From Narcine bancroftii (lineage: Eukaryota): DNA of 64,000 nt. Of the stretch, positions 1-64,000 are shown piece after piece. The notes beneath the pieces are model-generated. The model worked only from the letters and a program-made list of their open reading frames with translations, did no database searches and was not told where the DNA came from. Made by a program: the position numbers and the translations under genes. The first letter of the stretch is position 1; each line of letters begins with the position of its first letter. The DNA lies in assembly GCF_036971445.1 (NCBI RefSeq), contig NC_091470.1:232252001-232316000 (forward strand). Direction: 5' to 3'.

Positions 1-125
1 CTGAAATCACCACCCTTGAGATCTTATTTTTAATTTTCTTCCTAACTCCCTGTATTCTCTTTTTAAGACCTCATCCCTACTCTTCTCTATGTCATTAGTC
101 TCCACATGGACCACAATGTCTGTCT
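1..125 (-). mobile_element. CR1 LINE ORF1 esterase (SGNH-like) fragment, decayed
   Basis: Minus strand reads DIVVHVETNDIEKSRDEVLKREYRELGRKLK, resembling the VHxGTND motif of CR1 ORF1 esterase. Confidence 0.7.
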
Positions 126-142
126 GCTCCCCTTCCCCCACC

Positions 143-889
143 AGAGAGATTTGTTGTTCATTGGACACACAAAAGCTGATTCCCTCTGATCAGTCACTTC
201 AGTAACTTGCCAAAGAAATGTGCCCCATCAGGGTGTCCAAATGATAACCTCTTCTTCTACAGGTCACCACAGAGTTCCTTCCATTTCTCTTATTTCAGGT
301 GAAACACTCTAACCAGCCATTTCCTCTTGTATGGATGACAAGGGTTTTCAACAGGCTGAACTCAGAACTCATAACCTGTCTTCAAAATGGAGTTTCAGCA
401 AGCTGCCAACTTGCCATGACTTNNNNNNNNNNNNNNNNNNNNNNNNNNNNNNNNNNNNNNNNNNNNNNNNNNNNNNNNNNNNNNNNNNNNNNNNNNNNNN
501 NNNNNNNNNNNNNNNNNNNNNNNNNNNNNNNNNNNNNNNNNNNNNNNNNNNNNNNNNACCTTCTTAGAAAATTAAACTGTAACCAGACAGATTGCAGCAC
601 CAGACCCAAGCTTCTGAGTCCATTCATCTGTGGCTTTCAAAACAATAATCCATTACTCCACAGCATGTCCAATTAACACCTACTTGTGAAGTCTCTACAG
701 CCATTCTTCAAAAGTTTTGCAAAGGCACTTGGAGCCTGGACTGTCTGGCTTGAGCCAAACTCTGGCATTTTAAATGAGATCTGTTTTGTGAAGTGTTTGT
801 GTTTGTTTGTTGACATACACTACCCCCATGATCTACCTCCTTCAAAAACATATCTATATACAATATGAAATATGATATAATCCATCACA
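143..889 (-). mobile_element. Truncated LTR-like repeat related to the solo LTR at 32799-33770 (spans an N gap)
   Basis: Shares blocks agagagatttgttgttc, atgataacctc..caggtcaccacagagtt, tttaaatgagatctgttttg and aaaaacatat.tatata with the 32.8-33.8 kb element; ends in CA. Confidence 0.65.
423..557. other. Assembly gap (135 N)
   Basis: Run of n. Confidence 0.99.
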
Positions 890-990
890 TAGTAAATAAA
901 GAATGGCTGATTGAACCTCTTCTCTTTGAAAATGCTGGTCAATGCCAAGTGTAATTGGGTAATTGGTCTCAATGGAAATGAAAACCAGGA

Positions 991-1115
991 GTTCAAAGTT
1001 CAGGTTTATGGTCAGAGTAGATGCATGGCATCACATACAACCCTGAGATACTTGTTCCTGTGGGGCAGAAGGAATTTATACCTATAGCAAGTGCAAATTG
1101 TACTCAAGTAAAAGA
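991..1115 (-). mobile_element. Rex1/Babar-type LINE 3' end fragment
   Basis: Reverse complement of the ctcagggttgtatgtgatg..ctctgacaataaatctgaac tail seen at 22590-22650. Confidence 0.6.
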
Positions 1116-1132
1116 TAGTGTACTCTGAGTGA

Positions 1133-1423
1133 GCTGGCGTGCTTTGGTTCTCATGGCTACTTTCTCCGATGTATTGAAGTATATCATGTTACCCTACAAC
1201 ACGGAATGCCTCCATCCAGTTTCAATCTCACTGCCTGTTCCAGTGCTGCCTTAAACATTAAACATTAAAACATTACAGCACTGTACAAGCCCTTTGACTC
1301 TCCATGTTGTGCCGAACCATAAAAAAGTGCTAAACCCTCCCTACCCTATAACCCTCTACTTTATTTTCGTCCATGTGCCTATCTGATAGTCTTTAAAAGG
1401 CCCCTAATGTTTCAGCCTCTACC
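1133..1423 (-). repeat. Inverted local duplicate of 2808-3099 (CR1 3' end plus unique flank)
   Basis: Near-identical reverse complement, including non-repeat sequence beyond the CR1 tail. Confidence 0.9.
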
Positions 1424-1746
1424 TGAGTCATTTAACCCCATCATGCAATGTTGAAGTCTATCCCCGGATATGCGGGGATAGTCAATTGTAAATTGAAGTG
1501 CACTGGACACAAGAGGCACTTTGGTTTACAAGAGATCGAGTAAAAGCATTAAAACTATATAATTTTCATTTGAATCTCTGGATGTTAAACATATTCACAT
1601 ATCTTATTTACAGATCTGAATCAAATTACAAAGTAGGTTGCATTACATTATTGGAAAGATCATTATTCCTTTGACAAGTGGTCCAAACATCCAATTCTGT
1701 TTTGGGAACTGACAGATCTATATTGACATGATTTGTCATGTAGAAC

Positions 1747-2310
1747 NNNNNNNNNNNNNNNNNNNNNNNNNNNNNNNNNNNNNNNNNNNNNNNNNNNNNN
1801 NNNNNNNNNNNNNNNNNNNNNNNNNNNNNNNNNNNNNNNNNNNNNNNNNNNNNNNNNNNNNNNNNNNNNNNNNNNNNNNNNNNNNNNNNNNNNNNNNNNN
1901 NNNNNNNNNNNNNNNNNNNNNNNNNNNNNNNNNNNNNNNNNNNNNNNNNNNNNNNNNNNNNNNNNNNNNNNNNNNNNNNNNNNNNNNNNNNNNNNNNNNN
2001 NNNNNNNNNNNNNNNNNNNNNNNNNNNNNNNNNNNNNNNNNNNNNNNNNNNNNNNNNNNNNNNNNNNNNNNNNNNNNNNNNNNNNNNNNNNNNNNNNNNN
2101 NNNNNNNNNNNNNNNNNNNNNNNNNNNNNNNNNNNNNNNNNNNNNNNNNNNNNNNNNNNNNNNNNNNNNNNNNNNNNNNNNNNNNNNNNNNNNNNNNNNN
2201 NNNNNNNNNNNNNNNNNNNNNNNNNNNNNNNNNNNNNNNNNNNNNNNNNNNNNNNNNNNNNNNNNNNNNNNNNNNNNNNNNNNNNNNNNNNNNNNNNNNN
2301 NNNNNNNNNN
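1747..2310. other. Assembly gap (564 N)
   Basis: Run of n. Confidence 0.99.
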
Positions 2311-2397
2311 GTCACCAAGCAAAAAAGAGAAACATTTCAAATGATTGCATGTCACCAATGCAATCAAGCTACAACATCACATTCATTTACAATTCTT

Positions 2398-2980
2398 GTC
2401 TGAAGTCATATTGCAGCTTTATAAGTCTCTGGTGAGGCCACATATGGAATATTATGTCCAGTTCTGGTCGCCTCATTATATGAAGGATGCGGAGGCTATA
2501 GAAAAGGTGCAGAGGAAATTGACCAGGATGTTTCCTGGATTGAAGGGCATGTCTCATGAGGCAAGGTTGGCAAAGCTTGGGCTTTTCTCTTTGGAACGCA
2601 GAAGGATGAGAGGGGACTTGATTGAGGTCTACAAAATTTTGAGGGGTTTGGATAGGTTGAACAGCCAATACCTGATTCCTAGGGTGGGAATAACAACCAC
2701 TAGAGGACATGTGTATAAGATTAAGGGAGGGAAGTATAGGGGAGACGTCAGGGGTTTTTTTTTACACAGAGAGTTGTTGAGGCTTGGAATGCCTTGTCAA
2801 GAGTGGTGGTAGAGGCTGAAACATTAGGGGCCTTTTAAAGACTATCAGATAGGCACATGGACGAAAGGAAAGTAGAGGGTGACAGGGTAGGGAGGGTTTA
2901 GCACTTTTATATGGTTCGGCACAACATGGAGAGTCAAAGAGCTTGCACAGTGCTGTAATGTTTTAATGTTTAATGTTTAA
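2398..2980 (+). mobile_element. CR1 LINE, 5'-truncated (ORF2 C-terminus, 3'UTR, (taatgtt)n tail)
   Basis: LYKSLVRPHMEYYVQFWSP..ERRRMRGDLIEVYKI..TRGH in ORF 2345-2812; short tandem-repeat tail. Confidence 0.92.
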
Positions 2981-3640
2981 GGCAGCACTTGGAACAGGCA
3001 GTGAGATTGAAACTGGATGGAGGCATTCCGTGTTGTAGGGTAACATGATATACTTCAATAGATCAGAGAAAGTAGCCGTGAGAACCAAAGCACGCCAGCG
3101 AATGAAGGGTTTCATTCTCAATGGCTGCATCGCCATCAATTGGTGAGAGAAAGGCAGCGGATTCAGTGCAAAGATCTTCATTCTCTTCTCAAGAAGGATG
3201 TCTGGCTTACACCATTTTCAAAAATTGGATTCAATAGCACCATAGGAATTTAAATCAAATATAGTCTCTACCATACACAAGCACATTTATATTTATGGCA
3301 TGAGTGACACACCATGTTGCTGAGGTTGACCGCAGGAATGTTTCTCCATCTAGTTGTACTGGTGTAATCGGATGACAAGTAAACTTGAACTTGAACTTGA
3401 TGTCAGGCACACACCAAATGCAGAGCAGACAAAAATTAGAGTGGATGATGCGTGCACATTGCTGATTTCAAACCAGATCTCCGTTGTTCTCAGAACTCCT
3501 TCTTCCCTATGGGGCTTGCATTTCCATCAATCTTTTCCCCCTCCAGTTAGATAGACACGGCAGGGTTCTACTTTGTCCTCCAAGAAAGAACTAAGAATGC
3601 TGCAGGTATAATTCAGTCGACTTGAATGATAGGGCTACTG

Positions 3641-3886
3641 TAAATTTAAATTTAAAATTTAAATAAGTTTAAATTTAAATTTAGATATACAACACGGTAA
3701 CAGGCTATTTCCGCCCACGAGTCCATGATGTCTAATTGACCTACACTCCCAGGTGCGTTTCCAACGGTTAGAGGAAACTGGAACCCCTGGGGAAAACCCA
3801 CGCAGTTGGGGAGAATGTATAAACTCCTTACAGACAGCGCGGGATTCGAACTCCAGTCACGATCACTGGTGCTGCAATGGTGTAGC
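3641..3886 (-). mobile_element. tRNA-derived V-SINE (HE1-like)
   Basis: B-box gttcgaatccc, V-domain gagttt.tac.ttctcccc..gcgtgggtttt, CR1-like tail and (taaatt)n end on minus strand. Confidence 0.85.
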
Positions 3887-4117
3887 CGGTGAGGCTGGCA
3901 ACTGGATTTACTGATCCGACTATGTGTTACGTATGAGCCGCAAGGGACAGAACTTGTTGGAAAGTGAGCGATGGAGGATCAGTGGACCGAGCTGTACCTG
4001 CGGTCAGTGGTGCAGCTGGTAAGAAATCCCACTTGATGAGTCCTGATACCACTGAAATGCTGTAATGCTGCATCCAACTTCTCACGCCAGGTTACCTCGG
4101 TTATCTGCTCACATGAA

Positions 4118-4470
4118 GGCAGCATGATGTATTGAAGTATATCATGTTACCCTACAACATGGAATGCCTCCATCCAGTTTCAATCTCACTGCCTGTTCCA
4201 AGTGCTGCCTTAAACATTAAACATTAAAACATTACAGCACTGTACAAGCTTTTTAGCGCAATGCTTTTACAGCGCCAGCAATCGGGAGCGGGATTCAAAT
4301 CCTGCACTGTCGCTGAGGCACTTGTACATTCTCCTGTGTGGGTTTTCCCCGGGGGCTCCAGTCACCATTCAAAACATAATGGGGTGCAGGTTAATTGGGT
4401 ATAAATTTAGCTCGTGGGCCGAAATGATGGCCTGTTACTTTGCTGCATGTCTAAATAAAAATTTAAATTT
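4118..4470 (+). mobile_element. V-SINE interrupted in its head by a 124-bp local duplicate (4126-4249)
   Basis: ggcagcatg head, insert, then ttagcgcaatgc..gattcaaatcc..V-domain..gtctaaat tail. Confidence 0.8.
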
Positions 4471-5759
4471 GAAAGATATTGAGGTTCTCCTAGCTTTTCT
4501 CCTCCTCCTCTATTAGGTCCCCCCCCCCCCCACCACCAAATTTCATTCCTTCCTATATTGTGTTATCCTTCAAAGTCTCACAGGTCAGGCTGACATCCAG
4601 AACAATTGCACAGAAACTGCCTCATCCACCATCGATCCCCTTTAAGAGCTAAATTTAGCAATTGCTCATCATTCACAAAACTGGTGGCTCCTTGAACTGT
4701 CCAATGAGTGTTCAGTTAGCACTTCCTGGATGCTGAAATCAACTCGTGCAGAAGGTAGGATATCCCTGTGTCATTGGTGACTGGTCAAATAAGAGTCAAA
4801 TTGGAGTCCTTGGTCTTATTTTTGGAAGCTGCTCCAAAGTGACTTTAAGAGGAGGAAATTGTATTCCTTTTAACAAGTAAACCATCATTCATTTCCAGGT
4901 TTCTAGGAAATTCCAACAGCTGCAGTGCTGTCTGTAAAATGATGTAATCCTGTCAAGAAGTTTACTGAAGAGAGGAGTCTTGAGCAACACCAAGTTCAGG
5001 AAAAAACTTGGATACACTTGAAGTCAGCAAACAGGCAACCTTCTGTGTGTTGTGCAGCCAGTAAATGAAAAACATACACAAGAGTGCTATAATGCTCCAA
5101 ATCAGTGGGTGCTTTAGTAAATGGTACTCTTTTTTTTCTGTTCCAGGGTATTGGCAATGAAAAGTAACAGCGTTAGACTTCCTGCAATCAGTAGCTCTAC
5201 TTTTCCTTCAGAGTGCTTTACTTGGAGCTAATGTTGAAAAATACTGTCGCCCTGAGTGGCTCCACACTCCCACAACATTAGAGAGTTAGCATCAGATCAT
5301 TCTGGCATGTTAACAGGGAGTCTAAGTCTGGAAAAGCATCTCCCAGGAGCCAAGTACTTCTCAATGCTTCTACCAAAAAAGATTAGTATCAGTGACACTA
5401 GAATTTGATTATTTTAATGTAATTTACCATTCCCGCCCAAACTACTCTCCTCTGAATGAGGCAGAGGTGAAGATGGTTATTTTGCCTTAATGAATCAAAG
5501 GCTTGAAAACGCATTGTGTTTGGCAGATTGAGATTTTGTGCGTTAAATGAGTGAATTACAAGCATAATCGACAATGTAGGTAATTGAGATATTTAGGTTG
5601 AGAAACATTTTGGATGACCGGAGATGGTAACGTTTCATGTGATTATAATCTGCATTACCCTTGAAATAATCGCAAGTATTTGCAAAGATCTGTCAAACAC
5701 CGGGTTAATCTGCATAATCTCAGTGACATTGTGATTGGTTACTGCCTATCCTTCATTGC

Positions 5760-5840
5760 CACAGGAAGTATATCATGTTGTTAAGCACTTTGGAAGATCC
5801 TGAAAGGGATTGAAAGATACTACTTAAATATACATCTGTC
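5760..5840 (+). mobile_element. Deu-SINE (SacSINE/AmnSINE1-like) 3' relic
   Basis: aagtatatcatgttgttaagcactttggaagatcctga..tgaaagatactacttaaat resembles the Deu-SINE 3' end. Confidence 0.45.
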
Positions 5841-6057
5841 TCATATTTCCATATGTCTTTGTTTTGCTAAATGTGACTAATTAATCAGAGGTTGTAAAAT
5901 AGTAAAAATGGCTTGGCACCTTGGAACGAAGTGGTGTTAGGAGAACCACCCTCTTTATGAAGTGAGTGATGACATTTCAGATGGCCTCTTTAAACATAAA
6001 GCAGTTTGAGATGTTCTATAATGGGTCATGAAAGGCACACGGAAATTGGATTTGTAG

Positions 6058-6808
6058 TAAGTTTGACCCTGAACGTCAAAAAAACAAAAGAGATGGTTGT
6101 TGACTTCAGAAGGGCCCAGGGGGACCATGCTTCGCTGACCATTGATGGCTCGACTGTTGAGGTTGTCAAGAGTATCAAGTTCCTTGGAGTGCACTTGGCA
6201 GAGAACCTCCATTGGTCCCTTAACACCAGCTCCATAGCCAAAGAAGCCCAGCAGCGCCTCAACTTCCCGTGAAGGCCGAGGAAAGTTCATCTCCCACCCT
6301 CCATCCTCACTACATTCTACAGAGAATGTATCGAGAGCATCCTGTGCAACTGCATCACCACCTGGTTTGGAAGCTGTACCGCAAGACCCTGCAGAGGATA
6401 GTGAAGTCAGCGAAAAAGATAATTGCGGGCTGTCTTCCTACCATGGAGGATGACTACAACACTCAATGCAGGTGAAAGGCAATGAACATTGTGAAGGACT
6501 CCACACATCCCTCACGTAAACTGTTCTCCCTTCTTCCATCTAGTAGGAGGCACCGTCGCACTCGGGCCCTAATGTCCAGATTGGGCAACAACTTTTTTCC
6601 CCAAGCCATCAGGCTCCTGAATTCAAAGAATGTATGTGGATAGTGTACGTGGACTTTACTATGTACGTCTTAATATTTTAATGTGTTTAACTTCTAGTCT
6701 AACTTATATTTATATAAATATACTCCGTGGTCCTGGAGAAACACTAACTTGTTTTCACTGTGTGAGCATGGTGTGAGGGATAAATAAAGGTGACTTGACT
6801 TGACTTGA
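6058..6808 (+). mobile_element. Rex1/Babar LINE, 5'-truncated
   Basis: LNVKKTKEMVVDFRR..VKSIKFLGVHLAENLHWS..AQQRL; aataaa followed by (gactt)n tail. Confidence 0.85.
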
Positions 6809-6892
6809 TGTGTGGTGTCATCACTTAATGGAGGTGAAATCCAAGAAAGCACAGATTTATCAGTAGATTTACCGATAAGAAGTCTTCTTTCA

Positions 6893-7806
6893 CCCTGTTT
6901 GCTGCATTTGAAAGCATTATACCCTCAGTGCTGGTCAACAAGCTCCAAACCCTGGGCTTCTGCTCCCCCTCTGCATCTTGATCCTTGAATTTCTCATCAG
7001 AAGACCAAGGTCAGTATGAAGTGGAAACAACTTCTCCACTTCACTGATTATCAACACAGGGGGACCCCAAGGGTGTGTACTTAGCCCATTACTCTACTCA
7101 TTATACACCCATGAATGTGTGGCCAGGCACAATTCCAACGATATCTACAAATTTGCTGATGACCCCATGGTGGTCAGAAGAATTACAAACAATGATGAGG
7201 AAGTGTAAAGGAGGGAGATAGATCAGCTCGTTGACTGGTGTCACACCAATAACCTTACATCCAACATTAACAAAACTAAAGAGATGATTGTGGACTTCAG
7301 GAAAAACATGATCCAACCCTTACCAAGGGCTTGGTAGTAGAGAGGGTCAAGAACTTCAAATTCCTGGGTGTCAACATCGCTGAGGATCTGTCCTTAAGCC
7401 TCCACGTCAACGCGATTATGAAGAAGGCTCGCCAGTGGCTAGACTTTGCGCAGTGTTTGAGGAGATTCGTTATGTCACCGAAAACTCTCGAAAACTTCTA
7501 CAGGTGTACCATGGAGACCATTCTGGCTGTTTGCATCACTGATATGGAGGTGTCAATGCTCAGAACAAGAAAAAACTCCAGAGGGTTGTTAGCTCAGCTT
7601 GCGGCATCACGGCCACCAGTCTTCACTCCATCAAGGACATGTGTCTGAAGAAAGCAGACTCTATCCTCAAAGACCCCCACCACCCAGGCCATGCCCTCTT
7701 CACTCTGCTACCTTTGGGAAAAAGGTAAAGGAGCCTGAAGCACCCAGAAGCACAAGGACAGCTTCTTCCCCGCTGCCACCAAATTTCTGAATGATGCACA
7801 CAATTT
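6893..7806 (+). mobile_element. Rex1/Babar LINE RT fragment
   Basis: PQGCVLSPLLYSLYTH..KFADD motif near 7065-7165; VERVKNFKFLGVNI..LENFYRCTME in ORF 7331-7648. Confidence 0.85.
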
Positions 7807-8329
7807 CCATAGGAAGCTGCCACCAGGGACAACTTCTTTGTCATCGTTGCCACAGGGAAGCGTAGGAATGGTGTCGCGGTCGTAAATAAATCATGCCGTG
7901 ACAGTCACAATAGGGAAGTGAGGGAAATTGCAAGAGAAGGTTGACCCACAACTTATGGATGGAGCCCCCTGCTGTGAGTGGACCTCCTCTACTGCCAATC
8001 GCAAGATCGTTACTCAGGCAGAGATCCAATCTCACGGCGTGGGGTTTTCATACCTGCATGATTTTAGCACTGTGATGCCCAGAAATGATGGAAGGCCTTG
8101 ATGTCTCCACAGGAACCTGCAGCAGTCACATATTGATGTCCCAGTCAACTTGCTTCATGTTTGACTGGAAGTTGAGAGCAAAGGTTATTGGTGACACAGC
8201 ATTGGCCCGATATCTGCTGTCTTTGCCAATTATAGAACTGTGGCCACAAAAGGTCCAGAGAAATGTAAACCATGTCAAGGTGAATCGCTTTTTCCAGTTT
8301 CCTGTTGAAATGCAAGCAATGGGTCTCTA

Positions 8330-9602
8330 CCTGTGATTGGTGCTTTAATAGCAGGGGATGCAGACTCCAGTTTCCAGGGTTTTCTCTTGGACCTGTCTGC
8401 AACCTCGATGTCTGTGTCCAAGATGGTGGCACCTGTGCTTGGCAATGTACTACTACAAGGGGATACAGTCTGCATTGGAGCAGTGGATACAATAGACAAT
8501 AGACAATAGGAGCTGGAGTAGGCCCTTCGGCCTGTTGAGCCAGCACCGCCATTTTACAGATCATGGCTGATCACTACCATCAGTACCCCTTTCCAGCCTT
8601 ATCCCCATAACCCTTAACTCCTTTGCCCACTAGAGTCTTATCTAACTCTCTTTTGAACATAATTAGCGAATCTGCCTCTACCACCCTCTGTGGCAGAGCA
8701 TTCCACAGATTCACACTTCTCTGGGTAAAAAAATGTTTTCTCATCTCCGTCCTAAAGGGCCTACCCTGTATTCTTAAACTGTGCCCTCTAGTCCTCGTCT
8801 CCCCCATCATTGGGAACAAGTAATCCGACTTCACCCTGTCTATCCCCCTGATGATTTTGTATACCTCAATCATGTCCCCCCTCATCCTTCTAAACTCCAT
8901 CGGATACAAGTCCAGTTTTTCTAGCCTTTCAGCATATGTCAACCCCGCAATTGCTGGAACTAATCTTGTAAATCTGCGCTGCACACCCTCTATAGCTAGT
9001 ATGTCCTTCCTCAAAATTGGAGACCAGAATTGGACGCAATACTCCAGGTGGGGTCTCACCAGGGCCCTGTACAACTGCAGAAGGGCGTCTCTGTTCCTAT
9101 ACTCCAATCCCCAGAAACACCAAAAACAGGGAGAATACCCACCCTCTTTCTGCAACCCCCCCCCCTGAGTAGACAGGATGGGTGTCCATGGCAGAGGGTC
9201 ACTAACAGGCTCAGCAGCTGAGGGAGCCACACAAGGTGCCAGCTGATAGAGACAGGTTCATGAGAAACAGGTATTAGACCCAAGATTTAATAGGGTGCCG
9301 AAGGCAAGATGGGGTCCCGAAGGACCTTGGCTGATGATTGCTTCCTGATTGCATTGGAGGGTTGGATCTGGAGCTTGGGCTGCCAATGGTTTGAATGGTG
9401 CAGCTGCAGAGGCTGTGGGAGCTCAGGGGGAAAATTCACGGACACTCAGAGTCTCTGAGGGACTGTCTTTTGCTTCTCTTTTTCCTATTGTTAGGGACGC
9501 CGGGCAATGCTCATGACGTCTGTTTGTCTTGCGGCAGACAGACAAAAGTTGAGGTATATTACATTTTCAATGTATTATATGAAAACGAAAGGAAACTTTG
9601 AA
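8330..9602 (+). mobile_element. GC-rich LINE 3'UTR-like repeat (family shared with 15105-15856), interrupted by a CR1
   Basis: Shared blocks ccaagatggyrgcacc, cactcag..tctg..gggac, gggcaat..t.atg and tgac/gaaa-aataaa-type terminus. Confidence 0.5.
8488..9111 (-). mobile_element. Young CR1 LINE, 5'-truncated, uninterrupted ORF2 C-terminus
   Basis: ORF 8580-9230: [50 protein letters not shown]; (ctattgt)n tail. Confidence 0.93.
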
Positions 9603-9800
9603 GTATGAAAATGGAAATTGGCTGCTGACTTGGCTTCAACATTTTCAGGTCACTGTACAAAATGAACCGCAGTGTCCATAACTTCTTCCCACATTGTGCT
9701 GAAAAGGACATCTTGTGAAGTTCAGCAAAACAGTGAGCTCTCTAACCCAAAGCACTTGACTGCAAGAGTCCCTGTTCACTCAGGGGTGGGCATCTTCCAA

Positions 9801-9892
9801 TAGGGGTCACCAGAGAGCCACCAGGAATGGGAACATTTGGCTGGTATCTCACCATTCCTGGTGTCGGGTGTTCACCAGGAATGGGGACCCTA
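9801..9892. mobile_element. Possible tiny hAT (Blackjack-like) MITE relic
   Basis: Ends taggggtcacca / tggggacccta; internal 12-13-mer repeated three times; no TSD. Confidence 0.35.
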
Positions 9893-10159
9893 ACCCAGGC
9901 AGATGGAGCCATCTTTATCGTCATCCAGCAATGTGGAGTTATGGTCAGAGTTCGAACATTTCAGTTCTCTGGACTTCAATCCCACAATAGGCAGTGCAGA
10001 GATCAATTTAACATCAGATAAGTTTTGTGTTGTCAGTAGCAGGAAAGATTTCTCCATTAAATTGTTTGTGTCAGCATTTCAAAGTGTGCTTCTTGTCTCT
10101 TTCTTTGTTTGGCAGCTCAAAGAACGTCAACAAATCTATCAGAATCCATTAAAACTGCA

Positions 10160-10705
10160 AAATAAACTGCAGATGCCTAATATCATAAATGAAACTTTAA
10201 ATGCTGAAAGTACTCAGCAGACCTGGCAGCATTAATGAGGCCAATTCTGTGTCCCACTCCCATACTCACATGTCTGTCCATGGCCTTGTGCACTAGACCA
10301 CCTGTAAACTGGAGGAACAACACCGGATTTTCTATCTGGGCACTCTCCAGCCAGATGGCATTAACATCGACTTTGTCCGGTTTCTGCCAACCTTCTCTCC
10401 TTACCCCATCCCTTCTCTTTCCCCTGTCTTCTTACCCTCACCTCTCCAACCCTTCCCTCTCTCCTCACCCAGCCATCCCTCCTCCCCCTGCTTGCTGCTG
10501 TGCCTTCTCTCCATTCTCCACCTATTACCTCCTGCCTTTGGGGCTGTGCTCTACTCCCTACCCAACTCTTTCCCCCCATATTTTTGTTTGGACACCTGCC
10601 GACATTATTCCATACCTTGATGAAAGGCTCAAGCCCAGAACGTCTTTATCTTGGCTGTATAAAGTGCTTGGTGTGACCTGCTGAGTTTTTCCAGCATCGT
10701 GGTCT
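10160..10705 (+). mobile_element. Penelope-like element 3' part with inverted terminal segment
   Basis: GIY-YIG C-terminal KLEEQH..F.LGTLQPDGINID segment, pyrimidine-rich UTR, gacctgctgagttt.tccagca terminus and its inverse at about 10200-10230. Confidence 0.8.
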
Positions 10706-10889
10706 AACTTGACATCTATTAGGTCAATGACTTTTCATCAGAATGGGTTTTGTGAAAAGGCCATTGATTTTTGCATTATCACTATGTCTCTCTCTACAGC
10801 TACTGATGTATGACGTACTTCCAGCTCTTTCAGCTTTGTTAGTGCAACAGTTAGGGGAAAAAAATGACAACCAGCATAAAGGAAAGAAG

Positions 10890-11080
10890 TGCGTCTTTTC
10901 TGCTCTTGTCAAAATAAGTGCTCGGCCTTCAGTGAAGACATTCTGAGTGTGATATAGGAATCACTTTAGCCAATCTAAAGTGGCTAGCAAGCTCTCCCCA
11001 AACAAGAATGTGATGATGGCCAGTAAACCTCTTTTAATGAATTTAAGTGAAATATAAATATTGGGCAGAATGCTTACTTG
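10890..11080 (-). mobile_element. Deu-SINE relic
   Basis: agccaat..agcaagctc.cc..aaaca..aatgtgat.atg.ccag..ataaatattgg.cag matches the reverse complement of the Deu domain. Confidence 0.6.
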
Positions 11081-11197
11081 GTATGCTGATGCTTCTCTGA
11101 GATCATTCATACCTGTGATTCCATCAACAAGGGTTCCCAAAGGGCCTGGATGCTGAAGGCTCCTTTATCTTGTCGGAGGTTTGGGTCTAGGCTCGCT

Positions 11198-11438
11198 TTT
11201 TAAAAAATTTAGACATGCAGTGCGGTAACAGGCCATTTCGGCCCTGCCGCCCAATTACACCCAATGAACCTACAACCCACCTGGTACGTTTTGAATGGTG
11301 GGAGGAAACCTGAGGCCCCGGGCAAAACCCAGGCAGGCACAGGGAGAATGGACAATGTCCTTACAGACAGCATGGGTTTCAAACCCCGATCGCTGGCACT
11401 GTAACAGCGTGATGCTAACTGCTACGCCAACCATTGCC
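11198..11438 (-). mobile_element. V-SINE (HE1-like), nested in a GC-rich UTR-like repeat (11140-11680)
   Basis: Full tRNA head, V-domain and tail on minus strand. Confidence 0.88.
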
Positions 11439-12190
11439 AATGGTTGGAACTGAACTGGAGTCTTGTGTGGCTACAGAGGCTGGAGGTGAATCAGTGGGCA
11501 CTCAGTTACTCTGGAGGGGATTCTCTTTCATTTTTCTTTCTCTGTCTGTAAGGAGGGGTGGGCAATCTTAATGCTAATGGCAAATCTTTGTCCACCTTTT
11601 GGCAGACTAAAGGGTGTACAATACTGCATTTCTGTTTTATTACATGACAATAAATAGTATTTGATCGGATCCGATCTGACATCTTATGTTTCCATCAAAA
11701 CAAGGACTATTGTTAATTTATTTTAAGTCAACATTATTTTCAAGGTTCTGCTGGGATTACCATTAATAGATTGCTCTACGCAAGATGATAAAGCAATCGC
11801 TAAAATCTGGGGTGTCATGAATATTTCAAGTTACATTTTCTTTCATGTTAATGAATGTGCATATATTTATATAATCTTAACAGATTGCCATTGTTTTATG
11901 ATATATTAGCCTGCCAATTGAAATCTTACTTGTTCAATAGTGCAGTAATTTGAGTAATTTATCTCTTATTTAAAATGCAAGGAGTTATGGAGAACTTGTA
12001 CTGAATTCTGCAACATCCACTTAAAAATTAAAATAGACATCCAAATTACATATTGCATTCAAGATCAGAAGGAAGTCAAGTCGAGTTTATTTGTCGTTCA
12101 TACCATAACCATTGCAGTGTACAGTCAAAATGAGATAGGGTTTCTCCAGACCAGGGAGCTGGTTATTTACATGACAATATTGCATCCCGA

Positions 12191-12848
12191 TAAGCGTATA
12201 CAGAGCCGTTGTCATACCCACACTCCTGTTCGGCTCCGAATCATGGGTCCTCTACCGGCATCACCTACGGCTCCTAGAACGCTTCCACCAGCGTTGTCTC
12301 CGCTCCATCCTCAACATCCATTGGAGCGCTTTCATCCCTAACGTCGAAGTACTCGAGATGGCAGAGGTCGACAGCATCGAGTCCACGCTGCTGAAGATCC
12401 AGCTGCGCTGGATGGGTCACGTCTCCAGAATGGAGGACCATCGCCTTCCCAAGATCGTGTTATATGGCGAGCTCTCCACTGGCCACCGTGACAGAGGTGC
12501 ACCAAAGAAAAGGTACAAGGACTGCCTAAAGAAATCTCTTGGTGCCTGCCACATTGACCACCGCCAGTGGGCTGATAACGCCTCAAACCGTGCATCTTGG
12601 CGCCTCACAGTTTGGCGGGCAGCAACCTCCTTTGAAGAAGACCGCAGAGCCCACCTCACTGACAAAAGGCAAAGGAGGAAAAACCCAACACCCAACCCCA
12701 ACCAACCAATTTTCCCCTGCAACCGCTGCAACCGTGTCTGCCTGTCCCGCATCGGACTTGTCAGCCACAAACGAGCCTGCAGCTAATGTGGACTTTTTAC
12801 CCCCTCCATAAATCTTCGTTCGCGAAGCCAAGCCAAAGAAGAAAGAAG
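12191..12848 (+). mobile_element. Very young RTE-clade LINE, 5'-truncated, 12-bp TSD
   Basis: Open frame VYRAVVIPTLLFGSESW..QLRWMGHVSRM..RLPKIVLYGEL..CxxC..H..C; (aag)n-type tail; TSD attgcatcccga at 12179-12190 and 12849-12860. Confidence 0.95.
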
Positions 12849-12922
12849 ATTGCATCCCGAAGCAATGTACCAGTTTGGCTGAATCCTCATGCCCTTTTAC
12901 AGCAGAAGCTTTCTCTTTAGAG

Positions 12923-13398
12923 CAGTGGTTCTCAACCTTTTTCTTTCCACTCACATACCACTTGAAGTATTCCCTATGCCATAAGTGCTCTGTGATTAGT
13001 AAGGGATTGATTAAGGTGGGATGTGGGTGGGAAAAAAGAGTTTGAAAACCACTGTTTTAATCTGACCTCATTGACTCATTATGTGCGCGGTTTCAGAACT
13101 CCAAAGGAAACGGGCCAAAGACAATTTTTCTCAAGCAAAATATCTCAGTAACTATTGGGTCTAGAGTAGTGATTCTCAACCTTCCCTTCCCATTCACATC
13201 CCATTTTAAACAATCCCTTACTAATCACAGAGCACTGATGGCATAGGGATTACTTAAGGTGGTGTGTGAGTGGGAAGGGAAGGTTGAGAATCACTGCTCT
13301 AGACCCAATTGTTACTGGAATATTTTGCTTAAGAAACATTATCAGTGAGTGGTCCATTTCCTTTGGAGTTTTGAAACACAAAGGTTGAAAACCCATTG
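12923..13398. mobile_element. Composite hAT-Charlie-type MITE, rearranged copy
   Basis: TIR cagtggttctcaacc; mini-unit 12923-13054, spacer 13055-13166, mini-unit 13167-13296, inverted spacer copy 13297-13378, TIR. Confidence 0.88.
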
Positions 13399-14392
13399 CT
13401 TTCAGGGAACACCTTTTAAAATAAGTTACAAGTTATTTGTGCAGAATTCAAATTGCCTGAATATCCCACTGGGCTGCCGTTACATAACGTACAACAACCC
13501 ACCACCCCAGCCCCCACCCAACACTCTTTTGAGCCATATGATTTTATTCAAAATAGGTCACCTTTCATATGCAACAACATGGCCCAAAAGCAAGCTAGAC
13601 TAAAGCTAAAGCCAGTCTGGTTAAATTTAAATAAAGCACCCTTTATTGGCAGTAAAAGAGCCAGACATGAGTACACAGTGTGCATATAGATCTAATGAGT
13701 GCTAGCAGTACTAGGCAGTGAGCCCGTATAGCCACCATGTATCAATTACTGGTTAAGAAGAGAGGAAAGTCAATGCAATGCAGTCTGAGATGTACTTGAA
13801 TTCCTGAATGGCAGCCAACTCAAGTAGAGGATTTGTGAACTAAGTAACTCACACACGTGTTTGGTGACTTGCAGAACACACTATAACAGTGCAGTTAAGA
13901 ATTCAGCTGATACTTTTCCTGTGGGAAAATATGTACTTATGTTCAGGAACTAAGAAAAAAAAACTGGAAAAACAGCCAATGCTTCTGACAGACGCCAGTG
14001 CAGTTTAATGACTGGCCCATGGATGTTCCACATTATTGGACTTCATTACAGCTTCTTAAATTGTTGATAATGCCAAACAAGATTAATTTATTTCCTTTCA
14101 CGAGACTTGAATGAATGCCATGAGGATGCAGGCAGACACAGTGGCCTTGCACCTTGTGTAGACTGTGGAAGGAGAATGGAACCCTTCACTAAACCAAAAA
14201 CCAGAGTCAAGCATACAAGGCTTCCCCTAAAAAAAAGACACTGTCAAGGTTCAAGATTCCTTTATTGTCATGTATTGTACAGAACATGTAATATTACACG
14301 AAATTGGTTCGCACATCTATCAGAGAAGATTTGGCATGGAATATGATAAGAGATTAGACACGTTTATGACCATTACGGCAAATCTTTAAAAG

Positions 14393-14641
14393 AGGCATGG
14401 TTGGTGTAGTGGTCAGTGCAACGCCTTTACAGCGCCGGTGATTGGGACTGAGGTTTGAATCCTGCGCTGTCTGTAAGAAGTTTGTATGACTTCCCCATGT
14501 CTGCGTGGGTTTTCCTTGGGGGGGGGGTGTGAGCTCCGGTTTCTCCCACTGTTTGAAACGTACCGGGGGTTGTAGGTCAATTGGGTGTAAATTGGGCGGC
14601 ACGGTTTCGTGGGCCGAAATGCTGTATGTCTAAAATTTAAA
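14393..14641 (+). mobile_element. V-SINE (HE1-like)
   Basis: A/B boxes, V-domain, gctgtatgtctaaaattt tail. Confidence 0.88.
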
Positions 14642-15104
14642 ACAGATTAAGCACATTTGAGATGCCATGTGTGTTGTGCCATGAATTAGACCCATTCAAT
14701 GGTAAATGATATCACAAGCTTCCCATTTTAAGATGACACCAAGCGCTTCATATCCCATCATTGTACTTGCGTTTGACTCTAATCTCTTCTGATTAGATTT
14801 TGCAGATTTTCTCTTGCATGGAATCTGCTCCTTCAGGTGTGAAACACAGAGAGACACTTGAAAATGTGTCCTCGTTCTGACGTGAGGTTGAAGACGGGTG
14901 CAAACTGCCCATTCAGATAAACACAGAATAAACAAAAATCCCAGTGAATGATTTCACTAATGAACAGAGAATAGTTCCAAGCCTGCACTTCTATTATCTT
15001 GTAACCAACATCAGGTTGTCAGCTTGCTCTTTGTATGAGCTTGCTGAGCTCTGATTGGCTGCTGCACTTCTTACATCATTACTGCTCCTCGAAAGTATAG
15101 TTAA

Positions 15105-15856
15105 ATGGCGGCACTGCTGTAACAGCGGAGAGTGGGGAGCGAAGTCACAGCGCCTCCACATGGGGTCTAAATGCCCAGTCTGACTGCCATTGGCTCCCTG
15201 CAGGCTTTAAACTGCCTGCTAAAGGAGCTGACAGTGGTTTATTTTAAAGTTATGTGACTGTGGGGTCTGGGCCCAAGATGGCAGCACCGATGCTCAGCAG
15301 CAGCCCCAAGGGATTGCAGACTCCAGGCAAGCCTGGTGCAGGGTGCCAGAAAATGGCGAGAACACCTCCTGTTTGAGAAGGAGAAGCAGCGGAGATGATC
15401 CACAGGACGGCGGACCAATGAGGGGCATCACACAGGAGGCAGGTTGGTGACTCGAGGTGAGGAATCCACATAGGTCAAAGAACTCACACCAGGCTGTGGA
15501 CTGCTGGAGACATGCAGAGACTGGCTGAAAGGGGTTCCAGGTATCAGAACTGAGATGCGAGAGGGTGCCGAGGTGCTGGAGGTTCCCTGATCATGTCAGA
15601 GGTGTGCAACTGGAGCTCGAGTTGCCGATGCTTTGCATTGAAGGCTTGTGTGGCTGTAGAGGCTGTAGGAGCACTGGAGGTGAAGCTGTGGACATTCAGA
15701 GACTCGGTCGTGGTAGGGGGCAGGGATTCTTTTCCTTCTCTTCCTCTGGCTGAAAGAGGCACTGGGCAATTTCTGCTGATAGCGAATCTTTGCCTGCTAA
15801 AGGAAATGTGTAATACTACATTTTCTGTTTCATAACATGACAATAAAATAATCCTG
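15105..15856 (+). mobile_element. GC-rich LINE 3'UTR-like repeat
   Basis: Ends catgacaataaa like Rex1-type tails in this window; homologous to 8330-9602 and 11140-11680; inserted in a Deu-SINE relic (15020-15098). Confidence 0.55.
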
Positions 15857-16294
15857 AAAAATCAAGCAAGTCTGCAGATGCTGGGGTCCAGTGCTGGAGA
15901 AACTCAGCCAGTCACACAGCATCTATCAGAAGTAAAGGGTATCCAACACTTTGGGCCAAGGCTTCAAAATTTCACGGTGTCCTTAAAGCATTTGGGAACC
16001 TCCAAAAGACTCTGCGACTCTCTGCCTTTCTTGTCCATTTCTCTTTACTTCAGCAGTGTGTGTTGCATACTTCTGCCTCACGAGAGGCCTGGCTGAAATT
16101 CAGCCAGTCCAATCCAAAGGAAAGTCACAAGAGGAGTTTTGAACCTGTGGGATTTTTGCATCAGCATTTAGTAGGATTCTGACCTCAGCAAGAGGATAGA
16201 CACTCCAGTTCTCTCAACCCTGCAATGCAGCAAAACAGCTCCCTGCTGGCCACTGCATGACACAATTAATAACCTCCACTATTGTCATCATGGG

Positions 16295-16508
16295 TAATGA
16301 GGTCGTCACAACCATATCACAGCGGCACCGGCTCAGGTTCGAATCCGGCGCTGTCTGCAAGGATGTTCTCCCCGTGACCTTCCTCTGGGAGGTCTGGCTT
16401 CATTCCACCATTCAAAAACGCATGGGGTATTTGTTGGGGGTGGGGGGGGGGCAGAGGTTCATGGGTAAGAAGGGCCTGTTACCATGCTGCATGTCCAAAT
16501 TTAAAAAT
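16295..16508 (+). mobile_element. V-SINE, decayed
   Basis: ggttcgaatcc B-box, partial V-domain, ggcctgttaccatgctg tail. Confidence 0.75.
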
Positions 16509-17021
16509 TCAATAATCCTCCCCTTGTATGGATGAAATAAATTGGAAATATTTTCTATTACCCTCTCAGTCTTTGCACTGCTACTGCTGCTTGTGGCAAG
16601 TGCAAGGGCTTTTTCTGCTGCTTTGTACCTGATTACACAAAGCATGGAAATGATATGACAGGTCATAACGAAAAGCATGCCAACTGCAAATTGTATGAAG
16701 TTTCCAGTAGTCATAATGGAGATCAAGTTTCAACACGGGCAAAGTCCTGAAGCCTCAAGGCACCTGAACTGTTACTTCTCACCAATTTGAATTCAGAATT
16801 GAGTGGGTTTGCCAGATTGGAAAGGTTTGCAGTTGGATAGATAGTGTTCTCTCATTCTCAGCAGCTGATACAGAGTTTGCTGCAACTAACTGGATGCATT
16901 CTCTCCAGAATTTCATTGCTGAAATACTCACTTCCTGGATGTCTCACTAGTAACAGCAACACACTGAAACTCCTCAAATTCTTTAGAAATTGGAAGTCCT
17001 GGTGGTTCTTCACGGTTGGCT

Positions 17022-17680
17022 CAATAATCAGAATTTATGGTCATGAACAAGTCATGAAATTTGTTGTTTTGCAACAGCGTCATAGTGCAAAAATTCATAT
17101 AAACCACCTTACAAAAATAAATAAACATAGTGCACGAAAAGTCAAACTAAGGCAATGTCTTTGGTTCATTGATCATTCAGGAATCTGATGGCAGCGGGGA
17201 AGAAGCTGTCCTTGTGCTGCTGAGTGCTCGCCTTCAGGCTCCTGTACCTTTTCCCCTGATGATAGCAGAGTGAAGAGGGCATGGCCTGGGGGATGGGGGG
17301 GGGTCTTTGAGGATAGAGGCTGCTTTCTTAAGATACCACCTCATGTAGAAGTCCTCAATGGAGTGATGTCTGGTGCCCGTGATGTTGCAGGCTGAGTTAA
17401 CAACCCTCTGGAATTTTTTCTTGTCCTGAGTGTTGGCACCACTGAACCAGACAATGATGCCATCAGCCAGAATGCTCTGAATGGTACATCTGTAGATGTT
17501 TTCAAGAGTCTTCGGTGACATACCAAATCTCCTCAAACATGTTACAAAGAATAGCCACTAGCAAGCCTGGACGTCCAGGGTTTGAATTTCTTGACCAGCA
17601 CTGAGGGAATAATAGTATTGAAGGCTGAGCTGTCGTCTATGAAAATTAGCCTTATGCATGAGTTACTATATTGATCCAGA
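17022..17680 (-). mobile_element. Rex1/Babar LINE fragments
   Basis: RRFGMSPKTLENIYRCTIQSIL (ORF 17234-17536); RLIFIDDSSAFNTIIP near 17600-17655. Confidence 0.8.
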
Positions 17681-18013
17681 GCTGAGTGGAGGGCCAGCGA
17701 TATTGCCCAGGGGTGCCCAGATTTGCTTAATGAAAGAGCTACATATGATAAACTTCAGATGTTTGAGAGTTGCGATCACGAGATCGCAAGCCACGCCCAC
17801 TATTGTACAATTGCATATTTCTACAATCCACGCATCATATATCAAAGAGCCTCACATGTCAAATAATCCGCAGTTTGGCCACCCTTGATCTAGTCCCAGG
17901 AGAGATCCTACAACATGTGGACATCCAGGAACTTGAAACTACCAACCCTCTCCACTGCTGTCTCCAAAGAACATGATGAATACCATGTTACTCTTGCAGT
18001 CATGCGATTTCCT

Positions 18014-21000
18014 TTCTTTTCTTTTTCAATCTTTTTATTATTATTATAATTTATAAACACATACAGTTCAAAGAGATATAAAAAATACATAGTAAGTAAT
18101 GAATTAATACAGAGATATTAAACAATAATATTACAGAATAAAAATATATCATAAAAAAAAATTTAGATCAGTTTAGGGTGTGAACTATCTCTAAAAAAAA
18201 GATATAATTAATAACAATATATGAAAAAAGAGAAAAAAAAAACCCCAAAAAAGAAGAAAAAACAAATCTGAATTTAAAAAAACTTAAAAAAAACCTACAG
18301 ATATAGCTAAACCACGCCGATCACTCCGATCTCATCTTACAGCCCAATTATCATACATAATCATAGAAAGAAAACAGAGCCAGATCAACTCACCACAAAT
18401 GAAAATATTGAATAAATGGTCGCCAGGTTAACTCAAACTTAGAAGGGGATTCATAGACAGAGTTTCTACTTTTCTCTAAATTTAAACATAGTATAGTTTG
18501 GGTAAACCATTGGAAAACAGTGGGAGGATTAACCTCTTTCCAATTCAATAGTATAGATCTTCTAGCCATTAGTGTAAGAAAAGCAATCATACGATCCGCA
18601 GGAAGAGATAAATAAGTCAAATCTATCATAGGTAATCCAAAAATTGCGGTAATGGGATGTGGTTGTAAATCAATATTCAAAACAGTAGATATAATGGAAA
18701 AAATTTCCTTCCAATAATTCTGTAAAGAGGGACAGGACCAAAACATATGTGTAAGGGAAGCTATTTCCAATTGACATTTATCACATATAGGATCGATATG
18801 AGAATAAAAGCGATGGAGTTTATCTTTAGACATATGAGCTCTATGAACAACTTTAAACTGTATTAGTGAATGTTTTGCACATAGAGAAGAAGAGTTTACC
18901 AGTCGCAGAATTTTATTCCAATTTTCATTAGAAATATGAAGGTTGAGTTCTCTTTCCCAATCATTTTTAAATTTTTCAAAAGTCCCAGAATTTATTTTTG
19001 TAATTATATTATATAATTTAGATATCACACCTTTTGGAGGGAATTTTGAATATAGTATATCCTCTAAAACAGTCGTAGTCTCCCGATTGGGAAAAGAGGG
19101 TAAAGTCGAAACTAAGAAACTCCTAATCTGCAAATATCGAAAGAAATGAGATCGAGGTAAATCATATTTCATGGATAATTGTTCAAATGACATGAAAGAG
19201 TTATCCAAGAATAAATCCGAAAAGCATGTTATACCTTTAACTTTCCAGAGTAAATAAGCTTGATCAATTAGAGAGGGATGAAAAAGGAAATTTAGTACAA
19301 TAGGAGTTTCCAAGATAAAATGACTTAGGCCAAAAAATCTCCGGAATTGAAACCATATACGTAGTGTATGTTTAGCCATTGGATTATCAATTTGTTTATA
19401 TAATTTAGTAAGAGTAAAAGGGAGAGCAGCTCCCAAAATAGAGCTAATTGAAAAATTTTGTATCAGTTTAATTTCTAAATTTACCCAATGGGGATTTAGA
19501 GATAATTCTGAATAATTCAACCAATACCTTAAGTAACTAATATTAATTGCCCAGTAATAAATTCTAAAGTTGGGTAATGCCAACCCTCCCTCTAGTTTAG
19601 ATTTCTGTAAATATTTTTTCCCCAATCTAGGATTCTTGTTTTGCCAGATATACGAGGACAATTTAGAATCGACCTTATCAAAAAAAGATTTAGGAACAAA
19701 AATAGGTATAGCTTGGAATATATATAAAAATTTAGGTAAGATCATCATCTTAATAGCATTAATTCGGCCTATCATGGATAGGGATAATGGTGACCAATTG
19801 GTAAGTAAACTGCCGATCAGGTCCAATAGAGGGAAAAAATTAGTCCTAAACAAATCTTTATGTTTTTTAGTAATCTTAATCCCTAAATATATAAAATGGT
19901 CTCTAGCTATTTTAAAAGGTAAACTATCATAAATAGGAACCCATCCATTAAAAGGGAATAATTAACTTTTATTTAAATTCAGTTTATATCCCGAAAAATT
20001 ACTAAATTGGGCTAATAAAGATAAAACTGCAGGAATAGAATTTTCAGAATTGGAAATATATAACAATAAATCATCTGCATATAGTGATACTTTATGAATA
20101 TCCCTGCAACGTATAATACCAGTAATATTGGGTGCTTCTCTGATAGCAATTGCCAAAGGTTCTAAAGCTAAGTTAAATAATAAAGGGCTAAGGGGGCATC
20201 CTTGCCTGGTGCCCCGAAATAATCTCGAAAATATGGCGATCTTTGGGCATTAGTAAAAACCGAGGCAACTGGGGAATTATAAAGAAGTTTAATCCAAGAT
20301 ATAAATATCGGACTAAAATTAAATTTTTCAAGAACTGTAAATAAATAAGGCCATTCTACTCTATCGATGTGAAGGAGTGTAAATAATATTCATCAATCTT
20401 CTAATATTAAAAGAGGAATAACGATTTTTAATAAATCCAGTCTGGTCTTCAGAGATAATATATGGTAATATCTTCTCTAGCCTTGTCGCTAGAATTTTAG
20501 AGAAGATCTTAGAATCAACATTCAACAAAGAAATAGGTCTATAAGAAGAACATTCGGTCGGGTCTTTATTTTTTTTCAAGATTAGAGAAATCGTAGCTCT
20601 GTAAAATGATTGTGGTAGTTTACCCAATGTGATAGATTCATCAAACATCTTAATCAGCCAGGGAGAGAGAGTAGAAGAAAAAGCTTTATAAAATTCCACA
20701 GAATATCCATCGGGACCTGGTGCTTTCCCCGAGTTCAGTGAGAAAATAGTATTATTGATCTCCGAATCTGTAATAGGTTTACTTAATTCTAAGTTATCTT
20801 GAGGTAATACTTTTGGGAATTTCAAATGTTCTAAAAAATTAAACATATTACTAAGGTCTTGAGAGGATTCTGTACTATATAAGGATGTATAAAAATTTTG
20901 GAAAGATTGATTTATCTCTTCCTGGTTAACAGTCAGTTCTCCATTCTGTTTGCGAATCTCCACAATTTGGCGTCTAGCTGAAATATTCTTCAGATGATTA

Positions 21001-21341
21001 GCCAACAGTTTACCCGATTTCTCACTATGCACATAAAAATAAGATTTAGATCTAATTAGCTGGTTTTCAATCGAAGATGTAAGTAACAAATTATATTCCA
21101 TCTGCAGTTCAATTCTTTGTTTGTAAAGTTCTTCAGTAGGATCAGTCACATATTTCTTATCAATGTCTTTAATCTTCTCAACCAATAGATGAATCTTGTT
21201 TTTGATGCATTTCTTCAAAGCTACTGAGTAAGAAATAATTTGACCACGAATATAAGCCTTGAATGTATCCCACAATATTCCATAAGAAATTTCCGTAGTG
21301 TAATTTGTTGAAAAGAAAAAGTTAATTTGTTCTTTCATAAA
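18014..21341 (-). mobile_element. L1-clade LINE, 5'-truncated (3.3 kb), disrupted ORF2, 10-bp TSD
   Basis: ORFs 20361-21338 (KAPGPDG, SYRPISLLNVD), 19962-20156 (LYADD), 18390-19853 (CDKC..H..C knuckle); aataaa plus A-rich tail; TSD gcgatttcct at 18004-18013 and 21342-21351. Confidence 0.95.
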
Positions 21342-21539
21342 GCGATTTCCTATAGTTGCATGTTTTAGTCAATAAATTCTGGGAAACAAGACAGACTACT
21401 TGCCTGATTCCTCACCCCAGCTAGGAATGCAGAATCCACCTGTACCAGTGTTATTGTGGGCAGTGCTAATGGTATTTGAAAAATCAGTTTCTGTTTCCTG
21501 TTTTATGCTGGGACAGTGTGCTAATTTAAATTGCACAGG

Positions 21540-22652
21540 ATCACTATCTCAGAGGACCTTTCCTAGACTAAACATACTCATGTCATCATAAAGAAAGCAT
21601 GTCAACCCCCTCTATTTCTTCCTTGCAGAGGTTCAGTATGATATCAGAAACCTTGACAAACTTCTACAGGTGTGTAGTGGAAAGTGTGTTGACGGATTGC
21701 ATCACGTGGTATGGGGGCACCAATTCTTCTGAGCAGAAAGTCCTGCAAAAGGTAGTGGAAACAGCCCAGGACAAAACACTCCACCATTAGGAGAATCTAC
21801 ATCAGTGATTCTCAACCTTTTTCTTCATATACCATTTTAAATACTCCCTATGCCATAAGTACTCTGTGATTAGTAAGGGATTGCTTAAGGTGGGATGTGG
21901 GTGGGAAGGGAAGGTTGAGAACCACTGCTCTAGACCCAAATGTTACTGAAATATTTTGCTTGAATAAAATTGTCATTGGCCCATTTCCTTTGGAGTTCTG
22001 AAACCATGCACATAACAAGTCAATGAGGTATGATTAAAACAGTGGGTTTCAAACTTTTTCTTCCCACATATATACTACCTTAAGCAACCCCTTACTAATC
22101 ACAGAGCACCTATGGCATAGGGATTGCTTAAAGTGGTGTGAGTGGAAAGAAAAACATAGAAACATAGAAAATAGGTGTAGGAGTAGGCCATTTGGCCCTT
22201 CAAGCCTACACCATCATTCATTTTGATGAAAGGTTGAGAACCACTGGTTTATAGGGGACACTGCCATTGGAAAGCAGCAGCAGTGATCACCAAGGATCCA
22301 CACCACCCAGTACATGCTCTGTTTTCACTGCTGCCATCAGGAAAGAGGTGTAGGTGCCACAAGACTCACACCACCAGATTCAGGAACAGCTGCTCCCCCT
22401 CCACCATCAGACTCCTCAACAACAAACTTGTTAAAATTGCATATTATTTATTACAGTATATTTGTTTCTGTATTGCAGTCAGTTCAATTACATCTATTTC
22501 CTTGTTTACATTCTCTCTTTTAAATACATATCCTTATTTTCTTGAGTTACCAATAAGTAGCAGCCTGGCCTTCTGGAAAAAAATGAATCTCAGGGTTGTA
22601 TGTGATGTCATGTACTGTATGTACTCTGACAATAAATCTGAACCTTTGAATT
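21540..22652 (+). mobile_element. Rex1/Babar LINE 3' part, interrupted by a MITE
   Basis: LTNFYRCVVESVLT (21599-21790) continues as KDPHHPVHALFSLLPSGKR (22283-). Confidence 0.85.
21803..22246. mobile_element. Composite hAT MITE carrying a short CR1 3'-tail insertion (about 22150-22225)
   Basis: TIRs cagtgattctcaacc / ggttgagaaccactg; same two-unit plus spacer layout; (aaacatag)2 CR1 tail inside. Confidence 0.88.
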
Positions 22653-23167
22653 GTTGATGTAATGAAGACAACAGCCAAAGTGGAAAACGCATTCAATTTT
22701 ACGGGTGGATGACATTGTAGAAAGTATGGGCTCGGAAGTGGCCAGTTCTCACACAAATGAGAAACTCTGGTCATCTGAAATTGTTGAATTCAACAATGAG
22801 CCCCAAAAGCCAGGCCATGCCGAAGGAAGAGATGAGGTATTGCTCCTTGAACAGACCTTTGTTGAAACTGTATGAGAGGCCAAAACCAGAGAGGGAGAAG
22901 ATTGTAGAATTAAAGTGGAAGATGACTGGAGGCCCTTGCAATCTATAAGGAGTTAATTCATCACTCAGACAACCTTGGTGTTCACCTTCCAAGGACCTTC
23001 CTTTGTATTCTCTCAACAATTCTGCCATAATTATTTATGACGTTAACCCTTCAGATGTTGGCCCTTGACTTAAGATACTAAGTCCATGTAAAAACACAAT
23101 GCTGGAGAAACTCAGCAGGTCAAACCATTCCAGGTCTCCCAGTAGACCTGTTTCCACAGCCACATCA

Positions 23168-23950
23168 GGCCTTTTCATAGTTGGCCTCTGCATGGAGACT
23201 GATTTAAAAGCCGAATGAAAAGGTATTCTTTACCTATCCATGGAGGCCCAGAAAAGCCTGATTCCACATTCCTTTCAGCCTGGGGGCTGCTGGGGCATTG
23301 ACGTGGCTTTCAGGAGGCGTGGCTACTGGCACTATGATGCCATACATATGCGTCAAGCAATGGCTGACTTCGTTACCCATAATCTCCCACACAGCTGGAA
23401 CCGCTCTGCATTTCCCAGAATAGTTGCAGTTGTGTGGGCAATTATGGATAGGGTAGTGGGCCATTGTTCTGCCGCGTATTGAGCAACCGGAACCAACAAA
23501 CGGCCCCAAGAGCCGAAGCGGCCCATTGAAGAGTCGGAGGCTGGAGTGGCTGATGGGACTGTCACAGCCCACCCCAGCTCCCCCTGACACCCTGCCCCCC
23601 ACTACCTTGACTGTCCCCACCACATTGACTGTCCCCCACCGGCCATCCTTGCCCTGACTGCTTCCGCCGGCTATCCCTGCTCTGACAGACCCCACTAGCC
23701 ATCCCTGCCATGAGGGAGAGGGGTCACAGGCTGATGACATCACTGTGACATCATCAGCCCTCCGCTAAGCCACTGGCTCGCAAAGACATTACATTCATAC
23801 TAGGTGGCAGAGCGCTGCGCTGACCCTTACCCCAAGAGCATTCAGCGCCTTAAAGCCGGCCAGGGCACATTCATGGGGGGTAAGTTTCCCAATAAAAGGG
23901 TGGAGAATCTCCACCTTTACACTTGGGCTCTTTGACTGTATGAAAGGGCC
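23168..23950. mobile_element. Non-autonomous PIF/Harbinger-like DNA transposon
   Basis: Termini ggccttttcata / tatgaaagggcc; GC-rich interior with palindromes; lies between inverted Penelope termini (23090-23126, 24027-24100); 3-bp TSD not clean. Confidence 0.6.
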
Positions 23951-25234
23951 TATGTCTTCCTTGCTACTTGCCTCCGCCACCATCTTGTGCCTCGTGGCTT
24001 CCAGCTCCAGTTCCAGGCCTCCCAGTCTGTTTGACGTGCTGAGATTCCCCAGCATTGTGTTTTCTCTTCAACCACGGCATCTACAGGATTCCGTGCTTTA
24101 TTTCTTGATGTTAAGTCCTTGGCATATCACTGTCTGATATGCTAAATATTTCCAACAGTTTCTCTTTTAATTTCCAAAATACTGTATTGATCAGGTTGGC
24201 ACTCGGTGAATAGGGAGATGCTTTGAGGGGCTAACATTTTAAGCCAATCAAATCCACAATCATTCATCAGTAGATTATCATGGCACACCATTAGAGGTGT
24301 GGTGTAAGCCATTGCACCACTTTAAGGTGCACAATGTACAGAAAAGATGAACTATCTGTGGACGAAGCATAGCTTGCAATATCTGGATCTGATCTTTGTG
24401 CTGAAATGCTTTCAAAGTTCCTATTTATTGCCAGAGTACACACATCACATCACGTACAACTCTGAGATCCCTTTTCCTGCAGGCCAGGCAGAATTTCTAC
24501 TTATCAGTAACTGTAACCTATACTCAAGAGAAAGATACACATACAAAAGAGAGAAATGCATCCAAAGAAAGAAGTCTATAAGTCTGTTTCCTTTGCAAGC
24601 AATCACAATCACTTCTTATCAATGTTCTATTGGTCTCTTCAATTCACTACAGAAGGGAAATTCCAAACAGATGCCTAATCCCAGCCTACAAACTTGCCCA
24701 TATTTCTTCACATCTCAGAGGAGTTCCTCCCTCTTGGATGTCCTCAAAAACACTAGAAGTGGTAGAGCAGGCAAGAGGGAATAATCACAAGATGAGATCC
24801 ATTTCACTTTGGGGAGGGTTGGTCCGTGGCATAAGCAATCTCTCTCTGGCTGAGGCACAGCAGTATTGCAGTGGCTGGCACAAATATACAATTATGTAGG
24901 TTAATGACCCTGTAGGAAAGCCCACTTGAATAAGATTAACATTTTAAGAATTGTTCATAATGAGGCAAAAATCATGCAATACAAAATGAAAAATCATGAC
25001 AATTGACTGTTGAGTTACACACTCGAGTGCCCTCTTTCATTTGACAGCTGGGTTCTGAGCATCCTTGGGGTGTCTGGCTGTTGGAAGACTTACCCCTTTG
25101 ATTTTACATCCATGGAGATGGCCTCAATAAGCTACAGAATTCCTGTTCAAGATGGAGGGCCTCAAGCTGTAGCCAGTGTCAATCGAAGGGGCGGCCTCAG
25201 TTATGGAGCATAGGTGTCCAATTGGCTATTTTAA

Positions 25235-25330
25235 TCTCTCTTCTAAATGTGACAAATGTAGAACTGAAGAAGGTTCACTGTATCATTTGTTGTGATTATG
25301 TCCCCCCTCTCTCCAATTCCAGGCAGTGTT
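25235..25330 (+). mobile_element. Old L1 ORF2 zinc-knuckle relic
   Basis: 25248-25304 reads CDKCRTEEGSLYHLL*LCP, the same CxxC..H..C pattern as the L1 at 18-21 kb. Confidence 0.6.
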
Positions 25331-26114
25331 CTAAGCTGGAATGTAATGTGTTGGTTTACATTGGTCCACGGCAGGCTCTGCAGATATTAATGAGAGGCGC
25401 TGCATCAAGAAGGCAGCCTACACCATAAAGGACCAAACCTCCCACCACCCTAGTCACAGCCACATCTCACTGCTCCCTTTGGGCAGAAGGTACAGAAGCC
25501 TGAAAACCAGAAGCTCTGGGTTCAAGAACAGTTTATTACCAGACTTTTGATTTACCTGCTTCTTGGGATAGACAATAAACAGCCAGTAATATTTACATGA
25601 ATAAATAATTCTAGAAAATCCACTATTTTTGTTTCAAAATGTTGACAAATCTGGGAAATGCTGACATTAATTTCTCATTCCCAATTGCCCTTTTGAACAA
25701 CTTTTGATGGTTCTCCCAGAATACAATAAGTAAGAAGTTAAAGGGTTTACACACTATGACCTCTGCACTTTATTTCCTGGAAACACATTAGGATTCAATA
25801 TAACAACTTGTGTCATGGGAAATTGATAAGATCAGATCAAATGCCAGTTTAATTCCTGATGGATTTTATTTTCTTTTGGTAAGAACGCACTGGTATGAGG
25901 TACACAAGATTAAGCAACCAATTTGAATCCAGCTGCTGTCCTCAACCACTTGCATTCACTTCTACTGCCTGTCCCTGAAAAATACCAGTCATAGGGTCTA
26001 ATGGAGAGTGGAAGAAGGAAGTTTAGTTGGTTGGGGGGTGAGTGGGTATGCCCATACACAGGATAGGAAAAGGCTACAGAGATCATGGGTGTTCACTTGA
26101 ATAAAGGCATCTAG

Positions 26115-26400
26115 AAACTCAAGAAAGCAGCCTCTATCCTCAAGGGCCCTCACCACCCAGGTCATGCCCTCTTCTCACTTCTACCATCAGGAAGGAGGTA
26201 CAGAAAGCTGAAGATGAACACCTACTGATGCAAAAACAGCTTCTTCCCCTCCACCATCAGATTTCTGAATGGAGAATGAAGCACAAACAGGCCTTACTTT
26301 TTTTCTTAATTTCCACTGATTTTTTTAAAATAGTGTATGTACAAAGATATAATTGATACCAATTGTGACCTGTTGAATGCTGCTGCAAAGCAATGAATTT
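26115..26400 (+). mobile_element. Rex1/Babar 3' fragment
   Basis: KKAASILKGPHHPGHALFSLLPSGRRY segment. Confidence 0.75.
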
Positions 26401-26666
26401 CTTTCTTCTCCAACATATCAAACTCCACTGAGCTCCTGGGAATCCAGTACTCCCTGTCCATATAGAGCACAGAATACTGGCACATCCCTCTTTTCTTTCA
26501 ACTGGTGAAAATCACATGGATGTGATCCTGATACATAGGCTGCGGGCACTGTTTTTGTTCCTCTCCTCCAGCAAGAGACATCTACTAGAGGAACTCAGCA
26601 GGTCGACAGTGGGAGAAAAAGAATGGTCAACGTTTGGGATCCAAATCCTTCGTCAAGACACAATTT

Positions 26667-27030
26667 CTCACACACAAAGCCATGCTGACTTACCCTTGCC
26701 TTTCCAAATGCTGGTGGATTCTATCCTATAGAATCCACTCCAGACATTTTCCATGACAGATGTTGGACTCACCAGCCTATAGTTCCCAGGCTTGTCTTTG
26801 CGGCTTTTCTTAAACAAATGCACAATATCAACCACGCTCCAGTCTTCCAGTACTTCACCTATGGCCACAGTTGATTCAGATATCTCAGTCAGGGCCCCGG
26901 CAATTGATCCCCTGGCTTATCTCAATGACCCAGGATCCACTTGGTCAAGCCTCAGATATATCCACTTCAATATGTTTAATACAGACCATGCCTCCCATTT
27001 TGTAATGTGAATATGTCCAAGACATCACTA
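26667..27030 (-). mobile_element. CR1 ORF2 RT fragment
   Basis: GEVLEDWSVVDIVHLFKKSRKDKPGNYRLVSPTSV..QHGFV. Confidence 0.8.
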
Positions 27031-27559
27031 CCATATCCAGTTTACTCATGTAAAAGGTGATCTCCTGTAAAAGTTGACCCTAAATCTGGTGAGATGCAGG
27101 TGTGTCGGGACACAAGGAGCAACTTGAATATAGTTTGGGTGAGCTCTGCTGTTCACCCCCAGGAAGACCTGTAACATCCCTGGCTCCCTGAAGGAGTTCC
27201 CAGAAAAGATTTTGTACAAATTGTACTAAATCAAAAGGAACTATTGAAATGAAACCCAGTCCCATGCTCAAAAACAGCAGAGCTTGTTTAGGGCGGCATG
27301 TCTGCTCAATGGAAATCAATGACTACACCCTCCTTCATGTGTTTGCACTAAATGATGGCAGTCATGCATCCAAATGGCAAACTTTTATTATGAGTTTACT
27401 ACTGAGGTAAACTTTGTACATTCTTAATTTTATTATATTACAAAGCAGATAATGTTGTTCCCTCTTAATGCATTAAATCCTATGAGATTTGTTAACATTT
27501 GAAACTATTTCTTAATGCATAGCATTTGTTTGCTTTCCCAATATTCCACCAATCTTCTG

Positions 27560-27780
27560 TAGTCACTTGGTGCACTTAATTTGGAAAACATTCTTTCAAG
27601 AACCCTAAGAAACTGTTGTCATGTTGCAAAACACGAGTGTAATATGGATAGATCATCTTTCTTAGTAGCATTGGTTGAGGGATGTATCACCCACAACACC
27701 ACAGTATCTCCCCTATCATCTTTGATATGTCGGCTTTGACAGTAGAATCATGAGATATCTATGACAGTACTCCCTGGAGG
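27560..27780 (-). mobile_element. Deu-SINE relic
   Basis: agatcatctttcttagtagcattggttgagggat and cagtactccct match the reverse complement of the Deu domain. Confidence 0.5.
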
Positions 27781-27889
27781 AGTCCTGTGTCTGTTACTAA
27801 TTCCCCTTAAGATTCCTTGTAGATAACATTACAATGAGAAGACTGCAAGTGGAGGTGAGGGAGGAACATTTATGATTTTGAATGCTTTT

Positions 27890-28128
27890 GGGCTGCACGG
27901 TTGGCCTAGTGGTTAGCACAGCGCCATTACAGCACTAGCGATCAGGTTCAAATCCCGCGCTATCTGTAAGGAGTTTGTATGTTCTCCCCGCGTCTGCATC
28001 GTTTTTCCATGGGGCTCCGGTTTCCTCCCACCGTTCGATATGTTATGGGGGTTGTTCGTTAAATCGGTGTAAATTGTGCCACACAGGCTAAATGCTGTAT
28101 GTCTAAATTTAAATTTTAAAATTTAAAT
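27890..28128 (+). mobile_element. V-SINE (HE1-like)
   Basis: Complete head, V-domain, (taaatt)n tail. Confidence 0.88.
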
Positions 28129-28144
28129 AATATCATTTGAAATA

Positions 28145-28944
28145 CTGTACAATTCTGATTATCCAAAATTGGTTTGTCCAAAATCCTAAATTATCCGAAA
28201 AATGTTGGGACCCAGAAGTGACATCTTTTTGCCTCTGAAACATTTTGGATAAATGAGGATATCTAAAACAAACAGAAATCCTCATTTACCTGAATTTTTT
28301 GTCAGAGTGGAAAAAAATTCACCCAACATGAAATTATAATGACAATTGTCCTCATTTCAGGTAACTCCCTCCCCTCTCACTTTTCGTTTCTTCTTTACCT
28401 TCCCCTATTGACTTTTCTCTCCAACTCTCCCTCTCAAATTGCATGCTGCTGTCTCCCAGCCGCAAGCAGCTGGAAGAATCCCTTATCCAGGCATCGTCAA
28501 GGAGAGCGGACTCCCGGGCAGGGGCGGAACTTCAGGCTCTCAGGCAGGAGTGGGTTCTCGGTGGGGAGGTGTCAGTAATCGCCGGTGGCGATTGGGAGGG
28601 GAAGTGTGTGTGGGCGAAGACTGGGTCTGTGTTGGGCTCCAACATCGAGAATCAGGATGCGAAGCCAGATCAGCCCCTGCCGGAACGAGCCCACCAGTGA
28701 ATTGGCGGCAGCGGTAGGGAGGTCTCGGTGATTGGTGGCGGAGTTGGGGAGGTTTCGGGGATCAGCCAGCATTTTTTTTGGTGAGAATTAAACATTGTCT
28801 TAATGCTTTAAAAGCCTTCCCTTGTTGTTTTGTGGTTGTTTAAAAAATGATACAAGTGATTTGCTGTTACTTCTGGGCTGTTTTAAAAAAAAATAACTGG
28901 CTATTTGAAAAATTCAGTCACCTCGGATAATCGGAGTTGTACTG
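28145..28944. mobile_element. Non-autonomous Tc1/mariner (Tigger/pogo-like) element, 800 bp
   Basis: TA-flanked TIRs ctgtacaattctgattatcc / ggataatcggagttgtactg; subterminal ttatcc repeats. Confidence 0.8.
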
Positions 28945-29400
28945 TATTATCCTTTACTTGTTTAGGTAAAATAAAATGAATAGTCCTGGGAAATGCCTTA
29001 GGTTATAAATCTGACCCTCCCATAGAAAAACTGTGCATCATTGCTTTATTAAGATCCAAGCTGCCTTAAGCAGGTTCTAGCCGGGAAGGGGAAACATAAC
29101 CATTGTTCAATTTGGGTGTTAAAATCTTTCAATTTACCTTTTATTTTGTTACCAATGAACTTGTCTATATCCCTGAGTAATTGTTTATACAAATATACTA
29201 AAACCCTGGTGACTGGAATTCAAGCAGTGGGCAGCCTCAAGCAACTGGCCAAAAAACCCCAAGGAAAATAAATAAATAGGAGCAAAATAAAAGGAAATGT
29301 TTTCTGATGTAACACATAAACCTTAGGTAAAGATGGGAGCCAATATCCAGCCAGCGGAGAGCCTTGGCCAGTGCTTTGCTCGTAGGAACTGTTTGAATAA

Positions 29401-29495
29401 AGTTGTGTGAAACAGCGATGGCGTCACCCAGGATGAAGAGCTGGTTGATGCCGCTCGCTGTTGGGGCGACTCTCTTAAAGTGTCGCCCCAGTCAG
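29401..29495 (+). ncRNA. Candidate structured RNA (long hairpin plus overlapping second hairpin)
   Basis: aacagcga/tcgctgtt, tggcgtca/tgatgccg, ccag/ctgg stems; tggggcgac/gtcgcccca stem; no expression evidence. Confidence 0.3.
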
Positions 29496-30242
29496 AGGCT
29501 TGATCTGTAAACTTGGGGGAGGGGGATTAATTATCTATAATGTTATAGTTTTCATCTTTCAGGCAGCTCTGTGGAGGGGGAGGAACCTGCAGATACAGCG
29601 ATGGTTAAATGTTTTCAAAAAACATGACTAAAAATAAAGTGAAATGCTTTGAGGTTTATATATTCATGCCAATGAAGTTTGTTCAGTGTAAGTCCAGTAT
29701 CGTATTTTTGTCTTTTAAACAATCAATTCTTAATGCGGGTGTATTAGTAAGAGTAAGTCTCAAGCAACCAGAATGACAGTGTAGATCAGCCGACCAATCT
29801 AGTTCCGTCAGTGGACACCGACAGAGTTGCATGTTGTAAGAGTCAACCGAGATGAGATGCATTTGCAAGAAATTAGATTTTAGCTTTATTCACATTTTGA
29901 ATCAGCTTGTGCCTTCCTTGTGCATGGTCACCATTCCTGGCTATGGCACAAGTAGTGTTTGCTTCAGTGGAAAATTGCTAAGTGCATGTCTTTCAGTTGA
30001 ATGTAATTGTAATTTAAATGGAGCTTTGTAAAATATTTTCTTAAAGGGCTTCTGAATGGGAATCATTATCAGTTAAATAATGTCGGCAGTGATGAAGGAT
30101 CATTGATTGTGGCATCTACCTCACGGCTATTAATTCTGTGTCCGTCACAATTCATGGTCATCATTTCCTCACAGTTTAATGGCTTTAGGGAACCCTTTCA
30201 TCTGATTGTGTCTTCTGTCTTGGCCCTTTTCCTTTTGTCAAG

Positions 30243-30251
30243 CCAAAACAA
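30243..30251 (+). other. Candidate 9-nt microexon
   Basis: Branch-like ctgat, about 55-nt AG-free pyrimidine tract, AG, ccaaaacaa, GTAAGT. Confidence 0.35.
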
Positions 30252-31026
30252 GTAAGTACACTCTGTTAGTGTAGCGTTGCCTCTGACCCCTGTGCCCTTC
30301 GCAAGAGGAGTCCCCAAGACCCTATTATAATCTATAACCTCTCCCACTGTCTCGGATCAGTCCCTGACTGAGAAAGGAACAGAACGGACCTTTGGAAGCT
30401 TTATCTGCCACGACTGCATTAGCAAGACAAAGCCTGAATGGAATGCAAGCGCTCAGTCCCAAGTTGAGGGGACGTGTTCTTTAGAAGCTGACAACTCAAA
30501 CTGTGCAAGGAATTCCACAGATGAGATCAAAAGAATAATCAAGCACGTACTAAAGGTCACCTTGCTGCCAATAATACTGAGGGTTCGGAGTACAGCTACG
30601 CTGCATCCAAATCCGTTCTTGGCCTATAGACTGAATATGAATCAACTTGTTGAGGCAGCTTCTGTACTCGATGTATTCTTGCCTCAGATCCCTTACATTG
30701 ATCTCATGGAAAAATTAGAGCCATATTTAGCCTGGGGAGTTTAAGAAAATAAAATTTGAGCACTGCTTTGCCCCAGCAACAAAATGTTTACTTTTTCAAT
30801 AACTATTTAAGTCAAGTTTATTATCTGATTGCACAGGTAAAACTCGAAGAAACAGCGTTCTCCGATCCTCAGTACACAACATGCAGACACACAACCAGAC
30901 ATTACACACATACAGACAAACAATACAATTCTACCCGGTGACAGATAACTCGATAAGATTGTCAGAAGGCAGGTGTGTTTACTAGTTCCTCCAAGGGCTG
31001 GTATGAAGAAATGAATGAGAAGGTCT

Positions 31027-31260
31027 CGGCACAGTTAGCGTAGTGGTTTAGGTGCCAGTGATCGGGACTGGGCCTCAAATCTGTCGCTGTCTGTAAGGAG
31101 TTTGTATATTTTCCCTGTGTCTGTGTGGGTTTTCCCTGGGTGCTCTGGTTTTCTCCCACCTTCAAAAACGTACCATGAATGTAGGTTAAAGGGGTGTAAT
31201 TGGGTGGCATGGAGTCGTGGGCTGAAATGGCCTGTTACCATTCTGTATGTCTAAAATAAA
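31027..31260 (+). mobile_element. V-SINE (HE1-like)
   Basis: Head, V-domain, tail. Confidence 0.85.
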
Positions 31261-31561
31261 TCTCAGGTTTGTCCCCCAATTTACATTGAGATAGTTGACC
31301 CCGGGTGGAACAGAGTGTCGGGTTGTTTGAAGTATCCCGAGCAGTCATAGTACAAGCAGCCAGAGTTCACGTTCTTCATTTCTCTCCACTGACCCCCTGC
31401 AGATGACAGTAAGGATTGGGGATCCCTTCAGCTTCCTGCCAGCTGCGATCAGCTACTTTGGCTCAAGTCCCACTGATGCCAACTGGAGACAAGCTGTAAG
31501 TTGTAAGTATAGACGAGTGGGAGAATCGAGGTTTGCCATTCAGAAGGGGCGTTAAACTCAA

Positions 31562-32110
31562 AGGTCTGCAGGCATTGTGATTGTAGTAAGAACACACAGA
31601 AATGCTGGAAGAACTCAGCCGGTTTCGCAGCATCCATAAGAGATAAAGATATATTACCAACATTTTGGGCCTGAGTCCTTCTTCAAGATATAAGCCAAAA
31701 GAAGGCAGGCATCTGAAAAAAGACTGGAGAGAGAAAGGGGGAAGACTGGGAAGGGGAGGAGTCCAAACAAACAGACAAAGCGTGTTAAATGGATATGATA
31801 AGAGTAAAAGTGAGAACTGATTTTGGCTCTGTGAAATGAGACAAAGGGAAAAAGGTATATGAAGAGAGAGAGAGAGAGAGAAACAGAGATAGAGAGATGG
31901 GGAAGAAGATGGGGGTGAGGGGAACTGGAGAAGTCAATGTTAATGCCTTCTGGTTGGAGGATGCCCAGACAGAAGATGAGATGTTGTTCCTCCAATTTGT
32001 CTGGCAGTGCAAGAGTCCATGGACAGACATGTCAGCAAGGGTATGGGATGGGAAATTGAAACAGGTGGCACTGGGAGATCTAGGCTATTGTGGTGAACAA
32101 AGCTGAGATG
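31562..32110 (-). mobile_element. Penelope-like element 3' part
   Basis: MSVHGLLHCQ..LEEQHLIFCLGILQPEGINIDF; terminal ctgagttcttccagcattt. Confidence 0.85.
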
Positions 32111-32209
32111 TTTTTAATGTTATTGCATGAACAAGGTTCTCCCTGCCCTCTCAGGTGGAAAGATTTGTAAAAGATGCAATTTTATCCGAGAAAAATCCCA
32201 GGGATAGAG

Positions 32210-32548
32210 ACACAGGGAGTCATAGCATCACAGCAGATCATTCAGCCCACTGTGGATGTGTTGACCGCCAATCTGCTATTCACACTAATTCCATCCTAAC
32301 CCATTTTATTCATCCTGCTTTCCTGCCAACTGTCTCTGAACTCTACCATTCACCTAAATACGAAGGGCAATACACAGTGGCAAACACAATTTAAGGGATG
32401 TGGCAGGAATCTGGAACACACAGAGGAAACGCCTATCGTCAGAGGGAGAACATAGAAACTCCACACAAACAGCATCTGAAGTCAGGATTGAACCTGGGTC
32501 ATTGGTGCTGGGGTTGGGGGCAGCAACTCTACCAACATACTGTTGTGC
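32210..32548 (-). mobile_element. Older V-SINE subfamily copy
   Basis: gacccaggttcaatcctgact..tgtgtggagttt..tgttctccc on minus strand; CR1-like tail. Confidence 0.7.
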
Positions 32549-32699
32549 CAACATAATCTGGGAAGCATATATCCCTCAGGCTACAGATATGGATCAGTAA
32601 TTTGGTCAGTTATTTCATTGCTGGTTACGGGAATTTGCTATGCAGAAAATCTGTGCTGTGTTATGTCAATAACAATACTTCAAAACACATTTCATTGAG

Positions 32700-33385
32700 G
32701 GAGCAGCTTGGTTAGCGTAGTGGTTAATGCAACACTGTTATGGTGCCTGTGATCGGAAACGGGGTTGCAATCCCATGCTGTCTGTAAGGAGTTGGTACTG
32801 TTTCAAGCCCAGAGGACCCATGAACCCAGCAGCAATAGATATTCACCAAGATAAATGGTTACTTAACAAAAGTTGCTTTTAATTATCCTGAACATGAAAA
32901 TAGAATCAAACTTTAAATTATCACTATTAACTTACTTAACCAAACAACCCCCTTCTAATTCTAAGCGCATGTGTGTAATGTGTGTGTAAGTTTAGAAATA
33001 TTCTTTGCTTCACAGTTGAATCTCACTTCTCATTCCTCCAAGTTCACTGATTGCAGACAAATTTTATACTGTGCACAGAATTTAACATTTATGAAGTTCA
33101 CCAGGCTTTGGTGCTTGAAAGGTAAATGGTTACCGCTCAGGAAGGTTCTTGTGAGCTTTTAGAGAGAGATTTGTTGTTCCAGGACATCCACAACTGATGT
33201 ACTGCCATCAGCTACACCAGTGTCTTGCTGACGAAACTTGCCCCTTCTGGGTTCTCCAGATGATAACCTCTTTCTTTCAGGTCACCACAGAGTTTCTTTC
33301 TGTTTCCCTTACAAATGGGCTTTCCATAAGCTTGCCAGCTTGTCCTGTTCCAGAGCTGCTGTCTGCTGGCTGAAACACTGTAGAA

Positions 33386-33432
<47 letters not shown>

Positions 33433-33927
33433 CTCTCTCTCTCTGTCTCTCTCTGAGAGAAAGCCTGTTTGACTCTGTCTGCTTGCAAAACCACATGACC
33501 CTCTCAGAACAGCAAGTTCTCCTCCAGACAATCTGCAGCTCCAGCAAGATCTTTCATCTGCTGTTGCCTTTTGCAAACAACAATTCATTAGTGAGTCTCT
33601 TGAGCACTCTTCAAAGCTCTTGTAAAAGTTATGAGGCCCTCATATGTCTAGCATGGGGCAGAGCTCCAGTATTTCAAATAAGATCTGTTTTAAAGTGTTT
33701 GTATGCGACATACTCTAACAAACCTTTCCCAATTTATCTCCCAAAAAACATATTTATATACTCTATTACAGTATGTTATCTACGTGTCTGCGTGGATTTT
33801 CTCTAGGAGCTCCTGTTTCTTCCCACCCTTCAAAACATACCAGGGGTTATAGGTTAATTGGGTATAATTGGGCGGTGTGTGCTCATGGGTCGAAATGGCC
33901 CATTATCATGCTGTATGTCTAAATTTA
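32700..33927 (+). mobile_element. V-SINE split by a solo LTR
   Basis: Head ends gtaaggagttggtac at 32798 and the V-domain resumes at 33771. Confidence 0.85.
32799..33770 (-). mobile_element. Solo LTR (972 bp), probably Gypsy-like
   Basis: TG..CA termini; 4-bp TSD gtac/gtat; minus-strand ATTAAA near the end; internal (CT)n at 33388-33453. Confidence 0.85.
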
Positions 33928-34029
33928 TTACCTTTTAATTGGGATTTCCTTTTGAGGAGGTCCTCAGCTTATGATGTAAACAGTGCAAACACAGGTTTCT
34001 TCAGCATTTACACCAACGATTACTGGCTG

Positions 34030-34790
34030 CATCTTTTACTCTCCCCACCTTTCTGCCTTGAACAGGGTTCCCTTCTGTCGGTGACATCCTGGTTTACTCT
34101 TCCTTCCCCAGCCATCATTTCACTCCTTTAACGACAACCCGCTGTACCCCCCAGTTGGGGCAATCCTTGCTCCGACATCTCTCCTCCCAACCTCCCATCA
34201 AGGGCCATAAGCAGACCTTCCAAGTGAGGCAGAGCTTCGCATCCAACCCAGGCCAGCTGCGATCAGCTATCTTGGCTCCAATCCCATGGAGGCTGACTGG
34301 AGACAAGCCACAAGTCGTAAGTCTAGTCGAGATGGGAGAAATTTGGGCTGCTATTCAAAAAGGAAGTTAAAACAACGTCCTCCGTGCCCTCTCAGGTGGC
34401 ATCCTAGTATTCCTTTGTGTCTTATTTATCATCCAAGTAGTATAGGCACAACCTGACTGCATTCTATGCACTCAATGTTGCCTCCTCAGCATTGGTGAGA
34501 CCAAAAACATAGGGTAACTGCTTCGCCAGCCAAGCGCCACTGTCTGTCCTTAGATGCAAGCTGGAACTCCTGATTGCCAGCCATTTTAATTTCAAGTAAC
34601 CTCCATCTCCATCTGGTTCCATTTCCATCTGTCCTTTACCTGTTTCTGTCCTCATTTTCCTCTCAAAGCATTTACCCGTCTCCCCATCTTCATGTATCCA
34701 GAAGCCTCCCTTTCCCAGCCCTTTCCTCACCCTCTATTATGCTTGAGATTTTCCTTTCCCACTCAAGTCTCAAAAAAAAAAGGTTCTGAC
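34030..34790 (+). mobile_element. Penelope-like element relic (GIY-YIG), interrupted at 34250-34440
   Basis: IKGHKQTFQVRQSF, then CILCTQCCLLSIGET and LLIASHFN segments. Confidence 0.7.
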
Positions 34791-35065
34791 AATGGCTCCA
34801 ACTTTGTTATGTGTGCTATCTCTTGGCACTGACTTGGCAAGTCAAGTGTAAAACTCCCTTGCATGGTAGCAGAGGAGGAAATTAGATTTGATGGTGATCA
34901 CGGCTGGAAGTCCATCTTTAGATCAGATCTTAACCAAGCCTCCCTTGTTTAAATAGAAACATGGCCTCCAAGATTACAGATGTCATCTTGATCAATGAGC
35001 ATCATGTCATAGCATGGTCAGATGCTTCATTCTCTCCCCTTGTACAGAGTGATCATTGGGCAGAA

Positions 35066-35300
35066 TCCACAGTTGGTGTAGCTGTGAGCACAACGCCTTT
35101 ACAGGGTCAATGATTGGGACCGGGGTTCAAATCCCACATTGTTTGCTGTTCTCCCTGTGTCTGCGTGGGTTTTCCCGGGGGCTTTGGTTTCCTCCCACCA
35201 TTCGAAATGTACTGGGGGTTGTAGGTTAATTAAGAGGCATGGACTCGTGGGCTGAAATTGCCTGATTCTGCGCTGTATGTCTAAAATAAAATCTAATAAA
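35066..35300 (+). mobile_element. V-SINE (HE1-like)
   Basis: Head, V-domain, tail. Confidence 0.85.
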
Positions 35301-36184
35301 ACCTGCCTGCTGGATGGAGAAGTGCATCTCAATGACATAACTGGCAGTTTGTAGTCTGGGGTGGGAGGATCTTTCTAAGGCCTCTTCCTAATTTTCAGTG
35401 CTGTCTGAGTATAATTTGCATGTTCTCACTGTGACAATCCAGGATTCCCTTGGGTGATGTGGATCCCATTCATGCCCCAGAAATGTGGCAGTAGCTCAGT
35501 TACTTGGCTGGAGTGAATTACCTCCGGAGTAGGTGGCGGTCAGAGAATCATGAGGAAATTGATGAGCATGGAAGGGAGAAAAGCTGACAGGGAAACAATG
35601 GAAGAATTTGACTCACGGGAATGCTCCGAGATAGCTGGCAAAGGTCCATTGGACTGAACAGCCTTCTTCAATTAAATGGGGGGATATGCGAGGAAGCACG
35701 GGTGGTCCACTGGGACATTTGCGGGTTTCCTAAAGGGAAACAAGTGTTCCCTTGCTTCCTTTAGATTTGTCAGGACCTGTTTATGAAGGGCTAGTCGCCA
35801 GGAATTTTCTGAGGTGTTTATTCATTCAGACACCAGCCAAAGCTGCAAATGGAGCGATTCATCTAAGCTCAGTGTTACACCTGCAGTCGTGTTTGCTGTT
35901 TGACCTGATCATTACAGCAGCACTGACATGTCACATTTCATCCTCCAGGTGTGTCTAAATCTTTGGTTCCTGTTAGAAGAGAAGTTCAATGTTAAGAATT
36001 AAACTCCCTGAAGCAAAACTAATGCAAGGCACAGTTAACATGAGTGGTGTAAGGGGGATAAAAAAAGTTCTTGCAAATTCTCTCCTTCAAAATAATTGCC
36101 CAGTGATATAAAATAACTATCTGACTCTATCAGAATATATACCTGGGCAGGGAGGCTTATACTGCACTCAGATATATTTTGTCA

Positions 36185-37003
36185 TATTGCACTAATAAGG
36201 CATGAATAATTTGTGGCATTAATATGAGTGTTATACAGGAAGGAGATAGATCAGCTCGTTGAATGGTGTAACGACAATAACTTGCACTCAGCAAAACCAA
36301 GGAGATGATTGTGGTCTTCAGGAGGAAGTCAGGGGAACACACCCAGTCCTCATCGAAGGCTCAGTAGTGGAGAGGGTCAAGAACTTCAAATTTCTGGGTG
36401 TCAACATCTCCAAGGATATGTCCTGGAGCCTCCATGTTGATGCAATCACAAAGAAAGCTCGCCAGTGGCTATACTTCGTGAAGTGTCTGAGGAGATTAGG
36501 TATGTCACTGAAGACTCTTGAAAACATCTGCAGGTATACCATGGAGAGCATTCTAGCTGGTTGCAACACTGTCTGGTATGGAAGTACTAAAACTCACTCA
36601 GAGCAAGAATAAACTCCAGAGGGTAACTCGGCCTGCGGCATCACAGGTACCAAACTTCACTTCATCAAGAACATCTACAAGACATCTACAAAGCAAGTTC
36701 TATCCTCACAGCATCTAGGCCAAGCCCTCTTCACTCTTCTACCATCAGGGGAAAGGTACAAGAGCCTGAAGACGAGCACTCAGCGGCACAAGGACAAGCT
36801 TCTTCCCTGCTGCCAACAGATTCCAGAATGATCAATGAACCGAAGACACTGCCTCGCTTTTCATCCATTATTATATCATTATTATTTTATTTTATTTTTT
36901 ACAGTAATATTATGAGATGATTTATAATATGAATGTTTGTGGTATGATACTACTGCAAAACACCGAATTTCATGACTTGTTCATGACAATAAATTCTGAT
37001 TCT
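36185..37003 (+). mobile_element. Rex1/Babar LINE 3' part
   Basis: VERVKNFKFLGVNISKDMSWS..KKARQWLYF; catgacaataaattctgattct tail. Confidence 0.85.
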
Positions 37004-37107
37004 TTGGTTCCAATTCAAAGCAGTAAAAATAGAACATTCTTGCAGACTTGGGGTTCAAAAGGTGCAATCCAGTATTATTTTGTGTCTTACCACAATTAAG
37101 TTCATGT

Positions 37108-37490
37108 TTAGAACATAGAACCATACAGCACAGTACATGCCCTTCGGCCCCGATGTTGTGCCAACCAATATATCCCTTCCTAAAAAAAAGTACTAAACCC
37201 TGTAACCTTCTATTTTCCGTCCCTCCATGCATCTGCCTTAGAGAAATGTCCCTAATGTTTCAGCCTCCACCATAATTTCTGGCAAGGTATTCGAGGCACA
37301 CACAACTCTCTGCGTAAAAAAACTTACTCTAGATGTCTCCCCTAGACATCCCTCCCTTCACTTTGTTCACATGTCCTCTGGTGTTTGCTATACCTGCCCT
37401 GGAAAATAGATGTTGGTTGTCCACCTATCTATGCGTCTCATAATTTTGTAGACCTTTATCAAGTTTCCTCTCACACTTCTACGCTCCAGT
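37108..37490 (-). mobile_element. CR1 3' end
   Basis: LERRSVRGNLIKVYKIMR; (ttctatg)n tail. Confidence 0.82.
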
Positions 37491-37592
37491 TTATTTATCA
37501 TCCGATTGTACAAGTATAACATGACGAAACAGGGATCTTCCATCCTCAGTGCGAAACAGTACAAACACACACACATACATATGGAACAACTA

Positions 37593-37793
37593 CAGTTAAA
37601 CCCTTATTATCCAGAAGTCAAGCAACCAGCAGTCTCAAGCAATGGGCAAAAAAAAATAATGGAAAATAAAAAAATACAGTTTAAAATTGGTGCGCCTCGC
37701 TGTTAGTTCACCTATCACACAACATGCAGTCTCAATCAACCGGAAAATTCACTTACCAATCACCACAGGTGCCAGACACCAGGAGTTTTACTG
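37593..37793. mobile_element. Tigger-like MITE nested in a Rex1 tail
   Basis: Imperfect TIRs cagttaaaccc..tatcc / ggagttttactg; left TA; internal tcaagcaacc repeats. Confidence 0.6.
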
Positions 37794-37814
37794 AATAAAT
37801 ATTATTTTTTATAA

Positions 37815-38049
37815 ACAATTTAGACATATAGCATGATAACAGGCCATTTGGCCCATGAGTTTGTGCCGCCCAATTTACACCCCATTAACTTACACCCCCA
37901 TATGATTTTTTTTTAATGGTGGGAGGAAACCGGAGCCACCAATGGAAAACACATGCAGACACAGTGAATCCTTACAGACAATGTCGGATTTGAACCCAGG
38001 TCCCGACCGCTGGCACTGTGAAGGTGTTGCGCGAATCAATACGCAAACC
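37815..38049 (-). mobile_element. V-SINE (HE1-like)
   Basis: Head, V-domain, tail on minus strand. Confidence 0.85.
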
Positions 38050-38632
38050 ATATAAACAAATATTACTGTTAAATAAATAGTAGAGTTGTAGAGGGCTTTT
38101 ACCATTGGAATTCACGCCAAGCACACAGAGCAATTTATAGCACCCAATTTAACCTTCCAACCATGTGTCTTCGGGAAGTGGAGGGGAAACCAGAACACCT
38201 AAGGGAGAGCATGTAAACTCCACACAGGCAGCACCAGAGCTCAGGCTTGTTAATGGAGCTTCGATGCAGAAACTTTGCCAGAAGGACCACTAAACAAGGT
38301 GCACCTAAAATACTGATGCAAAACCTGGTCACCAGCCAAAATATCATGGATTAAAAGTAGTGGGCTTTAAACAATTAAGGGCTAAAATAGAAGCTGTGCA
38401 ATTAATACTTATCTTTTCATGAGTACAGTTTTCTTGTATGGCCAATAAGCAGAATTGTTACTTCGTCCACAGGAAAATCTTAGGGTTTTATGTGATGTCA
38501 TGTAGGTACTTTGACAATAAATCTGAACTTACAACTTTTTTGAACTTTAAATTCTTAACTTTAAATTCTTAGCTGCATGAACTGATGCATTAGTGCTGTG
38601 TAGTGCACTGGGAAGGGCATCAGACCCTAAAC

Positions 38633-39007
38633 TGGTGGTTCTCAACTTTTTTCTTCCCACTCACATACCACTTTAAGTAATCCCTATGCCATTGGTGCTC
38701 TGTGATTAGTAAGGGATTACTTAAGGTGGTATGTGAGTCAGAAGGGAAGGTTGAGAATCACTGCTCAAGACCCAATTGTTACTGAAATATTGTGCTGGAG
38801 ATAAATTGTCATTGGCCCATTCCCTTTGGAGTTATGAAACCGTGCACATAACAAGTCAATGAGGTACAATTAAAGCAATGGGTTTCAAACTTTTTCTTTC
38901 CACCCACATACCACCTTAACCAATCCCTTACTAATCACAGAGCACCGATGGCATAGGGAATACTTAAAGTGGAATGTGAGTGAAAAGAGAAAGGTTGAGA
39001 ACCACTG
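38633..39007. mobile_element. Composite hAT MITE
   Basis: Two inverted mini-units plus spacer; TSD ccctaaac/ccttaaag (6/8). Confidence 0.9.
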
Positions 39008-39271
39008 CCTTAAAGTGTTGAATAACTCAAAGACCACAAAATGATCCCAAATGCATGGCCTAAATGATTCCACAGTTAAAGGTCTAGGGGGAAATGGTGT
39101 TTTAGAGTTGGCACAAAGAAGATGGGTTGAAGGGTTTCCTGCATTGTTCTACAACGATTCTGCCACCATGCTGACTTAAGGCATTTTTATCCAGGAGAAG
39201 GTAATATTCACCATGTTTCCATTGGTCCCTGTTGCAAAACTGGCGAGTCCTCGCACAGAAAGTTCACACAC

Positions 39272-39876
39272 TTTAACTTTAAGATTTTTAAAGATTTAGA
39301 GATACAGCATGGAACAGGATATACCAGCCCATGAGACAGTGCTGCCCAGTTTCACCAATCTGACCAATTAGCCTACAATGCCCGTACATCTTTGGAACCT
39401 GGGAGGAAACCAGAGCACCCAGAGGAAACCCACACAGGTCACAGGAACACGGAAACTCCACGCAGGAACAAGGAAATTCCATGCAGGAACGAGGAAACTC
39501 CATGCAGGAACGTGAAAACTCCACGCAGGAACGAGGAAACTCCACGCAGGAACACGGAAACTCCACGCAGGAACGGAGAAACTCCATGCAGGAACGAGGA
39601 AACTCCATGCAGGAACGTGAAAACTCCACGCAGGAACGAGGAAACTCCACGCAGGAACACGGAAACTCCACGCAGGAACGGAGAAACTCCATGCAGGAAC
39701 GAGGAAACTCCATGCAGGAACGTGAAAACTCCACGCAGGAACACGGAAACTCCACGCAGGAACACGGAAACTCCACGCAGGAACGAGGAAACTCCTGACG
39801 GACAGCAGCAGATTAGAACCCAGGTGACTGATGCTGCAATAGTGTTGCATTAACCGCTATGTTAACCGTGCTGCCC
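39272..39876 (-). mobile_element. V-SINE containing an expanded minisatellite
   Basis: Head at 39800-39876, V-domain and tail at 39272-39441. Confidence 0.85.
39442..39798. repeat. 21-bp minisatellite, 17 units, with a 105-bp higher-order repeat
   Basis: Unit caggaacNNNNaaactccaYg; five variants recur in fixed order. Confidence 0.95.
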
Positions 39877-40306
39877 GACATATTTCTCAAATTCCTTGAG
39901 CTATCATGCAAAGGTGATGACTTTCCACAGAGGAGCTGAGTTTAATGTTGACCGGCACTGTAAAGTTGTTGTGCTAACTGCACTTCTGTCAGCTTGTTAC
40001 CAGCTTCTGTCTCCTGAACCTCTTCCATTGCTGGAGATTAGAATTCCTTCCTCCGCCCAGCTGGAGGTTTTGATGGCAGCCTTGTGGCAGCTGATGCCGG
40101 TGTTCTTCCTGATGACAGACCTCTGCTGGAAGTGAGCCCTTGAGTTGGTGGAGCTCAGGAGTCAATTAGCAGAGGTGTGAGTTTGGCTTCAGGCAATAGG
40201 ATTTGGGTGAGCTTGCATTTGGGAGGTAACAAAAGACATGGAGGAGGGTCCTGGTATGAGATTAACGGAAGTCCAACTTTGAGGGTATCAACTGAATCGG
40301 AGTACT

Positions 40307-40855
40307 ACAGGGTTGTGTTCTTAGCCTCCTTACTCTACTCACTTTACACCTACGGCTGTGTAGCTCGGTTGAACAATAACATCATCTACAAATTTGTTGA
40401 AGATACCATGGTAGTGGGTTGAGCCAGCATACAGGATAGAGAATGAGAACTTGGCTGAATGGTGCACCAACAACAACCGTACACTCAATGTCATCAAAAC
40501 TAAGCAGCCGATTGTTGACTTTAGGAATGTCCATTGATTACTGGGGGATCAGAGGTGGAGAGGGTGAGCAAATTTAAGATCTTGGGAGTCATTATCTTGG
40601 AGGATCTTTCCTGGATCCAACACACCAATGGCATCGTGAAGAAAGCTCGTCAGTATCCCTACTTCCTCAGGAGTTTGCAGAGGTTTGGTATGACACCAGA
40701 AACCCTGGCAAATTTCTACAGATGTATGCTGGAAAGTGTCCTGACCGGCTGCTTCACAGTGTGCTATGGGGCACCAATACCCCTGAGCCCTCCAAAAGTA
40801 TGCAGCCCAGGACATCACAGGTAAAACCCACCCCACCATCGAGAAAATCTACAGG
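40307..40855 (+). repeat. Inverted local duplicate of the Rex1 segment 41504-42069
   Basis: ORFs 40534-40824(+) and 41536-41826(-) differ at 2 of 96 residues; shared private deletions. Confidence 0.92.
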
Positions 40856-41076
40856 ATACCTTCACACCCGGGAGGGGTACAAAGAGGAGGAGCAAGATCC
40901 ATGAGGGTGAGGTCCCGCTCTCCCAGAATGCTCCCTCACTGAACTCACCATTGAAGAGGTGAATAGGTCAACAAACCCTGTCACTGGAAATGGAAAGTGT
41001 TTGATATTTTTATTCTCTACTGTTATAGGTTTTTGGGACATTTCTCAGCATGGGACTTTAAAAAAATAATTCAATA

Positions 41077-42616
41077 GATTTCATATTTCAGATTTATTGT
41101 CAGAGTACGTACATGATATCACATGCAAACCTAAGATTCTTTTTCTTGTGGACGCAACAGAATTACCACTAACTAATAGCACAAAAAAAACTGTACACAG
41201 CATAAATCATAGGCAAATAAAGAACTGTAAACAGATAATGAATGTAAAAAAAAACTGACTGTGCAATACAGAAAGAATGACAAAGAAAATCAATAGAGTG
41301 CACAAGTAAGAGTCCTTAAACGAGTCCCTGATTGAGTTTGTTGTTGAGGAGTCTGATGGTGGAGGGGTAGCAGTTGTTCCTGAACCTGGTGGTGTGAGTC
41401 TTGAGGCACTTGAATCTCTTTCCTGATGGCAGCAGCGAGAGCAGGCGGGTGCTGGGTGGTGTGAGTCCTTGATGATTGCTGCTGCTCTCTGGTGAAAGCG
41501 TTCCCTGCAGATGTTCTCCATGGTGGGGGTGGGTTTTACCTGTGATGTCCTGGGCTGCATACTTTTGGAGGGCTCAGGGGTATTGGTGCCCCATAGCACA
41601 CTGTGAAGCAGCCGGTCAGGACACTTTCCAGCATACATCTGTAGAAATTTGCCAGGGTTTCTGGTGTCATACCAAACCTCTGCAAACTCCTGAGGAAGTA
41701 GGGATACTGATGAGCTTTCTTCACGATGCCATTGGTGTGTTGGATCCAGGAAAGATCCTCCAAGATAATGACTCCCAAGATCTTAAATTTGCTCACCCTC
41801 TCCACCTCTGATCCCCCAATAATCAATGGACATTCCTAAAGTCAACAATCAGCTGCTTAGTTTTGATGACATTGAGTATACGGTTGTTGTTGGTGCACCA
41901 TTCAGCCAAGTTCTCATTCTCCATCCTGTAGGCTGACTCATCCCTTTCCTTTATACAACCCACTACCATGGTATCATCAACAAATTTGTAGATGGTGCTA
42001 TTGTTCAACTGAGCTACATAGCCGTAGGTGTAAAGTGAGTAGAGTAGGGGGCTAAGAACACAACCCTGTGGTGCTCTGGTACTGATGGAGATCGTAGAGG
42101 AGAAGTTCTTACCAATCCTCACTGATTGTGATCTGGAGGGGAGGGAATCCATGATCCAATTACATAGTGGGCTGCTGAGACCCAGGTTTTGGAGTTTGCT
42201 GATCAATTTTGAGAGGATGACGGTGTTAAATGCCGAACTGTAGTCGATAAAGAGCACCTTGGTGTTTGCATCTTTGCTGTCCAGGTGTTCTAGGGCTTTA
42301 CGTAGATCCACTGAGATGGCATCTGCCATGGACATGTTGCTGCGATAGGTGAACTGGAATGTATCCATGTATGCCTCATCACCAGCCTTTCAAACACTTC
42401 ATCACTGTTGATGTAAGTGCTACTGGTCGATAATCGTTAAGACAGGTTACTACACTCTTCTTGGGCACCGGTATGATTGGTGCTTGTTCGAAACAGGTGG
42501 AAACCATGCCCTGCTGGAGTGAGATACTGAAGATATCCATGAATATATTGGTAAGTTGGTCAGCACAGACTCTTAATACTCAGCTGGGCACTCTATCTGG
42601 GCTGGATGTTTTCCTC
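41077..42616 (-). mobile_element. Rex1/Babar LINE (RT domain to 3' tail), decayed
   Basis: FQFTYRSN..LFIDYSSAFNT..APQGCVLSPLLYSLYT..KFVDDT (ORF 41823-42368). Confidence 0.92.
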
Positions 42617-42652
42617 GGATGTGAGTGGAAAGAAAAAGGTTGAGAACCACTG
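42617..42652. mobile_element. Orphan right end of the hAT MITE
   Basis: gtgagtggaaagaaaaaggttgagaaccactg followed by target-like atatagat. Confidence 0.75.
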
Positions 42653-42739
42653 ATATAGATATAAATAATGTAAATAATGGCTGCCAAAATTCCAAACACT
42701 GAGTAAAAATAAACAGCCTTGGCTTTAACAACAGCTCCC

Positions 42740-42975
42740 AAAATACAGCCAAGGACAATGGACATGTAGGAACTGGTAGTGCAAGCTCCCCCTCCAAGTC
42801 ATGCATTTGGAAATATAACTCCAATCCTTTAACATCACTGGGGCTAATTCCTGCGAAGTGTCCAAACAGTACCGTGGACTGTAGTAGTTTGGGAAGGTGG
42901 GTAACCATCACCTTTTCATGGGCTATGATTGTTCTGGTCCCACCAGCAATGCCGAGATCTCAAAATTAATTTTTT
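42740..42975 (+). mobile_element. Ancient CR1/L2-group LINE 3' end relic
   Basis: ccctccaagtca..ttggaaatata..ggactgtag..accatcaccttttc..ccagcaatgcc blocks; an inverse relic lies at about 25630-25760. Confidence 0.45.
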
Positions 42976-44404
42976 AAAGAATGAGAATACTATAAAATGC
43001 TAATCAGTAATTTAAAACAAACATTGAAATAAAGTAAAAGCTAATTCATTCTTACCTTTATCAAATGAACATAGCTTGTGTGCCAAATGTTTAATGTGTT
43101 CGGGCCCACCTTCCAGGTCCAATACTGGGGCCTGCAGCAAGAGCAGGAGGCCGGTGCATCTTAATGGACTCTCACAATGGCTTGGGCGCGGACAGAGGGC
43201 CAAGAGCAGCTGAGCTGCGATTTGGCAGTCAGCTGGCTGCAGAAGAAGCAGAAATTTGTCAGCTCAGCTTAACCCAACATGACAACTTTCACACAGGAAC
43301 CACAGGGAGAAGCTTTCAGACAGACTAAAAACCACAGACAACATGGTCGCACTTTCCACTGCGTTTTGCTCCATTGCCCAGAACAAACTTGAGAACCGTA
43401 AGAACTGGTGGTACTGGAAGTTAGGATGAACAAAGAGGAGCTGGAGGAGCATCCATGGATAGAGACGGTCAGCTGACATTTCCAAGCAGAACCTCGTATT
43501 GAGACTCTATATCAATCAAAATTTGGGTTATGTTACAGAACTTTGTGCTTGTTGCCAAATTGCAGTAGAGCCTTAATTGACAAGCAAATTAGAGAAAATG
43601 CAGCAGAGATATTTAAATAGTTAGCCCTACTCAAGGGAAGGCAAAATAGGCTCAAAATGTAAAATGAAAGCAATAGGAAAAATAAAAATGGAAAAAAATA
43701 AACATTTAAAATAATTCAATTGAAATCCGTAATGCAGATTTCCTGAAATTGAACAGTTGAGTTATTTGCTTTTCTGGCTATGGTTGGTTGTTATTGCATT
43801 AACCATGATTCAAAACTTAAAAGGTATTCAGACTCCTGATTACCCAACTTAAATTCCTGTGGAGAGTTTAATGATCAATTAATATGCAAATCCACCAACT
43901 ACTCAAAAACATGAGGGATAGAGAGTGCAAGAGGCCAATGCTGGAGACAGCAGAATGCCCCCAGCAGCTGCAACAGATTGGTCTTGTGAGCAAAGAAAGA
44001 ATAAAGTTCTGGAGATCAGGAAGGAATTAACCAAATGATGAGATGGGCAAACAAATAACAAGGAGAACTCTATCCAAACAAATGCAGGGAGGGTTTACAC
44101 GAAAAATGATGGGATAACTCGAATTGATTTGTTTCTTGTCAAAGTAAAGTTATAGAGAAATCTTCAACTTCATCAAAGTTCAGATTTATGGTGCACACAT
44201 AACATCACATACAACACTGAGATTCTTTTTCCTGCGGGCCAGGCAGAATTTCTACTTATCAGTTAGTGCAAAAAACAAACTATACTCAAGAAAAGATGCA
44301 TATACAAAAGTGAGAAATGTAAGCAAGAATAAAATGTAAATAAACTTTGCCACACAGGAGATAAGTATTCAATAATAAAGAATGTGTAAATTAAGAGAAT
44401 CAGA

Positions 44405-45360
44405 TTAAAACATAGAACACAACAGCACAATGCAAGCCCTTCGGCCATTAATGTTGTGCCATCTTATTTATTCTCACCAAAAAAAATGAAACCCTCCCTA
44501 CTCTTTCATCCATGTGCCTGTCTAAGAATCTCTGAAATGCCCTTTATGTTCCAGCCTCCAGCTCCACTCATGGCCAGGCATTCCAGGCACCCACAACTCT
44601 CTGTATAAAAAAATACCCCTGATGTCTCCCCTAAACCTTTCACCCTTTGGTTTGTACAGATGCTCTTTGCTAATCCTGACCTGGGATAAAAGTACTGGCT
44701 GTCTATCTATGTCTCTCAGATACTTGAGGAGCTCAATTAAGTCTCCTCTCATCCTTCTTCGCTCCAAAGAAAAAGTCCTAGCTCTGCTAACTTATTTTAT
44801 AATCCAGGCAACATCCTGGTGAATCTCCTCTGCATCCTCTCCATAGCTTCCATATCCTTACTGCACTGAGGTGACCAGAACTGAACACAATACTCCAAGT
44901 GTGGAAGTAAAGCATGAAAGTCTGCAGACATCGTGACTGAAGTAAACACAATACCAGAGAAACTCAGCAGGTCAAACAATACCCTTTATAGAGCAAAGAT
45001 GAAGGTTAATAACCAATGTCTCAGGCTTGAGCCCTTCATCAAGGTGTAGTGATGCCTCATGAGAGATTTGTAGAGTTGCAACATAACCTCTCGACTCTTG
45101 AACCCAATCCCCGACAAACGAAGCTCCACATCCCAAAGGGCTTCTTAACTCTCCTATCAACCTGTGCAGCAACATTGAGAGATGGATGGATTTGGACCCC
45201 ATGTCCCCTCTGTTCCTCTGCACTGTTAGGTAACCCCATACTCAGCCTTTAGGTTCGACCTTTGAAAATGCGTCACCTCACACTTACCCAGATTGAACTC
45301 CATCTGCCACTTTTCTGCCCAACTCAGCATTCTGTCTAGATCCCGTTGTAATCTATCTAC
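44405..45360 (-). mobile_element. CR1 3' part split by a Penelope terminal repeat (44905-45048)
   Basis: [23 protein letters not shown]; upstream EQRGHGVQIH..AAQVDR. Confidence 0.88.
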
Positions 45361-45955
45361 ATTGTTATGAACATGTCACAAAATTCATTGTTTTGCAGAA
45401 GAATTTCAAGTGCAATATTGCCATAAATTACATTTAAAACAAATAAATAAGTACATTAGTGTAAAATTACATTGAGAAATCTGGTGGAAAGAGGGGAAGA
45501 GGCTATTTTTTTGTATGTTGGGTGTTCGTCTTTAGTCTCCTATACTTCCTTCCTGATGGTAGCAGCGTAAAGAGGTCATGGCCTGGGAAGTGAAAGTCCT
45601 GGAGGATGCTTTCTTGAGACACCATATCGTATAGATATCTGCAGTGAAGAGAAGACTGGTGCGCATGATGGCGGTGATAGAGTTCACAACTCTCTTTTCC
45701 CAACCTGAGCATTGACACCTCCATACCAGACAATGATGCAACCAGTCAGAATGCTCTCCATGGTACACATGTAGAAATGTGCAAGAGTCTTCGGTAACCT
45801 AGCGGATCTCCTCAAACTCCTCACAAAGTATAGCCACTGGTGAGCCTTCTTCATGATTGCATCAACATGGTAGCTCCAGGATAGATCGTCAGAGATATTG
45901 ACACCCATGAATTTGAGGTTCTTGACCCACTCCACTGCTGTTCCCCAATGGTGGT
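45361..45955 (-). mobile_element. Rex1/Babar 3' part
   Basis: VKNLKFMGVNISDDLSWS..MESILTGCIIVWYG. Confidence 0.85.
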
Positions 45956-46532
45956 GGGGTAGCAACTGTTCCTGAACCTGGCAGTACGTTTCTTAAGCAC
46001 AGACTGAATGTGGATGGAACTTTAAGGTGGTTAAGAAGTTGTATGAGATCCCTGGAACATGCGAGACACTGCTGAGGCTGGAATCTGGAGTTGAGTGGCA
46101 GTGGTGGCGGTAGAAGAAGAAGAATGGTCGAAAATTTGACGCAGAACCCCTCATCATGATTACATGAGCTCCTTAACTTTATTGATGAAGGCATTGAATA
46201 TAAGTTTTATAAAGTCCATTCTTGGTCACAGCTGAGGTAATGTGCATCTCTCTGTTCTTCACATTTGGGTGAGAAATTTCAGAAATGGACTGGATAAATG
46301 ACAACAGAGTCTGATTTAATCAGGATGTGTAAAGGTCCAGCGATGGTGTATGGGAAAGAACTAGTTCCTCAGGCAGAGAGGCTTTAAACTCATATGCGAA
46401 GATTTAAGGGCATTAAGAACATTGAGCACAGAGAAGGAACAGACCATTCTGCTCACGTGTTTGTTCTGAACATGATGACAAATTAAACTAAAACTCTGCT
46501 GCTTGCAGGCAGAAGAGTTGGGGGAGCTTTTT

Positions 46533-46803
46533 AAAAAAAAAAATTAAATTTAGACATTCAGCATGGTAACAGGCCCTTTCGGCCCATGAGCCCATGGTGC
46601 CCAATTACACCCAATTACCCTACACCCCCATTACATTTATAATGGTGGGGGGAAACCAGAGCCCCCGGGGAAAACCCACACAGACACGTGGAGAACGTAC
46701 CAACTCATTATCAACTCATTATAGACAGCGCGGAATTTGAACGCTGGTTCCGATCGCTGGTGCTGTAAGAATGCTGTGCTAACCGCTACGCGAACCGTGC
46801 TGC
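46533..46803 (-). mobile_element. V-SINE (HE1-like), nested in an old CR1 relic
   Basis: Complete head, V-domain, tail. Confidence 0.88.
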
Positions 46804-47051
46804 TGAGAGTAAAAAAATACTCAAAGTATTTTGAGTGGCCTAAAAGACACTCTCTGAAGAGCCAGTGGAAGCAAGCCTCTCATCATACTTCAAAAGTTCC
46901 TTGAATTGTCAAAGGCTCCAACACTCTGAACCTAGAACCAGGGTGTGGGGTTAGATTAAATTGCTAACTTTATCCTAGAATGGACACAGTAGGCCAAATG
47001 GCCTCTTTATGTGTAGAAGTCCATGCTTGTTAATTCCAGGCTCATCCTCAT

Positions 47052-47298
47052 GGGAGGTGGATGGTTAGCGTAGCTGTTAGTGCAACGTCATTACAACGCC
47101 AGCAATTGGGACTGGGGTTCAAACCACACGCAGTCTGTAAGGAATTTGTGCGTTCTCCCCGCGTCTGTGCAGGTTTTCCCTGGGGGTTCCAGTTTCCTCC
47201 CACCCTTCAAAACCTACTGGGGTGTAATTGGGCGGCACAGACTCATGGGCTGAAAGGTCCTGTTATCGTGCTGCATGTCTACATATATTTTTTTAAAA
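47052..47298 (+). mobile_element. V-SINE (HE1-like)
   Basis: Head, V-domain, tail. Confidence 0.88.
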
Positions 47299-47769
47299 TC
47301 ATATCTCCTTTCCTTGTGGGCTAATTTGGACACAATAATAATAGAAATAAATTAATTAGCAATTGCACCTGGCCTGCAGGAAAAAGAACCTCAGAGTTGT
47401 ATGTGATGCCATCTACGCACTTCTAAAAATACTGCACAGAATTTGTTTCAGTTTCGCAATGCCGAAGGAAGTAGAAATTGTTGCAGAATTATCTATGCTT
47501 GGAGTTATACCCAATTGTAGTTTAAAGTGATAGATTAGCTTCCTGTCACAGGCCATTTATTATTGCAATTTCCTGTTCATGGTGCTGCCAATGTCAGAAA
47601 TAAATCATGATCATTAATAGAGCAGGAATCCTGTTGCAGAAAGAATCTTCCAGTGCCAATTGTAACCAATATAATGCCTTGGTGGTGCCAATTGACTAAC
47701 TGGTGCCGCACTGTTCTGTCTGCCATCAGTGGGAAGGCTTTTCTGAAGGCAAATCTTCCCGATGGTGGA

Positions 47770-48132
47770 AGCAGCCAGATGGCATTAACATCGACTTCTC
47801 CAGTTTCGGCCAACCTGCTCTCCTTTCTCCCTCCCTTCTCTACCCCTTGGCTCCTTCCCCCTGCCAGCTGTCCACCCCCTTCCTGCTCCATTCATCCAGC
47901 TATCCCTCCTCCCCTGGCTCAATGCTTTCCCCTCCCTCCCTTCTCCACCTATTCCCTCCAGCGCTTGCGACCATGCTCCTCCCCCACCCCCCCAAACCTT
48001 TTAAATCTGCCCACATTTTGCTCATTCCTTGATGAAGGGCTCAAGCCAGGAACATCGGTTCAGTATCTTTATCTTTGCAAAATAAGGGAAACTGTTTGAC
48101 CTGCTGAGTTTTTCCAGTGTTGTGTGTTTACC
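47770..48132 (+). mobile_element. Penelope-like element 3' end
   Basis: QPDGINIDFS, pyrimidine-rich UTR, tttgacctgctgagtt terminus. Confidence 0.82.
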
Positions 48133-48442
48133 TCTCCCCAGTGGTGGCTAAGTGCAGCACTAGAGATGGTTGCTTCTGCAATAAGCAGCCTGCTGGACAG
48201 TATATTTTTGCACTAATTGTAAGGTGGTTCATCGTTGAATCACATCACATTGATCATCCATCAAACAACATTCTTGCTCACTCCTGATATTATTATGATT
48301 TTAAAAAATACATTGGATAAAAGATTAATTCCAATAAAACGAAACCAGATGTATCAGAAATAATCAGAGAGTCAGGTAACACCCTCAGGACAATGAAATA
48401 CATTTCAGTTCCATGACCATTTGAGAGAGAAAAAGAAAGATC

Positions 48443-48612
48443 CAGTTACGAATCCAACGCTGTCTGTAAGGAGTTTGTACGTTCTCCCTGTCTCTGGGTG
48501 CTCCGGTTTCCATCCACCCTTCAAAAACGACACGGGGTTAAGTTAATTGGGTGTATTTGGGCGGTACCTGTTTGTGAGCCAGAAGGACCTGTTACTACGC
48601 TGTATGTCTAAA
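48443..48612 (+). mobile_element. V-SINE, 5'-truncated
   Basis: V-domain and tail. Confidence 0.8.
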
Positions 48613-48764
48613 ACACAAAATAACTGCCTTAGATACCTACACTGGGGATGTAAAATGATGCGTAACAGGCATAACGGCAAGTTTCAATGGATCACAATGA
48701 GTTTCTTTATATCTACCTCAATACTCAAGATATCAATGATTTGATTTGATGAATCTATGATAAG

Positions 48765-49975
48765 CTGCCAACTTTATCCACTTTGCAGCTAATTTTCATC
48801 CTGACCTCAAATTCACTTGGCCCATCTCCAGCCACACTCTCCTCTTTCTCTATCTCTCTGTCTCCATCTCAGGAGACAAAGTCTCAACAGATCTTTTCTA
48901 CAAATCCCACCAACCCCCGCAGCTACCTCGACCACACCTCTCACATCCTGACCCCTGTAAGGATTCTAAGCCTTTCTCTCAATTCCACCATCTCTGTCGC
49001 ACCTGCACTCAGGATGAGGTCTTCCATTCTGGATCATCCAAGATATCCTCCTTCCTCAAAAAAATGTGGCTTCCCACCCCCACTGCCATCAACTCAGCCT
49101 GTATCTCCTCTATTTCTTTTCACATCTGCCCTGGCCCCTCTGCTCTGAGGTGCCACAAGGACCGGATTCCCTTTGTCCTCACCTACCACCCAACCAACCC
49201 CCACTTCCAACATATTATTCTCTGCAATTTCCATTACCTACAGCCAGGCACCTCTTCCCCTCTCCACCTTCCACAGGACTGCTCCCTCCATGTCACTCAT
49301 CCCTTCCCACTAATCGCCCCCTCGTTCACTCACCACCATTCGACTGCACAAACAGTCCTTGCAAGTGAAGCAACACCTGTGAATCTGCAGTGGTCATCTA
49401 CTGCATCCAACGCTCCTACTGTGGCCTTCTCTGCATCAGAGAGACCGGATGCAGACTGGGAGATGATTTCATTGCGGAACTTTGTTCAATTCGCTGCAAT
49501 AGTAAGGACCTCCCAGTGGCCAACCATTTCAATTCTGCACCCCACTCTGAAGGTGACCTGTATGTCCATTGCCAAGCATGGCCACCTGCAGATTGGAAGA
49601 ACAACACCTAATATTCTGTCTGTGCACTCTCTAGCCAGACAGCACAAACATCTACTTTGCATTAGGCCCCCTCCCCTGTCTCTTTCTCTTTCCCTATCCC
49701 TCTCTCCTTTCCTCCAGCTCCACACCCCCTTACCCTCTCCATTCAGAGAGCCAAACCCTCACCCTATCACTTCTATTTTTCTCTTCTTCTCTCCAATCCA
49801 TATGCACCATTGACCTCCTGCTGTGCTCCAATCCCTGACCCTCTCCTTACCTTTCTAGTCAAGCCTCTGCCTGTTTTTGGTCCTACCTTGATGAAGAGCA
49901 CGTGACATAGGTTATACTTCTGTGCTACAATGAACATTGCACAACCAGCCGAATTTCTCCAGAACCTTTATGTAT
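48765..49975 (+). mobile_element. Penelope-like element (RT C-terminus and GIY-YIG endonuclease), decayed
   Basis: PTNPRSYLDHTS; DRIPFVLTYHPTN; VIYCIQRSYCGLLCIRETGCRLGD..DLPVANHFNS (ORF 49390-49611). Confidence 0.9.
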
Positions 49976-50174
49976 TAAGATGTAAATTATTGTTCTTTAT
50001 CTATTTTTGCTCTGGCCAGTGAATCAGTGACTCTTTAAGAAGTCCTAACACTGCTTGACATTGTCAGAGAGCATTCATCATATAAACAGGCTTAACGTGA
50101 AGAAAGTATTTGGATTGAATGCAGCCAATACTATTCTCAGCATCTATCTAATCAGTAAGGAAAACTATTGACGT

Positions 50175-50392
50175 ACCCCACAGATGCACTGCTCTCTGGG
50201 AAAAAGCAGTTCCTCTTCACCTCCCACCTAAATATCCTGCCCCAGATCTTAAGGCTATGTCCCCTAGATCTAGTCTCACCCGCCAGTAAAAAGAACTTTC
50301 CTGCCTCCATCTTTTCTATCCCTTTCATAATTTTATCTTCCTATAAGATCCCCTGAATTCCAATGAGTGTAATCCCAGGCAACTCAATCTCT
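50175..50392 (-). mobile_element. CR1 fragment
   Basis: Reverse complement encodes a GETRSRGHSLKI..NCFFPESS segment. Confidence 0.7.
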
Positions 50393-51165
50393 GCCCAAAC
50401 TTAGTGGCTGAGTGGTAGGAGTGAGAAGAATAGGAAATTTGGAATTAAGAGAGGGAGATCGATGAGGAAGCTGACTCTTGGTCATCAATGGAAATGGGTT
50501 AGCTGGCTAAGGAAGATGTGTCTCAATGATGCATCCTGGTGGAAGCAGTTATTCCATGGGGCTGGTACCAAATGGATAAAAAAATGTTTATTTCCCTTCA
50601 TTTAGCACTTAATATTACAATAAAATAGCATAGTATCTGATTAAACCAACTGTAGCCACACAGGCGCCAACATTTTGAGATCAAAAGCCTTGCTAAAAGC
50701 AATTCTCTCTGTACAGCAAAGATTAATAATGTCTTTATCCACATCCATTTCCCCCCCCCCGCCCCCCATCATTCAGTTTCTCCCTCTCTTCTCTTTCTTC
50801 GATCATCCTTTCCTTCCTCCACCCAATCACTCCAACTCCCTTGGGTAAATGGAGCCATATGGTATATCCCGCACCAAATAAACAGCCATTTGTTAATAAC
50901 CCATGCGTCTTCCACCACTCATTGATATGAATTTTATTCCTTTCTCCCTCCCTCCCTCCAGTGAAGATCCGCCAACCCTCCGACCTCCCCCAAATTCCTT
51001 CCATTCATTGATGCCTCTTCTTCTATGCCCTTTGCATCGGGCGTAGAAGAAGAGACAACTCATGGAATTGTTTTCCAGCATTTGTTCGCTCCCTTTATGA
51101 CAAAATAATACCGCCGTCATTGTCTTTCTAGAGTTTCTTCTTTTTTTACCCCTTTGCTCCCTTAG

Positions 51166-51180
51166 CAAGGTAACAGCAGA
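51166..51180 (+). other. Candidate 15-nt (or 4-nt) microexon
   Basis: U-rich tract, TGC, cttAG, caaggtaacagcaga, GTGAGA; internal AAG/GTAACA alternative donor. Confidence 0.25.
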
Positions 51181-51654
51181 GTGAGAGACAGGAAGTGGAG
51201 GGCTTAGGAGCTGTGCAAGAGATGTACACCACCAAACTCATTGCCACTGGAAACATATAGAATTGAAGATAGAAATTATTAAAACCCACTTTTAACACCG
51301 TTACATCTATCTTCTCTTTCTTATGCTCAAAACAACTTACCATGAAGCAGTCTGCATCTCCCCCCACTCCCTGGTCCCCCTCCCCCCTCCACTGCCTGAA
51401 ATGGCACAATCTGACTGAGGACAAGACACGTTAAAATAGACCATGCTTAATCACCCAAAGAAATCCAACTCTCCCTCATACAGACTGTAATTTTGTCCAT
51501 TTATCAGAACTAGTCCTCACCTTCACATTTGTGCCCCAAAAATCAGACGTCACATATCTCCCTGATATCAAGTGATGATGTTTATTCTCAAACACATTGT
51601 GCACCAAAATATTTACTTGCTACAGTTAAACAGGTACTTGGAAAGAGAAACTAT

Positions 51655-51907
51655 CTTTCTTTGGCTTGGCTTCGCGGACGAAGATTTATGGAGGGTATGT
51701 CCACGTCTGCTGCAGGCTCGTTGGTGACTGACAAGTCCGATGCGGGACAGGCAGGCACGGTTGCAGCGGTTGCAAGGGAAAATTGGTTGGTTGGGGTTGG
51801 CTGTTGGGTTTTTCTTCCTTTGTCTTTTGTCAGTGAGGTGGGCTCTGCGGTCTTCTTCAAAGGAGGTTGCTGCCCGCCGAACTGTGAGGCGCCAAGATGC
51901 ACGGTTG
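51655..51907 (-). mobile_element. Young RTE LINE 3' end, 10-bp TSD
   Basis: Near-identical to 12586-12845; TSD gagaaactat at 51645-51654 and 51908-51917. Confidence 0.95.
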
Positions 51908-51962
51908 GAGAAACTATAATAGTAAGCTAATTGAATTAAATTAAAAGAGACTATATATAATA

Positions 51963-52200
51963 CAGGCACAGTAACAAGAGCAATTAGCATGCCGCTATTA
52001 CAGCACCAAATTGGGCACTGTCCGTAATGAGTTTGTACGTTCTCCCCATGTTTCCTCCCAGCCTTCAAAACATACATGGGTTGGAGGCTTAATGGGGAAT
52101 GTGAGTGGCACAGGCTCACAGGTCAAAGGGGTCTGTTACGTTGCTGTATGCCTACATTTTTTTAAAATTAAAAATTAAATTAAATTTAAATTAAAAAAAA
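51963..52200 (+). mobile_element. V-SINE, decayed
   Basis: Head remnant, V-domain, tail. Confidence 0.75.
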
Positions 52201-52271
52201 ATACATGATAGAAAATGAATATTCACAGTCATCCTGGTGCAAAAAAGAATGTAAATTGCAGTAGTGTTGAC

Positions 52272-52615
52272 CAGTGGTTTTCAAACTGCCCCCTTTAAAG
52301 CACATTGGTGCTCTGTGATTAGTAAGGGATTGATTAAGTTGGGATGTGGATGGGAAGGGAAGGTTGAGAATCACTGCTCTAGACCCAATTGTTACTGAAA
52401 TAGTTTGCTTGAGAAAAATTGTCATTGGCCCATTTCCTTTGGAGTTTATGAACCCATGCACAGATCAAGTAAATGAGGAACGATTAAAACAATGGTTTTA
52501 AACTTTTTTTCCCCACCCACATACCACCTTAAGCAATCCCTTACTAATCAAAGAGCACTGATGGCATAGCAATTGCTTCAGGTGGAAGTTTAGGGAGGCA
52601 GTTTGAAAACCACTG
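52272..52615. mobile_element. Composite hAT MITE
   Basis: TIRs cagtggttttcaaactg; TSD gtgttgac/gtgtagac (7/8). Confidence 0.9.
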
Positions 52616-52624
52616 GTGTAGACA

Positions 52625-54230
52625 GTCCTTTTGTGATGTCAGAGCAGTCCATGATTAGTGTTAGAGCTTGTTAGCTGTTGAAAAGAAACTGTTCTTGAAC
52701 CTCAAGGTGCTGGTTTTCAGGCTTCTGTAACTTTTCTCTGAACGTACCACTGGAAAGAGATTCTGACTAGGGTGATGGGGATCCTTCATGATGTTGACTG
52801 CTTTCTTGAAGCTGTGCCTCACAAAGGTCAAGTTGAAGTTCAAATTTATTAAGATACATAATATGCAGAGTCTTTAAATGAGTCCCTGATTGAGATTGTC
52901 GTTGGTAAGTCTGATGGTGGAGGGGTAGCAGGTGTTCCTGAACCTGGTGGTTCGAGTCTTGTGGCCCCTAGACCTCTTTCCTGATGGCAGCAGCGAGAAC
53001 AGAGCGTGTTGTGGGTCTTTGATGATTGCTGCTGCTGTCTGATGCCAGTGTTCCTTGTAGATGTTCTCGATGGTGGGGAGGGTTCTACTGGGCTGTGTCC
53101 ACTACCCTTTTCAGGCTTATCTGCTCAGAGGTATTGGTGCCCCCATGATGCAGCCGGTAAGCACACTTTCCACTACAGATCTGTAGAAGTTTGCCAAGGT
53201 TTCCTATGTCATTCCAGATCTCCGCAAACTCCTGAGGAAATGGAGGCACCGATGCACTTTCTTCACAATGTCATTAGCGTGTTGGGTCCAGGAAAGACCC
53301 TCCAAGATAATAACTCCCAGGAATTTAAATTTGCTCACCCTCTCTACCTCTCATCTCCCAGTGATCACTGGATCATACAATTTACAATCAGCTCCTTGGT
53401 TTTGGTGACACTGATGTTAGTACACTATTTCAATCTCCCTCCTGTACGCTAATTCATACCACTACTGTGGTATCATCAGCAAGTTTGTAAATGACGCTGT
53501 TGTCGTACCGAGCCACACATTCATGGGTGTAAAGTGAGTAGAGCAGGGGGATAAATACGCAAACCTCTGGTGCTCTAGTACTGATCGAGATTGTGGAGGA
53601 GATGTTCTTACCAATCTTCACTGATTGAGGACTGGAGGTGAAAGAAATCCAGTGGGATATTGTGGCCCAGATCTTGGAGTTTGTTGACCAGTTTGGGGAA
53701 TTGATGGTGTTGAATGCCGAACTATAGTCGATAAACAGCATACTCATGCATCATCTTTTCTGTCCAGGTGTTCCGGGCTTTGAGATGGCATCTACCTTAG
53801 ATCTATTGCTGCAGTAGGCAAATTGGAACACATCCATGTTGCTCCTCAGACAGGAGCTGATATGGTTCAACACCAGCCTCTCAAAACACTTCATCACTCT
53901 TGATATAAGTGCCACTGGTGGGTAGTCATTTAGACTGGTTACCACACACTTCTTCGACTCCTGTTTGAAACAGTTGGATACTTACCCTGCCAGAGATGTA
54001 GGTTTTCAGTGCTTGACTGGGTACTCCGTCCTAGGATTCACTCGCCAGAAAGCAGCCCACATGTCAACTTCGGATACTGATGGTCGAGGATCATTAGGGA
54101 CATAGGGGTGTGCAGTAATACTTCCTTGTACCGATGGTCAAATCAGGTGGAGAAGGCATTGCGTTCAACTAGAAGTGAACCATTGCTGTCTCCTTCTGCC
54201 CTGGATTTGGTTTTGTAGCAGACTTGGATA
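52625..54230 (-). mobile_element. Rex1/Babar LINE fragments (two adjacent copies)
   Basis: SLNDYPPVALISRVMKCFERLV; LFIDYSSAFNTI..KLADDTTVV; KDPHHPSQNLF. Confidence 0.88.
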
Positions 54231-55796
54231 TCTGCAATGGATAAGAGAGGTCGGAACCTGTGATTAGTGGTGGATTAGTCATTAGGCTGAAGCCTAGGGG
54301 CCCGAAAGGTAAGGGGCCCAATGTCAAACAACAAAAGAAACAAGGGACAATAGAAATGTTACTTTAATGATGCCAAAGGAAACTAAGTCACAGTATTTTA
54401 AAATTGCAACAGCTTGTAGTTTTCAACACTCTTGTTGACTGGCTTTCACCTATTCACAGAAATCAAAAAACAATGGGTGGCAGCTCATTGTGGGAGCAAA
54501 GGCCAATGGCTGTCTCCATTACCCATATTTCCCCACGCAGCTGGAACCTCTCTGCCTGTTCCAGCACCATGGAAATGCACATGCCTGTCGTCACCTGCCT
54601 TCTATCTGAAAATATGTACCCAATGGCTTTATGGAGTTAATTCCAACAATTGTAACCATAACGAGGTAAGTATAAATAGCCCATACACGTCAAGATATTT
54701 TATTTTCTATTCAAATACAGTTGCACGGGGGTGGGACATGGGAGTACTGGAAAACGAATGGTAATAAAATTGTTTGATCTGATTTGGCCTTCAAGTATCA
54801 TGCTTCTTTGAAATAAATATCAGATAAAATCTATTCTTAATACATGGGCCGAGGGCTCGAACATGTACCGGCTCCTCTCTGCACATGCAAATGTATTTTC
54901 CGAAATGGGCAGTGGATCATTGATGTGATTTTTGTTCCCTGTCGGCCTCCTCAGAAAGTAAATTAAGGGCCATGTGTTACAGGCTGAGAAACAAAGCAAT
55001 TGTTGCAAAGCAACCACTGATCAAATTCAATATCGAGACCAAAAATAATCTAAATTAGCATGGACTTTAAGAGAAGTCTATATCCAATGGACTTTCAATA
55101 AAACATGTAATTTTCATCTGTTTATTTGTGCTATTTAATGTGAAGTTCGTAAATGATGTAATAATGGGGTAGAGAGGGCTAATTATTTTGCTGGAGACTT
55201 TCATAATTGTTGAGTGTATATTTAATTTAACCATAGTTGATAACCTCCATGGAGACGTGCATTATTGTGTTGAAATAAAAACACCTATTGTTCAAGTTGC
55301 AATTGCCAATTCTGAAAAGAAAAATTCTTATCGTTATATGAAGAGAGCAAAATCGTCTGCTAAAATTAACATTGATCTGTATTATCAGATTGAACAGAGG
55401 GTGCACATTACGTGTGTGAACAGAAGAACCTATGTTTTTGATCAGATATTACTTGACAATGTGCTTGCATGTTCTGTTACTTTGCGACACTATGGTACAG
55501 GTTATATAATGTGTAACTACAAAGTAAAATACAATGTCACAAATCCAACACATGGCATTTCTAAACTTTAATCCGGCATTACAAAATGCTTTGTGGTTGA
55601 ATAATGATGAAGTCATTTGAACTTCAAAAATCATTGGGCATTAAATTTGAGACAGGAATCCAAAGCATAATAAAAGGTGTAGTTGCTTCGGAGACGCTGG
55701 TGCCGTGGGCATGGCCTGCAAATGTCCCCCAAGACGCCAACCCTGGGTGGCCTTACTGAAGGTCGGCCTAGGGGCCTGAGTAGTGGTTGTGAGCAT

Positions 55797-56062
55797 TGCT
55801 GTGTGAAGAATTCAGACACCAACTCCACGGACTGTACCACAGGCTTTAATTAGCTTAAACTTGTGCACACCAGGTCTCTGCACCTTCCTGGCTTCACATG
55901 CCCGACTGACTCCCAAAGGGTCGGTTCGAGCCTTTTTATGGGCTGGTGATTGACAGCAGGCAGGTGGGGACAGCCGCCCAGGTTGCCTACCTACAGGTAC
56001 AGTGGTTGCTCCCTGCAATTGGCTGGTAGGAGTGCGGCCAGTGTAGTGGTTGTATCACCGCA
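55797..56062 (-). mobile_element. Short solo LTR (266 bp)
   Basis: Inverted termini TGCTGTG/TGCGGTG; minus strand has CCAAT, CATAAAA and ATTAAA in LTR order; TSD unclear. Confidence 0.65.
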
Positions 56063-57650
56063 GTAGATGATGGGCTTGGCTATATTTTCTGCATTTCTGT
56101 GCATTTGAATTTGCAAACCAGGCTATGATTGAACCATCCAGTGTACCTTTCTACTGTGAACCTGTAAAAGATTGTTGGAGTACCTGATGACATGCCACAT
56201 CTCCAGACGCCTTAGAAAGAGGCGTGTTGTAATTTATTCATGGTCGTATGGATGTTTCGGCTCTAGGAAAAGACTTCTGAAAAATGGATTCATAGGAGCT
56301 TGAATGTTCTGCCACACTCTCCTTCATTTCCATCAATACTGACAAGTGTATGGGCCCTGTCTCTTCTTCCGAAATCCACAAACTGCTCTTTAGTGATGTT
56401 GACAGCAACATTGTTGTTCTGACACCACCCAACAGGTTCTCGATCCCCATCTGTATTCTGACTCACCATTCAGCCAACAATCCATCAGCGAATTTGTAGA
56501 TCAAGTTGGAATTTAACTATGCTACACGATCATGAGTGTTCGGAGTGTAGTAGGGGAAGAAGCATGCGGCCTTGGGTGCCTGTGTGCTGATGGTCAGAGA
56601 GAAGGAAGTGATGTTGTCGATCTGCTCTGATTTGGGTCTGCCGATGAGGAAGCCGAGGATGGACAGAGTTCCAGATCCTTTAGCTTGGTCATGTGTTTTC
56701 CTGGTAGGATGGCATTAAACCATGGGCAGGCATGGTTAGCATTGTCGAGGCAGTGCAGTTAGTGTAGCGGTCATCGCAACACCATTACACCACCAGCAAT
56801 CGGGACATGTGTTTTGAATCCCACACTTCCTGCAAGGAGTTGGTACGTTCTCCCCACGCCTGCGTGAGTTTTCTCCAGGGGTTCCGGTTTCTTCCCACCC
56901 TTTAAAAAATATTGATTTGTAGGTCAAATGGGTGTAATTGGCCAGGACGGGCTCATGGGCCAAAAGGGCCTCTTACCATGCTGTTATGTCTAAATATTTT
57001 TTTAAAATTACAATTTAAGCACTGAGCTTTAGTAAATGAACAACAGCCTGGTGTAGGTGTTCCTGTGGTCCAGGTGATCTAATACAGAGTGGAGGGCCAG
57101 CGAGGTGATATCTGCCATTAACCTGTTGTGACAGTAAGTGAACTGAAGTGGTCCCAGGCCCTTCCTGAGGTGGGAGGTGAGTTGCTCTATAACCAACCCC
57201 TCAAGCATCATCTCAATAAGTCTGTAGATGTCAGTGACACGGGCTGATAGACATTGAGGTACGTCACCTTGCTCTTTTTAGGCACCCGAATGATAGATCA
57301 CTTTTGAAGTTGTAGCGAGAGATTGAAAATATCCTCCAGCCTGTTAGTTCGCACAGGTTCTAAAGACCCGGCCAGGTATACCATCTGGGCTAGACACTTT
57401 TCAAGAATTCATTCTCCTGAATGTTCAGTTCACCTCAGCCTCAGTCCCCGGAAGGAGCTGTTTTCCTCTCGAAGCGAACAGAGGAGACATTGAAGAGGGT
57501 CCAGCCATTGAAGAAACCGTCTTGTTTCACCTTGTAGGATATAATGGTGTGCAAGCCCTGCCATAACTGTCTGGAATTTGTCAGAAATGTCAGACAGACA
57601 TTCTAGTTTGGATTGGAATGATCTCTGTATTGGTGATGGCCTTCCCAGAC
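56063..57650 (-). mobile_element. Old Rex1/Babar LINE, interrupted by a V-SINE
   Basis: PLQFTYCHNR..DHLDHRNTYTRLLFI; KFAD motif near 56485-56500. Confidence 0.8.
56724..57017 (+). mobile_element. V-SINE (HE1-like)
   Basis: Duplicated head start, V-domain, tail. Confidence 0.85.
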
Positions 57651-57907
57651 TTTCTATATGCTTCTGAATGTTTTGTCATCAATGGCGCAGAATGAACGTA
57701 AGGACCGGTTATTCCTAAATATTGATAAATATGGCTTGGTCAGAATCTCTTCTGTTCAGTGGGCTATGGTGCTTAGTTGATCAAACCAGGAAGATCAGTT
57801 TTCCAGCACTGTCGAAATTGAACTGATAGTAGGAGTGATTTTAAAGAAAGAGATGAATTCCATCCACCAAGGCCATGCTGACCAGACATTTAACTAATCG
57901 TACATTC

Positions 57908-58143
57908 AGGGCGGCACAGTTAGTGCAACGCTGTTACAGCACCACTGACCGGGGATTCTCGAGCACCATCGATAGGGATTTGAATCCCGTGCTGCCTGTA
58001 AGGGGTGTCCGCGTGGGTCTCCACCGAGCATTCAGGTTTCTTCCCACCCTTCAAAACGTACTGGTAGGTTGTGGGTATAATTTGGCACCTCAGGCTTGTG
58101 GGCCAAAAGGGCCTGCTGTTGTGCTGTATGTTTAAATTTAAAA
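57908..58143 (+). mobile_element. V-SINE (HE1-like)
   Basis: gggcggcacagttag head, V-domain, tail. Confidence 0.85.
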
Positions 58144-58269
58144 CTGAATTGTACATTTTTTTATTCTTCCCATATTCTCATCAACCACCTCCCATCCCCA
58201 ATTCTACCACTCATCTATACACTGTGAGCAATTTACATTGGTGATTTAACCCAGCTACCCGCACATCAT

Positions 58270-58720
58270 ATCAAGTCAAGTTTATTGTCATCTGATTGTA
58301 CAAGCACAACCTGATGAAACTGCATTCTCCGGTCCTCAGTGTAAAACATGCAGACACACAACCAGACAGAACACACATACAGGCAACAATACATATGCAG
58401 AACAAGTATTTTATCTGTTCAAATAAATATTGTTTTGTACATATGAGAGTCTCAGAGGGTTAGTGTGAGCAGTTCCTTTGGTCGTTCAGCGTTCTCAGTG
58501 CCCGTGGGAAGAAGCTGTTCCTCAGCCTGTGGTGCTGGCTCTGATACTCCTGTATCTACTCTCTAATGGGAGCAGCTGAAAGATGCTGTGTGTAGGGTGA
58601 TAGGGGTCCTCAATGATCCCAGTAGATCACTTCGATGGATGGGGGTGGGGGAAGTGAGACTCTGGGTGCTCTCTGCTACAGTCTCACTCTTATGGTCCTG
58701 TGGATTGACCTCCAATCTCC
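58270..58720 (-). mobile_element. Rex1/Babar 3' end nested in an older V-SINE (58165-58860)
   Basis: (gactt)n tail and 3'UTR shared with 59838-60153. Confidence 0.8.
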
Positions 58721-59837
58721 GCAGGTCTTTGGGATGTGGGCGTAAACCAGAGCATTCCTGGTGTTAACCCATGCGGTCAATGGGAAAATGTAAAAATAAA
58801 ACTCCACGCAGAGAGCTCCGAAGGTCAGGATTAAACCAGGATCTCTGCTGCTGTGAAGCAAAGATTTTACTGGGTTAGCTGTTTCATTGGCTTCAGAAAC
58901 TAGATTTTGGAGAGTAACTTCAGTGTGAATGTCAGCTCCTAGATTCTACCCATGTTGGGGAAAGTGTGCCTGCAAATGGTTATCAGCTGTAGAGAAGCCT
59001 GCAATAATCGCTTTTCCCTTGTTAATAGGTACTCAACTGGTGCGCCTACTTCAGGTTCACGTAAAAAGAATTGCTACTTCCAAAACTGCATTGAATTTTA
59101 AAATAAAAAAACAAACCTATGAATGTTCACAAATGCAACATGTTGATTGGTCCTGCAGGGATTGTTGAACCATACTTCAGTAAAAAGTCGGTGGAGAATT
59201 GGTCTCATGGGTGTATGTGGTCGGCGTAGGCCCATGGGCCAGTGGGATCTGTGACCGTGCTGTATCTCTAAATTAAAAATAAAAGGAAAATCAGCCTCGT
59301 GAACAAAATGACGAGCTTGTTAATCTCAAGGCACCATTCATTCATTATTTCTGATAATGTTTTACAACATCTAACCACAATCTTCTGTTTGCCCAGTGTG
59401 TGATTTACATAGCTAAGTGCTCCTCTCAAATTATGTTTAAGGTATTTTGCTGGGAATGATAAATGGTTTGCTTTATTACAAATTGAGCTCTTGTTTACGT
59501 AAAGTAAATGGTTCACTCATTGTGCAATATTTAACTATGGCAAGGACCTCAGCTCAATGGCTTTGTTATTCACCTCCACTATTTCCTTGCCTTTCAAAAG
59601 CCGCGGAAACGTTTATTTGCCGTGTTCTTTTGCGGACACAACAAAGAGCACTAACCCAGTGGCGTCCCATAAAGGCAAGACGGTGGCTCGGATCAATGGA
59701 AGCTGGATAAACATCAGAACAAGTCCTTGTATGAATAAACACTGATTGGAGTCATACTGTAACAATAAAAAGACTGTTTAGATTACACTTCGCTAGCTTT
59801 GAAAGTGCAGAAAATGTGGCTCTCAAGTTGTGCCCAG

Positions 59838-60153
59838 AGTGGGCATGCAAAATCATCGATGACCCCTTCCACCCCACACACAGCATCTTTCAGGAGGATC
59901 AGAGCCAGCACCATCATGTTGAGTAACAGCTTCTTCCCACAAACAGTGAGAACGCTGAATGACTCACACTAACTGAACAAGACACTCCTATTCGCAAAGC
60001 AATATTTATTTATTTGTATATAGGAATACTTGTCCTGCCTATGTATTGTGTGTGCTACGTTTGGTTGTGTGTCTGCCTGCTTTGCACTGAGGACTGGAGA
60101 ACGCTGTTTCGTCGGGTTGTACCTGTGCTATCGGATGAAAATAAACTTGACTT
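59838..60153 (+). mobile_element. Rex1/Babar 3' end
   Basis: KIIDDPFHP..NSFFPQTVR; aataaacttgactt tail. Confidence 0.8.
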
Positions 60154-60564
60154 AACTTCACTGGAAGTGAATACGTTCCCCAAGCATAGCCTGTTGCACA
60201 GGCAGTAGCTGACCCACCCCATTCTCCAATATGGTGAGCACAAAATCCAGACATACTTCATACCTTACTGGGAAAGATGAAGATCAAAGTGTATCTATCC
60301 AAGTCTGAGAGGGTCCCTCATTGCACAGTGACCTCAGCTGGATCTTCCACTGATTCATGTGCAAATGGTGCTCAAATCACTGACTGTATTTTTCTCTCTC
60401 CACAGCCTGACCAGCTGCAGATAAGAATGAAGTGCATAAGCAGGACTTTTAGCTCCTTGTGTCTTCTCCCTGCGTCAGTACGATGTGGCTGATCTCTTAG
60501 CACATCACCACCTTTCTACACGGAGACCACCCCCCCCTTGATTCCCTTCATATCTAAAAATTCT

Positions 60565-61330
60565 CAGAATCAGAATTTATTGTCATGAACATTTCATTGT
60601 TCTGTGGCAGCATATCACAGTGAAAATATTGCTAAAAAATTACTTTTCAAAATAAGTAAATAGTGAAGAAAAATAGGAGAAACTTAGGTGGTGTCTGTGG
60701 TTCAATGTCCATTCAGGAATCTGATGGCAGCAGGGAAGAAGCTATCTTTGTGCCGCTGAGTGATTGTCTTTAGGCTCCTGTACCTTTTTCCCCGATGGTA
60801 GCAGAGTGTATGGCCTGGGTGGTGGGAGGTCCTTGAGGAGAGAGGCTGCTTTCTTAAGACACCACCTCTTGTCGATGTACTTGATGGAATAAAGTCTGAT
60901 GTCCATTGATATTAGAGGCCACAGCTGAGCTGGTGCTTGGCTGTCGATCCCTTACTCTCTGCCTCTCCTATGGTTGCCAGACCACAGGTGCTGACAGCTT
61001 CAGGTGCTGAGGTTAGCAGTGAGGAGAAACGTCTGGACTTGGAAGGAAGCGAGTCATTAACAACTCTGTGTAGCCTTTTTCTGTTCATTTGAACCTCCAT
61101 ACTAGACAGGGATGCGACCAGACAGAATGCTGACCTGTAGAAATTTTTGAGAGAATTCGGTGACGTACCAAATCTCTTCAAACTCCTCACAAAGTACAAT
61201 CACTGACAAGGCTTCTTTGTGATTGCATCAACTATGGAGGGCACAGGACAGATCCACAGACAAGAATTTGAATATCTTGACCTTGTCCACTGCTTACTCC
61301 TGGATGAGGACTGGTCTACTGATTTCTGAA
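60565..61330 (-). mobile_element. Rex1/Babar 3' part carrying a 142-bp foreign insert
   Basis: YFVRSLKRFGTSPNSLKNFYR; insert at 60917-61058. Confidence 0.85.
60917..61058 (-). repeat. Inverted local duplicate of 61371-61512
   Basis: 142 bp, 7 mismatches by manual alignment, no indels. Confidence 0.95.
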
Positions 61331-62121
61331 TGCACCAAGTGACAGAACCCCCATACTCTGACTATGTTCCAATGACTCGCTTCCTTCCAAGTCCAGACAT
61401 TTCTCCTCACCGCTAACCTGAGCACCTGAAGCTGTCAGCACCTGTGGTCCGGCAACCATAGGAGAAGCAGAGGCTAAGGGATCGACAGCCAAGCACCAGC
61501 TCAGCTGTGGCCAAGCCAAGGGAGTGCTGATGTCAGGCCCACCAGGGTGGTGGTAGGAAGAAAGATGGCCGAATAAGGCTTAGCCTCTGTGGAATCGAGA
61601 CCGGATGTCCAGGGGGTTGGGGGAAGACCAGGCCGCTGGATACAGAGGTTCAAGCTCAGCATCTGGGGACAGCGGTGTTGGGTCCATCAGGGGATGGCCC
61701 ATCAGGGAACCAAAGCATTGACCATTCTTGATCACTCATTGGTTCTGAAGGGACTTGCATCGCAAATAGGAATCAGCTATTTAAGGCTCTGAGTTTGTGT
61801 ATTTCTCTGCTATATATGGAAACCAACAATAAACACCAACTAAGAGATACTCAGAACTAGAATGAACATTGATTTTGTTGAAACAAGCATCATTTGTTGG
61901 GGATTTGGTGATGTCAATATCTTTGGAATACTTTCCTTTGCGGAGGAGTCTAGAATGAGGAGTTTTAGTTTCAAAATGCGGCCAAAATAAGGAGAGATGC
62001 AAAACTAAGATCTCTCACTTTCTTGATATGGGAGTTGGTGGGGGGAGGGGTCGGAAATCAAGGCAAAGGGAAAAAGCACTGGAAAATGGCCTTCTCATAT
62101 AAGATCCACCATGATCTAAAG

Positions 62122-62486
62122 CAATGGTTTTCAAACTGTCCCTCTAAACTCACACTCCACCTTAAGCAGACCCTATGCCATCAGTGCTCTGATGGATTGC
62201 TTAAGGTGGGATGTGGTTGGAAAGAAAAAGTTTGAAAACCACCATTTTAATCATACCTCATTGACTCATTATGTGCATGGTTTCATAACTCGAAAGGAAA
62301 TGGGCCAATGACGATTTTTCTCAAGCAAAATATTTTAGTAACAATTGGGTCTAGAGCAATGATTCCCAACCTTCCATTCCCACAAATGTGCAACCATATG
62401 CAATCCCTTGCTTATCACAGAGCACCAATGGCATAGGGAATACTTAAAGTGGAATGTTAGTTTAGGGGGCAGTTTGAAAACCACTG
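62122..62486. mobile_element. Composite hAT MITE with a perfect 8-bp TSD
   Basis: TSD atctaaag at 62114-62121 and 62487-62494; units 62122-62244 and 62357-62486, spacer 62245-62356. Confidence 0.95.
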
Positions 62487-62567
62487 ATCTAAAGGAACTA
62501 GACAGGGATATGACCAAATGGCCTAGTTCTACTATTTATATATTTAATCAAATGAAAGCATGGAGTA

Positions 62568-62907
62568 CAGGTGCTCCCGTACTAACGATGGTCCAACATA
62601 TGATTTTTCGATGTTATGATGGTACATTCATTTTCGAATTCCCATCTGTCTCCGCGTTTGTGATATGCAGTGCGCTACTTTCTCGCATCCCCGCCATGCT
62701 CACCATCCAGCAAATAAGTTTAGTTCAACGCCTCAAATGGCCTTCATGCTCAGTGTGCTTTCAACTCTGTGCGTTAATGGCTTTATATAGTGTGGAATAA
62801 AGGTATTCAAAATTTAATTAGAAAAAAAACAGTAGGTGCCGTGTTCTTTCTCGGCTCACGATAGGGTTTATCGGAACACATCCCCATTATAAGTTGAGGA
62901 GCCCCTG
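62568..62907. mobile_element. Tigger5/MER47-like non-autonomous element
   Basis: Ends caggtgctccc..acgatgg and gggtttatcgga..ccccat..taagt.gaggagc..ctg; left TA. Confidence 0.7.
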
Positions 62908-63865
62908 TCGTGGCAGGGTGATTCCGTCTGAGGTCGACCCTTGACTTCTGAGACAGAAGTGAATGAGCAGAAGAGGAGCAGCGGGATTGCTTCAAGATCA
63001 CCTTGGGTACACTGTTGGACATGGAAGTATAGGGATCTTTGAAGTGGCCTCAAGTCAGGTTAACTTTAAATGCCTTCCCAGTACACAGGAAGAATCAAAG
63101 GTTTCTGTAAAGGCATCACTGCCAGCAAAGCCCAATGAATAAGTTATATATAAAAAAATGGAAGTCAGCCAGTTGCATCAAACGGCATCAGGACAGCGAG
63201 AGATGAGCAATGAATGGTTGTAGGAGCCAAATGAGAAATTAATTAGCATAGCTAAGTGATGAGCTAATTTTTTTGATTGATGTAAATATATGGAAGAATA
63301 TAATGAAAATTAAATTGAAGGAATGTGCCTTGTTGAAGGAAGCGGTTGAGTATAGGTGTAACTCTTTGACGTAGGTAGTGGAAGATTTAAGTAACTTTGC
63401 TCTGATGATATTTATTGGACTTGTGGTTTGAAAGAACTTTTTTTTTCAGATGCCAATGTTGTGGTTTATATGTGTTATGAGAAAGGTACTGATGTGTTTG
63501 AAGAGTAAAAATATTCTGCATTTATAAACAGAGAAGCTGGGGGAGGCATGAATTTCAATGTCTTTTTTTTCCTTTTGGAAATGATGATCAGCCCTGAAGG
63601 TGAGAACTCATGGAAAGTGTGTCAGCGAGGCCAACAGCAGCCCCACAATCAAAGGCGCAAAACCAGCCAGCAATTTAATACCTGTGTCATTAACTGCAGC
63701 AATCCGCAAATTACTGGCCAACATGCAACTTTCTGCATCACCTGCCTTCCCATTCAGATGCATCTAAGTGCCTACCGATCTTGCCAGTGGAAATGCGGAG
63801 CTTGTCTGATTCAGCAGGAGCTCCCGGCACAATGTTAAAAACCCCTCCCAATCTTAATTGGTGAA

Positions 63866-64000
63866 ACACCAGGCAAGAAATGCAGATGCTGGAATCCTGA
63901 ACGAGCCAAGAGGCAGGAGAGACTCAATGAGTCAGGCAGGATCCATGGAGAGAAATGATCAGATGGTGTTTCGGGCTGGGACTCTTTATAAAGGCTAAAA
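63866..64000 (-). mobile_element. Penelope terminal repeat relic
   Basis: tgcagatgctggaatc..actcaatgagtcaggcag..gtttcgggc. Confidence 0.7.

What the first reader, a model, noticed from the sequence alone, without database searches (positions are those of the whole stretch)
1133..61512. Recurrent short-range templated copy-paste events across the window
Seen: at least five segments of 120-550 bp (1133-1423, 4126-4249, 34252-34400, 40307-40855, 60917-61058) are copies of sequence lying 0.3-3 kb away. Four are inverted relative to the apparent source. None has a TSD or a new retro-tail. Where the target is a known repeat (4126, 60917), about 10-15 bp of it is missing. Established: such junctions typify synthesis-dependent end joining (Pol theta) or replication template switching. 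Inference: roughly one event per 13 kb suggests an unusually active germline local-templated repair process that seeds inverted repeats in this lineage.
Basis: partly seen in the sequence, partly recalled or inferred. Interest (0 to 1): 0.7.

Follow-up and report, generated by a model that had tools for sequence, protein, structure and literature searches.

The report
Local repair-copy scars in fish genome
Five short stretches here are copies of DNA lying 0.3-3 kb away, likely left by faulty repair of DNA breaks; this kind of scar is known from humans, and although this genome holds more of them than published vertebrate counts, slow ageing of old scars could explain that without unusually active repair.

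Summary
All five copies are real: 120-556 bp, 0.3-2.7 kb from their source, and the local partner is the best match found in the 3.3-Gb genome. Four are inverted and 3-5% diverged; one is direct and 22% diverged. They fit repair-mediated duplications (Pace et al. 2009) and the proximal inverted duplications of human variant maps. Corrections: E5 lost 2-9 bp of target, not 10-15; E1 has an 8-bp target-duplication-like flank; the copies are far longer than typical Pol theta insertions (3-30 bp). In 1.66 Mb sampled elsewhere in this genome I count 37 clusters (1 per 45 kb; 24 at 85% identity or more, 13 inverted, 10 direct, 1 mixed). So the window's 1 per 13 kb is a high tail (P 0.01-0.06) and inversion is not the rule. 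A Pace-like strict count gives 3.8 per Mb of repeat DNA (95% CI 0.8-11) against 0.62 in human, and inverted copies run about 8-9 times the human figure per substitution. With a shark-like mutation rate the per-generation rate is no higher than human, so 'unusually active repair' is not needed. The scan noted the same class elsewhere in this genome and in another genome.

The parts
1133..1423 (-). E1 copy: inverted 291-bp copy of 2808-3099, placed at the end of an old repeat (about 990-1125)
   Evidence: crosses a repeat/unique boundary; remote hits cover only the repeat part, at 93% or less
1125..1132 (+). Left copy of a possible 8-bp target duplication (CTGAGTGA; right copy CTGAGTCA at 1423-1430)
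   Evidence: 1% of 3000 random sites give such a match
2808..3099 (+). Source of E1 and likely of E2: 3' end of a high-copy repeat (LINE-like tail; family name recalled, not tested) plus about 120 bp of unique flank
   Evidence: the repeat continues through the left boundary in 27 remote hits
4118..4126 (+). First 9 bases of a SINE-like element, cut off from its body by E2
   Evidence: 8 of 9 match a remote copy's head; about 13 bp of head missing
4126..4254 (-). E2 copy: inverted copy of 2936-3064 inside the SINE head, with 2-bp TT microhomology on the right
   Evidence: a short-read contig 3829-4239 spans the left junction
4253..4470 (+). Body of the SINE-like element interrupted by E2
31438..31556 (+). 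E3 partner, first part (continues at 32130-32158 after a later insertion)
34252..34399 (+). E3 likely copy: old direct copy that cuts off a repeat fragment on its left
   Evidence: only one other match in the genome search; which side is the copy is inferred
40300..40855 (+). E4 copy: tail-less internal LINE piece, inverted relative to 41504-42076, with non-repeat flanks
   Evidence: 29 private substitutions and 11 deleted columns shared with the partner, against 5 and 4 own changes; best remote copy 82%
41504..42076 (-). E4 source inside a decayed LINE (41309-42476) with reverse-transcriptase remains
   Evidence: RVT_1, E 3.7e-22, at 41826-42389 minus
60917..61058 (-). E5 copy: inverted copy of unique 61371-61512 inside an old repeat; GGCC microhomology left, TT right, 2-9 bp lost
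   Evidence: 23 of 46 repeat hits span the excised junction; contigs
61371..61512 (+). E5 source, unique sequence
   Evidence: a 38-base contig shared by both copies has depth 24 against about 12.7 beside it

Best explanation
These are five local duplications, likely made in the germline when a broken DNA end copied 120-560 bases from a template within 3 kb and then rejoined its partner end, the known class of repair-mediated duplications. Shown: the copies, their local sources, small target losses (E2 about 13 bp, E5 2-9 bp), 2-4 bp microhomologies and no retro-tail. Inferred: a double-strand break or stalled fork; invasion at microhomology; synthesis, release and end joining (SDSA-like or template switch). 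The process acts across the genome at roughly 15-22 scars per Mb, and this window is a rich tail. The excess over published vertebrate densities is most likely because point mutations erase scars slowly in cartilaginous fish and because the published pipeline undercounts, not because repair is more active per generation.
For: Local partner is the best hit for all five. E1 crosses a repeat/unique boundary; E4 shares 29 private substitutions. E2 and E5 interrupt repeats with short losses and microhomology, inside Pace's ranges (deletion 1-15, microhomology 2-9, length up to 619 bp, source within 5 kb, some with target duplications). Short-read contigs bridge E2 left and E5 right and show double depth where the E5 copies agree. 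Outside the window: 37 clusters in 1.658 Mb, identities from 68 to 100%; 7 of 8 candidates checked genome-wide are truly local. Inverted copies are about 1.05e-4 per substitution against about 1.2e-5 in humans; times 7e-10 per generation (epaulette shark) this gives 7e-14 per base per generation against 1.5e-13 in humans.
Against: No empty allele or outgroup was seen, so target loss is inferred from repeat relatives and only for E2 and E5. The pathway cannot be read from sequence. The clock argument borrows a mutation rate from a shark, not this species, and uses recalled human values (diversity 0.001, mutation rate 1.2e-8). The strict count (3 in 0.787 Mb, P 0.014 against 0.62 per Mb) leans towards a real excess per Mb.
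Confidence: 0.7

Rival explanations
1. Same scars, but this lineage truly makes them more often per generation, through a more copy-prone germline repair route or more breaks from active transposons.
For: 14.5 per Mb at 85% identity or more (CI 9.3-21.5) and strict 3.8 per Mb (CI 0.8-11.1) against 0.62 human, 0.19 zebrafish, 0.08 chicken; about 8-9 times human per substitution; three sampled pairs are 100% identical, so the process is recent.
Against: Pipelines differ: Pace calls its count minimal, excludes repeat donors and needs both repeat flanks. A shark-like clock removes the per-generation excess. The strict count rests on 3 events, one not checked genome-wide; with 2 events P is 0.087.
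Confidence: 0.18
2. Some pairs are not insertions but independent repeat copies homogenised by local gene conversion, or remains of larger tandem duplications or terminal repeats.
For: E4 and part of E1 are repeat sequence; E3 is old and direct; 1 of 8 outside candidates was a young dispersed repeat; several outside clusters are collinear direct pieces.
Against: E1, E2, E3 and E5 include unique sequence; E4's copy has sharp ends with no repeat remains in its flanks (0 hits); E2 and E5 split other repeats.
Confidence: 0.08
3. Canonical Pol theta end joining made the copies in one or several short rounds of templated synthesis.
For: Microhomologies of 2-4 bp and small deletions; Pol theta makes both direct and inverted templated insertions.
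Against: Pol theta insertions are 3-30 bp, with first rounds rarely over 10 bp, from sequence flanking the break; these are single tracts of 120-560 bp from 0.3-2.7 kb away. Pol theta may still seal the last junction.
Confidence: 0.03
4. Assembly artefacts.
For: Only 2 of 10 junctions are cleanly bridged by contigs (a third by 30 bases); no single contig spans a whole pair.
Against: Copies differ by 3-22%; contigs match the window with 0-1 differences; double depth at the shared E5 segment.
Confidence: 0.01

Closest known systems
Repair-mediated duplications (Pace, Sen, Batzer, Feschotte 2009, PMC2671141; read abstract, parts 2-4 of 8, sections 16, 17, 21 and passages; supplements not seen)
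   Same: 50-619 bp copies with source within 5 kb, inside transposon relics, with 1-15 bp deletions, 2-9 bp microhomology, sometimes target duplication or filler, no poly-A; found in all vertebrates surveyed.
   Different: No cartilaginous fish among the 10 species in its table; density there 0.08-0.65 per Mb of repeat DNA against 3.8 (strict) or 14-22 (all) here; orientation not tabulated in the text I searched; repeat donors such as E4 were excluded by design.
Proximal inverted duplications in human variant maps (PMC4617611 and PMC12350158; passages read)
   Same: Under 1 kb, inserted within 5 kb of the other copy, not retrotransposed; median 284 bp; mostly 1-15 bp microhomology.
   Different: Those are polymorphic (277-311 in 1,019 people); these are 3-22% diverged and probably fixed. 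Counts for interspersed direct duplications are in a supplement I did not open.
Pol theta templated insertions (PMC7165422; passages read)
   Same: Local template, direct or inverted, microhomology at junctions.
   Different: 3-30 bp long, from DNA flanking the break.
Local n-jumps in cancer genomes (PMC7025897; passages read)
   Same: Copy-and-paste from local templates with mixed orientation; E1 plus E2 from one source resembles this.
   Different: Somatic and far larger; one site suggests E1 and E2 were sequential events.

Membership tests
Repair-mediated duplication (Pace 2009) | Copy of at least 50 bp, source 50 bp to 5 kb away on the same chromosome | tested here: met
   5 of 5; 120-556 bp, spacers 312-2695 bp
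Repair-mediated duplication (Pace 2009) | Source is the single other copy and best match in the genome | tested here: met
   Best match in 5 of 5. Strict single-copy rule holds for E3 and E5; E1 and E2 form a three-copy set; E4 is a repeat piece with private shared changes
Repair-mediated duplication (Pace 2009) | Copy interrupts a transposon whose halves join within 30 bp | tested here: met
   E5 and E2 (9-bp head only); not met or not applicable for E1, E3, E4, whose targets are one-sided or unique
Repair-mediated duplication (Pace 2009) | Junction signs: deletion, filler or microhomology; no poly-A/T tail | tested here: met
   E2 about 13 bp lost plus TT; E5 2-9 bp lost plus GGCC and TT; E1 possible 8-bp target duplication; no tails. 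E3 and E4 targets cannot be reconstructed
Repair-mediated duplication (Pace 2009) | Empty site in an outgroup or second allele | tested here: inconclusive
   Run X5 (organism B) covered too little; no skipping joint at the copies among rows shown
Pol theta templated insertion | 3-30 bp insert templated next to the break | tested here: not met
   120-556 bp from 0.3-2.7 kb
Pol theta templated insertion | Dependence on POLQ | not testable with these tools
   needs genetics
Dispersed repeat copies | Equally close full-length matches elsewhere | tested here: not met
   searches score only the best 40 candidates and skip very common words
Lineage-specific elevated rate | Higher rate per generation than other vertebrates under one pipeline | tested here: inconclusive
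   higher per Mb and per substitution, not per generation with a borrowed clock; no other vertebrate genome available here

The most novel reading that the evidence does not exclude
This cartilaginous-fish lineage carries some 40,000-65,000 local copy-paste scars, 5-20 times the density reported for any vertebrate, because its germline repairs breaks by local templated copying far more often relative to point mutation, with copies from under 1 kb mostly inverted (8 of 10); it would be the best natural data set for this repair route and a steady source of intronic hairpins.
Probability: 0.2. Interest if true: 0.65.

Novelty: new member of a known kind. Interest (0 to 1): 0.35.

Why it matters
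The scars themselves are ordinary and lie in repeat-rich DNA where no host-gene domain was found in long frames. The number is what could matter. If scars per substitution are about ten times the human value, then in slow-clock vertebrates small structural changes weigh far more against point mutations than assumed, and one genome would offer tens of thousands of events for studying template distance, orientation and junctions. It also makes a testable question: is the break-repair duplication rate constant per generation while the substitution clock slows?

Tried and rejected
One of 16 sampled 100-kb blocks (C9 at 150 Mb) was wholly tandem satellite and was dropped. Two outside clusters were dropped before counting: C15 84365, a young dispersed repeat, and C8 15652, with a 96.7% remote match. 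A general inversion bias was rejected (13:10, P 0.68; under 1 kb 8:2, P 0.11; the mixed C22 cluster left out). Excising E1, E3 and E4 gave no spanning repeat relatives, so their target losses are unknown. Run X5 (organism B) gave no usable outgroup. The first attempt to align E3 globally failed and was redone locally. A Pfam scan of 47 of the 51 long frames found only reverse-transcriptase domains. Paper searches for this class in sharks or rays listed nothing relevant among 15 rows each; these were weak word searches and do not show absence from print. A masked stretch lies between the E1 copy and its source and could not be examined.
Full report
Observation. A self-alignment of the window and junction alignments confirm all five pairs. 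E1 (1133-1423) is an inverted copy of 2808-3099, 3.4% diverged. E2 (4126-4254) is an inverted copy of 2936-3064, 3.1%, and also lies 0.8% from the E1 copy in direct orientation. E3 (34252-34399) is a direct copy of 31438-31556 plus 32130-32158, 22% diverged, its source split by a later insertion. E4 (40300-40855) is an inverted copy of 41504-42076, 3.2%. E5 (60917-61058) is an inverted copy of 61371-61512, 4.9%. The window is G000:C5:232252001-232316000 in a 3.33-Gb assembly. A Pfam scan of 47 of 51 long frames found only reverse-transcriptase domains.

Are they dispersed repeats? No. In own-genome searches, which score the best 40 candidates, the local partner ranked first each time. For E1, remote hits cover only the repeat part, at 93% or less, so the copy crosses a repeat/unique boundary. 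The E3 and E5 segments had no other match. E4 is a LINE piece (RVT_1) whose best remote copy is 82%. Against 11 remote copies the E4 pair shares 29 private substitutions and 11 deleted columns, with only 5 and 4 changes of their own, and the copy's flanks have no repeat hits.

Junctions. E2 sits in a SINE-like head: 9 bases of head, the insert, then the body, with about 13 bp lost and TT shared at the right. E1 is flanked by CTGAGTGA and CTGAGTCA, which 1% of random sites match, so it may have a target duplication; two outside events show similar repeats by eye. One site near E2's right end carries a derived base shared with the middle source and not with the E1 copy, weak support that E2 came later and from the middle copy. 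No copy ends in a new tail. Targets of E1, E3 and E4 cannot be rebuilt. SINE and LINE labels other than E4's are from structure and recall.

Read support. Four runs of one sample and one of another organism hold the region. A contig 3829-4239 bridges E2's left junction. Contig 60925-61188 bridges E5's right junction, 60849-60946 reaches 30 bases past the left one, and a 38-base contig common to both copies has depth 24 against about 12.7. The sample may be the assembled one, so this argues against assembly error only.

Rate. I fetched 100 kb on each side of the window and 16 blocks of 100 kb at round coordinates; one block was all satellite and was dropped. In 1.72 Mb after masking, pairs of at least 80 bp and 90% identity number 21, 17 and 14 at 50-1000, 1000-3000 and 3000-5000 bp, against 2.3, 4.7 and 4.6 expected from the between-block rate; at 20-100 kb it is 104 against 87.6 (window included). 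Of 269 local matches, 61 passed a unique-or-private filter and formed 43 clusters, 4 in the window and 39 outside. I checked 8 outside candidates genome-wide, chosen by me as simple and young, not at random: 7 were local and 1 was a young dispersed repeat. After dropping 2, 37 clusters remain in 1.658 Mb (22.3 per Mb, 1 per 45 kb), 24 of them at 85% or more (14.5 per Mb). The window would be expected to hold 1.4; five events has P 0.014 and four clusters P 0.054, before allowing that the window was picked for this. Among 23 simple young clusters 13 are inverted and 10 direct; under 1 kb it is 8 to 2 (P 0.11). The unchecked clusters may include more false ones, mostly old direct pieces.

Comparison with what is known. 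Pace et al. 2009 (PMC2671141) describe this class: 824 human copies within 5 kb, mean 162 bp, maximum 619, with 1-15 bp deletions, 2-9 bp microhomology and occasional target duplications; density 0.62 per Mb of repeat DNA in human, 0.19 zebrafish, 0.08 chicken, called a minimal estimate. Human maps report inverted duplications under 1 kb within 5 kb (PMC4617611) and 277-311 such events in 1,019 people, median 284 bp (PMC12350158). Pol theta insertions are 3-30 bp (PMC7165422), so that label fits poorly as the source of the long tract.

Is the lineage unusual? An imitation of the Pace test, using the sample's own repeats as library, finds 3 events outside the window in 0.787 Mb of repeat-covered DNA: 3.8 per Mb, 95% CI 0.8-11.1, P 0.014 against 0.62. 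Two of the three were checked genome-wide; with two events P is 0.087. Inverted copies come to about 1.05e-4 per substitution, against about 1.2e-5 for humans by a rough Watterson scaling, some 8-9 fold (human diversity and mutation rate recalled). But the epaulette shark mutates at 7e-10 per base per generation (PMC10587355). With that borrowed clock the rate is 7e-14 per base per generation here against 1.5e-13 in humans. So scars can be dense because they fade slowly, with no need for more active repair. This arithmetic is good to an order of magnitude only.

Verdict. Earlier notes of this scan reached the same class elsewhere in this genome and in another genome; they are leads, not support. 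What is new here is an unselected density estimate and the clock argument.

Noticed in passing
window 12915-13377, 21796-22154, 38627-39015, 52303-52622, 62115-62494: Five copies of a 320-460 bp repeat that matches itself in both orientations (79-88% between copies), a palindromic MITE- or Penelope-like element.
   Followed up: no
window 39442-39795: 21-bp tandem array with a 105-bp higher-order unit, open in several frames.
   Followed up: no
window 18393-21368 minus: Long open frames (523 and 335 aa) with zf-RVT and RVT_1 matches, a fairly intact LINE.
   Followed up: partly
window 48764-49810 plus: 349-aa open frame with no Pfam match.
   Followed up: no
window 12582-12840 and 51657-51910: 259-bp inverted pair at 92% identity, 39 kb apart; a young repeat or a longer-range copy.
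   Followed up: no
L066 (C1:100055927-100058690), L084-L085 (C8:100037569-100041919), L210 (C29:20090992-20092034): Three 100%-identical local copies (89, 67, 143 bp); candidates for still-polymorphic events. The first has a 9-bp target repeat plus 6-bp filler.
   Followed up: partly
L159-L160 (C22:50082000-50098000): Complex cluster of nine or more direct and inverted local matches, origin unresolved.
   Followed up: no
L091-L100 (C9:150000001-150100000): 100 kb entirely tandem repeat, 56% GC, likely a satellite block.
   Followed up: no
L076 (C1:300053124-300057684): 750-bp inverted copy at 96%, longer than any proximal copy in Pace et al., interrupting a repeat.
   Followed up: yes
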